DNA from: Pseudomonadota bacterium
GTDB taxonomy: Bacteria > Desulfobacterota > Desulfobacteria > Desulfobacterales > RPRI01
NCBI GenBank assembly: GCA_043825875.1
Contig: JBDRRF010000109.1
Span: 1-64,000, forward strand
Length of the DNA stretch: 64,000 nucleotides
Reading direction: 5' to 3'
Each line of letters begins with the position of its first letter. Positions within the stretch are counted from its first letter, which is position 1. This document shows positions 1 to 64,000 of the stretch, piece by piece. The translations under genes were made by a program, and so were the position numbers. The notes beneath the pieces are model-generated. The model ran no database searches. It was given only the letters and a program-made list of their open reading frames with translations, and was not told where the DNA came from.

Positions 1-139
1 CCAGTTTCAAAACGCCCCATTTTGGCCGATCTCTGCGTTGGGCTCAAATTTCAATCCTCGAAATACTAAATGTATTCCTGTGGTTGAAATTTTCTCCCGC
101 CTTGAGCTTGACCAAACTGAAACGTTTTGAAAGTGGCTC
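1..139. mobile_element. MITE, copy 1 (left end cut by window edge)
   Basis: Ends CCAGTTTCAAAACG...CGTTTTGAAAGTGGCTC are inverted repeats; a near-identical inverted copy lies at 36312-36499; no ORF. Confidence 0.85.
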
Positions 140-222
140 GAATAAAATCGCTTTTTATGTTACGGACTATACAAAGATTGATTTTTTGAGTTAATATAAT
201 TTTATCCACAAATACTAGGTTG

Positions 223-993
223 TCAATGTTTTCGTGTTGCCGGTTTATGCGAAAAGATAAAGATACACGACACGGTTAACACAAGAAGGGTGGCCGACGC
301 TGAGTAGCGGCTTAACTCCAAGCCGCCTTTGCTTATGGGTTTGTCAAGAAAATCGCCGATGACCGCGCCGAGCGGCCGGGTAAGGATGAATGCCGCCCAA
401 AACAGAGTGGTGCGGGATATGTTTGTTCGGTAGTACGCAACTGCGATTGCTGCCAACATTGCACCAAATACAATTGCACCACCAATATACCCAATACCGG
501 CTGTATCAGCTGTCCAATCGCCAAGGGCAGTGCCCAGGGTTTGCGAAAACATGATTGTTACCCAATAAAACATTTCAGATTTTGGCGAATTAACGGTATC
601 AACGGCTATCGAACCAAGTGTACGATACCAGAGAAATAATGATACCAACAGCAATGTGAATAATATTGTCGTTCCACCCGCATAGCCAATTCCAAGAGAA
701 CGATCCGCGAAATCCGCCAATGTCGTTCCCACTGTTGTTGTTGCAATAATTGTTGTCCAGTAAAGGACAGGATGGAATTTCTTCGCGTAAACCTGTGCTG
801 TTACTGCTATTACAAATATAGCTGCAAAGATTCCGGTACTTACGAGATAGCCGAGGTTCATTGACATGGATACGGCGTCCCCGCCAGTCTCACCAATGGT
901 TGTAGCGAGAATCTTTATAATCCAGAAGATCAAGGTTACTTCCGGAACTTTACTTAAAATCTCTTTTTCTTTAATATTCATTGTTTTCCTCAA
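223..993 (-). CDS. COG4705/DUF347-repeat membrane protein
   Basis: Repeated motifs KVPEVTLIFWIIKILATTIGETGGD, FYWVTIMFSQTLGTALGD and FWAAFILTRPLGA; hydrophobic throughout. Confidence 0.8.
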   Translation of the reverse strand: MRKTMNIKEKEILSKVPEVTLIFWIIKILATTIGETGGDAVSMSMNLGYLVSTGIFAAIFVIAVTAQVYAKKFHPVLYWTTIIATTTVGTTLADFADRSLGIGYAGGTTILFTLLLVSLFLWYRTLGSIAVDTVNSPKSEMFYWVTIMFSQTLGTALGDWTADTAGIGYIGGAIVFGAMLAAIAVAYYRTNISRTTLFWAAFILTRPLGAVIGDFLDKPISKGGLELSRYSASATLLVLTVSCIFIFSHKPATRKH

Positions 994-1714
994 TTCAATT
1001 GGGATAATGGTTGATGTTGCTACTTAGAAGATGCTTTAACATATTTTTATACCATATCGATTCTGTAGATGATTTCTATAATAAACACTGGCATCGTGAA
1101 GAATTAATGAAGATGTTCAATTGCCGGAATAATAAGTGTGTTACATATATTTATGCGAGAAATTTTTAACAGAAAAAATAAAGCAAGAAATATTTTTTAG
1201 CAATGGTATGAAAAAAGTTGTGAGCTTTAAAAGATATTTCAGCTAAACAGAGTTTGCTTTCCAAAACGGCTTAAAGCATGGTAACTCGATGTTCAGTCAG
1301 TGCGTATGGATTGGCACGGCGAATTCCACCATAAACTTTAAGAGACAACTTATGAGTCCAAGTTTATAAATTCCTGATTTGTAAGTTGAAACAATAAAGC
1401 TTCCGGAAGTCTTAAACATTCGGTTAATTCCATAAATTCATAGTAATTAAATGGGATTTAAGGGAAAATATAGTTTTTTTATGAACTTGACATAAAGATT
1501 AATCGTCTGTTAAATAATCGGGCACTATAACAATTATAATGCCGTAAAAAGTCAAAAAAATCCTGTTTTGTCATGTCGGACTTGATAAGCGTGTTCCGGC
1601 ATGTTGTGAGCCGGGGGCATCCGGTTAATTTAATATGTTTCGGATGTCAGCTTTTACCAGTATGACGATGTGAGGTTTTTTACGGTTTCATCAACATTAT
1701 TTCAGGAGGTAATT

Positions 1715-4108
1715 ATGAGAAAAATAAGAACTGCCGCTGTTATCGGCTCCGGTGTTATGGGTGGAGGAATAGCAGCACTTATCGCCAGTGCAGGTATCAA
1801 GACACTGTTGCTGGATATTGTTCCGTTCGATTTGACAGATGAGCAGAAAAAAGACCCTAAGGAAAGAAATAAAATAGTAAAGGCCGGTTTGGATTCCATT
1901 ATAAAATCAAGACCACCACAACTTATGCATAAAAAAGATGCCGATCTTATCTCAATAGGAAATCTTGAGGACGATTTTGATAAGCTTGCATCATGTGATT
2001 GGATCGTTGAAGTAGTTCTTGAAAATCTTAAAATTAAACGCGATCTTTTCACAAAAATTGAAAAAGTCAGAAAACAAGGCTCCATTGTTTCCTCAAATAC
2101 TTCCGGTATTCCTTTAAAATCAATGTCGGAAGGACTCAGCGATGATTTTAAAAAACATTTTATGGGGATACATTTTTTCAATCCTGTAAGATATATGAAG
2201 CTTCTTGAAATTATACCAGGAGCTGAAACACTTCCGGAAGTGCTTAGCTTCATGTCTGATTTCGGGGAAAAAATCCTTGGTAAAGGAATTGTAATAGCAA
2301 AGGATACCCCGAATTTTATTGGAAACAGAATAGGTGTCCAGACTATGATCAAATCCATGCAGCTTATGATGGAAGAAGGACTTAAGATTCATGAGGTGGA
2401 TGCTCTCCTTGGGCCTGCCATTGGCAGACCGTCTACAGCGATATTCAAGACTTCCGATATGATAGGCCTTGATACGGTGGGGCATGTTTCAAAAAACACC
2501 TATGAGCTTGTTGTAAATGATGAAGAAAGGGATACCTTTGTTATTCCTGATTTTATTAATAAAATGATTGATAAAAAGCTCCTTGGAAATAAAACTAAGG
2601 CGGGTTTTTATAAGACTGAAAAAACGCCTGACAAAAAGAAACTTAAAAAGGTGATAAACCCCGCAACATTAGAATATGAAGAATTTGGAAAACCTGATTT
2701 TGCCTGCCTTGGAGAAGCAAAAAAAGCAAGAACACTTTCCGATAAATTAAAAGCAATAGTTTATGCTGATGACAAGGGTGCAAAGTATGTATGGAAAGTA
2801 ATTGCAAACGGACTGATATATGCAGCAACAAGAATTCCGGAAATATCGGATACTATAATTGAAATAGATAACTCAATGAAATGGGGCTACAATTATGAAA
2901 TGGGTCCCTTTGAAACATGGGATGCAATTGGTGTTCAAAAATCAGTTGAAATGATGGAAAAAGAGGGCTTGAAAGTTCCTGAAAATGTGAAAAACATGCT
3001 GGCATCAGGAATAACATCATTTTATAAAACCGAAAACGGCAAAATATCCTATTATGATTTTAGCACCAAAGGTTATGTTGAATATGTTGTAAGCAGCAAT
3101 ATAATTTCTATTGCAGGGCTTAAAGCAAATAATAAGATTGTAAAAGACAGTAAATCAGCATCTATTGTAGATCTGGGTGATGGCGTTTTCTGCTGTGAAT
3201 TTCATACCAAGATGAATGCATTAAATAACGAGGTTATAGATTTCATTAATGAATCTCTTGATTATGTAGATCAGAATGGTGCAGGTCTTGTTATCGGCAA
3301 TCAGTCCGGAGTATTTTCGGCTGGAGCCGATCTGGTTCCGGTTGGCGCACTGACCAAAGAAAAGAAATTTGATGAAATTGATGCTATGCTGGAAAGGATT
3401 CAGCAGGCGGTCCAGAGAGAAAGATATTCTTCTTTTCCGGTTGTTGCAGCGCCATATGGTTTAACTCTTGGCGGTGGTTGCGAAGTATGCCTTGGAGCAG
3501 ACAGGATGGTTGTCCATTCCGAGCTTTATATGGGGCTTGTTGAAATAGGAGTCGGATTAATTCCTTCCGGTGGCGGATGTTTGAATCTCTGGAAAAAATT
3601 TGTATCAACAATTCCCGAAGCAAGTATAAGAGGAATTGATCTGGCTAAATATTTTATTCCTGCTTTTATGGCGATTTCATCAGCAAAGGTTTCAAGTTCT
3701 GCTGCTGATGCAAGATCTATAGGATTTTTAGGGCCAAATGACAGGATAGTATTTAACCGCGATTATCTTATCGGCGAAGCGAAAAAAGAAGTATTAAAGA
3801 TGCTTGATGAAGGTTATGCTCCTCCTGTTAAAAGAAAGCTTTTGGTATTCGGTGATGCAGCCCAGGGCATGGTTAATGTTGAAATGTTAAACATGTTCAA
3901 TGGAAAATATGTCAGCGAGTATGATGCCTTTCTGGCAAAAAGAATCGGTATTGTAATAAGCGGCGGAGATGTCAGATCAAACAGCCAAATTGATGAAGAA
4001 ATAATTTTAAAGCTTGAAAGACAAGCCTTTATTGATTTTCTGCATGAAGAAAAAACAGTGGCAAGAATCGATCATATGTTGTCGACAGGCAAGCCTCTTA
4101 GAAACTAA
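1715..4108 (+). CDS. fadN: 3-hydroxyacyl-CoA dehydrogenase / enoyl-CoA hydratase fusion (FadN-like)
   Basis: N-terminal GSGVMG Rossmann motif, SNTSG and HFFNP; C-terminal crotonase domain (FSAGADL, GGGCE, GLVE). Start moved to ATG 1715, which follows a GGAGG RBS. Confidence 0.88.
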   Translation: MRKIRTAAVIGSGVMGGGIAALIASAGIKTLLLDIVPFDLTDEQKKDPKERNKIVKAGLDSIIKSRPPQLMHKKDADLISIGNLEDDFDKLASCDWIVEVVLENLKIKRDLFTKIEKVRKQGSIVSSNTSGIPLKSMSEGLSDDFKKHFMGIHFFNPVRYMKLLEIIPGAETLPEVLSFMSDFGEKILGKGIVIAKDTPNFIGNRIGVQTMIKSMQLMMEEGLKIHEVDALLGPAIGRPSTAIFKTSDMIGLDTVGHVSKNTYELVVNDEERDTFVIPDFINKMIDKKLLGNKTKAGFYKTEKTPDKKKLKKVINPATLEYEEFGKPDFACLGEAKKARTLSDKLKAIVYADDKGAKYVWKVIANGLIYAATRIPEISDTIIEIDNSMKWGYNYEMGPFETWDAIGVQKSVEMMEKEGLKVPENVKNMLASGITSFYKTENGKISYYDFSTKGYVEYVVSSNIISIAGLKANNKIVKDSKSASIVDLGDGVFCCEFHTKMNALNNEVIDFINESLDYVDQNGAGLVIGNQSGVFSAGADLVPVGALTKEKKFDEIDAMLERIQQAVQRERYSSFPVVAAPYGLTLGGGCEVCLGADRMVVHSELYMGLVEIGVGLIPSGGGCLNLWKKFVSTIPEASIRGIDLAKYFIPAFMAISSAKVSSSAADARSIGFLGPNDRIVFNRDYLIGEAKKEVLKMLDEGYAPPVKRKLLVFGDAAQGMVNVEMLNMFNGKYVSEYDAFLAKRIGIVISGGDVRSNSQIDEEIILKLERQAFIDFLHEEKTVARIDHMLSTGKPLRN

Positions 4109-4143
4109 TAATTGAATATCTTAATCTCAGGGAGGAAAACTAA

Positions 4144-5322
4144 ATGAGAGATGCATATATAGTAACAGCAGTAAGAACCCCAGGCTGCAAAAGCGCAAGA
4201 GGGACTTTTAAGGATACAAGACCGGAAGATCTCCTGGCTTTTATTGTTAGTGCAGCTGTTGAAAGAACACCTAATATTGAAAAGAAAGATGTTGAGGATT
4301 TTGCGATTGGTTGTGCTTTTCCTGAAGCCGAGCAAGGGCTTAATATCGGTCGCGTTGGCGCACAGATAGCCGGCTTTCCCGATGAAACATCAGGATTTAC
4401 AATTAACCGTTTATGCTCTTCAGGGCTTGAGGCCATAGCTGGCGCCACCTTACGGGTAAGGGCAGGCTGGTCTGAAATAGTTATTGCAGGCGGTGTGGAA
4501 TCTATGACCATGGTTCCTATGGCAGGAAATCTTCCAAGACCACACCCGGAATATGCAAAAACTCATGCCGCTCTTTGGGGCAATATGGGAAATACAGCTG
4601 AAACAGTGGCAACCCGTTATAATATTTCCCGCCAGGCCCAGGATGAATTTGCGTTTAATTCCCATATGAAGGCTACAGAAGCATTAAACAAGAAGCTTTT
4701 TAAAGAGATAGTGCCAACACCTGCAATAAAATATGTTCTTCAAAAGGACGGAACTTTTAAAAAAGAGACTTTTATAATTGACTATGATGATGGAATCCGG
4801 CCCCAAACAACTGTAGAAGGTCTGGGCAAATTAAGGGCTGTTTTTTCTGTGGGCGGTACTGTTACTGCCGGAAACTCTTCACAGACAACCGATGCAGCCG
4901 GAGCCGCAATTATAATGAGTGAAGATAAAGTAAAAGAATTAGGTATAAAGCCACTCGCAAAAGTAAAATGCTATACCACGGTCGGCTGTCGTGCCGATGA
5001 GATGGGCGTAGGGCCAAAATATGCAATTCCAAAACTATTAAAAATTGCAGGAGTTGATTTAAAAGAAATAGGGTTGTTTGAAATAAACGAAGCATTTGCT
5101 TCACAGGCCCTGTACTGCATTCAGGAACTAGGAATTGACATGGCTAAAGTAAACATCCATGGCGGTGCAATTGCTCTTGGTCATCCTCTTGGAGCTACCG
5201 GTGCCAAGCTGACCGCGACTCTTTTGTCAAACATGAGGGAAAAAGGCGTTAAATACGGAGTAGAATCCATGTGCGTCGGCGGCGGTATGGGAGCTGCGGC
5301 TTTGTTTGAGTTATGTGATTAG
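4144..5322 (+). CDS. fadA: acetyl-CoA C-acyltransferase (3-ketoacyl-CoA thiolase)
   Basis: NRLCSSG, NEAF, GHPLGATG and MCVGGGMG thiolase motifs; in an operon with the fadN-like gene. Confidence 0.92.
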   Translation: MRDAYIVTAVRTPGCKSARGTFKDTRPEDLLAFIVSAAVERTPNIEKKDVEDFAIGCAFPEAEQGLNIGRVGAQIAGFPDETSGFTINRLCSSGLEAIAGATLRVRAGWSEIVIAGGVESMTMVPMAGNLPRPHPEYAKTHAALWGNMGNTAETVATRYNISRQAQDEFAFNSHMKATEALNKKLFKEIVPTPAIKYVLQKDGTFKKETFIIDYDDGIRPQTTVEGLGKLRAVFSVGGTVTAGNSSQTTDAAGAAIIMSEDKVKELGIKPLAKVKCYTTVGCRADEMGVGPKYAIPKLLKIAGVDLKEIGLFEINEAFASQALYCIQELGIDMAKVNIHGGAIALGHPLGATGAKLTATLLSNMREKGVKYGVESMCVGGGMGAAALFELCD

Positions 5323-5355
5323 TCATTTATTGTAAATAGTATTGTTATAAATAAT

Positions 5356-5385
5356 AAAGGCCGCTCTTTTTTAGGGCGGCCTTTT
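5356..5385 (+). terminator. intrinsic terminator
   Basis: AAAGGCCGCTC-TTTTTA-GGGCGGCCTTTT hairpin just after the thiolase stop. Confidence 0.75.
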
Positions 5386-5664
5386 GTTATTATGCTTTTT
5401 TGTTTATAGAGTTTGTCAAAACAATGTTTTGAGATTGATTCAAACTCCTGGTTTGGTATTTTTATTTTAAATCAAACGAATTAAGCAGCGCTCTGTTATT
5501 GGGGCCTGTCGGATTTTAGCATATCTTGTCTTTCTTGTACTGTTCATATGATGGAGTCTCTTTTTTTGATATTGATGGTCCATTATTGCTCTTCATTTCT
5601 TGCATACGATTAGATCCGTTCAAGATATAAAAAAAGCCTCTCCTTTTTTATATGGAAAGTCAAA

Positions 5665-7401
5665 TTACCAGTTAAAAACCTGATCCAGCTCTTCATCTTT
5701 AACTATAAAAGTTGTATTGTGGGGCGGAAGCGTTTCGTTTTTGAAGAATTCGGGAAGCCTGTCATGCTTTGGAGTAAAACCGGCTTTTATGTTAAATTCT
5801 CTTTCATTTTTTAATATGGATTTTCCAAGATCAATAAAATCTTCTTTTGTCATATCAAGGCCTGTAAAACTATTAATAAGATCTAAAAAGGTTTGGAAAT
5901 TTTCCGGTTTGCTTAAAATTGCATAATTTATAAATAAACACATTCCTGTTGAGTCAAGCGCAGCAGTTGCTATCTGCAATATTCTTGAAAGCTCTATCAG
6001 GCAATCATTTTTTTTCGAGTCAATTTTAATTCCCAAGCCTGAAAGATTCGTTAAACGGGCATTTCCGGCTGTATGATCTGCTCCCATAGGACTTGTTGCA
6101 TAAGTAACGCCCATACCCTGAATAGCACGTGGATCATAGGCTGACAATGACTGGCCCTTTACGACAGGGACTCTTTCCACACCAAATACTTTGCCGGTCA
6201 CGGCAGCACCGTTTCCGAGAATGCGGCCAAGAGGAGTTCCTTTTCCAACTTCTTTAACCAGATTTATCGCAGCATCAGCGTCTCCGAATTTTGCAATCCC
6301 TGCATCCATTGCAACCGCAATCGCTGCTCCTATTTCTATGGTATCAAGCCCGAAATCATCATCTAAGCGGTCAAGCATAGCTATTGTATCAAGATCGTCT
6401 ATACCGCAGTTTGCACCATGAGCCCACACAGTTTCATATTCCGGTTGTTTCGTCAGGTAATTACCGTCTTTGTCGTTAAAAATTCCTGAGCACCTGATAA
6501 CACATCCCCTGTGACAACCAAGAGTGACAACACCTCCACGGGCTCTTTCCGTTTCCACCAGTGTTTCGCCACTTATTTTTGAAACGCCGGTAAACTTACC
6601 CATTTTGAAATTGTTTGTAGGTAATCCTCCTGATTCATTCATTACATTCATTAATGCATTGGTTCCTAAAGCAGGAAGACCCTTTCCGGTAACGGGATTA
6701 TTTTTAAGAGCCTGACCAAAATTTTTATTTGCTTCTTTGAATTTTTCAGGATTTTTCGGACTTCTGTTTGGCATGTCGGTATCATCTAACACAATAACTT
6801 TTACACCTTTTGCTCCCATTACGGCTCCGGTGCCGCCACGCCCTGCATGGCGGGTCGGCCTTAATTCCATATCCGTAAAGGCAATAGAGGCCGCAGACAT
6901 TTTCATTTCTCCGGCAGGGCCAATCGATATGCAGCAGATCTTATCCCCGAATTCTTTTTTCATCCTGTTTATGAGATCGTAATTGCCAAGCATTTCAAGA
7001 CTGCTGTCGGCAATTATTTTTACCCCGTCTTTATTGATGGTAATTTTATAAAGAGTATCGTCTTTAGGCTTTCCCTCAAGAACAATAGCCGCATAACCAA
7101 GTCTTGCCAAAACCTGGGCGGGTTGTCCTCCGGCATTTGACTCTTTTATGCCTCCGGTTAGTGGGCTTTTACAGCCTACTGAAATGCGGCCCGACATGGC
7201 GGCAAGTGATCCGCTCAAAAGGCCTGGAGCAATTACAAGCTTATTATCAGTGCCAAGAGGGTGGCTTAGTGGAGGGACTTCTTTTGACACTATAGCGGAA
7301 GTCATGGCTCTTCCTCCAAGACCTGCGTAATCGCCAAGAGGATTAATTACAACAGAAGGGCCTTTTTCTTCTCCCATATTGATTCTTAATATCTTGTCCA
7401 T
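5665..7401 (-). CDS. aor: aldehyde:ferredoxin oxidoreductase family (W/Mo) protein, AOR-2
   Basis: KSPLTGGIKESNAGG, HAGRGGTGAVMG, PEYET, DTIE and GADH motifs. Likely start is MDKILRIN at 7401 (GGGAG RBS); the longer ORF-track start runs through a repeat. Confidence 0.9.
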   Translation of the reverse strand: MDKILRINMGEEKGPSVVINPLGDYAGLGGRAMTSAIVSKEVPPLSHPLGTDNKLVIAPGLLSGSLAAMSGRISVGCKSPLTGGIKESNAGGQPAQVLARLGYAAIVLEGKPKDDTLYKITINKDGVKIIADSSLEMLGNYDLINRMKKEFGDKICCISIGPAGEMKMSAASIAFTDMELRPTRHAGRGGTGAVMGAKGVKVIVLDDTDMPNRSPKNPEKFKEANKNFGQALKNNPVTGKGLPALGTNALMNVMNESGGLPTNNFKMGKFTGVSKISGETLVETERARGGVVTLGCHRGCVIRCSGIFNDKDGNYLTKQPEYETVWAHGANCGIDDLDTIAMLDRLDDDFGLDTIEIGAAIAVAMDAGIAKFGDADAAINLVKEVGKGTPLGRILGNGAAVTGKVFGVERVPVVKGQSLSAYDPRAIQGMGVTYATSPMGADHTAGNARLTNLSGLGIKIDSKKNDCLIELSRILQIATAALDSTGMCLFINYAILSKPENFQTFLDLINSFTGLDMTKEDFIDLGKSILKNEREFNIKAGFTPKHDRLPEFFKNETLPPHNTTFIVKDEELDQVFNW

Positions 7402-7462
7402 AATATGACTCCCATCATTGTTGGGTTTAACAATTTGGATCTTCACCAAATGATTTGGGGAA

Positions 7463-7600
7463 AAGGGGCCCAGGATTCGAGGGTTCAAGGATTCAAGTGG
7501 TTGCTTTTTGCTGTTGTCTTGTGTCCATTAAACATAGCTGATAGGGTTGTTTCCGGGCCTTGTACTAGAATCCTGGAATCCCTGGCCCCTTGAACCCTTA
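7463..7600. repeat. inverted pair of degenerate 8-bp tandem repeats
   Basis: GGATTCGA-GGGTTCAA-GGATTCAA on the left and TAGAATCC-TGGAATCC-CTGGCCCC-TTGAACCC on the right. Confidence 0.7.
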
Positions 7601-7610
7601 CCATTATTAT

Positions 7611-8459
7611 TTATAAAACAAGACCTGTATAAAAGATGTCCGGAACGGAGGTATCGGTCAGGGAAGGGCTTGGTGTATCCAAAAGTATTTTATCGTTAAT
7701 ATTTAAGCCCAGTTTCATACTCAAATCTTTAAGATAAGAAGAACTTTTCGGTAATTGTACTCTTACTATCATATCAAATTCTTCTTCTTTTGTTTGGTCG
7801 TTTTCATTAAATGTAACTAAAAGATTATTTGTTTCTTCATTTTCCTTTAGTTCTTTTATCTCGCCTTCCACAATAGTAATGCCACCTGTTATTTCATTTT
7901 CATGAGCCTTGATTATTTTTTCCTTATCCGAAACAAAGATGGATACAGCTAAATCCTCAACCTTTTGAAGAGCTAATACAGCCTCACAAACGGCATAGGA
8001 AGCAAGATAATTATTATCACCATTTATAATAAAAGCGATTTTTTGCGGAATCTCTCCATCAAATGGGCGCATAACTAGTCCACCTGTAGGACCATTTAAT
8101 GAGAGCATGCTTTCAAATTGAAAAGCATTTATAACATTAATATATTCATTTACCATTGGAGTAGAACTTACCATTTCGGGTGCGATAATGATCTCATCAA
8201 TCGATAATTCAACAAAGTCATCTTCTTCTTCAAAAACTATCGCTTTGGGTTGGCATACCGCCAGGCAGAGTCCGCATCCTAAGCACCTGCGGCAGCTAAG
8301 ACACCTTTTTGCTTCTTCTTTTGCTTTTTCAGTCCTAAAACCCAACTCAACTTCTTCAAAATTGCTTATACGATCTTTGACTTCCAGTTCAGGCATATGC
8401 TGCCTTTTACAAGGAATGTCATTAAAGTCTATTATATATCTTTGCTGTATTTCTCCCAT
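7611..8459 (-). CDS. GltD C-terminal tail/4Fe-4S segment fused to a degenerate HdrA-like domain
   Basis: FEEVELG...EEAKRCLSCRRCLGCGLCLAVC matches the middle of the 1496-aa paralog; the HdrA part lacks the QCVGSR/CSxxCC cysteines. Confidence 0.7.
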   Translation of the reverse strand: MGEIQQRYIIDFNDIPCKRQHMPELEVKDRISNFEEVELGFRTEKAKEEAKRCLSCRRCLGCGLCLAVCQPKAIVFEEEDDFVELSIDEIIIAPEMVSSTPMVNEYINVINAFQFESMLSLNGPTGGLVMRPFDGEIPQKIAFIINGDNNYLASYAVCEAVLALQKVEDLAVSIFVSDKEKIIKAHENEITGGITIVEGEIKELKENEETNNLLVTFNENDQTKEEEFDMIVRVQLPKSSSYLKDLSMKLGLNINDKILLDTPSPSLTDTSVPDIFYTGLVL

Positions 8460-8476
8460 GGTATTACTATTTTCCT

Positions 8477-10138
8477 TTAAGATATTCGTCTCAGATATTC
8501 GTCTATGGATAAAGCCGCTTTTTTCCCTGCCGCAACCGCTTCAATTGCAATATTCGGCCCGGTAACACAATCACCACCGGCAAAGATTCCCTGCCTGTTG
8601 GTGCAACACTGTCGGGAATCGGCAACAATGGTTCCCCATTTAGTCGTTTCCACGGTGTCATTTTCAGGCAGAAACGAAAGGTCGGATTTTTGTCCTATAG
8701 CAGGGATTATCATATCAAGCTCAATATCAAATTCCGATCCTTCTATGGTTACGGGTCTTCTTCTTCCTGATGCATCGGGCTCGCCCAGTTGCATGCGAAT
8801 GCATTTTAAGCCGGCAACCTTCCCATTATCTATAAGTACTTGTTGAGGTGCTACCAGATATTCAAATTTAATGCCTTCGGCTAAGGCAGCATCAATCTCT
8901 TCTCCACTTGCCGGCATCTCTTCTCTTGATCTTCTATAAAGGATTGATACTTCCTTTGCTCCAAAACGAAGAGAAGATCGGGCTGAATCCATAGCAACAT
9001 TTCCGCCGCCGATAACTGCGACTTTTTTACCTAACTGCACTTCTTTCCCAAGATTAAGGTCGCGAAGATATGTGACACCGGAAACAACACCTGTTGTATC
9101 TTCACCGTCAATTCTTAAATTCTGGCCCTTATGTGCTCCAACTGCAATAAAAACAGATTCAAAACCCTGATTAAAAAGATCATCAACCGACATGTCCTTT
9201 CCTATGCGAATGCCGGTCTTTATTTGGGCTCCGAGTTTTGTAACAATATCTATCTCTTTGTTTAAAAGATCTCTGGGCAAGCGGTATTTCGGAATGCCTA
9301 CTGCGAGCATTCCACCGGCAACCGGAAGTTCCTCGAATATCACGACCTCATAACCCATTACAGCAAGATCATGAGCACAGGCAAGCCCAGCAGGTCCGGC
9401 ACCGATTATGGCTACTTTTTTACCATTGGGTTTAGCTTTTTGTATGATTTCATCATAACCATCTTCGATTTCAGCGTCGGCTACAAATCGTTTCAGATCA
9501 CGAATGCAAAGAGGGGCATCCTTATTTGCGCGGTTGCATTTTTCCTCACAGGGATGGGGGCATATTCTTCCTATCGTAGCTGGAAAAGGCAGTTTTTCGC
9601 GTATTAAATTTAAAGCTTCTTTATACTTGCCATCTGCTATCAAACCCACATACCCCCGAACATCAAGATGAACCGGGCAGGTTTCTTCGCATATGGGCCT
9701 TTCTTTTATAATACCGTAAGATTTTGTTTCCGAATTAAAATAATCGACAGCAGTTCTTAAGCCAAGCCCGTTGGAATAATCATCACGTAAGTTAACCGGA
9801 CAAACTTTTATGCATTCCTTGCAGTCATTGCACTTGTCTTCCAATACCCGCAAAGCCGTTTTCTTAATTTTTATCTTAAAACTTCCATTTTCTTTCCGGG
9901 CATCTTCTATAACTCCATTGGATATAATATGGATATTCGGATGTTTTTTTGCTTCCTCCCATTTGGAAGAGACAAAAGGAGTTTTATGTTTTAAATAATC
10001 AACCGGGAATAATTTTTCTCCGCTTAATCCCGGTGCACTTTCAACAAGATAGACAAGTTTACCTTCTTCAGCCATATCAAGAGCAGACTGAATACCGGAT
10101 AGACTGCTTCCAATAACGAGTACCTTTTTCCCTTCCAC
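8477..10138 (-). CDS. HdrA N-terminal fragment + ferredoxin + GltD/NfnB-like NAD(P)H flavoprotein
   Basis: CEETCPVHLDV, GRICPHPCE, GAGPAG, GGGNVAMD, YRRS and FAGGD motifs; GTG start. Confidence 0.85.
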   Translation of the reverse strand: MEGKKVLVIGSSLSGIQSALDMAEEGKLVYLVESAPGLSGEKLFPVDYLKHKTPFVSSKWEEAKKHPNIHIISNGVIEDARKENGSFKIKIKKTALRVLEDKCNDCKECIKVCPVNLRDDYSNGLGLRTAVDYFNSETKSYGIIKERPICEETCPVHLDVRGYVGLIADGKYKEALNLIREKLPFPATIGRICPHPCEEKCNRANKDAPLCIRDLKRFVADAEIEDGYDEIIQKAKPNGKKVAIIGAGPAGLACAHDLAVMGYEVVIFEELPVAGGMLAVGIPKYRLPRDLLNKEIDIVTKLGAQIKTGIRIGKDMSVDDLFNQGFESVFIAVGAHKGQNLRIDGEDTTGVVSGVTYLRDLNLGKEVQLGKKVAVIGGGNVAMDSARSSLRFGAKEVSILYRRSREEMPASGEEIDAALAEGIKFEYLVAPQQVLIDNGKVAGLKCIRMQLGEPDASGRRRPVTIEGSEFDIELDMIIPAIGQKSDLSFLPENDTVETTKWGTIVADSRQCCTNRQGIFAGGDCVTGPNIAIEAVAAGKKAALSIDEYLRRIS

Positions 10139-10166
10139 TACTTTACTTCCTTTTTAAGTTTCATGC

Positions 10167-10931
10167 TTATTGTAGCGCATAAAGGGGAGACCTGCCCCTT
10201 ATTTCAGCGATTTTAATAATCTCTTTTCTTCGTAAACCAAGCATCTGTTCCATTATCTTAGGAGAAGATATCCCAAGTCGTTGAGAAATTTCTTTAACAG
10301 ATAATTTTTCCTGTTCTAAAAGCAATAAAATCTGCTGAAGAGCAATTTCCTCAATAACGACACCATCTACCATTCTTTTGAGTTCTTGATCGGTAAATAC
10401 TTCGCCATATTTGTTTCCATCTTTTCTGAATTCTGTCTGTTTGGCTGCAACCCATCTTAACTTCTCACTGCTAACTGCATTTTTAGCGGCTTTAAGTTTA
10501 AGCGACAAATTTCCATTATTGTTTTTCGCATCTTCGTCTAAAGGCCCCAGTTCTCTTAATTGATTGGTAAAATCGGTTACCAGTTGAGCAAAACGTGGGC
10601 CCTCTGCGGCAGATACCCATTCAAGCAGAAGTCTGTTCGGATTTATTCCAATATGGCTTATGATACTTTTTGCTACATCCACCATATTGATTGCTTCTTC
10701 ATTACCAGACTGGTAATGGCATTCTCCGAGATGTCAGCCGCCGACCCAGATACCGTCACAACCGACAAGAAAGCCCTCAATTATAAATTCCGGGTCTACT
10801 CTTCCGGTGCACATAACCCTGACCACTTTCATATTGGGAGGATATTGAATTCGGGAAACTCCTGCCAGATCACCTCCGGCATAAGCACACCAGTTACATA
10901 AAATACCGAGAATCTTCGGTTCAAAACTCAT
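10167..10931 (-). CDS. mvhD: selenocysteine-containing MvhD/BamF-like 2Fe-2S protein with C-terminal HTH-like extension (254 aa)
   Basis: ORFs 10734-10931 and 10167-10685 are in frame across UGA (10734-10736): WVGG-U-HLGECHY aligns with LVSG-C-HPGDCHY of paralog 15539-15985. Confidence 0.92.
10700..10718 (-). promoter_or_regulatory. bacterial SECIS-like hairpin (mvhD)
   Basis: mRNA CAUUACCA-GUC-UGGUAAUG, a perfect 8-bp stem starting 16 nt after the UGA; the loop starts with G. Confidence 0.75.
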
Positions 10932-10943
10932 ATATAAACCTCT

Positions 10944-13900
10944 CTACGCATCACTCGTTGCTAAAGAAAACGCATCAATCTGAGCGATGATCTGTTCATT
11001 TGTAAATCTTCCCATAGTGATTGCCTGTCTGGGACACTTGGAAGCACAAATACCACAACCCTTACAGGATGCTGAAATACTTTGAGCCTTATCTTCACCT
11101 TCAACAGATGTCACCTTGATTGAACCATAAGGACATAAATATTCACATATTCCGCAGCCAAAGCATTTTTTGGAATCAACAATACTTACAACAGGCTCAA
11201 CCATTACATAGCCCCTGGTTAACGGGATTGCCGCACGGGCTGCCGCTGCCTGAGCCTGAGCAATAGTCTCGTCTATAGGCTTGGGAGAGTGAGCAAGGCC
11301 TGCTACAAAAATTCCATCGGTCGGAAAATCAACCGGACGAAGCTTGACATGGGCTTCCAGGAAAAAGCCTTCGACATTTAAAGGAACTTTTAGTAATTTC
11401 GAAATACTTTCATTGTCTCCCGGAACAACTCCCGCACTTAAAGCCAGGAGGGAAGGAGAGATTAAGATATTTTCTCCTAATATAGGATCAAAAACCTCAA
11501 CTCTTAATTCGCCGTTTTCTTCTTTTACAACCGGCAAAGTGTCGTCATCATATCTGATAAAGATTATACCTTCGTTTCTGGCCTTTCGATAATACTCTTC
11601 GCGGAAACCATATGCCCTGATGTCTTTATAGAGTATATAAACATTGGCATTGGGCTTTATCGACTTTATTTTCAGGGCGTTTTTTATTGCCTGACTACAG
11701 CATATCTTACTGCAATAAGGCCTTTCCTTGGTCCTTGAACCAACGCATTGAATCATTACTACATCTTTAAGTTCATCAGAAATAAAATTTCTTGAGGCCA
11801 GTTTTTCTTCCAGGCTGTGCTGTGTGATTACTCTTTCATCCTCACCATACAAATATTCTTTTGGTTCGTATTCATGGGCTCCGGTAGCCACGATAATTAC
11901 ACCGTGAGAAACTGTTTTTTCTTCTTTACCGGCAGAAAACCTGGTTATAAAATTGCCGATATAACCTGTTACTTCCTTTATATCCGCTTCGGTAAAAACT
12001 TTTATCTTTGAATGGCTTGTAACTTTTTCAATGGTATCTCTTAACAGTTTCTGGGGGTCATTATCACTTAAAGTATAGAAGATTCCCTGCAGATTGCCGC
12101 CAAGCGTTTTGTTTTTTTCCAGCAATACGCAATCCAATCCCTGGTCGGCCAGAGAAAGTGCCGCCGTCATTCCTGACAATCCTCCTCCGATTACCAGAGC
12201 CTTTGGTGTTACAGGGACAGACTCTTCTTTTAAAGGAGATAACAGCCTTGCTTTAGCTACTCCCATCCTTAACAAATCCATGGCTTTTTCAGTTGCCAAA
12301 CGGGGTTCATTGGCATGTACCCAGGAACAATGGTCACGGATATTGGCCATTTCAAAAAGGCAGCGGTTCAATCCGGCCTCTCTTATGGTCTCCTGGAAAA
12401 GAGGCTCATGAGTACGTGGAGTGCAGGCCGCCACTACCACCCGGTTTAAATTTTGTTCTTTTATTATCTGTTTTATTTTATCCTGGTTGTCCTTGGAACA
12501 GGCATACATGGATTGCTCGGCATATACTACATCCGGCAAAGTCTCTACATATTCCCTTATTTTTGTTACATCGGCAACCCCTGCTATATTGACTCCGCAG
12601 TGGCAGACAAAAACCCCTATGCGCGGGTCTTCTCCGGCTAAATCAGTTTCGGCAATACATTCTTTTTCCTCAACCAGCGTGCCCCTGACTTCAGATAAAA
12701 GCCCTGAAGCCAATGCAACCGATCCGCTCGCCTGGATAACGCTTTCCGGGATATCCTTGGGTGACTGAAATGCGCCGGCAACAAAGATCCCTTCCCGGTT
12801 GGTGTTTATGGGAGAAAACTCATTGGTTTGACAGAAACCTTCATTATTAAGCTTAACGCCTAATGTATCGGCTAATTCTTTTGCTGTTCTTGAAGGCTCA
12901 AGTCCAACAGATAAAACGGCCATATCAAATTCTTCTGTGTGATGTTTACCGTCTTCTGTAACAAACTTAAACAAGAGGTTTTCAGACTCATGTATTCTTT
13001 CCATTGAGGCCAGACGGCTTCTTACAAATTTAATGCCGAATTTGGTTTTTGCTCTTTCATAGAAACTTTCAAAGCCTTTACCCTGGGTTCTTATATCCAT
13101 ATAAAATATGGTGATATCAACATCCGGATCATGTTCTTTGGCAACCATTGCTTCTTTAACGGCATAGGTACAACAAACGGAAGAACAATAGGAGTTTGTT
13201 TCAATATCCCGGCTTCCGACACACTGCAGGAAAGCAATTTTTTTCGGATGCTTTCTGTCAGACAGGCGCGTTATTTTACCAAGAAAAGGCCCGGATGCGG
13301 AAAGCATTCTTTCAAGTTCTATGCTTGTAACTACATTAGGATATTCACCATAGCCATATGCTTTTTTTCTTCTTGCATCAAATTCATCAAAACCAATGGC
13401 AAGAATAATTGAACCTACCTGTATATCAATATGTTCTTCCTGCTGGTTAAGCTTTATCGCCTTAAGATCCTTGCAGGCCTGCTCGCACTGGCGGCATTCA
13501 TTTTTTGTCTGAAAAAGGCAATATTTGGGATCTATCACATATGAAGCCGGAACCGCCTGCGGATAAGGAATATAAAGGCATTTGTTATTAACCAGTTTTT
13601 CATTATATGAATCAGGCATCTCTACCGGACAATAGCTAACACATGTACCGCAGGCAGTACATAAGTCTTCATCCACATATCGCGGTCTTTTAAGAACGGT
13701 TACATTATAATTTCCAGCCTGTCCTGTTAAAGCTTCAACTTTGGCGTTTGCTATAATTTTGATGTTGCTATATCTTCCAGACTCCACGAGTTTGGGAGAT
13801 AAAATTCACATAGCACAGTCAAGGGTAGGAAAGGTTTTATCAAGCTGAGCCATGGCTCCACCGATGGCCGGGCTGCTTTCAACCAAATAAACCATATAGC

Positions 13901-13997
13901 CCTGTTCAGCAAGATCAAGAGAAGCCTGGATACCGGTAATCCCTCCGCCCACTACCATAACAGCACCGATCTTTTCAATATTCGAACTCATAATCAT
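10944..13997 (-). CDS. hdrA: selenocysteine-containing heterodisulfide reductase subunit A-like (HdrA/BamE-type, ~1017 aa)
   Basis: ORFs 13806-13997 and 10944-13787 join in frame across UGA (13806-13808): DKTFPTLDCAM-U-ILSPKL vs DKTFPTNDCSM-C-ILSPKL in the paralog. Two QCVGSR...CS..CC modules and ferredoxin motifs. Confidence 0.93.
13771..13801 (-). promoter_or_regulatory. bacterial SECIS-like hairpin (hdrA)
   Basis: mRNA UAUCU-C-CCA-A-ACUC-GUG-GAGU-C-UGG-A-AGAUA just 3' of the UGA, with a GUG loop; not evident at the equivalent position of the Cys paralog. Confidence 0.7.
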
Positions 13998-14003
13998 TCT
14001 TCC

Positions 14004-14474
14004 TTAACATTTATCGGAAATTTGTTTCACTAACTCTTTTGGATCAATATTAAAGTCTTCTGATTTTCTTTTAACAATAGAGATAACCAGCTGATGTCGA
14101 AGATCCTGAGAAAACCTGTCAATATCATCCATATTTTTTAAAAAAGAAGGTTTGACATATCCTTCTTGTGCCGCCATTTCCCTTAAAACCCCCATAACTT
14201 TAACAAACTGTACGTTCTGGGGGCAATGAAAAGAACAATTATAACACATGGCGCAAAGCCATATAAGATCAGAGGAAAGTACTTTTTCCTTCATTCCCAG
14301 AAGCACCATGCGAATGATCTTTCGGGGATCATACGCCGGATCAACCTCAGATACCGGACAGCCGCCGGTGCAGGCTCCACAGGCAAAACATGCTGTGAGT
14401 CCGCTGCCACCCGGATGGGCCGCTACGTCAAACTTAAACTGAGAGTCAAGTTTATTGAGCTCTATTGCTTCCAC
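14004..14474 (-). CDS. hdrC: heterodisulfide reductase subunit C-like (2x4Fe-4S)
   Basis: CFACGACTGGCP, DPRKIIR and IWLCAMCYNCSFHCP motifs. Confidence 0.88.
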   Translation of the reverse strand: MEAIELNKLDSQFKFDVAAHPGGSGLTACFACGACTGGCPVSEVDPAYDPRKIIRMVLLGMKEKVLSSDLIWLCAMCYNCSFHCPQNVQFVKVMGVLREMAAQEGYVKPSFLKNMDDIDRFSQDLRHQLVISIVKRKSEDFNIDPKELVKQISDKC

Positions 14475-14555
14475 TTATCTACCCCTTTCTTAATATTGAT
14501 CAGGTAATTCTCTTAAGCGGGCCAATTTGAAAACTGGCCCGTTTAATAATTGGCT

Positions 14556-15509
14556 CTATTGTTTAATAAAATCATCAGTATCATCAGGCCTGAAAACTGA
14601 AAGCGGCGGAGGTTCATCAAGATTAATACCTGCCTCAAAGTCAAACAGTTCTCTTACATCCTTTTCAACTTTTTTGTTGAGAAACCTCAAGTCCACTTCC
14701 ATAGGGCAGGCCCGCACACAGGCCCCGCAGTCAACGCAGCGACCGGCTACATGAAATGCCCGCATAATATGAAACACTTGAGCATCAGAAAGAGCTACGG
14801 ATTTTCCGAACCATTGAGGTTGTGAGCTGTCTACACAGCATTCCTTACAGTAACAAAGCGGACAGGCATTACGGCAGGCATAGCACCTTATGCATTTGCC
14901 TATCTCTTTGGAAAAATAATCCCATCTTTCATCAGATGTCTTTGCTTCATCTTCTTTTGTTTTTTTAAATTCATCCGAGTCTTTGTTTTCTTCAACAGCT
15001 TCTCCGATTAAAACATCATACAAAACCGGGTTCCTATGGGAACAGGTAATACAGTTATCAGGTAAAAGTTCTTTCTTTGCTATCGTTTCCTCGAAATTAT
15101 CACCTTTGAAAATGATCTCATCCGGTTTTTCTTCAATAGCTGTGATTTCTCGACCGGCGATTACGTTGTCCACTGATTTCCGATCCAGCATTCCATGGCA
15201 GGGAACGCCGATTATTATCAGGTTTTCCCGCTCAATTTGTTTTTCCTTGATATGTCCGACCAGAGAACGACTGTCGCAGCCTTTTGCAATAATTCCGATC
15301 TTTCCCTTCATACCCGGAATATATGTAGCAAGGTTATTTTCACAACCGCTGTTCCAGATTAGTTTTTTTGCATCTTCGGCGTTTTTCACAAAACAAGGTG
15401 CAGACCTTAGCGGAAGAGTTCCTTTTTCATACCCTATTACAAGGTCAACTTTTTCTTCCTCAAATAACTTTCGAACAGCTTCTTTTATTTCTTTTAATAG
15501 TTGTTCCAT
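14556..15509 (-). CDS. FlxC/FdhB(FrhB)-like 4Fe-4S protein
   Basis: KGCDSR, GVPC, CIRCYACRNACPLCYC and RAFHVAGRCVDCGACVRACP motifs. Confidence 0.82.
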   Translation of the reverse strand: MEQLLKEIKEAVRKLFEEEKVDLVIGYEKGTLPLRSAPCFVKNAEDAKKLIWNSGCENNLATYIPGMKGKIGIIAKGCDSRSLVGHIKEKQIERENLIIIGVPCHGMLDRKSVDNVIAGREITAIEEKPDEIIFKGDNFEETIAKKELLPDNCITCSHRNPVLYDVLIGEAVEENKDSDEFKKTKEDEAKTSDERWDYFSKEIGKCIRCYACRNACPLCYCKECCVDSSQPQWFGKSVALSDAQVFHIMRAFHVAGRCVDCGACVRACPMEVDLRFLNKKVEKDVRELFDFEAGINLDEPPPLSVFRPDDTDDFIKQ

Positions 15510-15538
15510 CTATTCAATCCGATTCTTAACTACTATGT

Positions 15539-15985
15539 TTAACCTAAATTTTTAACCAGGCGTTTTGCCGGACCCAGTTTTTTTACATCTTCAGTTACCT
15601 CGGTAATAACTTCTGCAAACCGGCCTGCTTCGGCTGCCGAAACCCATGAGAATTGCACTCTTCCTTTTTCAATTCCGACATGTCCAAGAAGTCGACTCAA
15701 AACCGCAAACTTTCTCCGGGCTGAAAAATTGCCGCTCAGATAATGGCAATCTCCCGGATGGCAGCCAGAAACTAAGACTCCGTCAACCCCATGTTGCAAT
15801 GCCTTCAATATATAAAGAATATTGACTCTGCCCGAACAGGGAACCCGGATTGTACGAGTATTAGCAGGGTATTGAATACGACTTACGCCGGCAAGATCTG
15901 CTCCGGCATAACTGCACCAGTTACAAAGAAATGTTATTATTTTTGGTTCCCAATTTGATTCAGATGATTCTTTTCCTTCTTCCAT
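15539..15985 (-). CDS. mvhD: MvhD/FlxD 2Fe-2S subunit (Cys form)
   Basis: CNWCSYAGAD, RVPCSGRV, GCHPGDCHY and WVSAAE motifs. Confidence 0.92.
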   Translation of the reverse strand: MEEGKESSESNWEPKIITFLCNWCSYAGADLAGVSRIQYPANTRTIRVPCSGRVNILYILKALQHGVDGVLVSGCHPGDCHYLSGNFSARRKFAVLSRLLGHVGIEKGRVQFSWVSAAEAGRFAEVITEVTEDVKKLGPAKRLVKNLG

Positions 15986-15994
15986 CTCTTCTCC

Positions 15995-18900
15995 TTATAA
16001 GGAATCAATCATGCTTACTACTTGACTATTAGTAAATCCATACAGGTTGATCGCACCGGATTTACAGGAAGCCGAGCATATGCCACAGCCTTTGCACAAA
16101 GCATCATTAACCACAGCTATATGCTGTTGTTCATCAAGAGCTACCGCCCCGAAAGGACAGACATTTGTGCATTCTCCGCAACCGATACATTTATTTTTAT
16201 TAACAAAAGAAATAGCGCCCGGAAGTTGTACTATTTTTCTGGATAGCACCATACCTGCACGTGAAGCGGCTGCCTGGGCCTGAGCAATGCTTTCTTCTAT
16301 CAGTTTCGGATTGTGAGCAAGACCGCACATAAAAACGCCATCAGTGGCAAATTCGACCGGTCTAAGTTTCATATGTGCTTCAAGGAAGAACTTATCTTCA
16401 TTTAAAGGCACTTTAAAAAACTGCGAAAGCTCTTTGTTTGTGGAAGGCGGTGTAGTTGCAATAGCAAGTGCAAGAAGATCGGCATCGATTACTATCTGTT
16501 CTCCCAAAAGAGGATCTTTTACAGTGACTCTGAGGCCGTCTTTGCCATTTTCTTTAAAAGGAACTACTTCAGGTTTGGCGTCAGGTTCGTAATGAATAAA
16601 GAGTATGCCTTTTTCCCTTGCTTCGCGGTAGAAATCTTCCTTTAATCCGTAGGTTCTGATATCTCTATAAAGAATATATATATTTGCTTCCGGATTAGTG
16701 TTTTTTAATAAAATTGCGTTTTTAATTGCTTCGGAGCAACATACCCGGCTACAGTAAGGTCTTTCTTCATCCCGTGATCCTACACATTGTATCATAACCA
16801 GATTCTTGCAATCTTTGATTTTTTTGGATTGCTTTATAATCTCGGATTCAAGATCAAGCAAAGAAAGTACTTTGCTGTTTTTTTTGTAAAAGTATTCGTT
16901 GGTTTTTAGCTCCTCAGCACCTGTAGCTATAACTACGGCTCCATGCTTTATCTCTGTAATTTCCTTTTTCGGGCCAACTTTTATTTTTGTTACAAAGTTG
17001 CCTATATATCCGGAGCTTTCAGCAATGGAAGCCTTGGTATAAACATTAAGCAGGGGATGATTGTTAACCTTTTCTATCAATTCATTCAGGTAGGCCTGAA
17101 CATCGCCGCCTTCAAGGGTATAATGGATCTTTTTTGCCATACCGCCAAGTTTCATACCCTTTTCAACCAGACTGACGCTAAATCCCTGTTCTGCAAGATT
17201 AAGAGCGCTTACCATTCCGGCAATTCCGCCACCGACCACAAGTGCAGCAGGAACGGTCTCAAGAGAAATCATCTTCAGCGGTTCAAGGCCTCTTACTTTG
17301 GCTACAGCCATTCTGACCAGATCTTTAGCCTTATTAGTTGCTTCTTCCGGGTGTTGCTGATGGACCCAGCTGCATTGATCGCGGATGTTAGCCATTTCAA
17401 ACAGATATTTGTTCAAGCCCTGTTCCTGCATGGTCTCCTGGAAAAGCGGTTCATGTGTTCTTGGAGTACATGACGCAACTATTACCCGGTTAAGGCTGTG
17501 CTCTTGTATCTTTTCCTTTATAAGTTCCTGGGTATCTTGCGAACAGGTATAAAGATTCTCATCAACATAAATTACATTAGGCAATGATCTCGCATATTCC
17601 TTAACACCAGGGACATCAACCACGCCGCCAATATTGATGCCGCAATGGCAGACAAAAACGCCTATCCTGGGCGGTTCGCCGGTTATGTTAATTTCAGGAG
17701 GAAATTCCTTAATCTTGACGAGTTCTCCGCGGGATTCGGAAAGAAAAGCTGCTGATGCAGCGGCAGCGCCGCTTGCCTGCATAACAGTTTCAGGAATGTC
17801 TTTAGGTCCTTCAAATGCACCGCAAACATATATTCCGGGCTTGGAGGTGTTTACCGGCGTAAAATTATCTGTTTTGCAGAATTCATAGTGATCCAGATCT
17901 ATTCCCAGTCTTTTTGACATTTCAATTACAGCAGGTTTTGGTTTCATTCCAACAGAAAGAACAATCATATCAAATTCTTCAAATTTAAGATCACCTTCTT
18001 CTGTTACATACCTGAGCTCAAGATTTTCTGTATCTCCTATCTCCTGTATGCCATAGACCTTTGATTTTATAAAATTGATACCATGTTCATTCTTGGCCCG
18101 TTCATAGTATTTGTCAAAGCCTTTGCCATAACTTCTCATGTCCATATACATGATGCTTATGTCCAGAGGCTCAGGGCTGTGCTCTTTAGCAATAACAGCC
18201 TCTTTAATGGCATACATGCAGCAAACGGATGAGCAATAGCCGCTGTTGCATGTCACGTCCCTGGAACCTACACATTGAATCCATGCAATTTTATGAGGCG
18301 TTTTTAAGTCAGACGGCCTCGACAGATGACCTTTATAGGGTCCCGAAGCCGATAAAATTCTTTCAAATTCAATGCTTGTAACAACATTGGGATATTTGCC
18401 GTATCCATATTGAGAGATTAAACTTGTATACCCGCCAAATTTGGCAAGCTTATCGGCAGACGGATCAAAACAATCAAAACCGGGGCTTAAAATGATAGAA
18501 CCCACATTTATTTCAACTATCTCTTCGGTCATCTCATGGTTTACGGCTTCAGCTTTACAGGCGGCAACACATTGCATGCACTCAGAGCATATTCCGCAGT
18601 TTAAGCAGCGGTTTGCTTCATTTATTGCCTCTTCTTCAACATATCCAAGTTCTACTTCCTTAAAACCTTCTTTCCTGTTTTCTAATGGAAGTGCGGCCAT
18701 AGTCTGGCGGGGAGCTTTGGGCTTTGGCATAAGCGGACTGTCTTCGGCTTGAACTTTGCTTATTTCTTTTTCCCTGCCCGCTTTCATATCTTCTTTTTGC
18801 AAATATCTGTCAATTGATACGGCTGCTTTCTTGCCAGCAGCTACAGCTTCAATAGCTATCCAGGGCCCACTCACACAATCGCCACCTGCAAAAACCCCAT

Positions 18901-20485
18901 CCATATCGGTGGCAAGCGTCACAGGATCAGCAGCAACCTTTTTCCCGGATATTTGTACTCCACTGTTTTCTTCTATCATCGAAAGGTCGGAAGCCTGGCC
19001 TATAGCCGGAATAACCATATCAATTTCGATGTCAAATTCAGAGCCTTCAATTATCACAGGCCGTCTTCTGCCGCTGGCATCCGGACTGCCCAATTTCATT
19101 TTTTGGCAACGAAGGGTTGTGGCCCTGTTATTATCGGAAAGTATTTCAAGAGGTGCTGTAAGGAACTGAATATTGATTCCTTCCGAAATGGCACTTTCTA
19201 TTTCTTCAGGATTTGCGGGCATTTCTTTTCTGGAACGACGATATATTATAGATACTTCTGTTGCACCTATTCTTATAGCCGAGCGCGCAGCATCAATTGC
19301 AACATCACCTCCGCCGATAACTGCTACCCTTTTGCCTGTATCAACTTTATTTTTCAGGTTGACGTTTCTTAAAAAGTCTACTCCGGAAATCACCCCTTCA
19401 CAATCTTCTCCGACAATCCCCAGTGAAACGTTTTTATGACAACCGGTAGCAATAAATACTGCCTTATATCCTTTTTCCAAAAGCCCACTAATGGAATGAT
19501 CCTTGCCAATGGGTGAATTTGTTTTTATCTCAACGCCCATCTTTTCTATATATTTTATCTCTTTTTCAAGGACATCAGGAGGCAAGCGATAATCAGGAAT
19601 ACCAACTCTCAGCATTCCGCCAGCTACGGGCAGTGCTTCAAAAATGGTAACCTGGTATCCCTTAAGAGCAAGAAAATAAGCACAGGTCAGACCGGAAGGC
19701 CCTGATCCTATAATTGCCACCTTTTCTTCTTTTTTTTCAGAAACAAAAGGGATATCTATGTCTTCGCCAAGTTTATCGGCAAGGAACCTCTTTAAATTGC
19801 ATATTGCAATAGGTTCATCTATCATTCCTCTTTTGCAGGCCGACTCACAGGGATGAGGACATATTCTTCCGATTACTCCGGGAAGGGGCAGATTTTCTTT
19901 AATCAGATCAAGTGCTTCTTTGTATTTTCCCTGTGACAGTAGAGCAACATATCCCTGAACATTTATTCCGGCCGGACATGCGTCTCTACAGGGCGCCTTA
20001 GCAATTTTTTCAATCGTAAAAACATTCGGAACAGCCTGGGGATAAGGTCTGCTGACAGCCTTTCTTGACACCATACCTTCATCAAACTCACTGGGAAGTG
20101 ATACAGGACATACTTGCGTACACTCTCCGCAGCCAGTACATTTATCAGGATCAATATATACCGGGCGCCTTTTGATTTTTACCTTAAAATTTCCAGGATC
20201 ACCCTCTACGCTTTGAATTTCCGAACAGGTTAATATGTCGATATTTAGGTGTCTGCCACTTTCAACCAACTTGGGGGAGAGAATACACATGGAGCAATCA
20301 TTGGTTGGAAAAGTTTTATCCAATCGCGCCATTACTCCCCCGATTGCGGGAGTCTCTTCCGCCAGATAGACAAAATAACCTGATTCCGCTAGATCAAGGG
20401 AAGCCTGAATGCCGCCCACTCCACCACCAACAACCAAAACCGACCCAATTTTATGATTCTCTTCTTTCAATTCAATAGTATCCAT
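15995..20485 (-). CDS. hdrA: large HdrA (HdrL-type) with inserted GltD/NfnB-like NAD(P)H-binding domain
   Basis: DKTFPTNDCSMC; inserted CRDACPAG...GRICPHPCE...GSGPSG...GGGDVA...FAGGD block; two QCVGSRD modules; C-terminal ferredoxin. Confidence 0.92.
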   Translation of the reverse strand: MDTIELKEENHKIGSVLVVGGGVGGIQASLDLAESGYFVYLAEETPAIGGVMARLDKTFPTNDCSMCILSPKLVESGRHLNIDILTCSEIQSVEGDPGNFKVKIKRRPVYIDPDKCTGCGECTQVCPVSLPSEFDEGMVSRKAVSRPYPQAVPNVFTIEKIAKAPCRDACPAGINVQGYVALLSQGKYKEALDLIKENLPLPGVIGRICPHPCESACKRGMIDEPIAICNLKRFLADKLGEDIDIPFVSEKKEEKVAIIGSGPSGLTCAYFLALKGYQVTIFEALPVAGGMLRVGIPDYRLPPDVLEKEIKYIEKMGVEIKTNSPIGKDHSISGLLEKGYKAVFIATGCHKNVSLGIVGEDCEGVISGVDFLRNVNLKNKVDTGKRVAVIGGGDVAIDAARSAIRIGATEVSIIYRRSRKEMPANPEEIESAISEGINIQFLTAPLEILSDNNRATTLRCQKMKLGSPDASGRRRPVIIEGSEFDIEIDMVIPAIGQASDLSMIEENSGVQISGKKVAADPVTLATDMDGVFAGGDCVSGPWIAIEAVAAGKKAAVSIDRYLQKEDMKAGREKEISKVQAEDSPLMPKPKAPRQTMAALPLENRKEGFKEVELGYVEEEAINEANRCLNCGICSECMQCVAACKAEAVNHEMTEEIVEINVGSIILSPGFDCFDPSADKLAKFGGYTSLISQYGYGKYPNVVTSIEFERILSASGPYKGHLSRPSDLKTPHKIAWIQCVGSRDVTCNSGYCSSVCCMYAIKEAVIAKEHSPEPLDISIMYMDMRSYGKGFDKYYERAKNEHGINFIKSKVYGIQEIGDTENLELRYVTEEGDLKFEEFDMIVLSVGMKPKPAVIEMSKRLGIDLDHYEFCKTDNFTPVNTSKPGIYVCGAFEGPKDIPETVMQASGAAAASAAFLSESRGELVKIKEFPPEINITGEPPRIGVFVCHCGINIGGVVDVPGVKEYARSLPNVIYVDENLYTCSQDTQELIKEKIQEHSLNRVIVASCTPRTHEPLFQETMQEQGLNKYLFEMANIRDQCSWVHQQHPEEATNKAKDLVRMAVAKVRGLEPLKMISLETVPAALVVGGGIAGMVSALNLAEQGFSVSLVEKGMKLGGMAKKIHYTLEGGDVQAYLNELIEKVNNHPLLNVYTKASIAESSGYIGNFVTKIKVGPKKEITEIKHGAVVIATGAEELKTNEYFYKKNSKVLSLLDLESEIIKQSKKIKDCKNLVMIQCVGSRDEERPYCSRVCCSEAIKNAILLKNTNPEANIYILYRDIRTYGLKEDFYREAREKGILFIHYEPDAKPEVVPFKENGKDGLRVTVKDPLLGEQIVIDADLLALAIATTPPSTNKELSQFFKVPLNEDKFFLEAHMKLRPVEFATDGVFMCGLAHNPKLIEESIAQAQAAASRAGMVLSRKIVQLPGAISFVNKNKCIGCGECTNVCPFGAVALDEQQHIAVVNDALCKGCGICSASCKSGAINLYGFTNSQVVSMIDSL

Positions 20486-20799
20486 ATAATATTTTCCAGT
20501 CGGGCAGGAAATTATTCATAACCTTATTAATAACTAAGGTATTTTTAATAATTATAATCATGTTCCCCAACCCTCTAATACTAAAATTTAATCGGCAAGC
20601 TTTCTCACATTCCAAGCTGTGACCATCTCACATTATAAGAGTAGCAATTAAATATAATTTACAGCGTTTGTCAAAATAAATTTTTCTGTTCCCAGCAATA
20701 AAAAAAGCTTTTTTTATGTTATAACAATAAAAAAAGCTTTTTTTAATAGGTCAATGATCCTTCAAACAGAATGTATATATTACATACGTAATAACAAGA

Positions 20800-21186
20800 T
20801 CAAACCTCTACTATAGATAAAGCACCATGGTTACAAATTTGAACACAATGGGGATCTGCGGGCTCTCCGCAAAGATCGCATTTTAAAGCCACGCCCGTAT
20901 CAGGTTCTCTGAACCATGTCCTTCGGGGACAAGAAGCTCTACAGACTGCACATTCATCAAATTCTTTTCCGTCAATAATTACATCATACTTGCAGGTGCA
21001 TTCCGCCTCTGTAAAAGGCCCGGCTATTACAGGGAAGAATCGGTTGGCCTCTTCATCTATATACACCCTTATTCTTGATAATGCCGGGTTTACCAAGTTT
21101 TCATAGTGATTGGAAGAACATGCCGTCTCACAGTGCCGGCATCCTGTACATTTGCTATGATCAATTTTTATCCTGATCTTGTCCAT
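20800..21186 (-). CDS. BamC-like 4Fe-4S electron-transfer subunit
   Basis: IIDGKEFDECAVCRASCPRRTWFREPDTGVALKCDLC closely resembles, from memory, the IIDGKEYDECxFCRASCPSRDLFREPDSGLPLKCDLC signature of class II benzoyl-CoA reductase BamC; the BamC C-terminal tail is absent. Confidence 0.8.
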   Translation of the reverse strand: MDKIRIKIDHSKCTGCRHCETACSSNHYENLVNPALSRIRVYIDEEANRFFPVIAGPFTEAECTCKYDVIIDGKEFDECAVCRASCPRRTWFREPDTGVALKCDLCGEPADPHCVQICNHGALSIVEV

Positions 21187-21339
21187 TTGGTTCTCCTTTA
21201 TTCAGTTGAATTGCAAAATCCATAAAAAATCGGACTTATCGCGGATTTAAGCAAAAAACTCTTTTCTATCCTTATTAACTAAATTTTACAGCAATTACGC
21301 TGGAAACCAGTTGCCGTTAACCAAGCAAGCATAAATAAA

Positions 21340-21603
21340 TCAACCTCCGCCGGCTGGAGGAAATATACTGACTATATCACCTTCTTTTAAAACAAGGGCT
21401 TCATTTTCATCGGAAATGCCATGTGATACTCCGTTAAGTATAACAAGCTTAGGCAAATTTGCAGGAATATTCAAAATTTTTGAAATATCTCCAATTGTTG
21501 CACCTTGCCCCAAAGATATCTTTGCCTTACCTTCAGATGATCCTTCCGGCAGATATTGCTTGAAAGTCATGAACATTCTAAGTTCAATGTTAATATTATT
21601 CAT
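21340..21603 (-). CDS. moaD: MoaD/ThiS family sulfur carrier
   Basis: C-terminal LKEGDIVSIFPPAGGG; next to an AOR gene. Confidence 0.85.
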   Translation of the reverse strand: MNNINIELRMFMTFKQYLPEGSSEGKAKISLGQGATIGDISKILNIPANLPKLVILNGVSHGISDENEALVLKEGDIVSIFPPAGGG

Positions 21604-21634
21604 TTATATTATATACTTTTAGATATGCAAAAGC

Positions 21635-23446
21635 TTATTCAAGTCCAAGTTCCGACAATTTCTCCTGAGTAGGAAAGCCATTCTCCCAACCTCTTAGCTT
21701 ATAATACTCCGGCAGCATCTCATCTAACCTGCATACATCATTATTGGGTCCTGCGGGCTCTTCCAGCAGTCTTTTAGGAAGTGTATCATCCTCTTTTGTA
21801 AAACCTGCTTTCTGATTGAACTGACGCTCAATATTCCAAATTCTTTCTCCGGCTTGCACCAACTCTTCTACTGTATAGTTAAAACCTGTTGCACCGTTTA
21901 ACAGACCCTGAACTTCTTCATACAAAAAGCCGGGCGACAATGCTACAAACAGACATAAGCCTACGGAATCAATAATAGCAGTCAGGTTTTGAAAGGTTAT
22001 AACTAATTCGGCTTTTCCCTCGGTTATCAGAGGATCTACTGTACCATGTACACCAAGAATCTCGTTTGCCATTGTATAACCTCTGACATGACAAGCCCCG
22101 CGGTTGGAAGTAGCATATTGAAGACCCATACCCTGAACACCTCGCGGATCATAAGCAGGTGCTTCCAGTTTCTTAACGCCCATGAAGAGTTCCGGATGAC
22201 CGAATCTTTCAGCTAACCGGGCGCCGCCATCCGCCATAATAGCGCCGAAACCTTCTCCTCTACCCATCTTCTCCGTCATAACTACAAGGGCTTCCTTATT
22301 ACCAAAATTCAGCTTCATACCAGCTTCTTCTTCGGTAATATAACCTTTTTCGAAAAGTTCCATTGCTGTGGCTATTGTACCGCCAACTGAAATAGTATCC
22401 ATTCCCAGCTCGCCGCACAAATAACTTGCCTTGGCTATAGGAGCAAGATCGTCGATTCCACAGCTGGAGCCCATCAATATTACATTCTCAAACTCAGGTC
22501 CTTCACCCTCACCTTTGAACTCAGGATCTTCAATCTTAGTGCATTTTGCACAGGCTATAGAACAGGCAAAGCATCCTTTGTGTTTTGTTACTATGGTTTC
22601 AGCCATAGTTTCACCGCTTATCTTACCAGCTTTATCATAAAAAGAAACCTGCCAGTTATATGTGGGTAATATTTTGCACTCATTAACTATATTTACTAAT
22701 ACAGGGGTACCTAATGCAGGTAATGCCTCAGAAGTGACGGGGCCTGCATTTAATTTGTCCATAGCAGATTTAATTGCTGTATTAAAAGCTTCCCTGTCAG
22801 CTATTTTGATACCCTTTGTGCCTCTAACGGCTATAGCTTTCAACTTTTTCGAACCCATGACAGCCCCAACGCCTGTTCGTCCTGCCGCTCTGTTTCTGTT
22901 GCTTATAATACATGCAAGCTTTGACATATTTTCCCCTGCAGGACCGATGCAGGCTATCTGGGTCTCCCTGGCAACAAATTTATCTTCGATTTCTGCTTTT
23001 ATAAGATCATCTGTCTCGTGCGTTGTTTTGCCCCAAAGATCGATGGCCGACCGGATCTCAACATTATCATTGTCTATCCATAAATATACTGGTTCTTCAG
23101 AACAACCCTCAAAAATTATTCCGTCATAACCGGCTTGTTTCAGCTCAGGACCAAAAAAGCCGCCGCAATTGCTGCATGCTATGGTATTGGTTAAAGGTGC
23201 TTTGGTTATCACCATATACCTGGAAGCGGTAGGAGCGCCTGTTCCTGTTAAAGGGCCATTTAAAAATATTAATTTGTTTTCTGCATCCAGAGGATCAATT
23301 GCCGGATCTATTTCATCATATAATATTTTTGTTCCCAAGCCCCTTCCACCTATATACTGCCTCATCAAATCTGGATCTATGTCCTCAACCTCAAATTCGC
23401 CATCAGTTAAGTTGACTCTTAATATTTTACCTATGTAACCTTCCAT
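21635..23446 (-). CDS. aor: tungsten aldehyde:ferredoxin oxidoreductase (canonical AOR-like), AOR-1
   Basis: GKILRVNL, YIGGRGLG, AAGRTGVGAVMGSKKLKA, CFACSIAC, GPEFE, DTIS and NRGACH motifs. Confidence 0.92.
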   Translation of the reverse strand: MEGYIGKILRVNLTDGEFEVEDIDPDLMRQYIGGRGLGTKILYDEIDPAIDPLDAENKLIFLNGPLTGTGAPTASRYMVITKAPLTNTIACSNCGGFFGPELKQAGYDGIIFEGCSEEPVYLWIDNDNVEIRSAIDLWGKTTHETDDLIKAEIEDKFVARETQIACIGPAGENMSKLACIISNRNRAAGRTGVGAVMGSKKLKAIAVRGTKGIKIADREAFNTAIKSAMDKLNAGPVTSEALPALGTPVLVNIVNECKILPTYNWQVSFYDKAGKISGETMAETIVTKHKGCFACSIACAKCTKIEDPEFKGEGEGPEFENVILMGSSCGIDDLAPIAKASYLCGELGMDTISVGGTIATAMELFEKGYITEEEAGMKLNFGNKEALVVMTEKMGRGEGFGAIMADGGARLAERFGHPELFMGVKKLEAPAYDPRGVQGMGLQYATSNRGACHVRGYTMANEILGVHGTVDPLITEGKAELVITFQNLTAIIDSVGLCLFVALSPGFLYEEVQGLLNGATGFNYTVEELVQAGERIWNIERQFNQKAGFTKEDDTLPKRLLEEPAGPNNDVCRLDEMLPEYYKLRGWENGFPTQEKLSELGLE

Positions 23447-23749
23447 ATCGATCTGCCTCCTTTGCTTAGCATTGACTAAGTGTTCAATATGTTATTGGTT
23501 TTGAACTAAAAAAGCTTCCATTTTTTTAAAATCATTGAAAAAAAGATTGCCGAATATTTATGTGAGATATAAACTAAAAACAGATATAATTGTCAAGGAA
23601 TTTAATATGAAATGTATAAAAGAATCAAGCTGTTTAGACATTGTTGTCATAGGTTGGTTCGGGCGTTAATGCTTTTTGGGCAATGTAATTTTTCCTCAAA
23701 CCTGTAGTAGTACCAGTATACTTAAATTAATAATAAGGAGATATAAGCA

Positions 23750-24442
23750 ATGAACAATTCGGCTCTTCACAAGCTAAGTTATGGATTATATGTGATCAGT
23801 TCTGAACGTAACGGCAAACTAAACGGCCAGATAGCCAACACGGTTTTCCAGATCACATCGGAACCTGCTACCATAGCAGTTAGTATCAATAAGCAGAATC
23901 TTACGCATGATTTTATCAAAGAAAGCCGAAAATTTTCCGTATCAATATTATCCACTTCAGCTCCTATGGAATTTATTGGGTGTTTCGGTTTTAAATGCGG
24001 GCGTGAAATAAATAAATTTGAAAATATTAATTACCGTATGGGAGAAACCGGAGTACCTGTTGTAACTGATCATAGCGTGGCTTTTATTGAGGCTGAAGTT
24101 ATTGGAGAGCTGGATTGCGGTACCCACCGGATTTTTCTGGCTGAAATTAAAAACTGTGACAGCCTAAGCGATGAAGAACCTATGACATATGCCTATTATC
24201 ACACTGTCAAAAGAGGCAAGGCACCGAAAACCGCACCTACATATCAGGCTGAAGCACCTAAACCAAAGGAGCAGGGTAGCGGTATGCAAAAATATGCCTG
24301 TTCGGTTTGCGGATATATTTATGATCCTGAAACCGGAGATCCGGATAATGGTGTAAAGCCGGGAACAACATTCGAAGATTTGCCCGATGATTGGGTATGT
24401 CCTGTATGCGGAGCGGATAAAAGCAATTTTTCACCTGAATAA
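23750..24442 (+). CDS. flavin reductase-rubredoxin fusion (high-molecular-weight rubredoxin type)
   Basis: LSYGLYV...GTH flavin reductase domain; C-terminal [12 protein letters not shown]...DWVCPVC rubredoxin. Confidence 0.9.
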
Positions 24443-24530
24443 TCTTTAATCCTGGCATAGGATATTATTGAAACCTCCTTACCCGTAAACTATGAGCAGT
24501 TCACGGATAGGAGGTTTTCTTTATATGTCT

Positions 24531-24570
24531 CTAAACCTGATGACCAAAAATTGCATTCACCGGGAATTGC
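24531..24570 (+). repeat. 40-bp dispersed repeat, copy 1 (possible IS-end remnant)
   Basis: 37/40 identical to 33578-33617, same orientation. Confidence 0.7.
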
Positions 24571-24573
24571 AGC

Positions 24574-27500
24574 TTATTCTTTGAGCTGTTTTATTCTACT
24601 GTGATATTCCTGCAAAGGGCATACTTTGGGTTCTTCTTCACGGCGGGCAGCAATTCCTTTGGCTGCTGCGATTGCAGCAGCAGTTGTTGATATATAGGGA
24701 ACTTTGTACTTTATAGCTGTTTTTCTGATATTGGAACTGTCTTGCGCACTTTTTCTGCCACTGGGGGTATTAATTAAAAGATTTATTTTACCTATCTTTA
24801 TAGCATCCATTAAATCGGGTCTTCCTAAACCAAGCTTTGATACAGGTGTGGCTTCTATCCCTTTTTCTTTTAAAAATTCGCAGGTACCTTTTGTCGCCAT
24901 AATTGTAAACCCAAGATCTCTGAACAATCTAACTGGTTCAAGAGCAGCGGTCTTATCCCTGTCTGCAATTGTAAATAAAACGCATCCTTCAAGAGGGAGT
25001 GTAAGTTGAGCAGCTTCTTGTGCTTTATAAAAAGCTCTTCCGTATGATGTTGAAAGCCCAAGAACTTCTCCTGTTGAGCGCATTTCCGGTCCCAATACAG
25101 GATCGACTTCATGAAACATATTGAAAGGAAATACCGATTCCTTTATGCCATAGTAAGGAATTATGTGCTGTGTAAGATTAAGTTCGGAAAGTGTTTTGCC
25201 TAAAACAATCTGTGTTGCAAGTCTTGCCATCGAAATATTGCAAACCTTTGATACAATAGGAACTGTTCGGGAGGCTCTGGGATTTGCCTCAAGAACATAA
25301 ACCGTATTGTCGTGTATTGCATATTGTATATTCATCAGGCCAACAACATGAAGGGCTACCGCAATTTTTTTTGTATATTCATTTATCGTTTCTATATGTT
25401 TTGGCGGGATGCTTACAGGAGGAATCACACATGCCGAATCTCCCGAATGAATGCCTGCAAGCTCAATATGCTCCATTACGGCAGGAACAAAAGCATTTGT
25501 TCCGTCTGCAATTGCATCGGCTTCCGCTTCTATAGCATTATCAAGGAATTTATCTATTAGAACAGGCCGTTCGGTAGAAACATTTACTGCGGCTTTAAGA
25601 TAATGTTTTAACATATCTTCGTTTCGGATAATTTCCATTCCGCGTCCCCCAAGAACATATGAAGGACGAACCATAAGAGGATATCCTATTCTGTCTGCTA
25701 TTTCTTTTGCTTCTTCCATGTTGATAGCCATACCGGATTCTGGCTGTGGTATGCCAAGCTCTCGCATAACTCTTCTGAACTGGTCGCGGTCTTCGGCGAA
25801 ATCAATAGTTTCCGGAGAAGTACCAAGAATTTTGACTCCGGCCTCTTCAAGCTCTTTTGCAATATTAAGTGGTGTCTGGCCACCAAATTGAACTATAACC
25901 CCTTCGGGTTTTTCCTTTTCATATATGCTTAAAACATCTTCTACAGTCAGAGGCTCGAAATATAATTTATCGGAGGTATCATAGTCGGTTGATACTGTTT
26001 CAGGATTACAGTTTATCATTATGGATTCGAATCCGGCATCTCTTATAGCAAACGCTGTATGAACACAGCAATAATCAAATTCTATGCCCTGGCCTATCCG
26101 GTTAGGGCCTCCGCCAAGAACCATGATCTTTTTTCTGTTGCTTACAGCTACTTTATCAGAAGCATTATATGTAGAATAATAATAAGCCGAATTTTCAACT
26201 CCGCTCACAGGCACAGGTTCCCATGCTTCAATGACTCCGAGTTTTATTCTTTGTTCCCTGATCATTTTTTCGGGTACATCAAGCAACCCAGCAATATACT
26301 TATCGGAAAAGCCGTCTTTTTTTGCCTGTACAAGAAGCTTGTCGGCAAGTTGTTTGCCCTTGCATTCCAAAAGACTTTCTTCTATATCAACCAGTTCTTT
26401 CATCTGCTGAATAAACCAGGGTTTGATATGGGTGATTTCATATAACTCTTCGATGTCTGCGCCTTTGCGTAAAGCTTCATACATGATAAAATGACGCTCG
26501 CTGGTTGGAATTCTAAGCATATTAATCAGATTCTCTAAAGGCTGTTCATTAAAATCTTTGGCAAAACCTAATCCATAGCGGTTTATCTCAAGGCTTCTTA
26601 TTGCTTTTTGAAAAGCTTCTTTGTAATTTTTTCCTATGCTCATTACTTCGCCAACAGCTTTCATCTGAGTGCCTAACCTGTCTTCTACTCCTTCAAATTT
26701 TTCGAATGCCCACCTGGCGAATTTTATAACTACATAATCGCCAGAGGGTGTGTACTTTTCAAGAGTTCCATCCCGCCAGTAAGGAATTTCATCTAAGGTC
26801 ATACCACCTGCAAGAAGTGTTGATACTCTTGCGATAGGAAATCCGGTTGCTTTTGATGCCAGAGCTGAAGAACGGGAAGTGCGGGGATTAATTTCAATTA
26901 CTACAACCCTTCCGGTTTCTGGGTCATGGGCAAACTGAATGTTTGTGCCACCTATGACTTCTATGGCTTTAACTATTGCATAAGAATAATCTTGTAAGCG
27001 CTTTTGAAGTTTTGGGTCAATTGTAAGCATTGGAGCCGAGCAAAAACTGTCGCCAGTATGAATACCCATGGCATCAATATTTTCAATAAAACAGACTGTG
27101 ATCATCTGGTTTTTAGAATCGCGCACTACCTCGAGTTCAAGTTCTTCCCAGCCGAGAACGGATTCTTCCACAAGAATCTGACGGACCCGGCTTGCCGATA
27201 GTCCACGACTGGCAACGGTTCTTAGTTCTTCAATATTATATACAAGTCCGCCGCCTGTTCCGCCCATAGTATAGGCCGGACGTATAACAACCGGATAGCC
27301 AAGTTCATTCGCAATTTGTTCTGCGTCTTCAACATTGTTTACGATCTTGCTTTTTGGCATATCGATTCCAAGACGATTCATAGTATCCTTGAAAGCCTGG
27401 CGATCTTCACCGCGTTCTATTGCATCAACATTTACACCAATAATTTTTACAGAATATTTTTCTAAAACGCCTGCACTGTATAGCTCTGAAGATAGGTTTA

Positions 27501-27786
27501 ATCCGGTTTGTCCGCCTAAATTAGGCAAAAGGGCATCAGGCCTTTCTTTAGCAATAATTTCTGTGAGTGTTTTAAGATTAAGTGGTTCTATATATGTAAT
27601 ATCGGCTGTTCCCGGATCTGTCATGATAGTAGCCGGGTTTGAATTAACAAGAACGACTTTATAGCCCATCGAACGCAGTGCTTTGCAAGCCTGAGTACCT
27701 GAATAGTCAAATTCGCAGGCCTGGCCGATGATAATCGGGCCTGAACCTATTATAAGAACTTTATTAATATCGTTACGTCTTGGCAT
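24574..27786 (-). CDS. carB: carbamoyl-phosphate synthase large subunit
   Basis: MPRRNDINKVLIIGSGPIIIGQACEFDYSG, GGPNRIGQGIEFDYC and an MGS domain; start at ATG 27786 after GGAG. Confidence 0.97.
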   Translation of the reverse strand: MPRRNDINKVLIIGSGPIIIGQACEFDYSGTQACKALRSMGYKVVLVNSNPATIMTDPGTADITYIEPLNLKTLTEIIAKERPDALLPNLGGQTGLNLSSELYSAGVLEKYSVKIIGVNVDAIERGEDRQAFKDTMNRLGIDMPKSKIVNNVEDAEQIANELGYPVVIRPAYTMGGTGGGLVYNIEELRTVASRGLSASRVRQILVEESVLGWEELELEVVRDSKNQMITVCFIENIDAMGIHTGDSFCSAPMLTIDPKLQKRLQDYSYAIVKAIEVIGGTNIQFAHDPETGRVVVIEINPRTSRSSALASKATGFPIARVSTLLAGGMTLDEIPYWRDGTLEKYTPSGDYVVIKFARWAFEKFEGVEDRLGTQMKAVGEVMSIGKNYKEAFQKAIRSLEINRYGLGFAKDFNEQPLENLINMLRIPTSERHFIMYEALRKGADIEELYEITHIKPWFIQQMKELVDIEESLLECKGKQLADKLLVQAKKDGFSDKYIAGLLDVPEKMIREQRIKLGVIEAWEPVPVSGVENSAYYYSTYNASDKVAVSNRKKIMVLGGGPNRIGQGIEFDYCCVHTAFAIRDAGFESIMINCNPETVSTDYDTSDKLYFEPLTVEDVLSIYEKEKPEGVIVQFGGQTPLNIAKELEEAGVKILGTSPETIDFAEDRDQFRRVMRELGIPQPESGMAINMEEAKEIADRIGYPLMVRPSYVLGGRGMEIIRNEDMLKHYLKAAVNVSTERPVLIDKFLDNAIEAEADAIADGTNAFVPAVMEHIELAGIHSGDSACVIPPVSIPPKHIETINEYTKKIAVALHVVGLMNIQYAIHDNTVYVLEANPRASRTVPIVSKVCNISMARLATQIVLGKTLSELNLTQHIIPYYGIKESVFPFNMFHEVDPVLGPEMRSTGEVLGLSTSYGRAFYKAQEAAQLTLPLEGCVLFTIADRDKTAALEPVRLFRDLGFTIMATKGTCEFLKEKGIEATPVSKLGLGRPDLMDAIKIGKINLLINTPSGRKSAQDSSNIRKTAIKYKVPYISTTAAAIAAAKGIAARREEEPKVCPLQEYHSRIKQLKE

Positions 27787-28069
27787 GGTTACTCCTTTGA
27801 AATTTAATGTGTCAACTTCCATCGGCCTAAAGTCGATAACTTGAGCCTTTGAATCCTGTGGGCCTTTTAAAAAATATTAGCAATACTGGAAAATGCATGT
27901 TAGTTTGAGCTTAACTTAAAATCAAGATTAAATAATAACAATTTTTATGCTTGTTTAATTTAAATTGCGTGTTATAAAAAATCCTCATGCTTTTTAAAAT
28001 CATGATAATAAGTCAAATATAGTCAGATAGTTCTATAATTCTAATTTATAAATAACCAAGGGAATTATT

Positions 28070-29473
28070 ATGGGCGGATTTTTTGGGGTAGTATCAAAAC
28101 ATGACTGTGTAAACGATCTTTACTATGGTACGGATTATCATTCACATCTTGGCACAAAACGTGGTGGTATGGCTGTTTATAACCGTAAAGGTTTTGAAAG
28201 ATCTATTCACAGCATAGAAAATAATTATTTCAGGTCAAAATTTGAATCGGATCTTCCAAAGTTTAAAGGAAAACTTGGAATAGGAGTTATCAGCGATAAT
28301 GATTCCCAACCGCTTATTATAGGATCGCACATGGGAACGTTTGCCATAGCGACTGTTGGAAAACTCAATAATATAGATGAACTTGCAAAAGTTGCATTTA
28401 AGAAAAAAATGCATTTTTCCGAATACAGTGGAGGAAACACCAATCCTACGGAACTTGTGGCAATGCTTGTTTGTTCTGAAAATAACTTTGAAGATGGAAT
28501 AGCCAGGGCTCAGGAGTTAATCAAAGGCTCATGTTCAATCCTTTTGCTGACAAACAAAGGCCTTTTTGCTGCAAGAGACAGGCTGGGTAGAACTCCGATT
28601 GTTATAGGAAAAAAAGATGGCGCTTTTGCAGTTGCTTCGGAAAATTGTTCATTTCCGAATCTTGGGTATACAACCGAGGCTTTTCTTGGCCCTGGCGAAA
28701 TAATATTTATGGATGCAGAAGGATATATTGCAAAAAAACCTCCGGGAGATAAGTTGCAGGTATGTTCGTTTCTCTGGGTTTATTATGGTTATCCTGCATC
28801 TGAATATGAAGGTATTAATGTAGAATATGTTAGAAACAGGTGCGGCAGCGCTCTTGCTAAAAATGATAATGTTGAAATCGACTGTGTTGCCGGTATACCT
28901 GATTCAGGAATAGGGCATGCCATTGGCTATGCAAATGAAAAGAAAGTTCCTTATGTCCGTCCATTTGTAAAATACACTCCAACATGGCCTAGAAGTTTTA
29001 TGCCTCAGAATCAGAAAACAAGAGACCTTGTTGCAAGAATGAAACTTATTCCTGTAAAAAAACTTATTGAAGGAAAGAGAATCCTTTTTTGTGAAGATTC
29101 AATAGTAAGAGGTACCCAACTTAAAGAGAATATACAAGTCTTATTCGATTATGGTGCCCTTGAAGCACACATGCGGCCAGCTTGCCCCACACTGATTTAT
29201 CCTTGCGATTTTTTAAATTTTTCGGCTTCAAGATCAACGCTTGATCTTGCCGGAAGAAAAGTAATCCGGGAACTAGAAGGACGTGAAGATGTTAATCTTG
29301 AGGAATATGCTCTTGCAGGTTCTGATAAAAACCTTATGATGATTGACAGAATCCGGCAGCATTTGAAATTAACTACATTGCGTTATCAAAAGCTTGATGA
29401 TCTTGTTGATGCTATAGGTCTTCCTAAAGAAAAACTGTGTACACACTGCTGGGATGGAACAAGTTATTTTTGA
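28070..29473 (+). CDS. purF: amidophosphoribosyltransferase-like protein lacking the N-terminal Cys
   Basis: ARDRLGRTP, VASE, GIPDSG, EDSIVRGT PRPP loop and Fe-S cysteines (CSF, CTHCW); N-terminus is MGGFFG. Confidence 0.85.
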   Translation: MGGFFGVVSKHDCVNDLYYGTDYHSHLGTKRGGMAVYNRKGFERSIHSIENNYFRSKFESDLPKFKGKLGIGVISDNDSQPLIIGSHMGTFAIATVGKLNNIDELAKVAFKKKMHFSEYSGGNTNPTELVAMLVCSENNFEDGIARAQELIKGSCSILLLTNKGLFAARDRLGRTPIVIGKKDGAFAVASENCSFPNLGYTTEAFLGPGEIIFMDAEGYIAKKPPGDKLQVCSFLWVYYGYPASEYEGINVEYVRNRCGSALAKNDNVEIDCVAGIPDSGIGHAIGYANEKKVPYVRPFVKYTPTWPRSFMPQNQKTRDLVARMKLIPVKKLIEGKRILFCEDSIVRGTQLKENIQVLFDYGALEAHMRPACPTLIYPCDFLNFSASRSTLDLAGRKVIRELEGREDVNLEEYALAGSDKNLMMIDRIRQHLKLTTLRYQKLDDLVDAIGLPKEKLCTHCWDGTSYF

Positions 29474-29513
29474 TATTTACGTAAAAAATAGTTTGCATTG
29501 AAAGTTGTGTTAA

Positions 29514-30305
29514 ATGATTATTGTTGCAGACAATATCAGGATTACAGATCAAATAATTGCAGATGCAATTTCTCAAATGAATCCGGTTCCGATACAAAAG
29601 ATTGTTATGGAATGCGAGAAAGCAGGTGCACAGGTTATAGATGTAAATTCAGGTCCATTGTCACGAACGCCTGAAAAACAGATGGTTTTTCTGATTGATG
29701 CCATTCAGGAAGTTTCCAAACTTCCTTTGATTGTAGATACTGCAAACCCAAAAGCCATGGAGGCTGGTATTCGCGCATGCAAAAACAAAGCGATAGTAAA
29801 CGGCTTTTCCTTAGAACCGGCAAAGCTTGATAAAATACTTCCTCTTGCCAAAAAATACCAGACAGATATCATAGGTTATCTTTTATATCCGAACGGCCAT
29901 GTACCGCCGGATGGGGATAAACGTCTGGAAATAGCTATTGAACTTTTTGAGCAATTCAAAAAACACGGCATTGACGAAAATCGTCTGATTATAGATCCTA
30001 TAATTGCTCCTCTCTCCTGGCAAAGCGGCAAATTTCAGGCCAAAGAAATTCTATATGTAATAAAGCATCTGCCGGAAATATTCGGCTTTCCGGTAAGAAC
30101 CATTGCAGGATTATCAAATCTTACAACAGGAAGAGGGCATAAAGCTCAAAAATTAATTATGGAAAGAACCTATCTTTCAATGCTTGCATCCGCAGGTCTT
30201 TCAATGATTATGATGAATGTATTACATAATGATAGCATAAAGACCGTAAGAGCTTGTAATTTGCTTATTGATGAGAAGATTTTTGCATGGGAAGAAATGG
30301 ATTAA
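29514..30305 (+). CDS. pterin-binding (AcsE/MetH methyl-THF-binding-like) protein
   Basis: GAQVIDVN, PLIVDTAN, IVNG, IIDP and AGLSN motifs. Confidence 0.8.
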   Translation: MIIVADNIRITDQIIADAISQMNPVPIQKIVMECEKAGAQVIDVNSGPLSRTPEKQMVFLIDAIQEVSKLPLIVDTANPKAMEAGIRACKNKAIVNGFSLEPAKLDKILPLAKKYQTDIIGYLLYPNGHVPPDGDKRLEIAIELFEQFKKHGIDENRLIIDPIIAPLSWQSGKFQAKEILYVIKHLPEIFGFPVRTIAGLSNLTTGRGHKAQKLIMERTYLSMLASAGLSMIMMNVLHNDSIKTVRACNLLIDEKIFAWEEMD

Positions 30306-30377
30306 GATTTCTCACTTTGTTCGAAATGACAAATACAAAACCAAATTTATGAAGCTATGTGCTGAGTTGATTAAATG

Positions 30378-31199
30378 CTATAGGCGTTCTTCTTTTACCG
30401 TACCGCCCCATTCTTTGAGATTAGTTGAAATAAAATCTACTACCATCTTGTGAGTTTTACTGCCATTACCTTCTATCTTGAGGGGTTTTCCGAACTTTAC
30501 ATAAATTGTTTTATGCGGATCAACCGCTCCCATGTCTTTGAGCAGCCTGCCGTTTACCTGAAAATCAGTCTTAAGGGCAACAGGAATTACATGTACGCCC
30601 GCTCTTTTAGCAAGTTTTACTCCAAGTGAATTAAAAGAGCCTGGATCGAAAACTGTGTTTCTTGTTGCCTGAGGAAATATAAATACGGATTTTCCGCTTT
30701 TTAAACATGCTTCTCCTGCCGAAAATACTTTATATAGATCTTCCTTTGGATTTTGTCTTGATACTGCTATCGAATTTACTGCCTTCATTATATGGCCCCA
30801 AAATGGATATTTAATCAGTTCTTCTTTTATCACAAAGGCAACCTGTTTAAATGCCAATATAATAGTGGGCATAATCAAAGTGTCTATCATACTCATGTGG
30901 TTTGACACAAACACAACAGGCTCGTTATGTTCATATATATAGTTGAGGCCGGATATATCCAATTTCCCTCCGGCAGATTCGATTATTTTAATTGTCTGAT
31001 AAGAAGATTGTGCCCATCTTTTTTTACTATATTTTCCGATTCGGGCTATAAAACTATCTCTAACTATAACAGATATAAGCAGTGAATAATAGATAAACGA
31101 CGGCAATCCGGGGATATTTTTTATCGGCAAAAGATGTTTATCCGCACTAAGATAGCAATTTTCCGATTTAAGTATTTGTGTGAAATTTATAATATTCAT
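30378..31199 (-). CDS. plsC: 1-acyl-sn-glycerol-3-phosphate acyltransferase
   Basis: NHMSMID (HX4D), FVIKEEL, FPQATR and IPVA motifs. Confidence 0.85.
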   Translation of the reverse strand: MNIINFTQILKSENCYLSADKHLLPIKNIPGLPSFIYYSLLISVIVRDSFIARIGKYSKKRWAQSSYQTIKIIESAGGKLDISGLNYIYEHNEPVVFVSNHMSMIDTLIMPTIILAFKQVAFVIKEELIKYPFWGHIMKAVNSIAVSRQNPKEDLYKVFSAGEACLKSGKSVFIFPQATRNTVFDPGSFNSLGVKLAKRAGVHVIPVALKTDFQVNGRLLKDMGAVDPHKTIYVKFGKPLKIEGNGSKTHKMVVDFISTNLKEWGGTVKEERL

Positions 31200-31359
31200 C
31201 CCAAAATAGCCTAACATACAATTAAGAGTTCTTCAAAAATACATCCCCTGTTTTCTATTTTATTCTATATTCCGGAAAGGAGATCTTTAAGCGCGACTTA
31301 ATGATGGACTCTTTATGAGTCCATCGTAATTGATTAACTGTCGATAAGAATTTATGGAA

Positions 31360-32601
31360 TCAGGAATGGTATTTTTTTAAAACAAGGACAGCATTAGTGC
31401 CTCCAAAGCCGAAAGAATTTGTCATTACAACATCTATATTTGCATTACGTGCAACATTTGGAACATAATCAAGATCGCATTCTTCGTCCGGATTATCGAG
31501 ATTTATAGTAGGTGGTATTATACTGTTTTTTATTGCGAGCGCCGAAAAAACAGTTTCAACACCTCCTGCAGCTCCCAGAAGATGACCGGTCATCGACTTT
31601 GTTGAACTTACCGGTATTTTATAGGCATGATCTCCAAATACGGTTTTTATCGCTCTTGTTTCATATACATCGTTTAGCTGAGTTGATGTGCCATGTGCGT
31701 TTATATAATCAACTTTGTCAGGTGTAATTCCTGCATCATTTATGGCTGCTTTCATGCATCTTACTGCGCCTTCTCCATCCGGAGGCGGTGATGTCATGTG
31801 ATATCCGTCTCCGGTCATTCCAAATCCGGATACTTCAGCATATATATTTGCTCCTCTTTCAAGAGCACTCGAAAGTGACTCAAGAACAACGATTCCGCTT
31901 CCTTCTCCGACAACAAAACCGTCGCGATCCCGGTCAAATGGACGAGAGGCAAGCTGAGGCTCATTATTTCGGGTTGAAAGAGCTTTCATTGCACCGAAAC
32001 CGGCTACACAGGTCTTTGTTATTACTGATTCAACTCCACCGGTTATCATAGCATCTGCATGTCCGTTTTGGATAAGTCTGAATGATTCACCCACGGCATG
32101 CGTTCCCGCAGCACAGGCAGTTGCAATAGATGCGTTTGGGCCTTTTGCACCGAATATAATCGAAATCATTCCAGGAGCCATATTACCTATCATAAGAGGA
32201 ATGAAAAACGGACTAACACGCCCCGGACCTTTTTTGTCCAAATCGAGGATCGTCTTTTCCATTATGCCGAGTCCTCCGAGCCCGCACCCTGTTATGGTAC
32301 CAACCCTGTCTGAATTAGAGGCATTTATTACAAGGCCGGAATCTTCAATAGCCATACGTGCAGCTGCTACGGCATAGGCGATAAAAGGTTCTGAACGCTG
32401 GGAGTCCTTTTTTGACATGAAATCTTCTGCTGCAAACCCTTTGACTTCTGCTGCTATTTTTGTGTTAAATCCCGTTGTATCAAACCTTGTTATCTCAGAG
32501 ATTCCCGACTTCCCGGCACACAACGCCGACCATGTTTCGTTAACTCCGATTCCAATAGGTGTAACCAATCCAATTCCTGTTATAACAACGCGCCTGCTCA
32601 A
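31360..32601 (-). CDS. fabF: beta-ketoacyl-ACP synthase II
   Basis: TACAAG, HGTST, KSMTGHLLGAAG and NSFGFGG motifs. Confidence 0.96.
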   Translation of the reverse strand: MSRRVVITGIGLVTPIGIGVNETWSALCAGKSGISEITRFDTTGFNTKIAAEVKGFAAEDFMSKKDSQRSEPFIAYAVAAARMAIEDSGLVINASNSDRVGTITGCGLGGLGIMEKTILDLDKKGPGRVSPFFIPLMIGNMAPGMISIIFGAKGPNASIATACAAGTHAVGESFRLIQNGHADAMITGGVESVITKTCVAGFGAMKALSTRNNEPQLASRPFDRDRDGFVVGEGSGIVVLESLSSALERGANIYAEVSGFGMTGDGYHMTSPPPDGEGAVRCMKAAINDAGITPDKVDYINAHGTSTQLNDVYETRAIKTVFGDHAYKIPVSSTKSMTGHLLGAAGGVETVFSALAIKNSIIPPTINLDNPDEECDLDYVPNVARNANIDVVMTNSFGFGGTNAVLVLKKYHS

Positions 32602-32725
32602 AAAATCCTCCTTAAAACCTAATCAAAACAATTAGAATATACGGTCATAAAATACAATCTAAGTAGTTTAATATGGTTATAAATTATTGCATTAATGTTT
32701 ATTCGAAAACACGATACTATTTTTA

Positions 32726-32953
32726 TTAATGTGAGTTTATATAATCGATTACATCTTTAACACTTACAAGCTTTTCAGCAACTTCATCCGAGATATCCGT
32801 TTCAAACTCTTCTTCCATAGACATAATTAATTCAACCAGATCAAGCGAATCGGCACCAAGATCATCAACAAATAAAGCTTCAGGAACAACTTTTTCAATT
32901 TCAACACCTAATTTTTCTGCAATAATTTTTTTAACTTTGTCTTCAACTGACAT
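32726..32953 (-). CDS. acpP: acyl carrier protein
   Basis: [12 protein letters not shown] phosphopantetheine site; upstream of fabF. Confidence 0.97.
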
Positions 32954-33577
32954 TAATTAATTCTCCTTTTATTTTAAGGATTAAAGGTTAGAAGATGAAA
33001 CCGTTTCTTATCTCTATGCAATATCTTAATGTTTGCATTGTAAATCAAATAAGCTATATACATAACATCCTAATTAATATAGAATTTATATTATATAATG
33101 TGCTTATTTGACTTTATATTATTTAGTAATTTAATTAACGATAATTGTCAAGAATTTATTTTATAAAAATCGGCCCACAAATTAAATTTAATAATAATTA
33201 TGATTTCATTTAGATTCAATTAATATATCGATAGTATTTATTTTAATATATTAATATGTTATCACTGTATATAAATGACGTAATACTATAGGTGCTGCTT
33301 CAGAAAATACATATGACGGAGGTTTATATTTAAAACAATAGGATATTGCACCATTCTATTTGGATGAAAGTGATTTACTAATTACTAATCAATGCCGTTG
33401 AATTAAGCATAAAAAGCTAAAACAATTTTTAGAAATCGACGAAGTTTGCACGGATCATGATTTTCCATAAGTGCGCCAAAATCAATTAAAAACCTTACTG
33501 AAATGTTTTTAAATTGGTTCTTTTGTTAATAATTTTCCTGTTTCTATCACAATATTTCAGCAAACTTTTCTATATCA

Positions 33578-33617
33578 CTAAATCTGATGACCAAAAATTA
33601 CATTCACCGAGAATTGC
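33578..33617 (+). repeat. 40-bp dispersed repeat, copy 2
   Basis: 37/40 identical to 24531-24570. Confidence 0.7.
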
Positions 33618-33847
33618 TGGCGTTTCAGTGAGAATATTTACAGCCGGGTGATATAGTATAAAATGACGGCGGTTGATATTTTCCCCTTATCTTTTAAATA
33701 CATGCAAAAACCTAACCGGACATTACTGAGTAAAAATTTGACAAAAACTATATATTCCTTTACAAATTAAACACTTTGCATACAGATTATTTCCGGCATA
33801 AAATAAAAACATATTACCTATATTAATTGTTCGACGTATGGAATAAA

Positions 33848-34291
33848 ATGAAAATCTTGATAATTATAATATCGATCATCGTTGTCTTAATTGTCATTTT
33901 TAAAATGATGGCAAAAAATCATAAAAAGTGGCTTGAACAACAAAGTCCTACTGGGCTTTGGCTTTTTGAGAATGAAGAGAAAAGAATTATACTACACTTT
34001 GAAGAAGGCCCGAAAGAAGGGCCATATAAGCAACTTGTTAAATTAAAAAATGGAACAGAACTTAAAGAATTCGGTCATTGGGCATCAAGCATGAACGAAT
34101 TGAAAATGCTAATTATGGCAACAGATGAAAAAAATAATCCTCGTTTTGGTCAAGATACAATCTTCAATATAAGCTATGTTGGCCCTGATGAAATCAAAAT
34201 TGATGGGCCTGACAAGAACAATATAGTTTATTCGCGTGCTGATGATGGATTCAAATTTGATTTTAATGAAAACATCGAACAAAAAAATTAA
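33848..34291 (+). CDS. hypothetical membrane-anchored protein in a solitary gene cassette
   Basis: N-terminal TM helix; preceded by core GTTCGAC (33829-33835) and overlapping inverse core ATCGAAC of the attC. Confidence 0.7.
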   Translation: MKILIIIISIIVVLIVIFKMMAKNHKKWLEQQSPTGLWLFENEEKRIILHFEEGPKEGPYKQLVKLKNGTELKEFGHWASSMNELKMLIMATDEKNNPRFGQDTIFNISYVGPDEIKIDGPDKNNIVYSRADDGFKFDFNENIEQKN

Positions 34292-34334
34292 GGGCGACGG
34301 CAAAAAGCCGCCGCGCCTTATTTAATCGTTACTT
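34274..34334 (+). other. attC site (61 bp)
   Basis: ATCGAAC-AAAAAAATTAAGGGCGACGGC-AAAAA-GCCGCCGCGCCTTATTTAATC-GTTACTT; aadA-like architecture. Confidence 0.75.
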
Positions 34335-34606
34335 TCTTTCCTTTAGTAATAAACAGTTCCTAAAAAATCCGGTAGTATTTCTTTGTAGCATTTAACCCGA
34401 AGCTATGCACCGGGTTATTAATGGAAGAAACATATGGTGTCAATGGAGGAGACGCTCAGGTGCCATAGCAATATAACCTCCTGAAATTGCATAGTTTCAC
34501 TGGAAATGACGTATTCTTGTTTCTTAGGAGGTGAAGCCAAGTTGCGAATTATAGCAAAGGCAAAGTTTAAGGAAGTTTGTTAATCTCAAAAAGGTAAGCA
34601 GATAAA

Positions 34607-35188
34607 ATGGATATTAATCAAGCAAAAGAAATTATAGGAAAACAATTTGGCTTTATAGCCGAAGATGCAAACGAAGTAATTTTATATTTAAATTTACCCA
34701 AAAATGCAAAAATATTGGATGTCGGAACCGGGAAGGGTTATTTTGCAATATTACTTGCTTTAAATGGTTATAATGTATTGACAGGAGAACCCGAATCCGA
34801 TGATTCAATCTATTCTAAGCAAGATTGGCTTAGTGATGCTAAGAAAACCGGTGTTGATCATTTGATAACATTTCAAGCTTTTGATGCTCAAAATATGTTA
34901 TTTGATGATAGTACTTTTGATGCAATTTTCTTTTTTGGTGTATTACACCATATCCATGAAAAAGATAGAATACAAGTATTGCAAGAATCTGTTCGTACTT
35001 CTAAACCGAATGCAGTTATTTGTTTTTTGGAACCAAATCAGGATGGAATGAAAATGATAAAGGAATTTGATTCTTCACATCCTGTAGCTGCTGATCCGGG
35101 CGAATATGCTAAAAGGCTTAATTTATCGCAAGAAAAAAAGAAAGGGAGATTTTTTGATTCTTTTATTTTTAAAAAAGAGCAGCCTTAA
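34607..35188 (+). CDS. class I SAM-dependent methyltransferase
   Basis: ILDVGTGKG and FDAIF...VLHH motifs. Confidence 0.85.
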   Translation: MDINQAKEIIGKQFGFIAEDANEVILYLNLPKNAKILDVGTGKGYFAILLALNGYNVLTGEPESDDSIYSKQDWLSDAKKTGVDHLITFQAFDAQNMLFDDSTFDAIFFFGVLHHIHEKDRIQVLQESVRTSKPNAVICFLEPNQDGMKMIKEFDSSHPVAADPGEYAKRLNLSQEKKKGRFFDSFIFKKEQP

Positions 35189-35490
35189 CAATTCTTCAAG
35201 GATTATAAGCTGTCGAAAAACGCATCATTTCAATAGCTGACTCATGCTTGTTAATTTAAGAACTATCCTTTACTTGTTTATTGTCTTTCTTGAATGCAAG
35301 ATTTTGATTTAAAACTAAATAAATGCTCAAGCCCGTTCTTGGTTCTTGACTTTTATTCGATATAGTAATAAGTAGAAAACATGTCACTTCCAGCCATTAC
35401 CAAACAATTATAAATTGAATCGGAATATTTTGACAAGCGCTATAACCCGGAGATAAACGATTTAAATCTATGAAGGAGAAAAACTAATTT

Positions 35491-36156
35491 ATGAAACAGT
35501 TATGTTCTATCAAATGCTTAACCGTGTTTATTCTCATATCTTTTATAGGAACTTTTGCATATGGAGATACCATATTGCCAGATCCTATGGAAATGGTCTC
35601 CGGCAGTAAATATTATGGACAAATGACTAAGGCCCAGGCTGCTGAAATAATCGAAAAATGTGCCGGCAAAACGTATGAGGCCCAATCCATTGTAGAAGAA
35701 GATAAATTTTTCATGAGTGTGCCTAAACAAACTTATGCCCATCCTTCAGGAATCAGAACGATCACAAAGTTCAAATGGGCAGATGTAAAATATATTCAAC
35801 TTCTGAAAGACTCCATCAAGCTCACTTATGACAGCACATTTTTTGGACGTAAAACTGAACGATCTTTGGAGTTTGCCCCACATACATATACTCTGGCAGA
35901 TTTGGCCTTGGCCGCCACAACCCTCACAGGACTGCCTTTGAACCGGGAAGAAGCGATTCCGGCTGCCTCCGCTGGAAAAAAGGTGTCATCCGGACAGGGG
36001 AGGGGAGCAATTCAAAATGCTACAGACACAAAAGCAGTTCCTGATCTTGAAGAAAGTCTAATAAAACTTAAATCACTTTATGATAAAGGCCTCATAACCG
36101 AGGCCGTTTATGAATCCAAACAAAAAGAACTTCTTGACAGTATGCTTGGTGAATAA
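35491..36156 (+). CDS. secreted protein with C-terminal SHOCT domain
   Basis: Signal peptide; LIKLKSLYDKGLITEAVYESKQKELL. Confidence 0.75.
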   Translation: MKQLCSIKCLTVFILISFIGTFAYGDTILPDPMEMVSGSKYYGQMTKAQAAEIIEKCAGKTYEAQSIVEEDKFFMSVPKQTYAHPSGIRTITKFKWADVKYIQLLKDSIKLTYDSTFFGRKTERSLEFAPHTYTLADLALAATTLTGLPLNREEAIPAASAGKKVSSGQGRGAIQNATDTKAVPDLEESLIKLKSLYDKGLITEAVYESKQKELLDSMLGE

Positions 36157-36311
36157 GAGAAGAATTGGTGCCAACACTTATATATGTAAGAGTTTAGGCT
36201 CAATTGATAAGCAAAACCTAGCATAAGTAAGGAAGCTAAGACCGTATCAAAGAAATACACTTGCTCAGTTGGTGGGTTATCCCCAATAGAAGAAGCAACA
36301 AACAAACTAAG

Positions 36312-36499
36312 GAGCCACTTTCAAAACGTTTCAGTTTGGTCAAGCTCAAGGCGGGAGAAAATTTCAACCACAGGAATACATTTAGTATTTCGAGGATAGC
36401 GCTAAAGGTTAGCGCTTATGCTTCACTACGTGTCACTTCGTGCGAAATTTGAGCCCAACGCTTAAGATCGGCCAAAATGGGGCGTTTTGAAACTGGCTC
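36312..36499. mobile_element. MITE, copy 2 (188 bp) with 4-bp TAAG target duplication
   Basis: TIRs GAGCCACTTTCAAAACG / CGTTTTGAAACTGGCTC; TAAG at 36308-36311 and 36500-36503; inverted copy of 1-139 plus a 46-nt internal insert. Confidence 0.9.
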
Positions 36500-36616
36500 T
36501 AAGCTCTTATTGCGCTGTGCAGTCTATATTTTACTTTACTTCTTTTCGGCTGCGGGCTTATTGGGATATTTAACGATTTGAAAGACTGACAGCAGTTACG
36601 CACATATTGAGGGCAC

Positions 36617-38791
36617 ATGAAAATTAAAATTATTGCCACCGCAATCGTTATCTTTTCCATTGTGATACTTTCAGTCATTATTATAACCAACCGGAACAAA
36701 CATATCCTGTATTTATCTAATGGGGAAATAATAGAAGTTACCAAAATCTGGGAAGGCTTGGGTGATATCTATTATGAGCAGGAAAACGGATCGCTCAGTA
36801 TATTAAAAGAGGATGAAGTTGACAAAATCGTAAGTACTTCTTTAAACAGTCTCAAAGGCTGGAAAATAGTTCTTACCCGTGAGATAGAATTAAAAAGGGG
36901 AATTTTTGAAATACTATTGGACAAGAATTTATGGATTGGGTGCTTGCTTGCTTTTTGTTTGTATTGTGCGGGTGTATTTGTCGATAAACTCATAACTCGA
37001 ATTAGGAAAAGAAAAAAAGTTAAAACAAAGGATGAAAACGAGCTGATTATAATTACCCCTGGGCCACATGATAGTGAGATGAGAAAGATCATTCTTTATT
37101 TTCTAAGTCTTTACCTGTTGCATATTGGAGCGAAAAAAGATGATAGATTCCAATATAAGCGGTTAAATATCACGGGACATGGAAAAACAGTAGTCTATGA
37201 TCTTAGAATATTTCATGATGACAAGTGGGTATTCAGACGAATGTCATTAGGGCGCATTGGAGAAGATAGCGGGGCCAGAAGCAAATGTTTTTATGTTATT
37301 TATGATGACCATATTGTGATAAAAATTCCACCGGAGCCGATCAAAGATTTTGATCAATACATTAACTGTATTAAAGCAGATAAGCGAATCGCCGACCTGC
37401 TCGCCCCGCGTGAGTGCCTGATCCCAAAGGTGTCTACTGTTCTTAAAAGAATCCCTTCATTTGCAGATGCCATTGGAAGATATGCTAAAGAAAATGAACA
37501 AGTATGTATTGACGGGCTAAACAGGTTTCCCAAGTTTCAACAATATCTCAAAATAGGGGAAAATTTCACCTTTTTTATGGATCTTTCAAAGCATTATTTT
37601 CTGGGGCTTGTTTTAGATGAATTGCATGATGTGTATAATAAATTCTCAAAAGAGTTAAAAGAACATCAGGGCATTATTTGGGATTCCGACTTATTTGAAG
37701 AAAGGTATGGTGAAAAAGCCTCAAACCTCTGCATCAATCTTCAACACGTCTTTAAAGTGTTTGAAAATAAATTTATAAATACTGATATCCAACCCTATCA
37801 AAAAAAAGATTGGTTTTCAGGTTTTCTTTGCACAGGGGAAACCGATTCCAAACAAAAGAATATTCCCAGCGAAGCAGCAGAAATATTAAAGCAGGTAAAA
37901 AATGAACATAAAGACACATTTGCCGAGTATGAAACGGTTATTAAAAATTATGTACAGGAAAAATCATTCCAGCATAATAAAACTCAGATACAATGTATAT
38001 GTACGAATCTTATTGAATTGTTGTCTTGGTTACACATTAAAAAAGTAGCCATGCGCGACCTTAAACCGGATAACCTGATTGTTGTAGGTGATCCCTCAAA
38101 ATATCCCCAATTTTTGAAATCATCAGACGAATTCCACATTGGACTTATAGATGTTGAAACAGCAGCTTATATCAACCCCAAAGAGGGACAAATAGAACAG
38201 CCCAAATTAGGTCTGACCCCAATTTATGCTACACCCTCCCATATGCTGATTAATGAAATTCTAGGGGTTTTATATGCGGATCCCATTCATATTCTGCAAT
38301 TGCAGGACTGGCAGGCAATTGTGGGGATGATTTATAAATCTGTTACTGGCGAACACCTGTTTTACCGGGCAGCCGGAACCATTGGCGCAATTACAAAAGA
38401 AATACCCTGTTATTTTGACGACATTCCCAAATTGGTTGAATTTTCAATGAGTGCAAGCGCAAGGTTCTGGAAAGATGCTTCCAATGAGTTTGTTTTAAAA
38501 ATGCAAAATAAGCAAAAGCTTTTAAAATCAGTTAACTTGGAAATTTGTACGAACGCAGAACAAATGTTCAAAATTGCAGCTGCCAAATCAAGAAATAAAA
38601 ATATCCAAAAGAAGTTGCTGGATATAAAATCCAATATTTCGGCGTATGAATTGCTCGATGGTATGTTTTCTCATTTGCATGAAATGATGTGCAAAAAGTA
38701 TTGGGAGCCTTACGCAAAAATGGAAGAATTGAAAGTTAAAGAAAAGACTTTAACTTTGGCACAATCAAAAGTCTGGGCCCAACGAGTGTAA
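36617..38791 (+). CDS. membrane-anchored protein-kinase-like protein
   Basis: Two hydrophobic N-terminal segments, HIVIKIP, MRDLKPDNL catalytic loop, IDVE and GLTPIYATP. Confidence 0.7.
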   Translation: MKIKIIATAIVIFSIVILSVIIITNRNKHILYLSNGEIIEVTKIWEGLGDIYYEQENGSLSILKEDEVDKIVSTSLNSLKGWKIVLTREIELKRGIFEILLDKNLWIGCLLAFCLYCAGVFVDKLITRIRKRKKVKTKDENELIIITPGPHDSEMRKIILYFLSLYLLHIGAKKDDRFQYKRLNITGHGKTVVYDLRIFHDDKWVFRRMSLGRIGEDSGARSKCFYVIYDDHIVIKIPPEPIKDFDQYINCIKADKRIADLLAPRECLIPKVSTVLKRIPSFADAIGRYAKENEQVCIDGLNRFPKFQQYLKIGENFTFFMDLSKHYFLGLVLDELHDVYNKFSKELKEHQGIIWDSDLFEERYGEKASNLCINLQHVFKVFENKFINTDIQPYQKKDWFSGFLCTGETDSKQKNIPSEAAEILKQVKNEHKDTFAEYETVIKNYVQEKSFQHNKTQIQCICTNLIELLSWLHIKKVAMRDLKPDNLIVVGDPSKYPQFLKSSDEFHIGLIDVETAAYINPKEGQIEQPKLGLTPIYATPSHMLINEILGVLYADPIHILQLQDWQAIVGMIYKSVTGEHLFYRAAGTIGAITKEIPCYFDDIPKLVEFSMSASARFWKDASNEFVLKMQNKQKLLKSVNLEICTNAEQMFKIAAAKSRNKNIQKKLLDIKSNISAYELLDGMFSHLHEMMCKKYWEPYAKMEELKVKEKTLTLAQSKVWAQRV

Positions 38792-38849
38792 GAAGAAAAT
38801 TTGCTTCTTCAACCTTTTCCAACACAAATCAAAAAAGGAGGGTATTGTT

Positions 38850-39332
38850 ATGGTACATTTATTTTCACGTATGATTGTTCTTTGCTTGGCTATTGTTTTT
38901 CTTTCTGTTCCAGCTGCATCGCTTGCACAGGAGGCCGTTGAACTAAGTGTGGATGTTGCCGCTATCTGCACGAGCGTTTCTGCCTTGGAGCCAGTAGGCT
39001 TCGATGAAAGTTTTCCGGCTTCCGTGGGCAAGCTGTTTTGTTTTACCCGGATAGTAGGTAACCAGGTGCCCACCACTATAACCCATGTTTGGTATTACGG
39101 AGAAACAGAGCGGGCCAGGGTAGATTTAACCGTAAAGTCAACAGAATGGCGAACTTATAGTTCAAAAATCATTCAACCCCAAGAAATTGGGTCCTGGCAT
39201 GTGGATGTTCTGGATTCTGCGGGTAATGTGGCAAGGACGATCCAGTTTACAATTACTGCTGACTCTGAGGCAACAGATGCCCAAGTTCCCGATGCCGGGC
39301 AATCCGATGAAACGGGTGGGGAGATAGAGTAA
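38850..39332 (+). CDS. DUF2914-like exported protein
   Basis: Signal peptide; ITHVWY...WRTYSSK...GSWHVDVLD. Confidence 0.8.
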   Translation: MVHLFSRMIVLCLAIVFLSVPAASLAQEAVELSVDVAAICTSVSALEPVGFDESFPASVGKLFCFTRIVGNQVPTTITHVWYYGETERARVDLTVKSTEWRTYSSKIIQPQEIGSWHVDVLDSAGNVARTIQFTITADSEATDAQVPDAGQSDETGGEIE

Positions 39333-39445
39333 GCAAACAGTGAACCTTAAGTCTTGATTGAGAGCGTATGAATAGGCGGGTAAAGAAGTATTTGCCTATT
39401 ATTTTATTTGGCAATCTTATCCGGTTACGGCCCGGTAATTTAAGT

Positions 39446-39514
39446 GAGACGCGCAGTGCGGACCCGCTTGCTGTGTGTCGGGGGCTGGGGGAGAAAAACC
39501 CCCGGCTACCAGAT
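39446..39514 (+). mobile_element. 3' fragment (domains V-VI) of a group IIC intron
   Basis: GAGACGCGCAGTGCGGACCCGCTTGCTGTGTGTC (short IIC-type DV) followed by GGGGGCTGGGGGAGAAAAACCCCCGGCTACCAGAT (DVI, AU end); followed by TCGGGAT, the rest of an attC inverse core. Confidence 0.75.
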
Positions 39515-39521
39515 TCGGGAT

Positions 39522-39887
39522 TCATTTTGTTCTTGGATGTGATTGGCCATCCTCTCCAACGTAGTCTGAAAAGTCGGGCTTACTGGATAAAGTGATTGTG
39601 ACAGCCTTATCCGCAACCAATTTGATTACTTCCATTGCTTGAAGCGGTGGTTCTTCTTGCCCATCTTCTCGGTAGTACCAGGCAGTACCATTGACCTTCT
39701 TCAGTTTCGTGAGCATTTGATCGAGTTCGGAGAGCGTTGTTTCTTTACCGTTTGTCAGGATTCTCCCAGACTTCAGAACGCTGATTTTCAAGCTTGGAGA
39801 TGAGTCCAAAGCCTTATCAGTTGAATCTGATTGTTTTGAACAGGCGATGACTGATAGCATTATCATGAGAAATATTATCTTTTTCAT
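39522..39887 (-). CDS. cassette lipoprotein, ExbD-periplasmic-like
   Basis: Lipobox VIAC; ISVLKSGRILTNGKETTLSEL; core GTTGGGG just upstream of the ATG. Confidence 0.65.
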   Translation of the reverse strand: MKKIIFLMIMLSVIACSKQSDSTDKALDSSPSLKISVLKSGRILTNGKETTLSELDQMLTKLKKVNGTAWYYREDGQEEPPLQAMEVIKLVADKAVTITLSSKPDFSDYVGEDGQSHPRTK

Positions 39888-39894
39888 TCTTTAT

Positions 39895-39954
39895 CCCCAA
39901 CGAAGAGCTGGTAGGGGCAGCGTGGTCTTCGCCGCCCCTACCACCTTGTTATGC
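39895..39954 (-). other. attC site
   Basis: Minus strand GCATAAC-AAGGTGGTAGGGGCGGCG...CGCTGCCCCTACCAGCTCTTC-GTTGGGG. Confidence 0.75.
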
Positions 39955-40058
39955 ATTTTAGATTAATAAGAAATTGCAATCAATAGCATCCGTTTCAGCA
40001 TCGCCGAGTTGGTCCAAACGGCAATTTGCGCCTGTTTGATTATACTTTGCTTTCCTGC

Positions 40059-41123
40059 TTATAAAGCGCCACTCGGTAACGGCATAGTACTTCTGCCCCA
40101 TTCCTTATATGTCCGCATGTTCTTTATCTGAACACAACGACCATCAGGAAACATGAATCGGCCGTTGGTATGCAAGATGTATGTGTAACGCAAGGTAGTT
40201 CCTCCAGCAGTATTGACGCAATATATTCCTCTTGCTCCGGCGGTAAAGTCTATGTCCAAAACTCCTGCTGCCGAACTCATAGAGGCATGCCATCGGATGG
40301 GAACGCGCATGCCCGTCATGCTGTGATCGACAAACCATTCAAGCTCATTCAAAGAGATGTCAGCTTGTGTAAAGGTAATCTCCTTATCTTCTATGAAGAC
40401 ACGGCAAAATCTCATTCCAATACCAGGGTGGTCCCACAAGTAAATTTGGAGATCATCGTTCATGCCCCATAGATAGCTGTAGGGCACAGCCATGTTCTTC
40501 TGGTGGTCCCATTGTTCTCCAAAGACAATTCGATCATGAATGCCATAGCCGTTCTCCAGAACGTATTCTTTTCCTTCGACAGTTATCGAACCTTCTACCC
40601 AACAATGCTGCTCGAACCCTCCCGACATCTTTTTGGGTAAATCATCCCATGCTCCATAGATTCTGGTGGCATTTCCGAGTCCACCTAACGTGAGGTTGCA
40701 CTCAACCCCCATGTGCTCGCCCTTGTACTCCCAGTAAGGAGGGCGATTGATGAACTCGCGGTTTCCCACTTTCCAGGTAACCTTATCGGTTTCCTCTATT
40801 AAATGAAAGTCAGTGCCTTCCCATTCTCTGGGGTCCTGGCGGTTGCCGATGCACACGGTTTCCTCCAGCTTGCCCCATTTGTCATGTGGCTGCATCATAA
40901 AACTGGTCTGGAGAATCGGTGCTTCATCAACCATCCATTTGCCCTTCTTCCCCCCACCAACACGCCAAACTATGAGCACCAGGCAAAGTTCGTTGCCTTG
41001 GGATTCACCCATGACCATCATGCCGGTGAAATCAAAGTAGTCCGAACCCTTAGGCAGTTGGTCTATTTTGGGCATCTCTTCGGACAGTTGCACATCGCTT
41101 ACTGCTTTTCTATTCTTGTTCAC
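40059..41123 (-). CDS. hypothetical Trp-rich beta protein (AttH/tocopherol-cyclase-like fold possible)
   Basis: Long ORF; GTG start after GAGGAGG; WVEGSITVEG, GIHDR and RVPIRWH motifs; visibly more GC-rich than its flanks. Confidence 0.55.
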   Translation of the reverse strand: MNKNRKAVSDVQLSEEMPKIDQLPKGSDYFDFTGMMVMGESQGNELCLVLIVWRVGGGKKGKWMVDEAPILQTSFMMQPHDKWGKLEETVCIGNRQDPREWEGTDFHLIEETDKVTWKVGNREFINRPPYWEYKGEHMGVECNLTLGGLGNATRIYGAWDDLPKKMSGGFEQHCWVEGSITVEGKEYVLENGYGIHDRIVFGEQWDHQKNMAVPYSYLWGMNDDLQIYLWDHPGIGMRFCRVFIEDKEITFTQADISLNELEWFVDHSMTGMRVPIRWHASMSSAAGVLDIDFTAGARGIYCVNTAGGTTLRYTYILHTNGRFMFPDGRCVQIKNMRTYKEWGRSTMPLPSGAL

Positions 41124-41411
41124 GGTTATCCCTCCTCTTAATTTAGGACCCTTGGGTCGGTAATTTGGACATTGACACAATGAGACCAAACACATTTATG
41201 CGATGACTATCGGCGCTTCGATCTATTTTAAAAAATTCCGCTCAGGTGCGACTTCCCTAATTTAATATTCAGCTACTGGTGAGCATGTCTACGGTTGCTG
41301 CTTCATACCTACAACCGAGATTTACCTCCAATGAAAACAAATTTGTTAATCAGATTATTCGAATTGGATAGCAAGTTTTCGCCTAAATTTTCCCGGCCAG
41401 TTTCTGGCAAG

Positions 41412-41542
41412 AAATAACGATTAAATTGAGGGGGCAGGAAACTCACACCGAAGAAAGTATATGAAGCCATTATATTAAGCTGCCAGATGCCTTTGAAAAA
41501 AGTCGCAGCCTTTCCCGTTCCCTCTCAAATGATTTGTTAGCA
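41412..41542 (-). other. attC site (131 bp)
   Basis: Plus strand AAATAAC-GATTAA-ATTGAGGGGGC...CCCTCTCAAAT-GATTT-GTTAGCA (bottom-strand pattern). Confidence 0.75.
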
Positions 41543-41563
41543 TTAAAATATCAATTCTATTCG

Positions 41564-42106
41564 TTACTGATTATTCACTTTTATTTCTTTTAGTTCAACC
41601 CATTTGGTGTTTTTGTACCTAATTTTCAGAGCTTGGTTATTTTGTGGCACCTCGAAAATATAGATAGGGAAACGATACGAACCTCCTGTTGTAGTCTTTC
41701 GTGATTCGACCTCTTTCACGACATTTTTTTCTTTTTTATAGTCCTTTGCCTTTATTATAAAGGGATGAACACTGAGTCCAGCAGCTATAAATGATAGTTT
41801 TTTGTTTCCGTTAATTAGCTGAATGTCCCCTAATTTGAAGGGCTGTTTTGTATCTGTTATATTATCGATAACAATTTTTAACTTAACTAAAATATTTCCT
41901 TCTTTCGCTTTTATATCTACTGTTTTCTTGTCCAGGAATGGTGGATTATGATCTGGATATGCAGGAAATGAAGCATTGATTTCCATTGAATCCACATAAA
42001 CCTTGAAAATATCATTCCCTAAGTTTGTTGCATCTCCTGCAAATGCAGGCAGAATAAAAATGGATATTACAGCTGCAAACATGAAAGAACCCAATGATTT
42101 TTTCAC
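41564..42106 (-). CDS. hypothetical exported protein (cassette)
   Basis: Signal peptide; core GTTAACA at 42124-42130 nearly matches inverse core TGCTAAC. Confidence 0.65.
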   Translation of the reverse strand: MKKSLGSFMFAAVISIFILPAFAGDATNLGNDIFKVYVDSMEINASFPAYPDHNPPFLDKKTVDIKAKEGNILVKLKIVIDNITDTKQPFKLGDIQLINGNKKLSFIAAGLSVHPFIIKAKDYKKEKNVVKEVESRKTTTGGSYRFPIYIFEVPQNNQALKIRYKNTKWVELKEIKVNNQ

Positions 42107-42209
42107 GAAATACCTCCTTTAAATGTTAACATGCAGTTTGGGAAGCTATCCTGCTCAAATTTCCACTTTCCGTGTGTTGAAAGAGTCAAGAGCAGACCAG
42201 ATCCTCTGT

Positions 42210-42773
42210 TTACTTTATGCCCAACAAAGCTCTGGTTGTTTTAGTAAAAGTATCTATATCAATCTCGGAAATGACAGAAAAAAATTCTTTCCTGCTCATG
42301 ATCTCTTCCCCCGCCGTACCAACACTGAAACGGAAACTATCTCCATAAATTTCCACGTCACGGTTTTTATACGATCCATTGTTATATTCTCGCAATGCAG
42401 CTTTACGCCCAAGAAGATTGATAACGATATAGCCGATTTTCTTATCCCCGACAGACGTAGTTCCAAAATCGGATGAACGGTTGTTATAGTGAGAGGCAAC
42501 TGAAATATCGATCTTCACGTTTGCCCCTTGATACCTGGACATGCAGTACACGCTTGCGCGGGAACCTTGGATCGTAACGTCCATCCCCGTACCATTATTT
42601 AATGGCTGGTGACAGGTTGTGAGAAAACTTTTGTTGGGGAAAGTTTCTCGAAAAACCTTTTCAATTGCTTCTTGCTTGGATGATCCGTCTTGTGCGAATG
42701 TGTCTAAATCTGCGAATGAAAAGAATACAACGATGATTAGGAACAAAAATCTCACTCCTCGAATTATTCTCAT
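42210..42773 (-). CDS. hypothetical exported protein
   Basis: ATG after AGGAGG; signal-peptide-like N-terminus. Confidence 0.6.
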   Translation of the reverse strand: MRIIRGVRFLFLIIVVFFSFADLDTFAQDGSSKQEAIEKVFRETFPNKSFLTTCHQPLNNGTGMDVTIQGSRASVYCMSRYQGANVKIDISVASHYNNRSSDFGTTSVGDKKIGYIVINLLGRKAALREYNNGSYKNRDVEIYGDSFRFSVGTAGEEIMSRKEFFSVISEIDIDTFTKTTRALLGIK

Positions 42774-42941
42774 CTTTCCTCCTGTGTTGGTGAGTCTAAA
42801 GTTTTCTAAAACCGATAGCAATCAGAGTGAAAACCCGTTTTTACCGTCATTCCAACCCCTAAGACAGTTCGTATACAGCTTCTACTTTCTGTTCAATATT
42901 ATCCGGCTACCCGATTCTATTTCTTCTTAATGGGTAACGCA

Positions 42942-43388
42942 TTATTTTTCAGAGAGCGTCCATGGCTTTGTGAAGTAGGTTTTACGCACCTCAGATGCTT
43001 TTGAAGAAGCCCAATTTTCAAGCCCCATTTTATTAATTAAACACAGATTGAAAACTTTCATGTTATGGGGAAGTTCGGTTGATTTGTCAGCATAGGGATG
43101 CAAATGATCACAAGGGAACTGATCACAATCCCCGCAAAAATTCAAGTTTTTGCTTTTGGAGCATTCATATGCTGCACAACGGTGTTCTTCACCGAAAGCC
43201 ATTTTTTGTAATGGTATCCTGCCATTGTGATTGCGGCATCCATTACATAGCATTATTTCAACAGGCATGTTGTGTTCTTTGGCTATTTGTTCAACTGTAA
43301 TTTTTGCTTCTTGATTTTCATTAGCTAAATAGAAGTGACAGTTGAAGCAGTCTAATCCACATGGTGCTGTCATTTGAAAGTAATCCAT
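42942..43388 (-). CDS. DUF3795 family Cys-rich protein
   Basis: APCGLDCFNC...CNGCR...CAAYEC...FCGDCDQFPC. Confidence 0.8.
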   Translation of the reverse strand: MDYFQMTAPCGLDCFNCHFYLANENQEAKITVEQIAKEHNMPVEIMLCNGCRNHNGRIPLQKMAFGEEHRCAAYECSKSKNLNFCGDCDQFPCDHLHPYADKSTELPHNMKVFNLCLINKMGLENWASSKASEVRKTYFTKPWTLSEK

Positions 43389-43426
43389 AGATAAACCCCC
43401 TTTAATTTTAAAATCAACCTCTTGAA

Positions 43427-43543
43427 ACATAACACCAAACTGAGCAGCGTTAGTACAGACTTTGTTTCTCGAGGATAGTACCAGTTTGATAAACTTACCC
43501 CCACCGAGGGCGATATGCCGCCTGCTATAGTTGCTTGTAGGGC
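43427..43543 (-). other. degenerate attC-like site
   Basis: ACATAAC-ACCAAACTGAGCAGCG...CGCCTGCTATAGTTGCTT-GTAGGGC; inverse core is mutated. Confidence 0.5.
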
Positions 43544-43590
43544 AGTCGTTTATTTATTCTGTACTATTTCAAAAACCTGTCATTCGTTTT

Positions 43591-43968
43591 TTAAAGCATG
43601 CTTTTTAACCATTTTCTCGCACTTTCAATGTCAGTAAACCATTTTATTTTCCAGCCCGAATTTGCAGCCGTAGTCTCAAAAAATGACTTATAATCCTGAT
43701 TCTCAGGTACATCAACAACGGCGGAAGGCATTATTCTGACATCCGAAGGGAGGCTCCTGACACGATAATATGCATCGACAATTTTGTGAGGTCCAGTTGA
43801 GGCGCGAACATCTGTTAATACACCTTTGGCATTACTCTCTCGTATGATTTCGATTACTTTAGAACGGAGTTTATCGACATCATCTGCGGATAGCTCACCT
43901 GTAACGACTATATCAACGATTCCTTCGTTCACTGAACTTAAGAGTTGATAATTTTCCTTTTTTACCAT
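43591..43968 (-). CDS. STAS/SpoIIAA-like hypothetical protein
   Basis: VTGELS...VLTDVR...FFETTAANSG...WFTDIESARKWL. Confidence 0.65.
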   Translation of the reverse strand: MVKKENYQLLSSVNEGIVDIVVTGELSADDVDKLRSKVIEIIRESNAKGVLTDVRASTGPHKIVDAYYRVRSLPSDVRIMPSAVVDVPENQDYKSFFETTAANSGWKIKWFTDIESARKWLKSML

Positions 43969-43985
43969 GATGCTCTCTATTTACT

Positions 43986-44072
43986 GCTCAAAGCGGAAAT
44001 AACCTGCGCTGCCGCCGTTAAAGGGTTTAGAGTTTTACTTACTCGGCGTCAGGTTAATTTATTTTGTTATCA
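43986..44072 (-). other. attC site (core degenerate), same family as 58621-58707
   Basis: AATAACCTGCGCTGCCGCCGTTA...TTACTCGGCGTCAGGTTAATT-TATTTT-GTTATCA. Confidence 0.7.
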
Positions 44073-44076
44073 GATT

Positions 44077-44313
44077 TTAATATTGTTCATAACCGATTTT
44101 AATGTCTTTGATCTTGCTCTCTGCCTTAAATATTCTGACTTTTTCGTGATGTTTAATAATGATGTTGCTATTATCTTTCCAGCTTGCTTCTACTTTTGGG
44201 TTACCGCCAGGTCCTGAAGGTGCTATACCATAAATAAATAATCCTCCAAGAACAAGCACTAAGCATAACAGTCCACACACAATATATAGGCTAATTTTTT
44301 TCCATGTTTTCAT
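44077..44313 (-). CDS. small hypothetical membrane protein (cassette)
   Basis: One TM helix; bounded by core GTTAGCA and inverse core TGATAAC. Confidence 0.55.
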   Translation of the reverse strand: MKTWKKISLYIVCGLLCLVLVLGGLFIYGIAPSGPGGNPKVEASWKDNSNIIIKHHEKVRIFKAESKIKDIKIGYEQY

Positions 44314-44324
44314 CAGTTATTCGC

Positions 44325-44374
44325 TGCTAACGTGTGGCTGAGGAGCGGCGGATATGCCGTCAACTCCAGCCGGT
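44325..44374 (-). other. attC site interrupted by a IIC intron
   Basis: TGCTAAC-GTGTGGCTGAGGAGCGGC...GCCGTCAACTCCAGCCGGT, followed directly by the intron 5' end. Confidence 0.7.
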
Positions 44375-44600
44375 GTATGCCCTGCATGGGCGTGAACTTA
44401 TGGGGTGAAAGTCCCCTGTGTGTAAATCCTGTTAATTGTTAATTTCATTAGCATAAACATTAGCTGAAGGCAAGGGCGGAATCGTGAGGTTTTGTCTGAA
44501 CGCGGAGCGAACCGGAAGGTGAACCGAAGGCGAAAGCGACTGAACGGAGCGGCCAACCCTAAGTGCAAAGCTATGAGCCGACGAACAGAAACAAGGTAAA
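44375..44600 (+). mobile_element. 5' fragment (domain I) of a group IIC intron, antisense to the cassettes
   Basis: GTATGCCCTGCATGGGCG...GGGGTGAAAGTCCCC resembles the IIC 5' consensus GUGYGCCCGGCAUGGG...GUGARAGUCCC; truncated, with no IEP. Confidence 0.75.
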
Positions 44601-44607
44601 ATGGTGT

Positions 44608-44810
44608 CAAGTTTATATTTGACCTTTAATTACTTTTTCTTTTAAAGTTTGAATCTCTTTTCTTAAATTATTGTCTGTTTTTGTCATACATGCAATCTTT
44701 TGGACAATGCTGCTTACTGTGCTATATGTGTTGATAAAAAATACTTCTTTTATAATGTTTAGATCATCTCCACGTATTTGACGCAATTAATTAATTGCAA
44801 CATATTTAGC
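44608..44810 (-). pseudogene. remnant resembling the C-terminal DnaA-like HTH of RAYT-type transposases
   Basis: Translates to YVAIN*LRQIRGDDLNIIKEVFFINTYSTVSSIVQKI...NLRKEIQTLKEKVIKGQI*T*, with in-frame stops. Confidence 0.5.
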
Positions 44811-45263
44811 TTGTAATATAATAGAAATAGATATCGGATTATTTGTTCCAGAAAATTCCATAATGAATAATAATGCTTAAATTCCGCTAACACTTTACAT
44901 TGATTAAATCAACTTATTTTTTAAGTTTAAATGACTGGTTTTGTGTGTAAGTAATTGTCGGGTATTATTTTAATTTCTTCTTCATGAATGGGGGTGGAGT
45001 AGGGTGGCCCTCTCCCACGAGAGGAGAGGAGAAAAGGAAAAACGGTTGTATATGATTGACGAATATGGTTTTTAAGTCTGATTTGAAATTACGGCAGTTC
45101 TTTCCGGATTCGCTCGCTATTTCGTGTGGGTAACTCTCTCCCTTGGATGCAGTTCGATAAACATAGGGCAACATCAAAGTCCATCCTGTTAATTCTGTCT
45201 AAAAACCTTGGTTAATATATGTGTTGCGTCAACTGTTTACCCACACAAAACAGCGAAAAGCCA

Positions 45264-46907
45264 TCAGTCTTTAAAAGGTGATTCAATCATTTCAAACGGG
45301 TCATAATGATGACCACGGCCTACTCTTAATGAACCCCATATTTCGCCTATAGTTGCATATTCTTTACAGGCTTCTATCATGGTTGGAGTAAGATTGACAT
45401 TTCCCTGCTTGTCTTCTTCTGCCAGTTTTTTCATTAATTCTTTTACAGCATTATTATTTCTCTTCTTTTTTATATCTCTTACTCTCTGAACCTGTTCGGC
45501 AGTCGAAGCTTTAGATACCACATGAATAGGAATTTTATGGTCTTGTTCAGGTGGAACCACCAAATCATTAATTCCTATAAGTTTCATGGTTCCACTTTCT
45601 ATATCTGTCTGACGCTTTAATGCCGCTTCATCTATCATTGCCCTTATCCATCCGTCTTTAACTCCTTCTTCCAGACCTCCCTTGTCAAGTATCTTCTGAA
45701 GAAGTTCCCATGACCTCTTTTCTACCTCGTTTGTAAGCCACTCAACATAGTAAGATCCGGCAAGAGGATCAACTACATTGGCAATTCCGGTTTCATAAGC
45801 AAGGATATTTTGCGTACACATTGCAATCCTGGTTGCAATTTCCGTAGGAAGACATAAAGGCTCATCGTACATTACAGGATCAATGGCATTACAGCCGCCA
45901 AGGGCAGCAGACATAAGCTGTACTGCAATTCGCCCTATGTTGTTAAGAGGCTGCTGGGCTATAGCTGTAAGTCCGGATACCCGTGCTGCGATATAAAGCT
46001 TTTGTGCTCTCGGATTCTTGGAACCGTATCTTTCTCTTGCTATTTTTGCCCATATTCTTCTGGATGCCCTGAATTTCGCAATTTCTTCAAAAAAATCCAT
46101 CCATATTGTAAAAGTAAAAGGAACCCTGTTTGCAAATTCGTCAAAATTTAATCCGCGCTCTACAAGCCGGTCGGCAAATGCTATTGTGGAAGCAAACCCC
46201 AGTGCTGTTTCCATAACAGCTGGCGTCCCTTCTTCTGAAACATTGTGTGCGCTTGTATGAAATGTTGCAAATCTTAATTTATTTTTCGAACAGTATTCGA
46301 CTACATCAACAGCAAGTTTGGACCATAAATCCAGAGGCTGAGGGGTAACAAAGCCGCTGTAGTACTGGCAATATAAATTAAGAGCCGCACCGCCGTTTAA
46401 GGCAGAATAAGGAACGCCCTGCTTTTGGGCCATAGCAAAAAACATACAGGGCAATACCGGGCCGCTTGCCCCTGATGATTCGAAAGTGATTGTTGTTTTG
46501 TCAATAGGAAAGCCTTCTAAAATGGTTTCAACATCATCTAATGAGGATACCGGTATGCCAACCAAACCGGCTTCATCCACTGCCATAGGATGGTCAGCAT
46601 CAATTCCGACCTGAGTGGGGTAATCATTTACAACCTCAACTCCTTCCGATCCTATGCTGGCCAGATACTTCAGTCTTTCCATGGAATCTTTTGCCGAACC
46701 GAATCCTGAAAGAAATCTCCTTGTCCAAATCTTGTTTCTAAACATTCCCTTATATAAACCTCTTGTATAAGGGTATTCCCCGGCTTCACCGAGATCCCTG
46801 TCATAATCAAAATCTTTTAAGTCTTCGGGCTTATACATCTCTTTTAATGGTATACCTGAAGCCGACTCGAACTTCCTGTTTGCGTCTTCCTGAATCGTTG
46901 TTTTCAT
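45264..46907 (-). CDS. B12-dependent acyl-CoA mutase, substrate-binding subunit (divergent)
   Basis: SGIPLK, GEYPYTRG, DFFEEIAKFRA, YDEPL, DPLAGSYYVE and ATIGEI motifs; specificity residues differ from those of MCM. Confidence 0.9.
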   Translation of the reverse strand: MKTTIQEDANRKFESASGIPLKEMYKPEDLKDFDYDRDLGEAGEYPYTRGLYKGMFRNKIWTRRFLSGFGSAKDSMERLKYLASIGSEGVEVVNDYPTQVGIDADHPMAVDEAGLVGIPVSSLDDVETILEGFPIDKTTITFESSGASGPVLPCMFFAMAQKQGVPYSALNGGAALNLYCQYYSGFVTPQPLDLWSKLAVDVVEYCSKNKLRFATFHTSAHNVSEEGTPAVMETALGFASTIAFADRLVERGLNFDEFANRVPFTFTIWMDFFEEIAKFRASRRIWAKIARERYGSKNPRAQKLYIAARVSGLTAIAQQPLNNIGRIAVQLMSAALGGCNAIDPVMYDEPLCLPTEIATRIAMCTQNILAYETGIANVVDPLAGSYYVEWLTNEVEKRSWELLQKILDKGGLEEGVKDGWIRAMIDEAALKRQTDIESGTMKLIGINDLVVPPEQDHKIPIHVVSKASTAEQVQRVRDIKKKRNNNAVKELMKKLAEEDKQGNVNLTPTMIEACKEYATIGEIWGSLRVGRGHHYDPFEMIESPFKD

Positions 46908-47338
46908 ATTTGCTTCTCCCTGACAGGATTTAAATCCCTTTTGCTTTTCTTTTCAACAAGGGATGTAATTGTTTCTACTATTACATTAGACATTGCTCCG
47001 GGCCCGATAACTGCGTCAACACCCAGTGCCTTTAGTTCATCAGGAAAAGGATCCGGAATGGTTCCGCCTACAATTACTACAACATTGTCCATTCCCTCTT
47101 TTTTCAACATATCAATTAACTTGGGAACTAGTCTGGTATGATTTGATGACTGACAGCTTATACCAACAACATCTGCATCTTCTTCTACAACGGCCTTAAA
47201 AATTGATTCGGGACTTTGAAATCTTCCAAGATATACCACTTCCATACCGGCATCACGCAACATTGCGCTTACAATTTTGGCTCCTACATCGTGCCCGTCA
47301 AGACCAATTTTTGAAATTACTGCTTTTATCTGCTTCAT
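46904..47338 (-). CDS. cobalamin-binding subunit of the acyl-CoA mutase
   Basis: GLDGHDVGAK (DxHxxG), DVVGIS and VGGTIP motifs; overlaps the large-subunit start by 4 nt. Confidence 0.92.
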   Translation of the reverse strand: MKQIKAVISKIGLDGHDVGAKIVSAMLRDAGMEVVYLGRFQSPESIFKAVVEEDADVVGISCQSSNHTRLVPKLIDMLKKEGMDNVVVIVGGTIPDPFPDELKALGVDAVIGPGAMSNVIVETITSLVEKKSKRDLNPVREKQI

Positions 47339-47374
47339 GAGATACTTCCTCTTTGCATTAGATTATAGGCAATA

Positions 47375-47427
47375 TTGAAGCTCCCCGAGGCCAAGCATCG
47401 GGGAGTGCGCTCGTTGTTGCTGTTCAA
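47375..47427. repeat. intergenic palindrome (REP/IS200-IS605-end-like)
   Basis: TTGAAG-CTCCCCGA-GGCCAAGCA-TCGGGGAG...TTCAA. Confidence 0.45.
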
Positions 47428-47447
47428 CTCACCTGCCGTTTACTTTT

Positions 47448-48641
47448 TTATTTAGGTTCCGTTCCAAAAATATTAACCAATGCAACGGCTCCGGTTCCCC
47501 CAAGGTTATGCGTAAGGCCTATTTTCGGATCCTTGACCTGGCGTTTACCGGCTTCACCACGTAATTGCCAGAATATCTCGCATGCCTGGGCTACTCCTGT
47601 GGCTCCTATGGGATGACCCTTTGATTTTAATCCTCCGCTTACATTGCAGGGTATTTCACCGTCTATCATAGGCCCGCCGTTTTCTATCCATTGACCACCC
47701 TTACCACGCTCACAAAATCCAAGGTCTTCGTAATCTATTAATTCCGTGCAGGTAAAACAGTCATGTATTTCGGCTACATCTATGTCTTTGGGCGAAATAT
47801 CGGCTATCTCGTATGCGGTTTTACTGGCTACTGTTGTTGTATCCCATTGGTGATAATGCCGTTTCTGGTGCCCGTAAAAATCATCGCAGGCAAGGGCACT
47901 GCTCCAAAGATATATCGGCTTGTCGGTATATTCCTTGGCTATATCTTCTCTGGTCAATATAATTGCTGCTGCACCATCAGTTGTCGGGCAACAATCAAAC
48001 AGCCCTAAGGGCCAGCTTATCATCGGAGCATTCATTACCTGTTCCATGGTTACTTCAAACTGAAAATGGGCATACGGATCAAGAGTTCCGTTGTGATGAT
48101 TCTTTACCGCAATCATTGCAAAATGTTCTTTCTTTGTTCCGTATTTTGCCATATGGGCTACACCGAATTGCCCGTACATCGCAGGCCCTGTCAGTCCTCT
48201 GGGATGCCACCACTGATGATATGAGGTATTGGCTTGGCCTATCATGGATTCGCGACCGGGAATGTCTCTCATCTTCTCGGCGCCTACTACAAGTACTACA
48301 TCATATACTCCGGCTTTAATGGCAAAAGCTGCCTGACGTATAGCATCACTGCCGGTACAACAGGCGTTTTCCACCCTGCTTACAGGTTTATCATAAAATG
48401 TGAGTGCATTGGAAAGGGTGGCTCCGCTTACTATTTCTTTTCTCAAGCTTGTTCCGGGTAAACAACATCCGAACCATGCAGCTTCAATCGCATCTTCTTT
48501 TATTCCCTTGTCAACGCTTTTTAAGCAATTCTCATATGATTCAAATATCATGTCTTCTAAGCTCTTTTCAAAAAGCTCTCCGAAACGAATCATGCCAGCG
48601 CCTACCACTGCTACATTTAAAGGAATCTTTTTACGCGCCAT
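47448..48641 (-). CDS. SCP2-type/archaeal-type thiolase (PhlC/AcaB-like)
   Basis: ENACCTG, HDCF, GHPIGATG and HNLGG (no C-terminal Cys). Confidence 0.88.
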   Translation of the reverse strand: MARKKIPLNVAVVGAGMIRFGELFEKSLEDMIFESYENCLKSVDKGIKEDAIEAAWFGCCLPGTSLRKEIVSGATLSNALTFYDKPVSRVENACCTGSDAIRQAAFAIKAGVYDVVLVVGAEKMRDIPGRESMIGQANTSYHQWWHPRGLTGPAMYGQFGVAHMAKYGTKKEHFAMIAVKNHHNGTLDPYAHFQFEVTMEQVMNAPMISWPLGLFDCCPTTDGAAAIILTREDIAKEYTDKPIYLWSSALACDDFYGHQKRHYHQWDTTTVASKTAYEIADISPKDIDVAEIHDCFTCTELIDYEDLGFCERGKGGQWIENGGPMIDGEIPCNVSGGLKSKGHPIGATGVAQACEIFWQLRGEAGKRQVKDPKIGLTHNLGGTGAVALVNIFGTEPK

Positions 48642-48645
48642 ATCA

Positions 48646-50130
48646 TCACCCCCCTGCTTTTTCGTCTATAAGCCTGAACTTATATCCGTATTTTACGATA
48701 TCGTTTTCCATGCCATGCCGCCTTAAAACAAGTTCGACCTTTGCCCCTACTTTTACTTTCTCCATAGGGCTATCTACCATCATGGCGGATATTTTGCCGC
48801 CGTATTCTCCCTGTTTTCCGGCTACCCTTGCTATGCACATTGGAAATGGCGCTTGTTCAGGATCCAGATAAACTATAAACTGATGAAAAAACGTTTCGAT
48901 TACTCCCTTGCGGGGTAACGGAACTTTCTCAAACTCACGGCTCCTGCAATCTTTCTCAACGCATATGTTTCGCTTTGGAAAATTTATGGACCCGCACTTG
49001 GTGCATTTTAAAGCCTTCAGACCAAACACAAAATCTTTATCACGCCAAAATAAAGGAGAAGAATCAACAGAAGACATTGGTTCCGGAAGGGCCAGGCCTT
49101 TTAGTCTCCCCTTAATTTTTTCGTACTGAATATATTCTATGTATTGCTTATAATCCTCCTTAAAATAATTCTGCACAGGCGATATATGCCCTCTTTTTTC
49201 ATCTATCCCCTTTGTTGCAGTAACAAGAAAAGCATCGCTTCCTGCACCCGATCCGTAAGAAGCCACAAGTATCTTCTCATCAGGCTTGGCATTATCCAGG
49301 CCAGCTGCAAGAGCTATTAAGGATGAAGCTGAACCGGTGTCTCCTGTCATCGGGGAAAGAGCAGTAACACTTAGTGCTTCAGGTTTAAACTTCATAGACT
49401 TTGCCACATCTGCCGGGCTCTTTCCATCCGGCTGGGAAACTGCCAGATATGAAATATCTTCAGGCTTAAGTTTTGTTTCGGTTAAACATTTAACTATTGC
49501 CTGTCTTATGTGAGCAAAATAACCCGCAGTTCTGTGAAAACGGGCATCATCATAGAAATTGGTATAATCTTTTTTTGCCATACGCCAGGTTGTATTTAAA
49601 GATGTTGATTGGGCTACGCCGCTTCCAAGTTCTGCAATTACATCACTTGCACCTAAAATAAAAACCGCCGCCCCTGCGCCATATGCCGTTTCCAGCTGGG
49701 TTCCCATTTCTGCTACCTGGCAATCTGCTCCAATAGCCATGCCATACTTAGTCTTTCCTGAATCAACAAGGCCGGCACACCCCAACAATGCCGCCGTACC
49801 GGCCCGAACCGATCCGCCAAAATCTGCTATTATAACATCATCGGAACCACCCAAAGCCTCGGCAATCAGAATCGCTGAAGACTTATCAATATAAGCACCC
49901 GATACGGTGCCCAAATATAATGCCCCGATATCTGATGCATCCAGCCCGGCATGTTTTAAGGCATTAAAAGAAGCTTCCACAGCCAATGTCACAATATCTT
50001 CATCTTCGCCTGCTACGCTTTTTTCTTTAACTCCGCCCGCAATTCCTCCAAACGGCCAGGCTTTAGCTATAGACTTTGTAACAATCCTCTTTCTTGGGAT
50101 TGAAACCCCATATCCAATTATACCCGCCAT
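48646..50130 (-). CDS. HMG-CoA-synthase-like (catalytic residues lost) fused to DUF35 zinc-ribbon/OB-fold
   Basis: GIIGYG, DEDIVTLAVEA, GAGA and SYGSGAGSD motifs; C-terminal CTKC...FPKRNIC...C plus OB fold ending YGYKF. Confidence 0.85.
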   Translation of the reverse strand: MAGIIGYGVSIPRKRIVTKSIAKAWPFGGIAGGVKEKSVAGEDEDIVTLAVEASFNALKHAGLDASDIGALYLGTVSGAYIDKSSAILIAEALGGSDDVIIADFGGSVRAGTAALLGCAGLVDSGKTKYGMAIGADCQVAEMGTQLETAYGAGAAVFILGASDVIAELGSGVAQSTSLNTTWRMAKKDYTNFYDDARFHRTAGYFAHIRQAIVKCLTETKLKPEDISYLAVSQPDGKSPADVAKSMKFKPEALSVTALSPMTGDTGSASSLIALAAGLDNAKPDEKILVASYGSGAGSDAFLVTATKGIDEKRGHISPVQNYFKEDYKQYIEYIQYEKIKGRLKGLALPEPMSSVDSSPLFWRDKDFVFGLKALKCTKCGSINFPKRNICVEKDCRSREFEKVPLPRKGVIETFFHQFIVYLDPEQAPFPMCIARVAGKQGEYGGKISAMMVDSPMEKVKVGAKVELVLRRHGMENDIVKYGYKFRLIDEKAGG

Positions 50131-50145
50131 AATTATACCCTCGCT

Positions 50146-51303
50146 TTAGATAGTTTTTATTTTTTTGGCAAGCTCAGCTGCTATAACCAAACGCTGTATT
50201 TCATTTGTGCCTTCGTATATCTGAAATATTTTAGCATCCCTGTAAAGTTTTTCAACCGGATATTCCTTGGAATAGCCATATCCTCCAAAGATCTGGACGG
50301 CCTGAATGGCTGCCCTTACAGCTGCATCACCGGCCATGGCTTTAGCCTGGGATGACTCCAATATAGGAAGCTTTCCCTGATCAACCAGCCATGCCGCTCT
50401 CCAGGTAAGCAGACGCGCTGCATCAATTTCCATGGACATTTCAGCTAATTTCAGTTGAATAAGCTGCTGGGCGATCAAAGGCTTGCCGAACTGAACCCTC
50501 TCGGATGCATACTTTAAAGATTCATCCAGTGCCCTTTGGCCAAGGCCCAATGCGGTAGCAGCCGCCAAAGCCCTTGACCGGTCAAGTGCTTCCATAGCCA
50601 CAACAAAACCCTGACCTTCCTTGCCCAACAAATTCTCTTCAGGTATTCTTACATCTTCCAAGATCAACTCGACCGTATGAGATGCCCGGATACCCATTTT
50701 ATCTTCTTTTTTTCCTACTTTTATTCCTGCTTCTTTGGGAACTATAAAGGCGCTCAATCCCTTGTGAGCTTTAGATGGGTCTGTTTTTGCTATAACAACA
50801 TATACTGATGCCAGATCTCCGTTTGTGATAAAGGTTTTTCGACCATTTAGCACATATTCAAAACCTTTCTTCTCAGCCCTGGTTGAAACGGCAGATACAT
50901 CCGAACCGGCTCCGGGCTCGGTTACAGCAAAAGCTACAAACTTAATCTCTTCAGATTCGCAGATTAACTTTAAATACTTTTCTTTTTGTTCCGGGGTTCC
51001 GAAAAACATTATCGGGATTACTGCTATACTGTTTAACAGCAAAGAAGTGGCAATGCCGGCGCACCCATAAGTCAAACCTTCGGCAATCAAACATGTTTCC
51101 ATCATCCCCATGCCGGCCCCGCCATATTCTTCCGGAACACCCGCATTAATCAATCCCAGTTCATGTGCCTTCTGGGCAACATCCATTGGAAGTGTCCCCA
51201 GTTTGTCATATTCGGCAGCAATAGGTATGATTTCATTTTTTACAAATTTATCAACCATATCCTTTAAGGCAACCTGTTCTTCGCTCAATTCAAAACTAAT
51301 CAT
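50146..51303 (-). CDS. acyl-CoA dehydrogenase
   Basis: FAVTEPGAGSD, KTFITNG, RVQFGKP, QIFGGYGY and IYEGTNEIQR motifs. Confidence 0.95.
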   Translation of the reverse strand: MISFELSEEQVALKDMVDKFVKNEIIPIAAEYDKLGTLPMDVAQKAHELGLINAGVPEEYGGAGMGMMETCLIAEGLTYGCAGIATSLLLNSIAVIPIMFFGTPEQKEKYLKLICESEEIKFVAFAVTEPGAGSDVSAVSTRAEKKGFEYVLNGRKTFITNGDLASVYVVIAKTDPSKAHKGLSAFIVPKEAGIKVGKKEDKMGIRASHTVELILEDVRIPEENLLGKEGQGFVVAMEALDRSRALAAATALGLGQRALDESLKYASERVQFGKPLIAQQLIQLKLAEMSMEIDAARLLTWRAAWLVDQGKLPILESSQAKAMAGDAAVRAAIQAVQIFGGYGYSKEYPVEKLYRDAKIFQIYEGTNEIQRLVIAAELAKKIKTI

Positions 51304-51362
51304 AATTCACTCCGTTTTTGCAGATGTTGTTTTGTAATCATCGGTATGAACCTATACTAATA

Positions 51363-51378
51363 AGCATAAAGCGGGCCA
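51363..51378 (-). promoter_or_regulatory. sigma54 (-24/-12) promoter of the acd operon
   Basis: Minus strand TGGCCCGCTTTATGCT = GG-N10-GC, 60 bp upstream of the acd ATG; a divergent enhancer-binding protein gene is adjacent. Confidence 0.7.
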
Positions 51379-51539
51379 ATAAATATAATAAAAATATATC
51401 AATAAGTTATATATGAGCACTTGTAAATAATTCCAATATGTTGTAATGTGCTTTCAATATATTGGAATATGTTATAAATACAATCCAATATACCGGAAAT
51501 TATTTAATTTGTATATCAGGAAATGAAAGAGTGATTGAA

Positions 51540-53090
51540 ATGAATATCAATGAGAAAGATTTTTTCCATCAGGCTACAATAAGGATTTGCGGAAATCTTG
51601 AGATAGAACAGGCGATGTTGCATACTTTTGAGTACCTGAAAGATTTTATACCACTGGATGAAATGTGGCTGATTTTGGTAGATAGAAATATAGGTACAAT
51701 AAAAACCATTGCGGGTGCAAATCATGCCGGTGCAAGAATAATGGACAGGCTTATACATGTCCCGGCGAATATAAGAAAGGAGCTTAACGAGTACGATTTT
51801 ACACCCAAAAAAATAACAATTATTAACAGGGCGGAACTTAATCCGCTTGCCTTTAATTTATTAAATGTTTTGGGTTATCCTGATTCATCTTCATTGGTTT
51901 TTTCACTGTCAACCAATACTGACAGAATAAGTGTTTTTGTTATAAGAGCCACAGGAAAAGACCGGTTTTCGGATTCACATGCACGTCTGCTTGCCATGCT
52001 TCACGACCCAATTGCAATTGCCATGTCTAATGCCTTAAAGCATGAAGAATTACTTAAACTCAAAGAAGATGACAACAGGTATCTTGCCCAGGAGCTGCGT
52101 CAATTAACCGGAGAAGAAATCATAGGTGCAGAGTCCGGATTGAAAAATGTTATGGATATGGTTCAGCAAGTGGCAATGAGAGATAATCCTGTATTGCTTT
52201 TAGGTGAAACCGGTGTTGGTAAAGAAGTAATAGCCGATGCTATTCATTATACTTCAAACCGTAAAGACGGCCCTTTTATCAAAGTCAACAGTGGTGCTAT
52301 TCCCGAACACCTTATAGACAGTGAGCTTTTTGGACATGAGAAAGGAGCATTTACCGGAGCGGTGAATCAAAAAAGAGGGCGTTTTGAAAGGGCGAATGGA
52401 GGAACAATTTTTCTTGATGAGATAGGAGACTTGCCCATTCAGGCACAAAGCCGGTTATTACGCGTTCTTCAGCAAAAAGAAATTGAGCGAGTAGGTGGTA
52501 CCAAAACTATTCTTGTTGATACCAGAATTATTGCCGCCACTCACCGTAATTTAGAACAATTGGTTTTTAATAAAAAATTCCGTGAGGATCTTTGGTACAG
52601 GCTAAGTGTTTTTCCTATCCTGATTCCACCATTAAGACAAAGAAAATCAGATATTCCTGCGCTGGTTAAGTATTTTTTGAAACGAAAATCCAAAGAAATG
52701 AATTTTCGTACTTTACCAACGGTTAAGCCCGGGGCAATTGAAAAAATGATTGAATATCCATGGAGCGGAAATGTTCGTGAACTTGAAAATGTAGTAGAAA
52801 GGGCGCTTATCCAATATAGAGGAGGGCAATTAACTTTTGAGCATTTACATTTTCATCCTGTTGAGGAAACATTGCTTCCTTCTTCTACAGATGGAAGGGT
52901 ATTAACCCTAAACGAAATCGATGCCCGCCATATCCGTTTGGTGCTTGAAACAACAAATGGAAGAATTAATGGTAAAGGAGGAGCAGCAGAACTTTTATCT
53001 ATACATCCAAATACTCTTAGGTTCAGGATGGATAAACTTGGGATCAGTTATGGGAAAAAGAATAAGCAAAATTTAAGCCATGCCAAATGA
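51540..53090 (+). CDS. sigma54-dependent activator (GAF-AAA+-HTH, FhlA-like)
   Basis: [28 protein letters not shown] and a C-terminal HTH; ATG 51540 is preferred over TTG 51462. Confidence 0.93.
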
Positions 53091-53232
53091 GCCAACACGT
53101 TGGCATTGGACTCCCAAATTCCGTTGTCGTTGGGGGCAAACATACTATAAGTTATTCCAGTATTGACAGCTTCGGAACTTCTTGATATTAATGTAAAATA
53201 TTTATTATTTTGTTATTGCAGGAGATTATCAA

Positions 53233-54396
53233 ATGCATGGGAAACCATTGAGACGCAGCTTTTGTGTGTCCCGAATCGGGAAGTACTGCAACCTTAATAT
53301 TCTACTCTGCTTTTTCTTGTTTTTTCTCTATTGCCTTTCGCCACATTGGGTTGAAGCGAACCCGGTCGTAAACACACCAGGTAATTTGCAGCCCAAAAAG
53401 CTTGTTATCGGCACCAAACAATCGCCACCCTTTGCGTTTAAGGACCAGACGGGTCAATGGAAAGGTATCAGTATCGAACTGTGGGAGGCCATTGCAAAAA
53501 ACCTTAAGTATGATTACGTTTTTAAGGAATATGATCTGCAAGGCTTACTTAATGCTGTTGAAAACAAATCCATTGATGCCGCTGTTGCCGCACTTACCAT
53601 TACTTCCGAGCGTGAAAAACGGTTTGATTTCACCCACCCTTTTCATACCAGCGGTCTTGGCATAGCAGTTTTGCAAGGCAAAGAGAATTCCTGGCTGGTT
53701 GTGTTTAACCGGTTCTTATCCCCGGCTTTTCTGGAAGTTGTTTTGGCGCTTGTCCTGTTACTGTTTGTTGTGGGACTTCTTGTCTGGTTTTTTGAAAGGA
53801 AGAAAAACCGGGAACAATTCGGCGGAAGCTTTCTGGCAGGTATTGGTTCAGGCTTCTGGTGGTCGGCGGTTACCATGACAACGGTTGGATATGGTGACAA
53901 GGCCCCGCGAACCCTCGGAGGCCGACTGGTCGGCCTCGTGTGGATGTTTATAGCCATAATTATTATTTCCAGCTTCACAGCGGCGATCACCTCAACGCTC
54001 ACGGTAAATCAGATTCAGCAACATGTCAGGGGGCCTGAAGATCTTAATCGGGTGAAAGTCGGGTCAATAAAACATTCCACCAGCGCTTCATATCTTAACA
54101 CGCAACGGATTTCTTTTCAGGATTACTCCTCCGTCATGGATGCTTTGCAAGGGCTGGAGGCCGGAGAAGTTGATGCGGTTGTTTATGATGCGCCTATATT
54201 AAGGTATCTGGTAAACCGGAAAATGCAAAACAAGATTCAAGTTTTGAACACCATTTTTGAAAAGCAACAGTACGGGATTGGCCTTCCGACAGCAAGTCCG
54301 CTAAGGGAAAAGATTAACCGGCTGGTGCCTGCGATAATAAGCGATAGAAAATGGCAGGATATTTTATTCCGCTATCTGGGAGAACCGGCTTCTTGA
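53233..54396 (+). CDS. GluR0-like amino-acid-gated K+ channel
   Basis: Periplasmic binding lobes (SPPF...ALTITSER; DAVVYDAP...QYGI) split by TM1-pore-TM2 with the WWSAVTMTTVGYGD filter. Confidence 0.88.
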   Translation: MHGKPLRRSFCVSRIGKYCNLNILLCFFLFFLYCLSPHWVEANPVVNTPGNLQPKKLVIGTKQSPPFAFKDQTGQWKGISIELWEAIAKNLKYDYVFKEYDLQGLLNAVENKSIDAAVAALTITSEREKRFDFTHPFHTSGLGIAVLQGKENSWLVVFNRFLSPAFLEVVLALVLLLFVVGLLVWFFERKKNREQFGGSFLAGIGSGFWWSAVTMTTVGYGDKAPRTLGGRLVGLVWMFIAIIIISSFTAAITSTLTVNQIQQHVRGPEDLNRVKVGSIKHSTSASYLNTQRISFQDYSSVMDALQGLEAGEVDAVVYDAPILRYLVNRKMQNKIQVLNTIFEKQQYGIGLPTASPLREKINRLVPAIISDRKWQDILFRYLGEPAS

Positions 54397-54484
54397 TAAA
54401 GAAATAATAGGGCCTGCATGAAAATCCTTAAGGAGTTCTACTTCTAAATCATTTGGGGTTAGAGAGTTACACCTGATTCTTCCC

Positions 54485-54560
54485 TTATTTGGAAAGCATA
54501 TTATCAGAAAGTTCCTTTTGCCTGGATTCATAAACGGCCTTGCTTATGATACCTTGATCC
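54485..54560 (-). pseudogene. 3' remnant of a SHOCT-domain gene paralogous to 35491-36156
   Basis: QGIISKAVYESRQKELSDNML vs KGLITEAVYESKQKELLDSML; the DNA AGGCCGTTTATGAATCCA is shared. Confidence 0.6.
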
Positions 54561-54799
54561 TGATGGGTGACTGGAGCGGATCGGATCAAACCGACTCTAA
54601 CCATAACAAAGAAATGTCGTATGCGGGGCGGGAGCCAAAACGGTGTCCGAGTGAGTGCAGACTGACACGTCATTTAAAAAAGAAACCATCTTTTTTAATA
54701 CGGGGGGTGTTTTTTCTCTTGACGAACCCTTTAATGGGTGACCCCATTTCTTTATTTGAAAGGCGCGATAGGAGCGTCCTACTCAACGCCCTTGTTGGC

Positions 54800-55177
54800 C
54801 TATGCATGTTTTGGAAAATATTTTACTCCTGGTAGATCCTTAAAATGGGTGTCCAGTGTCCATATATCACATTGATATAATTTTGCAGTGGCAAAAATTA
54901 TGCTATCTGCCATCGGCAATTTATGTATTAGACTCAGCTTGGCAGCACTTAAAGATAGGCTTATGCTAAGTTCGATTACTTTTCCTTTTTGCATTGCAGC
55001 TACTGATTGCAACGCCTCATTCTCTCCGGCTTCACGTAACACGACTTTAAATACTTCATATATGGTAATGATAGGGACAATTAGGGATGAAGCGTCTTCT
55101 AAAGGCATAGAAAATTGTGTTGAATTAGGCCCACCAGAAAAGTATTCCAGCCAACCAGACGAATCGACAATGTTCAT
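54800..55177 (-). CDS. vapC: VapC/PIN-domain toxin
   Basis: MNIVDSSGWLEY, IYEV, LPMADSII and WTLDTHF PIN motifs. Confidence 0.9.
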   Translation of the reverse strand: MNIVDSSGWLEYFSGGPNSTQFSMPLEDASSLIVPIITIYEVFKVVLREAGENEALQSVAAMQKGKVIELSISLSLSAAKLSLIHKLPMADSIIFATAKLYQCDIWTLDTHFKDLPGVKYFPKHA

Positions 55178-55380
55178 AAGCGGTCACTTTCACGCTCGAA
55201 TTCTGTATCAATTCCTTTTATAAACCCACGGAGATCTGAAATATCTCTGTCAGGAATTAATTCGATTCTTCCTTCATACTCGATGACTGTTAATTTTTGT
55301 CCAGGGCGTAATCGCATAGTTTCACGGATTAACTTAGGAATAACCACCTGAAATTTTGGAGAAACTGTTACTGTTTGCAT
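55174..55380 (-). CDS. AbrB/MazE family antitoxin
   Basis: MQTVTVSPKFQVVIPKLIRE...LRPGQKL; overlaps the vapC start; TTGACA promoter-like box upstream. Confidence 0.88.
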   Translation of the reverse strand: MQTVTVSPKFQVVIPKLIRETMRLRPGQKLTVIEYEGRIELIPDRDISDLRGFIKGIDTEFERESDRL

Positions 55381-55450
55381 GATTGCACCTCGATCGATTT
55401 GGTTTTTGTAATACATTATCATGATCGATAGGGTCTTGTCAATTTCAAGA

Positions 55451-55499
55451 GGCCAACAAGGCAGTTGAGCAGCTCGCCTGCTCAACTGCCTTGTTGGAT
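55451..55499 (-). other. attC-like perfect hairpin providing the core of the TA cassette
   Basis: CCAACAAGGCAGTTGAGCAG-CTCGC-CTGCTCAACTGCCTTGTTGG; core GTTGGCC matches inverse core GGCCAAC at 54794-54800. Confidence 0.65.
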
Positions 55500-55570
55500 G
55501 ATATGGTTTCAAAAATGGGGCAGTAAATTACCGTCTATTTGAGAAACGTATAAAAGCATAGACGTTACTA

Positions 55571-55816
55571 CCCAGGCTTTTCTGGATATTGTTCTGGCGT
55601 TTGTCCTGTTACTGTTTGTTGTGGGACTTATGGTCTGGTTTTTTGAAAAAAAGAAAAACCAGGAACAATTCGGCGGCAGCTTTCTGGCAGGGTATTTTGT
55701 TCCGCTATCTGGGAGAACCGGCTTCCTGATAAAGGAATAATAGGGCCTGCATGAAAATCCTTAAGCGAGATCTACTTCTAAATTATTTGGAGTTAAAGAG
55801 TTACACCTGATTCTTC
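55571..55816 (+). pseudogene. internally deleted partial duplicate of the GluR0-like gene and its 3' flank
   Basis: Matches ~53721-53844 joined to ~54352-54482. Confidence 0.85.
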
Positions 55817-55833
55817 GATTCTGCATATTTTAA

Positions 55834-56373
55834 TTAGGAAATTATCTTCAACAGAGTAGAATTTTCAGGTACATCACCCACATTTTTCCCATAGTAGGCA
55901 TAGCGGATGATTCTATCGGTATCCACCAGAAAAACCGCGGGCAACTGTTTCTCCCGACCTTCGTATTTACCATGCCCATATCCCAGTTTATTAGAAGCCA
56001 GCCCTTTTCTAATAACATTTGGCGTTAAATAACGAAAAATAGACCCAACCTTGACACCGTATTGTTCAAAAATCTCCGCTTTAGGATCACAGACGACGGT
56101 TAATGGCATTTCTTTCTGCTCTTTCTGATCTCTCATTACTTCCGGTGCGCTCTGCAAAACAGCTACAGGCCTTACTCCGTGTGCTTCAAACTGATCCAAA
56201 TCCCGGATCAGCTCATCGATTTTCATCCGGCATAGTGGACAGCCGATATATCTTAGAAACAATAAAAAAACTTTGCTCTGTTCAAGCATATTGTAAAAAC
56301 TATTATTTTCATTCCAAGGGGTCTCAAAAGAAAAATCCGGGGCTGTATCTCCGATCGAAAACAGGCCGTTCAT
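55834..56373 (-). CDS. AhpC/TSA peroxiredoxin-like (thioredoxin-fold) protein
   Basis: GDTAPDF, FLRYIGCPLC, CDP and PAVFLVD motifs. Confidence 0.82.
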   Translation of the reverse strand: MNGLFSIGDTAPDFSFETPWNENNSFYNMLEQSKVFLLFLRYIGCPLCRMKIDELIRDLDQFEAHGVRPVAVLQSAPEVMRDQKEQKEMPLTVVCDPKAEIFEQYGVKVGSIFRYLTPNVIRKGLASNKLGYGHGKYEGREKQLPAVFLVDTDRIIRYAYYGKNVGDVPENSTLLKIIS

Positions 56374-56637
56374 AGCGTTCTCCCTATATAGTTGAAAAAG
56401 TATTGATAAAAACTTAGGCAATATTAATCTGCTATCAATGTAACCATATCAGACATCTGGAAATTATATCCTTAGCGTTCCAGATATATTTTCATCTTAC
56501 ATCTTAACTTAAAAAATGGAGAAGAACCGTCTTTGCCCTTTTTTATATTTAAAATTACCTTCTGTAATCTCCTGAATATATTTAACACCGGAAATAGTAT
56601 TTAAAGAAATGTTTCTTTGACCCCAATTGTTCTCTCA

Positions 56638-57549
56638 TTATCGCGGCATCCAAAGTGGAGTTGTAAAGAAGATTATCAATTGAAATGGCGATGTAGCTGC
56701 ATCAACAATGATTGCTAATGGAGTTCCAAATATTCTAGCAGGGAGTGAATGTTTAAAACTTCTTCTCCATTCAGATTCCAAGCGATAAATAATGATAGTG
56801 ATAGGCATTTTTTCCTGTGGTAATATTGGTGACCATTCTGAAAAATTATATTCCTCTAAAATACTTCCTTCTGGCTTATAGCAACATATGGAATAATAAT
56901 ATGGGGATTTATCGGGAATACTTTCGGGAAGATTAGAATGAAGTTTCGCATATGGGCTTATTTTCACGAATGGCGGAATTTCATTTAAATGCTTATACGC
57001 TATTGTCATTTGCCGGATTACTGCATCTGAATAGAATTGATTTGCTTTTTTTCGTAGCTTAAATGAGACGTTTAACTCCCATAAATCATTATTATCATAA
57101 TTGACTGCATAAAGAAACATCGGGTCCATTGCCAGCTCTAAATATTTTATGGTCTCATTTAATATATTTGTTCCGGCAGTTTTTCCTTTATAGTAGCTAT
57201 TATCTTTTATAACAAGAAAGCCACTTGAAATCCCGATGAAGTTTTTTTTGGCCTTTTTTATATCGCTTTTTTGAAGATGAAATGGAATACATATCTTCTT
57301 ATAAGCCTTCCATTTGCCTTCATCGTATATGCTATCGAAAGTCATGTAAATTTGTTCAGCTTCTCCTGCAATCGCTTCAATGGCGCGATAATCAGTAGAA
57401 CTTTTACCATCCCATAATGCCATTGTAGCGCATCCATTTAGAAAGAGACTTATTAAAATGATCAAAATGGTGCTGGCTTTCTTTTTCAAGTATATATTTA
57501 TAATGCCTCGCATTATTGTCCTTATAGGAGGTAATATTATGAAGTTCAA
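56638..57549 (-). CDS. hypothetical lipoprotein
   Basis: LNGC lipobox; C-terminal TPLAIIVDAATSPFQ; start position uncertain. Confidence 0.55.
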   Translation of the reverse strand: MNFIILPPIRTIMRGIINIYLKKKASTILIILISLFLNGCATMALWDGKSSTDYRAIEAIAGEAEQIYMTFDSIYDEGKWKAYKKICIPFHLQKSDIKKAKKNFIGISSGFLVIKDNSYYKGKTAGTNILNETIKYLELAMDPMFLYAVNYDNNDLWELNVSFKLRKKANQFYSDAVIRQMTIAYKHLNEIPPFVKISPYAKLHSNLPESIPDKSPYYYSICCYKPEGSILEEYNFSEWSPILPQEKMPITIIIYRLESEWRRSFKHSLPARIFGTPLAIIVDAATSPFQLIIFFTTPLWMPR

Positions 57550-57925
57550 CGAGATAGCAGAAAAAACCTCAATCCAATTCCAGCAACATCAATATTTATA
57601 GAAACTCAATAGCTTGCGATACCCGATATGATTTATTCCTTCTATCTTTTCTCTTTTCTTTAATTTCCTCCATAGTAGTTTGCCCAGAAAGGCATCTGAT
57701 AGAAACTGTATAACTAAAGAATGTCCCCGAAATCCCCCCCAGACTAAAACCAAGCCTGATGACCGAGAAAGCTTTCAACGAAGAAAACCACCCTAAAGGC
57801 CGATGCCTTTATTCATAAATCAAATGTTCAAAAAGCAAAAGAGCAAAAAATAAGCTCCAAGTGACGGAGAATAAAGACAGCAAAAAAGTTGGTACAGTAC
57901 CAATTAAACCCTGATGTTGATACTT

Positions 57926-57985
57926 TTGTAACGCTGCTATTCAGCCACGCGGCTTTTTGCGTCGGCTGAAATAGCCTTGTTAGCT
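57926..57985 (-). other. attC site (60 bp)
   Basis: Minus strand AGCTAAC-AAGGC-TATTTCAGCCGACGC...GCGTGGCTGAATA-GCAGC-GTTACAA. Confidence 0.85.
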
Positions 57986-57989
57986 GTCC

Positions 57990-58604
57990 TTAAAGATTCT
58001 TTCTACGTGCATAGTCAAGTTTTGCATGCTGTGCATCAGTGAGTTCATTTTCAAAAGGCTCAAGCAATTGCACGACCAGTTTATAATTACGCATGGAAAA
58101 TGCTGCATATGCTTCAGAAATTGTCTGTTCAAAATTTCTCAGTTTTTTTCTTTCCATGTGAATTTCAAATAGCTTAGATTTAAATTGTTTATTTCGATTT
58201 AAGGCTTTTTCATAAGCCTCCTGGAATTCTTGAGAGTCATCGGTAAAAACTTGGTTGGTAGAACTGTTTTTTTTGGCTTTATCGTTAAGAACACTCGGAT
58301 GATATAAGCGCTGAGCATCTCGTGTTCTATAACCAAATTTTCGACCTGCCTCAGGGTTTTCTGTATCGACAATTGTGCCTTGATGCCAATTAATAGACGA
58401 AATTGATTGGTCAACAACGATGGTCGACACGGGTCCTTTCCTTACCTCAAGAACAGTGAACCAGAAATCATGATGAGTTTCGAATAAACAAAACTTATCT
58501 CCCGCCTTCAAAGAGCCAGACACCAATTGAATGTCAAACTCTGGATGGTGATCAAAGTCCTTAATTATTTTTGGACGAGAAAAAAGTATTTTAAATATTG
58601 CCAT
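57990..58604 (-). CDS. hypothetical protein (cassette)
   Basis: Bounded by core GTTAGCT and perfectly matching inverse core AGCTAAC. Confidence 0.7.
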   Translation of the reverse strand: MAIFKILFSRPKIIKDFDHHPEFDIQLVSGSLKAGDKFCLFETHHDFWFTVLEVRKGPVSTIVVDQSISSINWHQGTIVDTENPEAGRKFGYRTRDAQRLYHPSVLNDKAKKNSSTNQVFTDDSQEFQEAYEKALNRNKQFKSKLFEIHMERKKLRNFEQTISEAYAAFSMRNYKLVVQLLEPFENELTDAQHAKLDYARRKNL

Positions 58605-58620
58605 GGATTATTTCTTATAC

Positions 58621-58707
58621 AGCTAACGGCGAAAATAACCCACGCCGCCGCCGTTATGTGGACTAAGCCCGTATTTACTCGGCGTTGGGTTAATTGATTT
58701 GTTGTGC
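58621..58707 (-). other. attC site (87 bp)
   Basis: Plus strand AGCTAAC-GGCGAA-AATAACCCACGCCG...CGGCGTTGGGTTAATT-GATTT-GTTGTGC. Confidence 0.85.
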
Positions 58708-58772
58708 TGTTTATCAAAACTAAAAAACGAACTAATACTTACCTCTATTAAACATTTCATCAGAGCCAACTA

Positions 58773-59417
58773 TCACTTCTTTCTATTATCCAATAACTTC
58801 AATATTTCTTCTCTCGCAGCATGAGCATCTGGACTATTAATAACTGATAAAATGGTGTCAGCTTCTTTTTTCAAGCCGTTTTTGGAAGCTTTTTGTAGAT
58901 ATGCCTTTGCCAGCTCCGTATTCTTTTCAGTGCCATACCCAAGAAAAAGCATTGTTCCATATTTTAATTGAGACTGTTTCATACCTTGATCTGCAGATAA
59001 TTTATACCAATTAGCTGATACTTTCAAATCATGCTTGGGAAAATCTTTCCTCATATAAAGTCCACCTAAACCAAAGCAACCGGCACTCCGTGCTGTTTGA
59101 TTAGATTGATCATTAACAGCTTCCGTATAAAGTTTTTCAGCCAAGTCAAAATCCTGCTGAACATACAAACCATCTTCATACAATGACGCAAGCATTGCTT
59201 TTGCGTAAATATTTCCTTTACTTGCAAGTTCAGAACAAGTTCTATATGCCTTTTCATACTCTTTAGATTCATAATATGAAATACAGGGAAGGCAATCTTT
59301 GGCATCATTAGGCTTAACTATTGATTTATATAGTTTAAATCCAGAAAGCATCGCCAATAAAACCATGCAAATTATTGTTATTTTACTTTTATGAGGCTGA
59401 TTTTTATCTGTTACCAT
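58773..59417 (-). CDS. Sel1-repeat (TPR-like) protein (cassette)
   Basis: LASLYEDGLYVQQDF, WYKLSADQG and GYGTEKN repeats. Confidence 0.85.
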   Translation of the reverse strand: MVTDKNQPHKSKITIICMVLLAMLSGFKLYKSIVKPNDAKDCLPCISYYESKEYEKAYRTCSELASKGNIYAKAMLASLYEDGLYVQQDFDLAEKLYTEAVNDQSNQTARSAGCFGLGGLYMRKDFPKHDLKVSANWYKLSADQGMKQSQLKYGTMLFLGYGTEKNTELAKAYLQKASKNGLKKEADTILSVINSPDAHAAREEILKLLDNRKK

Positions 59418-59482
59418 CTCGTTTCCTTGTTTGGTTTTTTATCAGATTAATCTGTTTGTAAACTTTTATTTATATCTTTTAG

Positions 59483-59614
59483 GCATAACGCTCCGCTTCA
59501 GCAGCTGGCGGAATTTTAGTAATAAAGTTGAAAAACAAGACCATTTTCAGAAAGGCACCTAAACTTAACAGAACCTCCGCGATAAGCCAGTCTGACTGAA
59601 AGCGGTTGTTCTAC
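59483..59614 (-). other. attC site (132 bp)
   Basis: GCATAAC-GCTCCGCTTCAGCAGCTGGC...GCCAGTCTGACTGAAAGCGGTT-GTTCTAC. Confidence 0.85.
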
Positions 59615-59622
59615 TTTCACCT

Positions 59623-59946
59623 TTAGGTACCACATGCCGCACATAATTTTGCCTTAGGAGTCCGTAACGGTTTTCCACATTTACTACAAGGCGGGCCATA
59701 AAGTGAAAGTCTATGATGATACAAAGCTAAATGATCTGTTTCTTTGTAGCCGGTAATTTCAAAATATTTTCTACATGCTTCATTCCCTACCGCATTCTGT
59801 GCTTCTTTAAGGGAACAATTATTGTTTTTTCTATAATCCTTAATTTGTTGAATCATATTTGTTAAAAGAGGAGAGACAAGATTCCATTCATCCTCATCGA
59901 GCATCGGAATTATTTCTTTGCATCGCCAACAGTATAAATTTTCCAT
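59623..59946 (-). CDS. small Cys-rich (zinc-finger-like) hypothetical protein (cassette)
   Basis: CWRC...YGPPCSKCGKPLRTPKAKLCAAC; core GTTCTAC matches inverse core GTAGAAC. Confidence 0.75.
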   Translation of the reverse strand: MENLYCWRCKEIIPMLDEDEWNLVSPLLTNMIQQIKDYRKNNNCSLKEAQNAVGNEACRKYFEITGYKETDHLALYHHRLSLYGPPCSKCGKPLRTPKAKLCAACGT

Positions 59947-59962
59947 CGTATTAGCTCATGAA

Positions 59963-60088
59963 GTAGAACGCTGCGGTCAGGGGCAGCAAGGGCTTCCACT
60001 GACCTTTGTAAATGTGAAACAGAGTACCATCGCACTGATTTTGGAAGCGGCCCGGCCCTTGCTGTCCCTCTGAACTGCAAGGTTATAA
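59963..60088 (-). other. attC site (126 bp)
   Basis: GTAGAAC-GCTGCGGTCAGGGGCAGCAAGGGC...GCCCTTGCTGTCCCTCTGAACTGCAAG-GTTATAA. Confidence 0.85.
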
Positions 60089-60091
60089 TCG

Positions 60092-60433
60092 TTATCTGAA
60101 TTTTCCATATTGATTTTTCCATATATCGGCCACTTCCAAAAAGCTGCTGTAGCCCCTTTCCCTGATAAACAGAGTGGCTTCTTGATATTTCTTATATTTA
60201 TAGCTCTTTTTACCGTAAAATCCTTGAATTGTATCGCATGTGGAATAAGCGGCACAATCTGCACATGTGTTTAGCCCTTTCTTAATGCAACAAACTTTCA
60301 TCTTGCACTTGGCTTTTTCTATTTCTCTTTTACCATTCTCATAGCCAATCTTGCACCCTTGGCACCTCGAATTCCTGAACTCAGGGCATGTTTTACAATA
60401 TGCTCCACAACATCCAATCTCTAAAATCGACAT
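60092..60433 (-). CDS. DUF3795 family protein (cassette)
   Basis: GCCGAYCKTC...CQGC...CKMKVCC...CADC. Confidence 0.8.
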   Translation of the reverse strand: MSILEIGCCGAYCKTCPEFRNSRCQGCKIGYENGKREIEKAKCKMKVCCIKKGLNTCADCAAYSTCDTIQGFYGKKSYKYKKYQEATLFIRERGYSSFLEVADIWKNQYGKFR

Positions 60434-60467
60434 TCTTTACTTCTCACGTTGGTTTTAATCTACACGA

Positions 60468-60525
60468 CTATAACGACGAAATCAGCGGGGAGCGTAGCGA
60501 GTCCGCTGTATTGATTTTGTTAGCC
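60468..60525 (-). other. attC site (58 bp)
   Basis: CTATAAC-GACGAA-ATCAGCGG...CCGCTGTAT-TGATTTT-GTTAGCC; the upstream gene's TAA lies in the inverse core. Confidence 0.85.
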
Positions 60526-61608
60526 GTTGTATTCATTCTTACCTTTAGCGATTGTCCTAAAACGCGAAGGTACTTCACCAGCACGGCCAATTGCCATAAT
60601 CATTGCACCCAATAGAATAAATACTGTCATTTCTTCTTCGAGTTGGTTTTGAGAGCGTCCTTTTTCAAATGATTTGGGTATTAAAATGTAATTCTTATTA
60701 AAGACAGTCGGTCTCACATTGGATAAAGCTGCTTCAATTGTCATCGCATTTGGATCCACGACTAATGCAATAGGGCTGTATTGGGTAGCAGTTTCATTTA
60801 ATGAAAGAATAGCGTTGTTATAGACAGGATGCCAAAATTGACTACCCTTGCGCAGTGCAACTTCAGCCGCAGAGCCAAGTGCACTGTGAACAGAAAAAAG
60901 AGACTGTATGGCGTTGATAAACTTTGGGATATCGTTGTCATCACGATATATCAGCTTATGATCTGCAATCTTTTTCAGAACATCGTCAAAAACAACTTCA
61001 GGACGGCTAAAACAAAGTGAAATGAATGCCGCGAATAAAAAATTATCGAAAGCAGTTTTGCCTAATATTTCTTTCGCCTTATGAAAGGCATGATAATATT
61101 CCTTTGGCGGCAAATCTTGTGAAAGAAACTTTTCATATCCTGCTATATCAAGGTCAATATAGTGAGTTTTATGCTCATATAGATAAGCTGCAGATTCGAC
61201 AATGTCACGAACAGTGACGCCTGAAGACCCCGGCCGATCCAGCACGGATATATGATTGATTATATCGTCAGTAACTCCAGAAGGATTTTTTAGGAAAGCC
61301 TTAATTTTTTCGTCGGTTAAGGGATAACCAGCTTCCTGTTTGATATATTTCCTCATCAGATCGAAATATTGACATGCAAAGCTGTATAAAAAGCCTGAAG
61401 TACAAATTTGCAAAAAATGAAACGTCTCATGTGTCAATGTTGCCATGATTGATCGAGTAGCAAACGACCGCGTGCCCGCCGGATGGTTGTTAATAAATTC
61501 CCAATCCTCAAAACTACAGTTCACGCGAAGAATACCGCTACCCCATTCGAGATAGCCTGCTACTTCTGGTGGAACCTCGAAATATTGTGATAATTTTATT
61601 GTTTCCAT
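60520..61608 (-). CDS. hypothetical HExxH metallopeptidase-like protein (cassette)
   Basis: TLTHETFHFLQ with a downstream E (DIVES); core GTTAGCC and inverse core GGCTAAC. Confidence 0.65.
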   Translation of the reverse strand: METIKLSQYFEVPPEVAGYLEWGSGILRVNCSFEDWEFINNHPAGTRSFATRSIMATLTHETFHFLQICTSGFLYSFACQYFDLMRKYIKQEAGYPLTDEKIKAFLKNPSGVTDDIINHISVLDRPGSSGVTVRDIVESAAYLYEHKTHYIDLDIAGYEKFLSQDLPPKEYYHAFHKAKEILGKTAFDNFLFAAFISLCFSRPEVVFDDVLKKIADHKLIYRDDNDIPKFINAIQSLFSVHSALGSAAEVALRKGSQFWHPVYNNAILSLNETATQYSPIALVVDPNAMTIEAALSNVRPTVFNKNYILIPKSFEKGRSQNQLEEEMTVFILLGAMIMAIGRAGEVPSRFRTIAKGKNEYNG

Positions 61609-61628
61609 ATTCTTTTCATAAGGCTAAC

Positions 61629-61786
61629 GAGTCTGTAGAATAACTCCAAAATAAAATTTTTATGCAATTTTCAGGGGTCTTTTTACCCCTCCCCATCGCG
61701 TGATCATCGATTGTAGGGCATTCTCCAAGGTTGTTTTTTCATACATCCTACGCTGAATGCCGCTTCCAGACTTATTCTACAGGCTC
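61629..61786. mobile_element. 158-bp MITE inserted at the attC crossover triplet
   Basis: TIRs GAGTCTGTAGAATAA / TTATTCTACAGGCTC (14/15), flanked by AAC direct repeats at 61626-61628 and 61787-61789. Confidence 0.85.
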
Positions 61787-61843
61787 AACGGCTGCTTCAC
61801 GCGCGGCGGCTTTTTGCCGCCGCTGTGAAAGCAAATGTTAGGC
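61783..61843 (-). other. attC site
   Basis: Minus strand GCCTAAC-ATTTGCTTTCACAGCGGCGGC-AAAAA-GCCGCCGCGCGTGAAGCAGCC-GTT(GAGC). Confidence 0.85.
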
Positions 61844-61851
61844 CTGCTTCT

Positions 61852-62757
61852 TTATTTGCACGGCAATGCTGCTGGTTCAAGCATTGCGGGTGCATTGAGA
61901 TCACGCCAAAACTCCATCGCAGTGGCGGTTCTAAATTTGACATGGCGTCTCAATGATTTTTCCAACGCGAAGTTATATGGCGCAGGCAATTTAAGTGCCA
62001 TCTCTCTCGGCTTCCCTTCAAGGGTTTCCTGATTGCTAAATTGTAATCGCTTAGAGTACGCCAGCTGTAAAAACAAAACACCCAGATGGTATATGTCTAT
62101 CCGAGTATCAGTAGGGCCAAATTCGCCAGGATTTACAACTTCAGGTGGCAGCATCCACTGCGCTCTTGTGTTGGACAAATCTATCTCATGCAGCAATTTA
62201 GAAACACCCAAATCGCCCAACTTAAATTGAATTACTTTTTCTTTTGAAGGCACCATTTCATCTCTGATAAAGGTAGCGAACACATTCCCCTCATGGATGT
62301 CCTGATGCACGAAATTATTTAAATGCAAATAGTTGACTGCTTGAAGAAGTTGCCTGGCCATTGGCATAAGCCACGACATTCCATTCAAATTTTCTAAATC
62401 GAAGATCGCCGAAACTGGACTAAAGCACTTTTCTGCAATAATATAGAAGGTATCTCGATACTCGAATGCATCGTAAACAAAAGTGATAAATGGGTGCCTT
62501 AGTTGCATAAGGCGTTTAAATTCACCTTCAGCATTTTCTTTAACTTTTTCATAAGTGCCAATTGGTTTCAGTACCTTTGCTGCGAGTTCATTGTTCCAAA
62601 CATCATGGCAAGAATACACAATTCCGAAATTACCCTCACCAATTCTTTGACCTATCGTATAGGTGTTCCCGGTCATCAGGCTTGTAATTGACTCGCCTTC
62701 AGATGGCTGAATAGCTTGTTTCGGAAGCTCTTGAGGAAGTTGCTCAGATTCTGTCAT
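61852..62757 (-). CDS. Hanks-type Ser/Thr protein kinase (cassette)
   Basis: IGEGNFGIVY, LAAKVL, VHQDIHEGN, KLGDLG, PPE and DIYHLG motifs. Confidence 0.88.
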   Translation of the reverse strand: MTESEQLPQELPKQAIQPSEGESITSLMTGNTYTIGQRIGEGNFGIVYSCHDVWNNELAAKVLKPIGTYEKVKENAEGEFKRLMQLRHPFITFVYDAFEYRDTFYIIAEKCFSPVSAIFDLENLNGMSWLMPMARQLLQAVNYLHLNNFVHQDIHEGNVFATFIRDEMVPSKEKVIQFKLGDLGVSKLLHEIDLSNTRAQWMLPPEVVNPGEFGPTDTRIDIYHLGVLFLQLAYSKRLQFSNQETLEGKPREMALKLPAPYNFALEKSLRRHVKFRTATAMEFWRDLNAPAMLEPAALPCK

Positions 62758-62775
62758 AGTTTGTTTCCCAAAGGC

Positions 62776-64000
62776 ACCGGGTAGGTCAGGGGTGTCACCA
62801 CCCCTTTCCCCCCTAAGAACCGTACGTGATAGTTTCCCATCATACGGCTCAAGCCTCTCAAAAGGCAGCCCTTGGGGGGCGGCCCGGTTGTTTTACCTCC
62901 TAAGCGGCTTTCATGGCCCTGAATTCATGGGCCGACATTGCCGCTAACAATTTGCTGTCCTTTATATTCCGTCTGTACCAGAAATATTCTGCGTACTCCG
63001 GCATATAAGGGTTTGCATCGGCCTTTATCTTTATATATCTTCTTATACCAATGGCATGTAATTTTACAACCTCATAAATCTTGCTTTTCCCTGAGGCTGT
63101 TTTTGCACGGACAGCAAATCGATGTTTTCTACCGGAAGCTGACCAGTAATGTTTTATCAGCCATCCTTTCGATTTGTTTTGGTGACGCCGTCTGACTATA
63201 CGCCATAGTTGTTCAAAGACATAAGTATCGATTAGACCGAAGGCTTCCGATGCTACCACATGGCGGTGGTAATTTGCCCAGCCTCGAAGCATTTCATTCA
63301 ACTTCTTGATCAAGACCGGCATCGGAGCGCTGACGTGTTTTCGGGTTAACGCTCCCACTTTCCGTACAAGGGCGAGAACTCCCTCTTTTTCCGGTGTTAT
63401 GTGCAGCACACGACCGTGCTTTCGGAAAGTTTGTCCGAGGAACGTAAATCCGTTTTTAATATAGGTGATCGTGGTCTTTTCCTGTGACAGTTCAAGACCA
63501 CGCTTCGCAAGAAATACTTCTACCGCCGGTTTAACCTGATTTTCCAACAGGCGTTTTGATTTGCCTGTGATAATAAAATCATCGGCGTAGCGGACGAAGT
63601 TGACACGGGATCTTCTGGGAACTGCACTATGAACGGCTTCTTCCAGACCATCCAGCGTCATATTTGATAATGTGGGACTAATAATCCCACCTTGCGGAGT
63701 ACCCTTTCGAGTAGGATATGTAATGCCGTTTTCTACATACCCTGCTTTCAGCCACTTTCCAAGAACGACTTTGTCCATCACAATATTGCGAAGCATCCAT
63801 TCATGCGAGATATTGTCAAAACAGCCTTTAATATCTCCCTCCAGCACCCATGTCGCCGAGTTTGGCTTTGACAGGGCGTTAAAGGCCGCCTGGATGGCAT
63901 CGGCACATGACCGGCCTTCACGAAAGCCGTATGAGTTCCTGTCGGCGGTCGTTTCCGCAACCGGAGCCAGCACTAATTTGTACAATGCCTGCATCGCCCG
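62776..64000 (-). mobile_element. group II intron (IIB/chloroplast-like), 3' part; 5' part lies outside the window
   Basis: 34-nt DV GAGCCGTATGATGGGAAACTATCACGTACGGTTC (62817-62850); DVI ...CCTGACCTACCCGGT. Confidence 0.9.
62900..64000 (-). CDS. ltrA: group II intron reverse transcriptase/maturase (CL1-like, no HNH domain), 5'-truncated by window
   Basis: ADRNSYGFR, EGDIKGCFD, GTPQGGIISP, RYADDF and maturase X domain LRGWANYH. Confidence 0.93.
   Translation of the reverse strand, partial: RAMQALYKLVLAPVAETTADRNSYGFREGRSCADAIQAAFNALSKPNSATWVLEGDIKGCFDNISHEWMLRNIVMDKVVLGKWLKAGYVENGITYPTRKGTPQGGIISPTLSNMTLDGLEEAVHSAVPRRSRVNFVRYADDFIITGKSKRLLENQVKPAVEVFLAKRGLELSQEKTTITYIKNGFTFLGQTFRKHGRVLHITPEKEGVLALVRKVGALTRKHVSAPMPVLIKKLNEMLRGWANYHRHVVASEAFGLIDTYVFEQLWRIVRRRHQNKSKGWLIKHYWSASGRKHRFAVRAKTASGKSKIYEVVKLHAIGIRRYIKIKADANPYMPEYAEYFWYRRNIKDSKLLAAMSAHEFRAMKAA

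Follow-up and report, generated by a model that had tools for sequence, protein, structure and literature searches.

A canonical tungsten aldehyde oxidoreductase encoded with a BamC-like subunit and HdrA-type selenoprotein modules in a sulfate-reducing bacterium: a candidate energy-coupling complex

Background

In Desulfovibrio, the Flx-Hdr system is defined by flxABCD together with hdrABC, and mvhD/flxD and flxC follow the hdrA gene. In Geobacter metallireducens, the class II benzoyl-CoA reductase (BCR II) complex Bam[(BC)2DEFGHI]2, in the accessible parts of its description (bioRxiv 10.64898/2026.04.10.717634; PDB 4Z3W), combines a tungsten subunit of the aldehyde oxidoreductase (AOR) family, BamB, and a three-cluster small subunit, BamC, with a tandem HdrA showing a Lys/Gln flavin pattern and a CxxC/U pair, and with a long MvhD bearing a winged helix. 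BamB is marked by Cys322 as tungsten ligand and by a zinc site made up of E251/H255/E257/H260 (PMC12096430). In class IV WOR (WorABCSL) of Acetomicrobium mobile and Eubacterium limosum, which has a WorS nanowire, aldehyde oxidation is tied to a flavin-based coupling module of the Bfu/HydABC type (PMC12318220, PMC13328260; PDB 9MQX). The accessible part of a 2026 WOR classification assigns Hdr subunits only to BCR (clades 62/63) and Bfu-type modules to bifurcating aldehyde enzymes. HdrL, an HdrA-glutamate synthase fusion followed by mvhD, and selenocysteine (Sec) containing HdrA-MvhD are already described as multi-copy in Desulfobacterium autotrophicum HRM2 and similar genomes; in the sections of that report at hand the legend of an hdr-locus figure names an aor gene, and neither a BamC-type adaptor nor an AOR-Hdr complex is proposed there (PMC2702500).

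Here we analysed a locus in a window of 64,000 nucleotides (the whole stretch of contig JBDRRF010000109.1 considered) from a sulfate-reducing bacterium with a genome completeness of 99.8%. The gene content suggests an enzyme that likely acts on aldehydes or acids, not on aromatic rings, and that is likely energy-coupling. No description of an enzyme combining AOR, a BamC relative and HdrA was found in the literature searched; surveys of HdrA contexts outside it (Appel et al. 2021 BBA, Pereira et al. 2011) may mention the arrangement.

Results

The catalytic subunit is a canonical AOR

The locus holds twelve open reading frames, all on the minus strand and in the order first described, and the count of eleven genes given in the earlier note holds when the split pair A/B is taken as one. 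AOR-1 (21635-23446; 603 aa; PF02730 and PF01314) is a canonical tungsten-type aldehyde oxidoreductase large subunit and the predicted catalytic head. Its top PDB matches are 9mqx_D (679 bits), which makes class IV WOR its closest solved relative, and 1aor_A (641 bits), with BamB (4z3w_A) last at 223 bits, where the true BamB of a relative scores 1271 bits. In two trees AOR-1 was placed outside the BamB clade. The canonical GPEFE and RGACH motifs are present as had been claimed, the four cluster cysteines are kept (C292/295/299/498), the second-shell residues T247, E320, Y432 and H453 correspond to AOR Thr243, Glu313, Tyr427 and His448, and a phenylalanine occupies the position equivalent to Y312. 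The BamB Cys322 and zinc-site motifs were found in none of the 12 AOR-family proteins of the genome, by a check that on six BamB rows matched the Cys motif in five and the Zn motif in three. Together these data uphold the assignment of AOR-1 as something other than BamB. AOR in the strict sense carries a tungsten-bis-pterin cofactor and oxidises aldehydes; a TupA-like tungstate-binding gene was recognised by motif in the genome.

The presence of BamC-like, BamE-like and BamF-like genes, and the JGI name 'benzoyl-CoA reductase subunit BamC' for some relatives of the small subunit, might suggest an ordinary BCR II locus. This reading is refuted at the sequence level and we give it practically no weight: besides the missing BamB motifs, the genome contains no bamB (best match to a true BamB 31%), no match to bamQ, a best BamA match of 31% and no benzoyl-CoA pathway. 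A true bamB elsewhere in the genome is excluded as the partner of this BamC relative. We regard as very unlikely a BCR II-like complex acting on some low-potential substrate beyond simple aldehydes and acids; part of the clade has F or H in place of Y312, residues around the site are more variable than in controls and the genome has its 12 AOR-family genes, but AOR-1 keeps the T243, E313, Y427 and H448 equivalents, like characterised AORs (PMC12096430).

The MoaD/ThiS-like sulfur carrier (21340-21603; 87 aa, C-terminal GG; PF02597, E 1.6e-4) has a counterpart at the same position in relatives and is likely involved in cofactor maturation, similar to WorX. AOR-2 (5665-7401), with its start most likely at the ATG at 7401 giving 578 aa, is 33-35% identical to AOR-1, falls on a separate branch of the AOR family and has intact second-shell residues. 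It follows split B in three genomes (G000, G008, G011), not in G016 or in 13 outside genomes; judged by this gene order it is a local add-on outside the conserved core.

BamC' is a three-cluster, tail-less relative of BamC

The small subunit, here called BamC' (20800-21186; 128 aa), has BamC (4z3w_E, E 8e-36) as its best PDB match, the four-cluster WorS types reaching E values of 3.5e-14 or higher, and its twelve invariant cysteines match three [4Fe-4S] clusters. This part of the claimed likeness to BamC stands; however, BamC' has no C-terminal tail, whereas 31 of 34 BamB-linked copies carry one of 41-51 aa, and it lies outside the BamC subclade in a quick-search tree. A single-chain AlphaFold model of BamC' reached a mean pLDDT of only 47, too low to be of use. 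By analogy with BCR II, BamC' is the predicted wire between AOR-1 and HdrA.

The Hdr, MvhD and GltD modules are generic and lack partners in cis

HdrL (15995-20485; 1496 aa, Cys form) matches HdrA and GltD models, is followed by mvhD as in the described HdrL loci, and bears its GltD-type NADP(H) module inside the inserted ferredoxin domain of a tandem HdrA, with the motifs C63-x-x-C66, CCMYAIK, GGGDVA and YRR. Downstream lie MvhD/FlxD (15539-15985; 148 aa; PF02662, E 2e-53) and an FlxC-like Fe-S protein (14556-15509; 317 aa; FrhB_C and Fer4), which we take to be Flx genes, and HdrC (14004-14474; 156 aa; TIGR03290, E 8e-27), the predicted high-potential exit. As in Desulfovibrio, mvhD/flxD and flxC come after an hdrA gene, but flxA, flxB and hdrB are missing here, and an AOR and BamC' are attached. 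L118 and L343 still have flxA and flxB at the corresponding site; relatives retain the full flxDCBA run, and their genes after flxC match AsrA/HydB and AsrB/HydG models. The only clear hdrB of the genome lies on contig C82, beside its own short HdrC-like ORF. Without hdrB and flxAB, both Hdr units are incomplete in cis.

Sec-HdrA (10944-13997; 1017 aa) is a BamE-type tandem HdrA in which K281 in TrxR1, Q769 in TrxR2 and C61-x-x-U64 correspond to BamE K280, Q768 and C59/C62. The Lys at N5 is the sequence hallmark of HdrA-type bifurcating enzymes, in which reduction of a low-potential acceptor is coupled to that of a high-potential one. Its TGA (13808-13806, residue 64) and that of Sec-MvhD (10736-10734, residue 66) are the only TGA codons in frame in the two genes, each at a Cys-equivalent position, and are found in relatives as well; selA, selB and tRNA-Sec are present in the genome. 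In the HdrA tree, Sec-HdrA is not a BamE orthologue and groups (100/100) with HdrAs directly after BamC' at other AOR loci, while BamE groups (100/99) with different HdrAs linked to AOR and BamC'. On this basis Sec-HdrA is the predicted bifurcating subunit and partner of BamC'. An inserted-ferredoxin loop common to BamE was rejected as a docking signature, since BamC-free HdrAs carry it too. Sec-MvhD (10167-10931; 254 aa; PF02662) has a BamF-like C-terminal extension, in which residues 199-228 match the winged-helix model PF21476 weakly and under its cut-off; U66 aligns with Cys67 of methanogen MvhD, and Cys15, in CNWC, presumably corresponds to BamF Sec19, which lies next to the [2Fe-2S] cluster.

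Split A (8477-10138; 553 aa) consists of a degenerate N-terminal part of HdrA, half a ferredoxin and a GltD/StnC-like module with the motifs GGGNVA and YRR, its best PDB matches being 9bov_A, NfnA 9n5u_A and 8oh5_C; it is the predicted NADP(H) port. Split B (7611-8459; 282 aa) supplies the other half of the ferredoxin plus a degenerate HdrA core that lacks the CVGSR and CC..A.K motifs. A frameshift was rejected as the cause of the break: the two-gene form occurs in 14 other genomes, and a stand-alone split B frame of 250-300 aa is conserved elsewhere.

Domain and motif searches found no NuoEFG-like genes (BamGHI) in the locus, as had been stated, and the NAD(P)H ports there are confined to GltD/StnC-like domains, in line with the proposed coupling. 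The WorABC Bfu module and WorS of class IV WOR are likewise absent, an HdrA-type module and the three-cluster BamC-type subunit being found here. The sequence itself establishes which parts are present, the motifs that they carry and how they recur, as well as the lack of BamB, BamD, BamGHI and FlxAB in the locus. Compared with the accessible description of BCR II, a canonical AOR replaces BamB, the small subunit is tail-less, HdrC alone takes the place of BamD (an HdrBC fusion), GltD modules that of BamGHI, and Sec occurs in HdrA and at another MvhD position than BamF Sec19. Hdr, MvhD and GltD genes are multi-copy mobile modules in this genome, and the unit of tandem HdrA, long MvhD and split GltD was found without AOR in its flanks in all 13 outside genomes fetched. 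Going by these occurrences, they are generic Desulfobacterota modules. The description of a BamE/F-like selenoprotein module is right as to the tandem Sec-HdrA and the long MvhD, and overstated in that the module is not Bam-specific and its MvhD Sec is not at the BamF position.

AOR, BamC' and HdrA recur together across orders

Outside the genus, L118 and L343, the latter from another order, have the same gene arrangement aor-(moaD)-bamC'-hdrL-flxDC(BA)-hdrC-hdrA, so that the aor-moaD-bamC and hdr-mvh blocks do co-occur in other genomes. At all 20 fetched loci of other orders, BamC' lies behind an AOR-family gene that is not bamB. HdrA was found within 10 kb at 14 of 23 loci with an intact AOR (one of the 14 with only the C-terminal half, at a contig start; the other nine with an HdrD-like gene before the contig end in three cases, none in three, and too short in three) and at 10 of 12 such loci of other orders, against 4 of 40 AOR-1-like AORs without BamC', although the loci are related and the counts overstate independence, with about five intact-AOR lineages Hdr-positive in the first set. 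Synteny thus extends across families and orders, and the Hdr link tracks BamC', not AOR itself. Together with a single control, from a WorSL and NuoEFG-type locus, the 49 BamC'-linked AORs make up one clade (SH-like 93). E313 and/or R76/R182 are lacking in 26 of the 49, which look catalytically degenerate, and many heads counted by raw synteny are for this reason probably inactive. The gap between bamC' and hdrA is 2-47 bp in several loci, mostly those with degenerate AORs, and the distance from bamC' to Sec-hdrA is 6.8 kb here. Around the fixed AOR-BamC'-HdrA core, the input modules (FlxAB, NuoEFG, GltD, MvhAG, Fdh) and the exit modules (HdrC, HdrC-GltD, HdrD/BamD) vary.

In the spacer between bamC' and hdrL (20486-20799; 314 bp, minus strand) no consensus promoter or terminator was called. 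The promoter and terminator scans gave counts equal or close to those from shuffling (40 vs 44.9; 20 vs 17.8). A conserved TTGACA was rejected as a dedicated hdrL promoter, being part of the decayed right arm of a MITE-like, genome-wide inverted repeat, whose arms measure 31-32 nt in three relatives and whose right-arm motif is conserved in four species with 10 copies in this genome. The repeat may still act as an internal promoter before hdrL, which would favour mere pathway clustering, with AOR-BamC' as a small ferredoxin-linked (class II-like) enzyme next to HdrL-Flx and HdrA-MvhD-GltD as independent redox-balancing neighbours. The two halves each occur alone: AOR-MoaD-BamC' stands without Hdr nearby at L097, L059, L119 and L141, the second BamC' of this genome, on contig C11, has no Hdr in its vicinity, and the HdrA-MvhD-GltD half stands without AOR in the 13 outside genomes noted above. 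An aor gene is also listed near an hdr locus in D. autotrophicum (Fig. 4 legend, PMC2702500). We consider clustering a possible but rather unlikely explanation, given the low Hdr frequency among the AOR controls and the grouping of Sec-HdrA with BamC'-adjacent HdrAs and not with BamC-free ones.

Discussion

We propose, by analogy with BCR II and with a probability of roughly 0.5, a BCR II-like complex built on HdrA, in which AOR would occupy the low-potential arm and a GltD port would serve NADP(H). Canonical AOR, BamC' and BamE-type Sec-HdrA would assemble as in BCR II, and from its structure AOR-1 would send electrons via BamC' into the ferredoxin domain inserted in Sec-HdrA, while the extended Sec-MvhD would dock split A/B as BamF docks BamI, and NADP(H) would therefore enter or leave at the GltD domain. 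The Lys281 flavin would link this port, at mid potential, with two arms: that of AOR and, through HdrC, one of high potential. Candidate final partners of HdrC are HdrB/D in trans, the HdrL-MvhD-FlxC unit and DsrC.

A single complex could also work without energy coupling, electrons running via BamC' and the inserted ferredoxin domain to ferredoxin or the GltD of HdrL, as in a plain aldehyde:NADP+ oxidoreductase. The position of hdrL directly after bamC' in the genus, L118 and L343 fits this, as does the insertion of its GltD module in the ferredoxin domain, the site of BamC binding in BCR II; yet at most other loci the BamC'-adjacent HdrA has no GltD insert, and the bifurcation Lys is kept in both HdrL and Sec-HdrA, which leaves an uncoupled enzyme unlikely.

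In the proposed coupled complex the reaction would be reversible. We lean somewhat towards aldehyde oxidation by confurcation (aldehyde + high-potential donor -> acid + 2 NADPH) over acid reduction driven by NADPH, because a search for enzymes that would use the aldehydes, covering Fe-ADH and PF00171 in a genome that also has many short-chain dehydrogenases, gave neither an Fe-ADH nor an NAD-linked aldehyde dehydrogenase. Activation of acids without ATP by way of a CoA-acylating aldehyde dehydrogenase was discarded, this second enzyme being absent here: the sole PF00171 match adjoins genes resembling proB and nadD and looks like ProA.

A broader and more tentative idea, which we hold doubtful, is that AOR-BamC'-HdrA represents a widespread HdrA-coupled tungsten family and that BCR II derives from this family through a swap of the catalytic head. 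Its members might reduce carboxylic acids with NADPH or use aldehydes to lift high-potential electrons to NADPH, without ATP or free ferredoxin, and in half of the family AOR might be a cofactor-less iron-sulfur terminal serving another enzyme.

Conclusions

Annotations as 'bamC' or 'bamE' in metagenomes are no evidence of aromatic ring reduction. If the proposed complex is real, it would offer a simpler model for the electron path through HdrA, including a selenyl-sulfide at the CxxU site, and show the origin of the BCR II chassis. It is also relevant to the suggestion that acetate is activated via AOR, without ATP, in energy-limited anaerobes, where acid reduction was not measurable. An HdrA-coupled aldehyde enzyme would be a second route to energy-coupled acid and aldehyde chemistry.

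Organization of the locus

Twelve minus-strand ORFs were recovered, in the order given in the earlier note: aor-1 (21635-23446), moaD (21340-21603), bamC' (20800-21186), hdrL (15995-20485), mvhD (15539-15985), an flxC-like gene (14556-15509), hdrC (14004-14474), Sec-hdrA (10944-13997), the long Sec-mvhD (10167-10931), the split pair A (8477-10138) and B (7611-8459), and aor-2 (5665-7401). Family searches identified two AOR-family, three HdrA-type (genes or gene pairs), two MvhD, one HdrC and one Fe-S protein, with a ThiS/MoaD-like protein also among the products. Intergenic gaps from hdrL through split B are 6-81 bp, and larger ones separate moaD from bamC' (153 bp), bamC' from hdrL (314 bp) and split B from aor-2 (209 bp). 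Two genes each contain one in-frame TGA at a Cys-equivalent site, which is also seen in relatives, and selA, selB and tRNA-Sec are present in the host genome (4.77 Mb, 99.8% complete). This genome also encodes ORFs that we take to be aprAB and qmo, and the host is therefore read as a sulfate reducer.

Divergent from aor-1 lies a flavin reductase-rubredoxin fusion (23750-24442, plus strand); each of the four congeners with the locus has it there too. At the other end, fadB/fadA-like beta-oxidation genes (1670-5322, plus strand) are convergent with aor-2, with a terminator-like hairpin (5356-5384) in between; such genes were not seen after AOR-2 in congener G008.

AOR-1 is not BamB

Compared to solved structures, AOR-1 scored 679 bits with WorL of WorABCSL (9mqx_D), 641 with Pyrococcus AOR and 223 with BamB, while the true BamB of a congener reached 1271 bits with the latter. 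AOR-1 retains the four cluster cysteines and the equivalents of T243, E313, Y427 and H448, with F at the Y312 position; the accessible text of a 2025 review (PMC12096430) names these four residues for AOR and instead Cys322 and a Zn site for BamB. The BamB Cys322 and Zn-site motifs are absent from all 12 AOR-family proteins of the host genome, in which tblastn gave a best match of 31% to both BamB and BamA and no match to BamQ. In a FastTree phylogeny, built without reference sequences from 49 BamC'-linked AORs, 40 controls and BamB, the 49 formed one clade (SH-like 93) together with one control having a WorS-AOR-NuoEFG arrangement, leaving the other 39 controls and BamB outside. Given the canonical residues of AOR-1 and a genome devoid of bamB, the view that AOR-1 is distinct from BamB therefore stands, and the two alternatives set against it in the earlier note, an ordinary class II benzoyl-CoA reductase (BCR II) and a true bamB elsewhere as partner of this BamC', both fall. 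The locus is not a BCR.

At two other loci, L113 (7683-13547) and L114 (6439-12317), a BamC and a tandem HdrA accompany a WOR of a third clade, which is the sister of BamB at 36-38% identity. Close to where BamB has Cys322, these WORs show KCHLW; bamD was not seen at the loci, and the enzyme is possibly BCR-like with another substrate.

The small subunit

The 128-aa window protein matches BamC far better than the four-cluster WorS proteins. In a quick tree of the BamC family (127 columns), the three-cluster proteins made up one branch (119 rows, SH-aLRT 100) separate from the four-cluster type, with true BamC as one subclade, outside of which the window protein falls. A tail of 41-51 aa is present in 31/34 BamB-linked copies and is at most 6 residues long in 56/67 AOR-linked copies; we label the tail-less type BamC'. 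A profile search retrieved 768 proteins at E <= 1e-30. Nearly all of the 120 best matches listed are 120-143 aa long, some carry the JGI name BamC and two come from Dehalococcoidia. On host contig C11 (L013, 4792-7227) and at L061, a second BamC' without a tail lies behind a gene of a different WOR clade, surrounded by dehydrogenase genes and with no Hdr nearby.

The Hdr, MvhD and GltD parts

Both the GltD insert of HdrL and the GltD part of split A, whose nearest matches are 9bov_A, NfnA and 8oh5_C, hold GxGxxA and YRR motifs, which we assume to be of NADP(H) type. The 1496-aa gene is an HdrL by the definition for Desulfobacterium autotrophicum in the text available from PMC2702500. BamE, according to the accessible part of a preprint (bioRxiv 10.64898/2026.04.10.717634), consists of two HdrA units fused into one protein. 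Lys280 lies at its bifurcating FAD and Gln768 at the other, Cys59 and Cys62 form a pair, and electrons pass from its inserted ferredoxin domain to BamC; BamF attaches to BamI through a winged helix. The counterparts in Sec-HdrA are K281, Q769 and C61-x-x-U64. In the long MvhD a winged helix is matched weakly, reminiscent of BamF, but the Sec aligns with MvhD Cys67 rather than with the site reported for BamF. The Hdr, MvhD and GltD parts are not Bam-specific, and several other Hdr-MvhD clusters occur in the genome.

In an unrooted IQ-TREE phylogeny of 29 hand-picked tandem HdrA rows, window Sec-HdrA grouped (100/100) with six HdrAs of AOR+BamC' loci. A second group (100/99) joined six BamE rows to six more HdrAs from AOR+BamC' loci and to one HdrA associated with another WOR clade, and of the six HdrAs without BamC, five clustered apart (85/98). 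These groupings point to Sec-HdrA as the probable partner of BamC' and to a common ancestry with the BCR II chassis, without setting the order of events.

As two genes forming a unit on their own, the split pair occurs in 14 of 351 outside genomes searched; at the 13 fetched, no AOR was found in the surrounding 3.5-20 kb and long MvhD precedes the pair in 10. AOR-2 follows it only in the host, G008 and G011. At locus L058 of congener G016, hdrL is split into two frames (5447-6643 and 2070-5471), by assembly error or decay.

Recurrence of the gene block

The search for the same synteny in relatives, suggested in the earlier note, revealed that the AOR+BamC'+HdrA block recurs, other orders included. 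The locus is present in 3/16 congeners. Among loci that are, as in all counts here, kin-related and not independent, 22 of 26 genome loci were classed as AOR+BamC', 17 of them with HdrA within 10 kb (17/24 once L059 and L097, Hdr-free MoaD-BamC' loci dropped by the distance rule, are counted), as were 38 of 79 metagenome loci, 23 of them (one a duplicate of G011) with HdrA. HdrA was found in 20/23 metagenome AOR+BamC' loci with at least 4 kb downstream. As a control, forty top-scoring AOR1-like genes without BamC' were picked according to rank and to how much flank was available; four of them had HdrA at a distance of up to about 9 kb, two on the same strand. In the sample of other orders (matches in 31/401 genomes; 20 fetched of the 43 that were not self matches), BamC' lies behind a non-BamB AOR-family gene at 20/20 loci, with HdrA at 14/20 and at 10/12 intact-AOR loci. 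Loci L118 and L343, the latter from another order, have the gene order of the window plus flxB- and flxA-like genes absent from it. These counts carry a caveat, in that E313 and/or R76/R182, the latter two being pterin-binding arginines, are missing in 26 of the 49 BamC'-linked AORs; the 23 intact ones comprise 14 with HdrA, 3 with an HdrD-like gene before the contig end, 3 with none and 3 on too short a sequence.

Long BamC occurs in nine other congeners, adjoining BamB in both of two examined. Within the genus (G001-G016), long BamC (nine genomes) and the AOR-BamC' locus (host and three) never share a genome and four have neither, a pattern that could stem from relatedness or from incomplete genomes.

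Closest to BCR II, almost as twins, are L130 (8095-18089), L144, L352 and L359. Alongside an intact AOR and BamC' they have a complete gene resembling BamD (51-56%) and a tandem HdrA of the Cys form that groups with BamE; most also have an flxDCBA run. A large subclade of BamC'-linked AOR homologues (L099, 10325-12145; L100-L110, L112, L115, L342, L344 and related metagenome loci) has lost the E313, R76 and R182 equivalents and kept all four cluster cysteines. These degenerate AORs are flanked on one side by a 521-aa glutamate-synthase-like FMN-domain gene (PF01645) and on the other by Sec-HdrA, MvhD, HdrC and either NuoEFG-like genes or an HdrC-GltD fusion, and may be cofactor-less proteins serving as electron terminal. 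At L157-L161, L171, L357 and L361, two degenerate AOR-BamC' pairs alternate with genes for HdrA and for proteins resembling HdrCB and pyruvate:ferredoxin oxidoreductase.

Proposed mechanism and significance

No description of BamC-type and HdrA subunits accompanying a canonical AOR was found in the literature searched, including the accessible parts of PMC12318220, PMC5109826 and PMC6895022, the two reviews likeliest to cover such contexts lying outside this search. In the available text of a 2026 WOR classification (PMC13328260), BCR is the Hdr-bearing member and WorABC the bifurcating module, and a Desulfobacterium autotrophicum figure legend (PMC2702500) lists an Aor5 among hdr neighbours.

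Several observations speak against one transcript or complex: no hdrB was found within the locus, AOR-BamC' pairs without Hdr exist, including that of the host's second BamC' behind a different WOR, and in the genus the bamC'-hdrL spacer (20486-20799) contains an inverted repeat, MITE-like and about 100 bp long, whose arms measure 31-32 nt. Its right arm carries TTGACA, and the motif of this arm recurs at 10 sites of the host genome; the repeat could be an internal promoter, or inert. It is also present at 5323-5664 and about 35430 of the window and at nine other genome sites.

By analogy with BCR II, AOR-1 and BamC' would sit on Sec-HdrA's low-potential arm, split A/B would bind to the long MvhD and provide the NADP(H) port, and HdrC would be the high-potential arm toward a further partner. 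With potentials of about -580 mV for acid/aldehyde, -370 mV for NADPH and -150 mV for protein disulfide, the mean of the two arms lies near that of NADPH, so that the reaction would run near equilibrium in either direction. In the host genome neither an Fe-ADH nor, except for a ProA-like gene, an aldehyde dehydrogenase was found, which tilts the presumed direction towards aldehyde oxidation. Such a complex, with the energy coupling proposed for it, is plausible. The gene block itself is real and recurring, a variation on the BCR II architecture in which the head is of the aldehyde type.

What the first reader, a model, noticed from the sequence alone, without database searches (positions are those of the whole stretch)
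45264..53090. Sigma54 operon linking a PhlABC/AcaABC-like thiolase complex to a remodelled B12 mutase and an acyl-CoA dehydrogenase: candidate undescribed carbon-skeleton pathway
Seen: acd -> HMGS-like/DUF35 fusion -> SCP2-type thiolase -> B12-binding subunit -> mutase large subunit, tightly spaced, with a GG-N10-GC promoter at 51363-51378 and a divergent GAF-type activator. Known: HMGS-like + thiolase + DUF35 triads form the archaeal thiolase/HMGCS complex and the PhlACB C-acyltransferase; DUF35 + thiolase forms BbsAB-type thiolases. I know of no such triad characterised together with an acyl-CoA mutase. Inference: an inducible pathway that makes or cleaves a sterically difficult C-C bond and rearranges a bulky or quaternary acyl-CoA before beta-oxidation, for example a branched acid, ketone or hydrocarbon intermediate.
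Basis: partly seen in the sequence, partly recalled or inferred. Interest (0 to 1): 0.78.

Follow-up and report, generated by a model that had tools for sequence, protein, structure and literature searches.

The report
B12 branch-shifting mutase plus thiolase operon
An anaerobic bacterium has a five-gene operon whose vitamin-B12 enzyme carries an unstudied active site and likely straightens a branched side chain, probably on an aromatic acid, so that ordinary fat-burning steps would clip it off; the thiolase part is a known kind and the substrate is untested.

Summary
The operon is real: acyl-CoA dehydrogenase, HMGS-like::DUF35 fusion, thiolase and split B12 mutase, with a conserved sigma54 site and a divergent activator. 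The PhlABC/AcaABC reading fails. The HMGS part lacks its catalytic residues and the thiolase keeps Cys/HDCF/GHP, like the characterised, thiolysis-only PfACAT/HMGS-DUF35 complex (PMC12960953); such fusions match in 133 of 401 phylum genomes. The mutase is a rare clade without MCM, ICM or HCM specificity residues, but such remodelling is common in this family. The five-gene order holds in 3 of 17 genus genomes; a fourth has the three modules apart: thiolase inside a carboxylase-like/CoA-ligase island, dehydrogenase behind a naphthoyl-CoA-reductase-like flavoprotein. Best model (0.5): the mutase moves the CoA-ester off a branched benzylic carbon (2-aryl- to 3-arylpropionyl-CoA type), the MCAD-like enzyme oxidises it, hydratase and dehydrogenase come from elsewhere, and the thiolase releases aroyl-CoA. 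It works like the indoleacetate (iaa) lower route but lacks IaaF's GGG motif. The scan noted a similar gene set before on other DNA (archaeal iaa-like operon, e1-1413678). Substrate untested. New variant of a known kind; interest 0.55.

The parts
45264..46907 (-). Adenosylcobalamin acyl-CoA mutase large subunit, 547 aa, uncharacterised clade; MCM positions read L89, E114, A197, G207, H243, N244, E247, Y326, A328, R330, D364, V366, E370
   Evidence: PF01642, TIGR00641; PDB 4R3U best; signature tables; 8-row clade with SH-aLRT 100 in a quick tree
46904..47338 (-). Mutase B12-binding small subunit, 144 aa, intact DxHxxG (DGHDVG)
   Evidence: PF02310, TIGR00640; motifs
47448..48641 (-). SCP2/archaeal-type thiolase, 397 aa, with catalytic Cys (ENACC), HDCF, GHP and HNLGG
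   Evidence: PRK06064 over cut-off; 6ESQ_A 256 bits against PhlC 109 bits; motifs
48646..50130 (-). Catalytically dead HMG-CoA-synthase-like domain fused to a DUF35 zinc-ribbon/OB domain, 494 aa; predicted scaffold of the thiolase
   Evidence: 6ESQ_I, PhlA and DUF35 hits; E, C, H positions read V/S, V, S
50146..51303 (-). MCAD-like acyl-CoA dehydrogenase, 385 aa, YEG motif with catalytic Glu
   Evidence: best PDB hit human MCAD, 391 bits; YEG
51364..51378 (-). sigma54-type -24/-12 promoter motif, about 60 bp before acd
   Evidence: kept in G008 and G011
51431..51498 (.). Three imperfect 16-bp palindromes (51431, 51452, 51483), candidate activator binding sites
   Evidence: 1-3 mismatches here, 1-3 in G008, 3-4 in G011; 2 of 10 genome hits with at most 2 mismatches lie here
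51462..53090 (+). Divergent GAF-AAA+-HTH sigma54 activator with GAFTGA; probable start 51540
   Evidence: PF00158, PF02954; GAF; motifs; 9 paralogues at 50-78% in the genome

Best explanation
The operon encodes a B12 mutase, an MCAD-like dehydrogenase and a thiolase with a dead-HMGS/DUF35 partner, which likely form a branch-removal and beta-oxidation module for an aromatic acyl-CoA. Inferred steps: (1) the mutase moves the CoA-thioester from a branched, probably benzylic carbon to the adjacent methyl carbon, Ar-CH(CH3)-CO-CoA to Ar-CH2-CH2-CO-CoA; (2) the dehydrogenase forms the 2,3-enoyl-CoA with its YEG glutamate, without decarboxylation; (3) hydratase and 3-hydroxyacyl-CoA dehydrogenase are supplied from other loci; (4) the thiolase complex cleaves aroylacetyl-CoA to aroyl-CoA and acetyl-CoA, which enter the host's aryl-CoA reductase routes. 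The same thiolase would serve the carboxylase-like/CoA-ligase island on contig C51. The divergent activator would induce the operon from the sigma54 promoter. Shown: genes, motifs, neighbourhoods. Inferred: every reaction and the aromatic nature of the substrate.
For: Thiolase motifs and dead HMGS match the thiolytic PfACAT/HMGS-DUF35 type (PMC12960953 section 10). The mutase lacks Y89/R207, so a malonyl/succinyl pair is unlikely; it keeps E247, E370 and DxHxxG (residue roles recalled). The dehydrogenase is MCAD-like with YEG, the motif of straight-chain enzymes (PMC8360864 passages), which fits an unbranched product. Contexts of the displaced modules: in G016 the 87-92% identical fusion and thiolase sit between the amidohydrolase and PaaK-like ligase of the C51-type island, which holds an ApcD-like HydB+gamma/HydA pair and four class-I-BCR-like genes; G016's 92% dehydrogenase follows a flavoprotein whose best solved relative is 2-naphthoyl-CoA reductase; G011's operon adjoins a 4-hydroxybenzoyl-CoA-reductase-like Mo enzyme. 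The 64% fusion P0125 lies in ECH-SDR-fusion-thiolase-ACAD-ligase, a full beta-oxidation set. The genome has a thn-like gene order on C111 (against PMC6849830 passages). All three modules co-occur in the same 4 of 17 genus genomes. A 2-arylpropionate is a reported anaerobic intermediate (skatole to alpha-methyl-2-aminobenzeneacetic acid, PMC11957808 passage).
Against: No substrate evidence from assay or expression. No hydratase, hydroxyacyl-CoA dehydrogenase, ligase or MeaB in the operon. The order is not fixed: G016 holds the modules at three loci, and a 95% mutase pair stands alone in G000 and relatives. The 62% mutase P0006 lies beside transport-like genes, not a thiolase. The four genomes are close kin, so co-occurrence is weak. 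The aromatic neighbours may only reflect a genome rich in such genes. The 49% fusion in family f77 sits with several dehydrogenases and a different mutase branch, with no aromatic marker seen. Several recalled adenosyl- and substrate-contact positions (Y243, H244, Q330, N366) are changed, so even mutase activity is inferred.
Confidence: 0.5

Rival explanations
1. Ring version: the mutase shifts the CoA-ester between adjacent carbons of a partly reduced bicyclic ring (tetralin-1- to tetralin-2-carboxyl-CoA type), and the thiolase opens the cyclic 2-substituted 3-oxoacyl-CoA.
Against: YEG/MCAD type points to an unbranched C2, whereas alpha-substituted substrates mostly go with GEG, GDG, LEG or VEG (PMC8360864).
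Confidence: 0.15
2. Regulon mosaic: the three modules serve different substrates that share an inducer, and do not act in one chain.
For: Modules are apart in G016; stand-alone mutase copies have their own GG-N10-GC motif; fusion-thiolase pairs occur without a mutase in 38 of 49 fetched loci.
Against: One promoter and short gaps in 3 genomes; the modules are co-distributed; fusions at 35% identity or more have a mutase gene nearby in 9 of 14 loci against 2 of 35 for more distant ones (12 of the 14 are one family).
Confidence: 0.15
3. One reading: a pivalyl-type mutase that removes a quaternary or branched carbon from a hydrocarbon-derived acyl-CoA.
For: Leu at Y89 and a small residue at Q197 resemble the recalled pivalyl-CoA mutase signature (papers not held); ICM-type mutase + ACAD + unfused triad occurs in L045.
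Against: Quaternary substrates give beta-methyl products that need carboxylase/lyase steps rather than a thiolase (established knowledge); displaced modules land in aromatic contexts; Leu89 is the commonest residue among 69 divergent rows (15 of 69), so it is weak evidence; the two glycyl radical enzymes found are PFL2/dehydratase-like.
Confidence: 0.13
4. PhlABC-like C-acyltransferase that makes or cleaves an aryl ketone by Friedel-Crafts chemistry.
For: Dead HMGS and DUF35 as in PhlA/PhlB.
Against: HDCF is retained, PhlC scores 109 bits against 256 for the archaeal thiolase; acylases lack HDxF; no PKS/NRPS nearby.
Confidence: 0.04
5. The large subunit is no longer a mutase (radical eliminase or inactive).
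For: H244, Y243, Q330, N366 and R326 positions are all changed.
Against: E370 is kept in 67 of 69 rows including this one, E247 and DxHxxG are intact; fold matches mutases (TM 0.81); two copies are kept alike.
Confidence: 0.03

Closest known systems
PfACAT/HMGS-DUF35 complex of Pseudomonas fluorescens (PMC12960953, section 10 read)
   Same: Fused HMGS-DUF35 without the catalytic tetrad; thiolase with Cys, HDxF and GHx; shown to cleave acetoacetyl-CoA and not to make HMG-CoA.
   Different: Described as a minimal locus without a pathway; here it lies with a mutase and dehydrogenase. Sequence identity not tested (sequence not fetched).
Lower anaerobic indoleacetate (iaa) route of Aromatoleum aromaticum: IaaL, IaaGH, IaaF (PMC8360864, part 1 of 6 and passages)
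   Same: Split B12 mutase, then an acyl-CoA dehydrogenase, then beta-oxidation towards an aroyl-CoA.
   Different: IaaF has GGG and decarboxylates a malonyl-CoA; this enzyme has YEG. The mutase lacks the carboxylate-binding Y89/R207. No CoA transferase in the operon; the C51 HydB is 729 aa with a gamma domain, IaaC is 564 aa.
2-hydroxyisobutyryl-CoA mutase HcmAB (PDB 4R3U), with MCM, ICM/IcmF and pivalyl-CoA mutase
   Same: Two-subunit layout, TIM-barrel fold, E247/E370, DxHxxG; 4R3U is the best solved relative (352 bits; 34% in the fold search).
   Different: Different residues at nearly all specificity positions; separate clade in the tree.
Archaeal thiolase/HMG-CoA synthase/DUF35 complex (PDB 6ESQ) and PhlABC/MucABC acylases (5M3K, 9VBO)
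   Same: Same three-part architecture.
   Different: HMGS is dead and fused, so no HMG-CoA synthesis; HDxF is kept, unlike the acylases.
Benzoylsuccinyl-CoA thiolase BbsAB (PDB 7PXP)
   Same: SCP2-type thiolase with a DUF35 partner and HDxF that releases an aroyl-CoA.
   Different: 170 bits only, below the NCBIfam cut-off (180 against 750); BbsA is a free DUF35 without an HMGS domain.

Membership tests
PhlABC/MucABC Friedel-Crafts acylases | HMGS unit lacks the E-C-H-N tetrad | tested here: met
   E, C and H positions changed
PhlABC/MucABC Friedel-Crafts acylases | Thiolase unit lacks HDxF | tested here: not met
   HDCF at residue 293; criterion from PMC12960953
PhlABC/MucABC Friedel-Crafts acylases | Adjacent PKS/NRPS genes | tested here: not met
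   none among ORFs of 38000-60000
Archaeal thiolase/HMGS/DUF35 (AcaABC) | Active HMGS tetrad | tested here: not met
   alignment to 6ESQ_I
PfACAT/HMGS-DUF35-type thiolytic complex | Fused dead HMGS-DUF35 next to a thiolase with Cys, HDxF, GHx | tested here: met
PfACAT/HMGS-DUF35-type thiolytic complex | Thiolysis of a 3-oxoacyl-CoA in vitro | not testable with these tools
   needs an assay
Methylmalonyl-CoA mutase | Y89, Q197, R207, H244 (roles recalled) | tested here: not met
   L, A, G, N; a canonical MCM exists on C48
Isobutyryl-CoA / 2-hydroxyisobutyryl-CoA mutase | F or I at 89 with Q197, Q207, Y243, H244 (recalled; HcmA seen) | tested here: not met
   IcmF model 152 bits against cut-off 1500
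Pivalyl-CoA mutase | Leu at 89 and Asn at 197 (recalled; papers not held) | tested here: inconclusive
   Leu met, position 197 is Ala or His in the clade; no reference sequence fetched
AdoCbl acyl-CoA mutase superfamily | PF01642 barrel plus B12 subunit with DxHxxG, E370 kept | tested here: met
iaa lower pathway | IaaF-class dehydrogenase with GGG motif | tested here: not met
   YEG; criterion from PMC8360864
iaa lower pathway | Orthology of the mutase to IaaH | not tested
   no IaaH sequence was fetched; source paper not held
sigma54 enhancer-binding protein | AAA+ with Walker A/B, GAFTGA and HTH | tested here: met

The most novel reading that the evidence does not exclude
The first arylpropionyl-CoA mutase: a B12 enzyme that turns 2-arylpropionyl-CoA (hydratropate type, the skeleton of the skatole ring-opening product and of profen drugs) into 3-arylpropionyl-CoA, coupled to an aroylacetyl-CoA thiolase built on a dead HMG-CoA synthase. 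It would give anaerobes a general way past alpha-methyl-blocked aromatic side chains and give the widespread dead-HMGS/DUF35 thiolases a physiological job.
Probability: 0.3. Interest if true: 0.8.

Novelty: new variant of a known kind. Interest (0 to 1): 0.55.

Why it matters
Only a few acyl-CoA mutase specificities are known (recalled), yet 69 related sequences gave 63 different active-site signatures. This locus is a compact test case: one promoter, one activator, and partner enzymes that narrow the chemistry. A mutase for aryl-branched acyl-CoAs would fill a gap in anaerobic breakdown of alkyl-aromatics and heteroaromatics and be a useful biocatalyst. It would also assign a pathway to a thiolase type that a 2026 paper calls not yet recruited to one (PMC12960953).

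Tried and rejected
PhlABC acylase and AcaABC readings: rejected on motifs. iaa membership: rejected on YEG. Fumarate-addition feeder (1-arylethylsuccinate route, recalled): 2 glycyl radical enzymes found, both best matching PFL2/dehydratase models below cut-off; not supported. Metagenome scan with the fusion alignment was uninformative: 80 of 80 loci carried a catalytic-type HMGS motif. Plasmid search: 3 records at 28%. Expression: no RNA holder listed; read laying not run. AlphaFold model (pLDDT 70.8, 14-row alignment) only confirmed the fold. The tree is the quick version; the careful search did not finish. No remnant of the thiolase pair in the C51 amidohydrolase-ligase gap. No clear terminator after the mutase. 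P0006 and P0125 contigs came without DNA. Paper searches: DUF35+thiolase+mutase+B12 gave 0; iaaH set 0; N47 set 1, not about this; none of 15 listed of 3,055 held '2-phenylpropionyl-CoA' or 'hydratropic'; searches listed nothing on this gene set. Most subscription papers are outside the library. PMC4207700 and bioRxiv 2024.07.05.601840 (passages) added nothing.
Full report
Observation. The six genes, their order and the GG-N10-GC motif are as described. Gaps are 15, 4 and 109 bp and a 4-bp overlap. The promoter motif alone is not beyond chance (2 matches, mean 1.0, 26 of 100 shuffles reach 2), but it is kept before acd in G008 and G011. Three imperfect 16-bp palindromes lie 50-120 bp upstream and recur in both genomes; 2 of the 10 genome-wide hits with at most 2 mismatches are here. 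The activator has GAFTGA and both Walker motifs; its GAF domain is weak by Pfam (E 0.07) and strong by the Atlas (0.98).

Thiolase complex. The fusion's N-terminal part is closest to archaeal HMG-CoA synthase (195 bits) and PhlA (149 bits) and lacks the catalytic E, C and H; its C-terminal part is a four-Cys DUF35. The thiolase is closest to the archaeal enzyme (256 bits; PhlC 109) and keeps Cys, HDCF and GHP. PMC12960953 (abstract, passages and all of section 10) states that PhlC and MucB lack HDxF, and that a Pseudomonas complex with this very layout only cleaves acetoacetyl-CoA; it counts 1,030 bacterial triad loci. My fusion profile matched in 133 of 401 phylum genomes at E 1e-60 or better, a few of them unfused hits. 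So this module is most simply a thiolase, and common; the specific orthologue is rare (4 of 401 class genomes, 4 candidates scored per genome).

Dehydrogenase. Best solved relative is human MCAD (391 bits), with YEG. PMC8360864 (part 1 of 6 and passages) gives GGG for the decarboxylating IaaF class and altered motifs for most alpha-substituted substrates. An ordinary 2,3-dehydrogenation of an unbranched arm is therefore likely.

Mutase. Best solved relative is HcmA (352 bits; TM 0.81). Using the genome's canonical MCM on C48 as ruler (numbering and residue roles recalled), the positions read L89, A197, G207, H243, N244, E247, Y326, A328, R330, D364, V366, E370. It is thus not MCM, ICM or HCM by signature. 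Close relatives are few: 7 of the 120 listed clusters reach 60%, the rest at most 44%; 2 of the best 150 representatives. They form one clade (8 of 56 rows, SH-aLRT 100, quick tree). Against surprise: 69 aligned relatives show 63 different signatures, E370 in 67, so remodelling is the rule in this branch.

Distribution. Among 17 genus genomes the mutase clade is in 5 (one copy broken) and in 0 of 24 other families sampled; the fusion orthologue is in 4 of 17; the dehydrogenase orthologue in 3 of 5 handles searched besides G000. The five-gene order holds in G000, G008 and G011. G016 (87% complete) has the three modules at three loci. G000 has a second mutase pair, 95% identical, alone between tatD and a MoxR/VWA-like pair on C23, and the same site is used in G008, G011, G016 and in L004, titled Desulfobacterium sp. 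N47, where it is broken. Copies within a genome are more alike (90.4-91.4% DNA) than same-site copies between G000 and G011 (85.0%), while neighbouring genes are 85-90% alike: concerted evolution is the simplest reading. The stand-alone copies share their own GG-N10-GC motif.

Wider pairing. Of 49 fusion loci that I chose by score and contig length (40; not a random sample, some only 3-4 kb), 11 held a mutase gene: 9 of 14 at 35% identity or more, 2 of 35 below. Twelve of the 14 are one family (f77), so this is about three lineages. The partner mutases fall on different branches, which suggests repeated recruitment. L045 has ICM-type mutase, dehydrogenase and an unfused, active-HMGS triad.

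Substrate hints. In G016 the fusion and thiolase lie between an amidohydrolase and a PaaK-like ligase that in G000 belong to an island on C51. That island holds an ApcD-like HydB with a fused gamma domain, HydA, four class-I-BCR-like genes, MeaB and another odd mutase; IaaC is shorter, 564 aa (PMC8453981 passages). G016's dehydrogenase follows a flavoprotein closest to 2-naphthoyl-CoA reductase (373 bits). G011's operon adjoins a 4-hydroxybenzoyl-CoA-reductase-like enzyme, below cut-off. P0125 (64%) lies in ECH-SDR-fusion-thiolase-ACAD-ligase. C111 follows the thn gene order (PMC6849830 passages). A carboxylase plus ligase would yield aroylacetyl-CoA from an aryl methyl ketone, and mutase plus beta-oxidation would yield the same compound from a 2-arylpropionyl-CoA; one thiolase would serve both. 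That convergence is my inference. A 2-arylpropionate has been reported from anaerobic skatole breakdown (PMC11957808 passage), but nothing ties this operon to skatole.

Against. No hydratase, hydroxyacyl-CoA dehydrogenase, ligase or MeaB is in the operon; the order is not fixed; the genomes are kin; P0006's neighbours are transport-like; the f77 cluster shows no aromatic marker that I could see; the host is rich in aromatic genes anyway.

Verdict. A real, inducible-looking catabolic operon. It works like the iaa lower route (mutase, dehydrogenase, thiolysis) but is not a member; its thiolase is of a characterised type; its mutase is an uncharacterised clade. I found no paper on this set in the held library, but three key papers were not held and the supplements of PMC12960953 were not opened. 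New variant of a known kind, interest 0.55.

Noticed in passing
G000:C23:22551-24814 (L005:12552-14815): Second, 95% identical mutS-mutL pair standing alone between tatD and a MoxR/VWA-like pair, with its own GG-N10-GC motif; the two copies look homogenised within genomes.
   Followed up: yes
G000:C51:138045-161883 (L176, L177): Catabolic island with ApcD-like HydB+gamma, HydA, amidohydrolase, PaaK-like ligase, class-I-BCR-like set, U32 pair, MeaB and a third mutase with G89/C197/W207 and DAHEVS in the B12 subunit. Noted earlier as e1-9942395.
   Followed up: partly
G000:C75:17844-22162: Near-identical second copy (94-97%) of the HydA/HydB+gamma pair outside the island; also two copies in G008 and G011.
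   Followed up: no
G000:C69, C38, C74, C70, C89, C14, C41, C28: Family of 9 sigma54 activators 50-78% identical to the window's, two beside 4-HBCR-like Mo enzymes and one beside a URO-D/methyltransferase-like gene.
   Followed up: no
G000:C92:566-4689 and C110:60800-66460: An amidohydrolase 84% like the C51 one lies with two ~405-aa ORFs whose starts look like dihydroorotate-dehydrogenase-type flavoproteins (label recalled, not scanned); a similar ORF follows a BCR-like set on C110.
   Followed up: no
G000:C106:6279-8934: Second, distant fusion-thiolase pair (31% and 38%) without a mutase, conserved in G008, G011, G013 and G016.
   Followed up: partly
genus genomes G001-G005, G007, G010: A 30% fusion homologue lies in an open frame of 913-965 aa, perhaps a triple fusion that includes the thiolase.
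   Followed up: no
L131/L134/L150/L152 (family f77): Cluster mutase, two enoyl-CoA hydratases, four dehydrogenases, mutS, 49% fusion, 64% thiolase, with a mutase of a different branch.
   Followed up: partly
G022 (L013, L155-L160): One genome with six mutase large subunits, most with non-canonical signatures.
   Followed up: no
window 44320-44600: Short GC-richer stretch downstream of the operon that reads like a fragment of a group II intron RNA (resemblance recalled, not scanned).
   Followed up: no
window 36617-38791 and 53233-54396: A 724-aa membrane protein with a kinase-like motif (seen in the translation), and a GluR0-like ligand-gated ion channel gene just after the activator.
   Followed up: no
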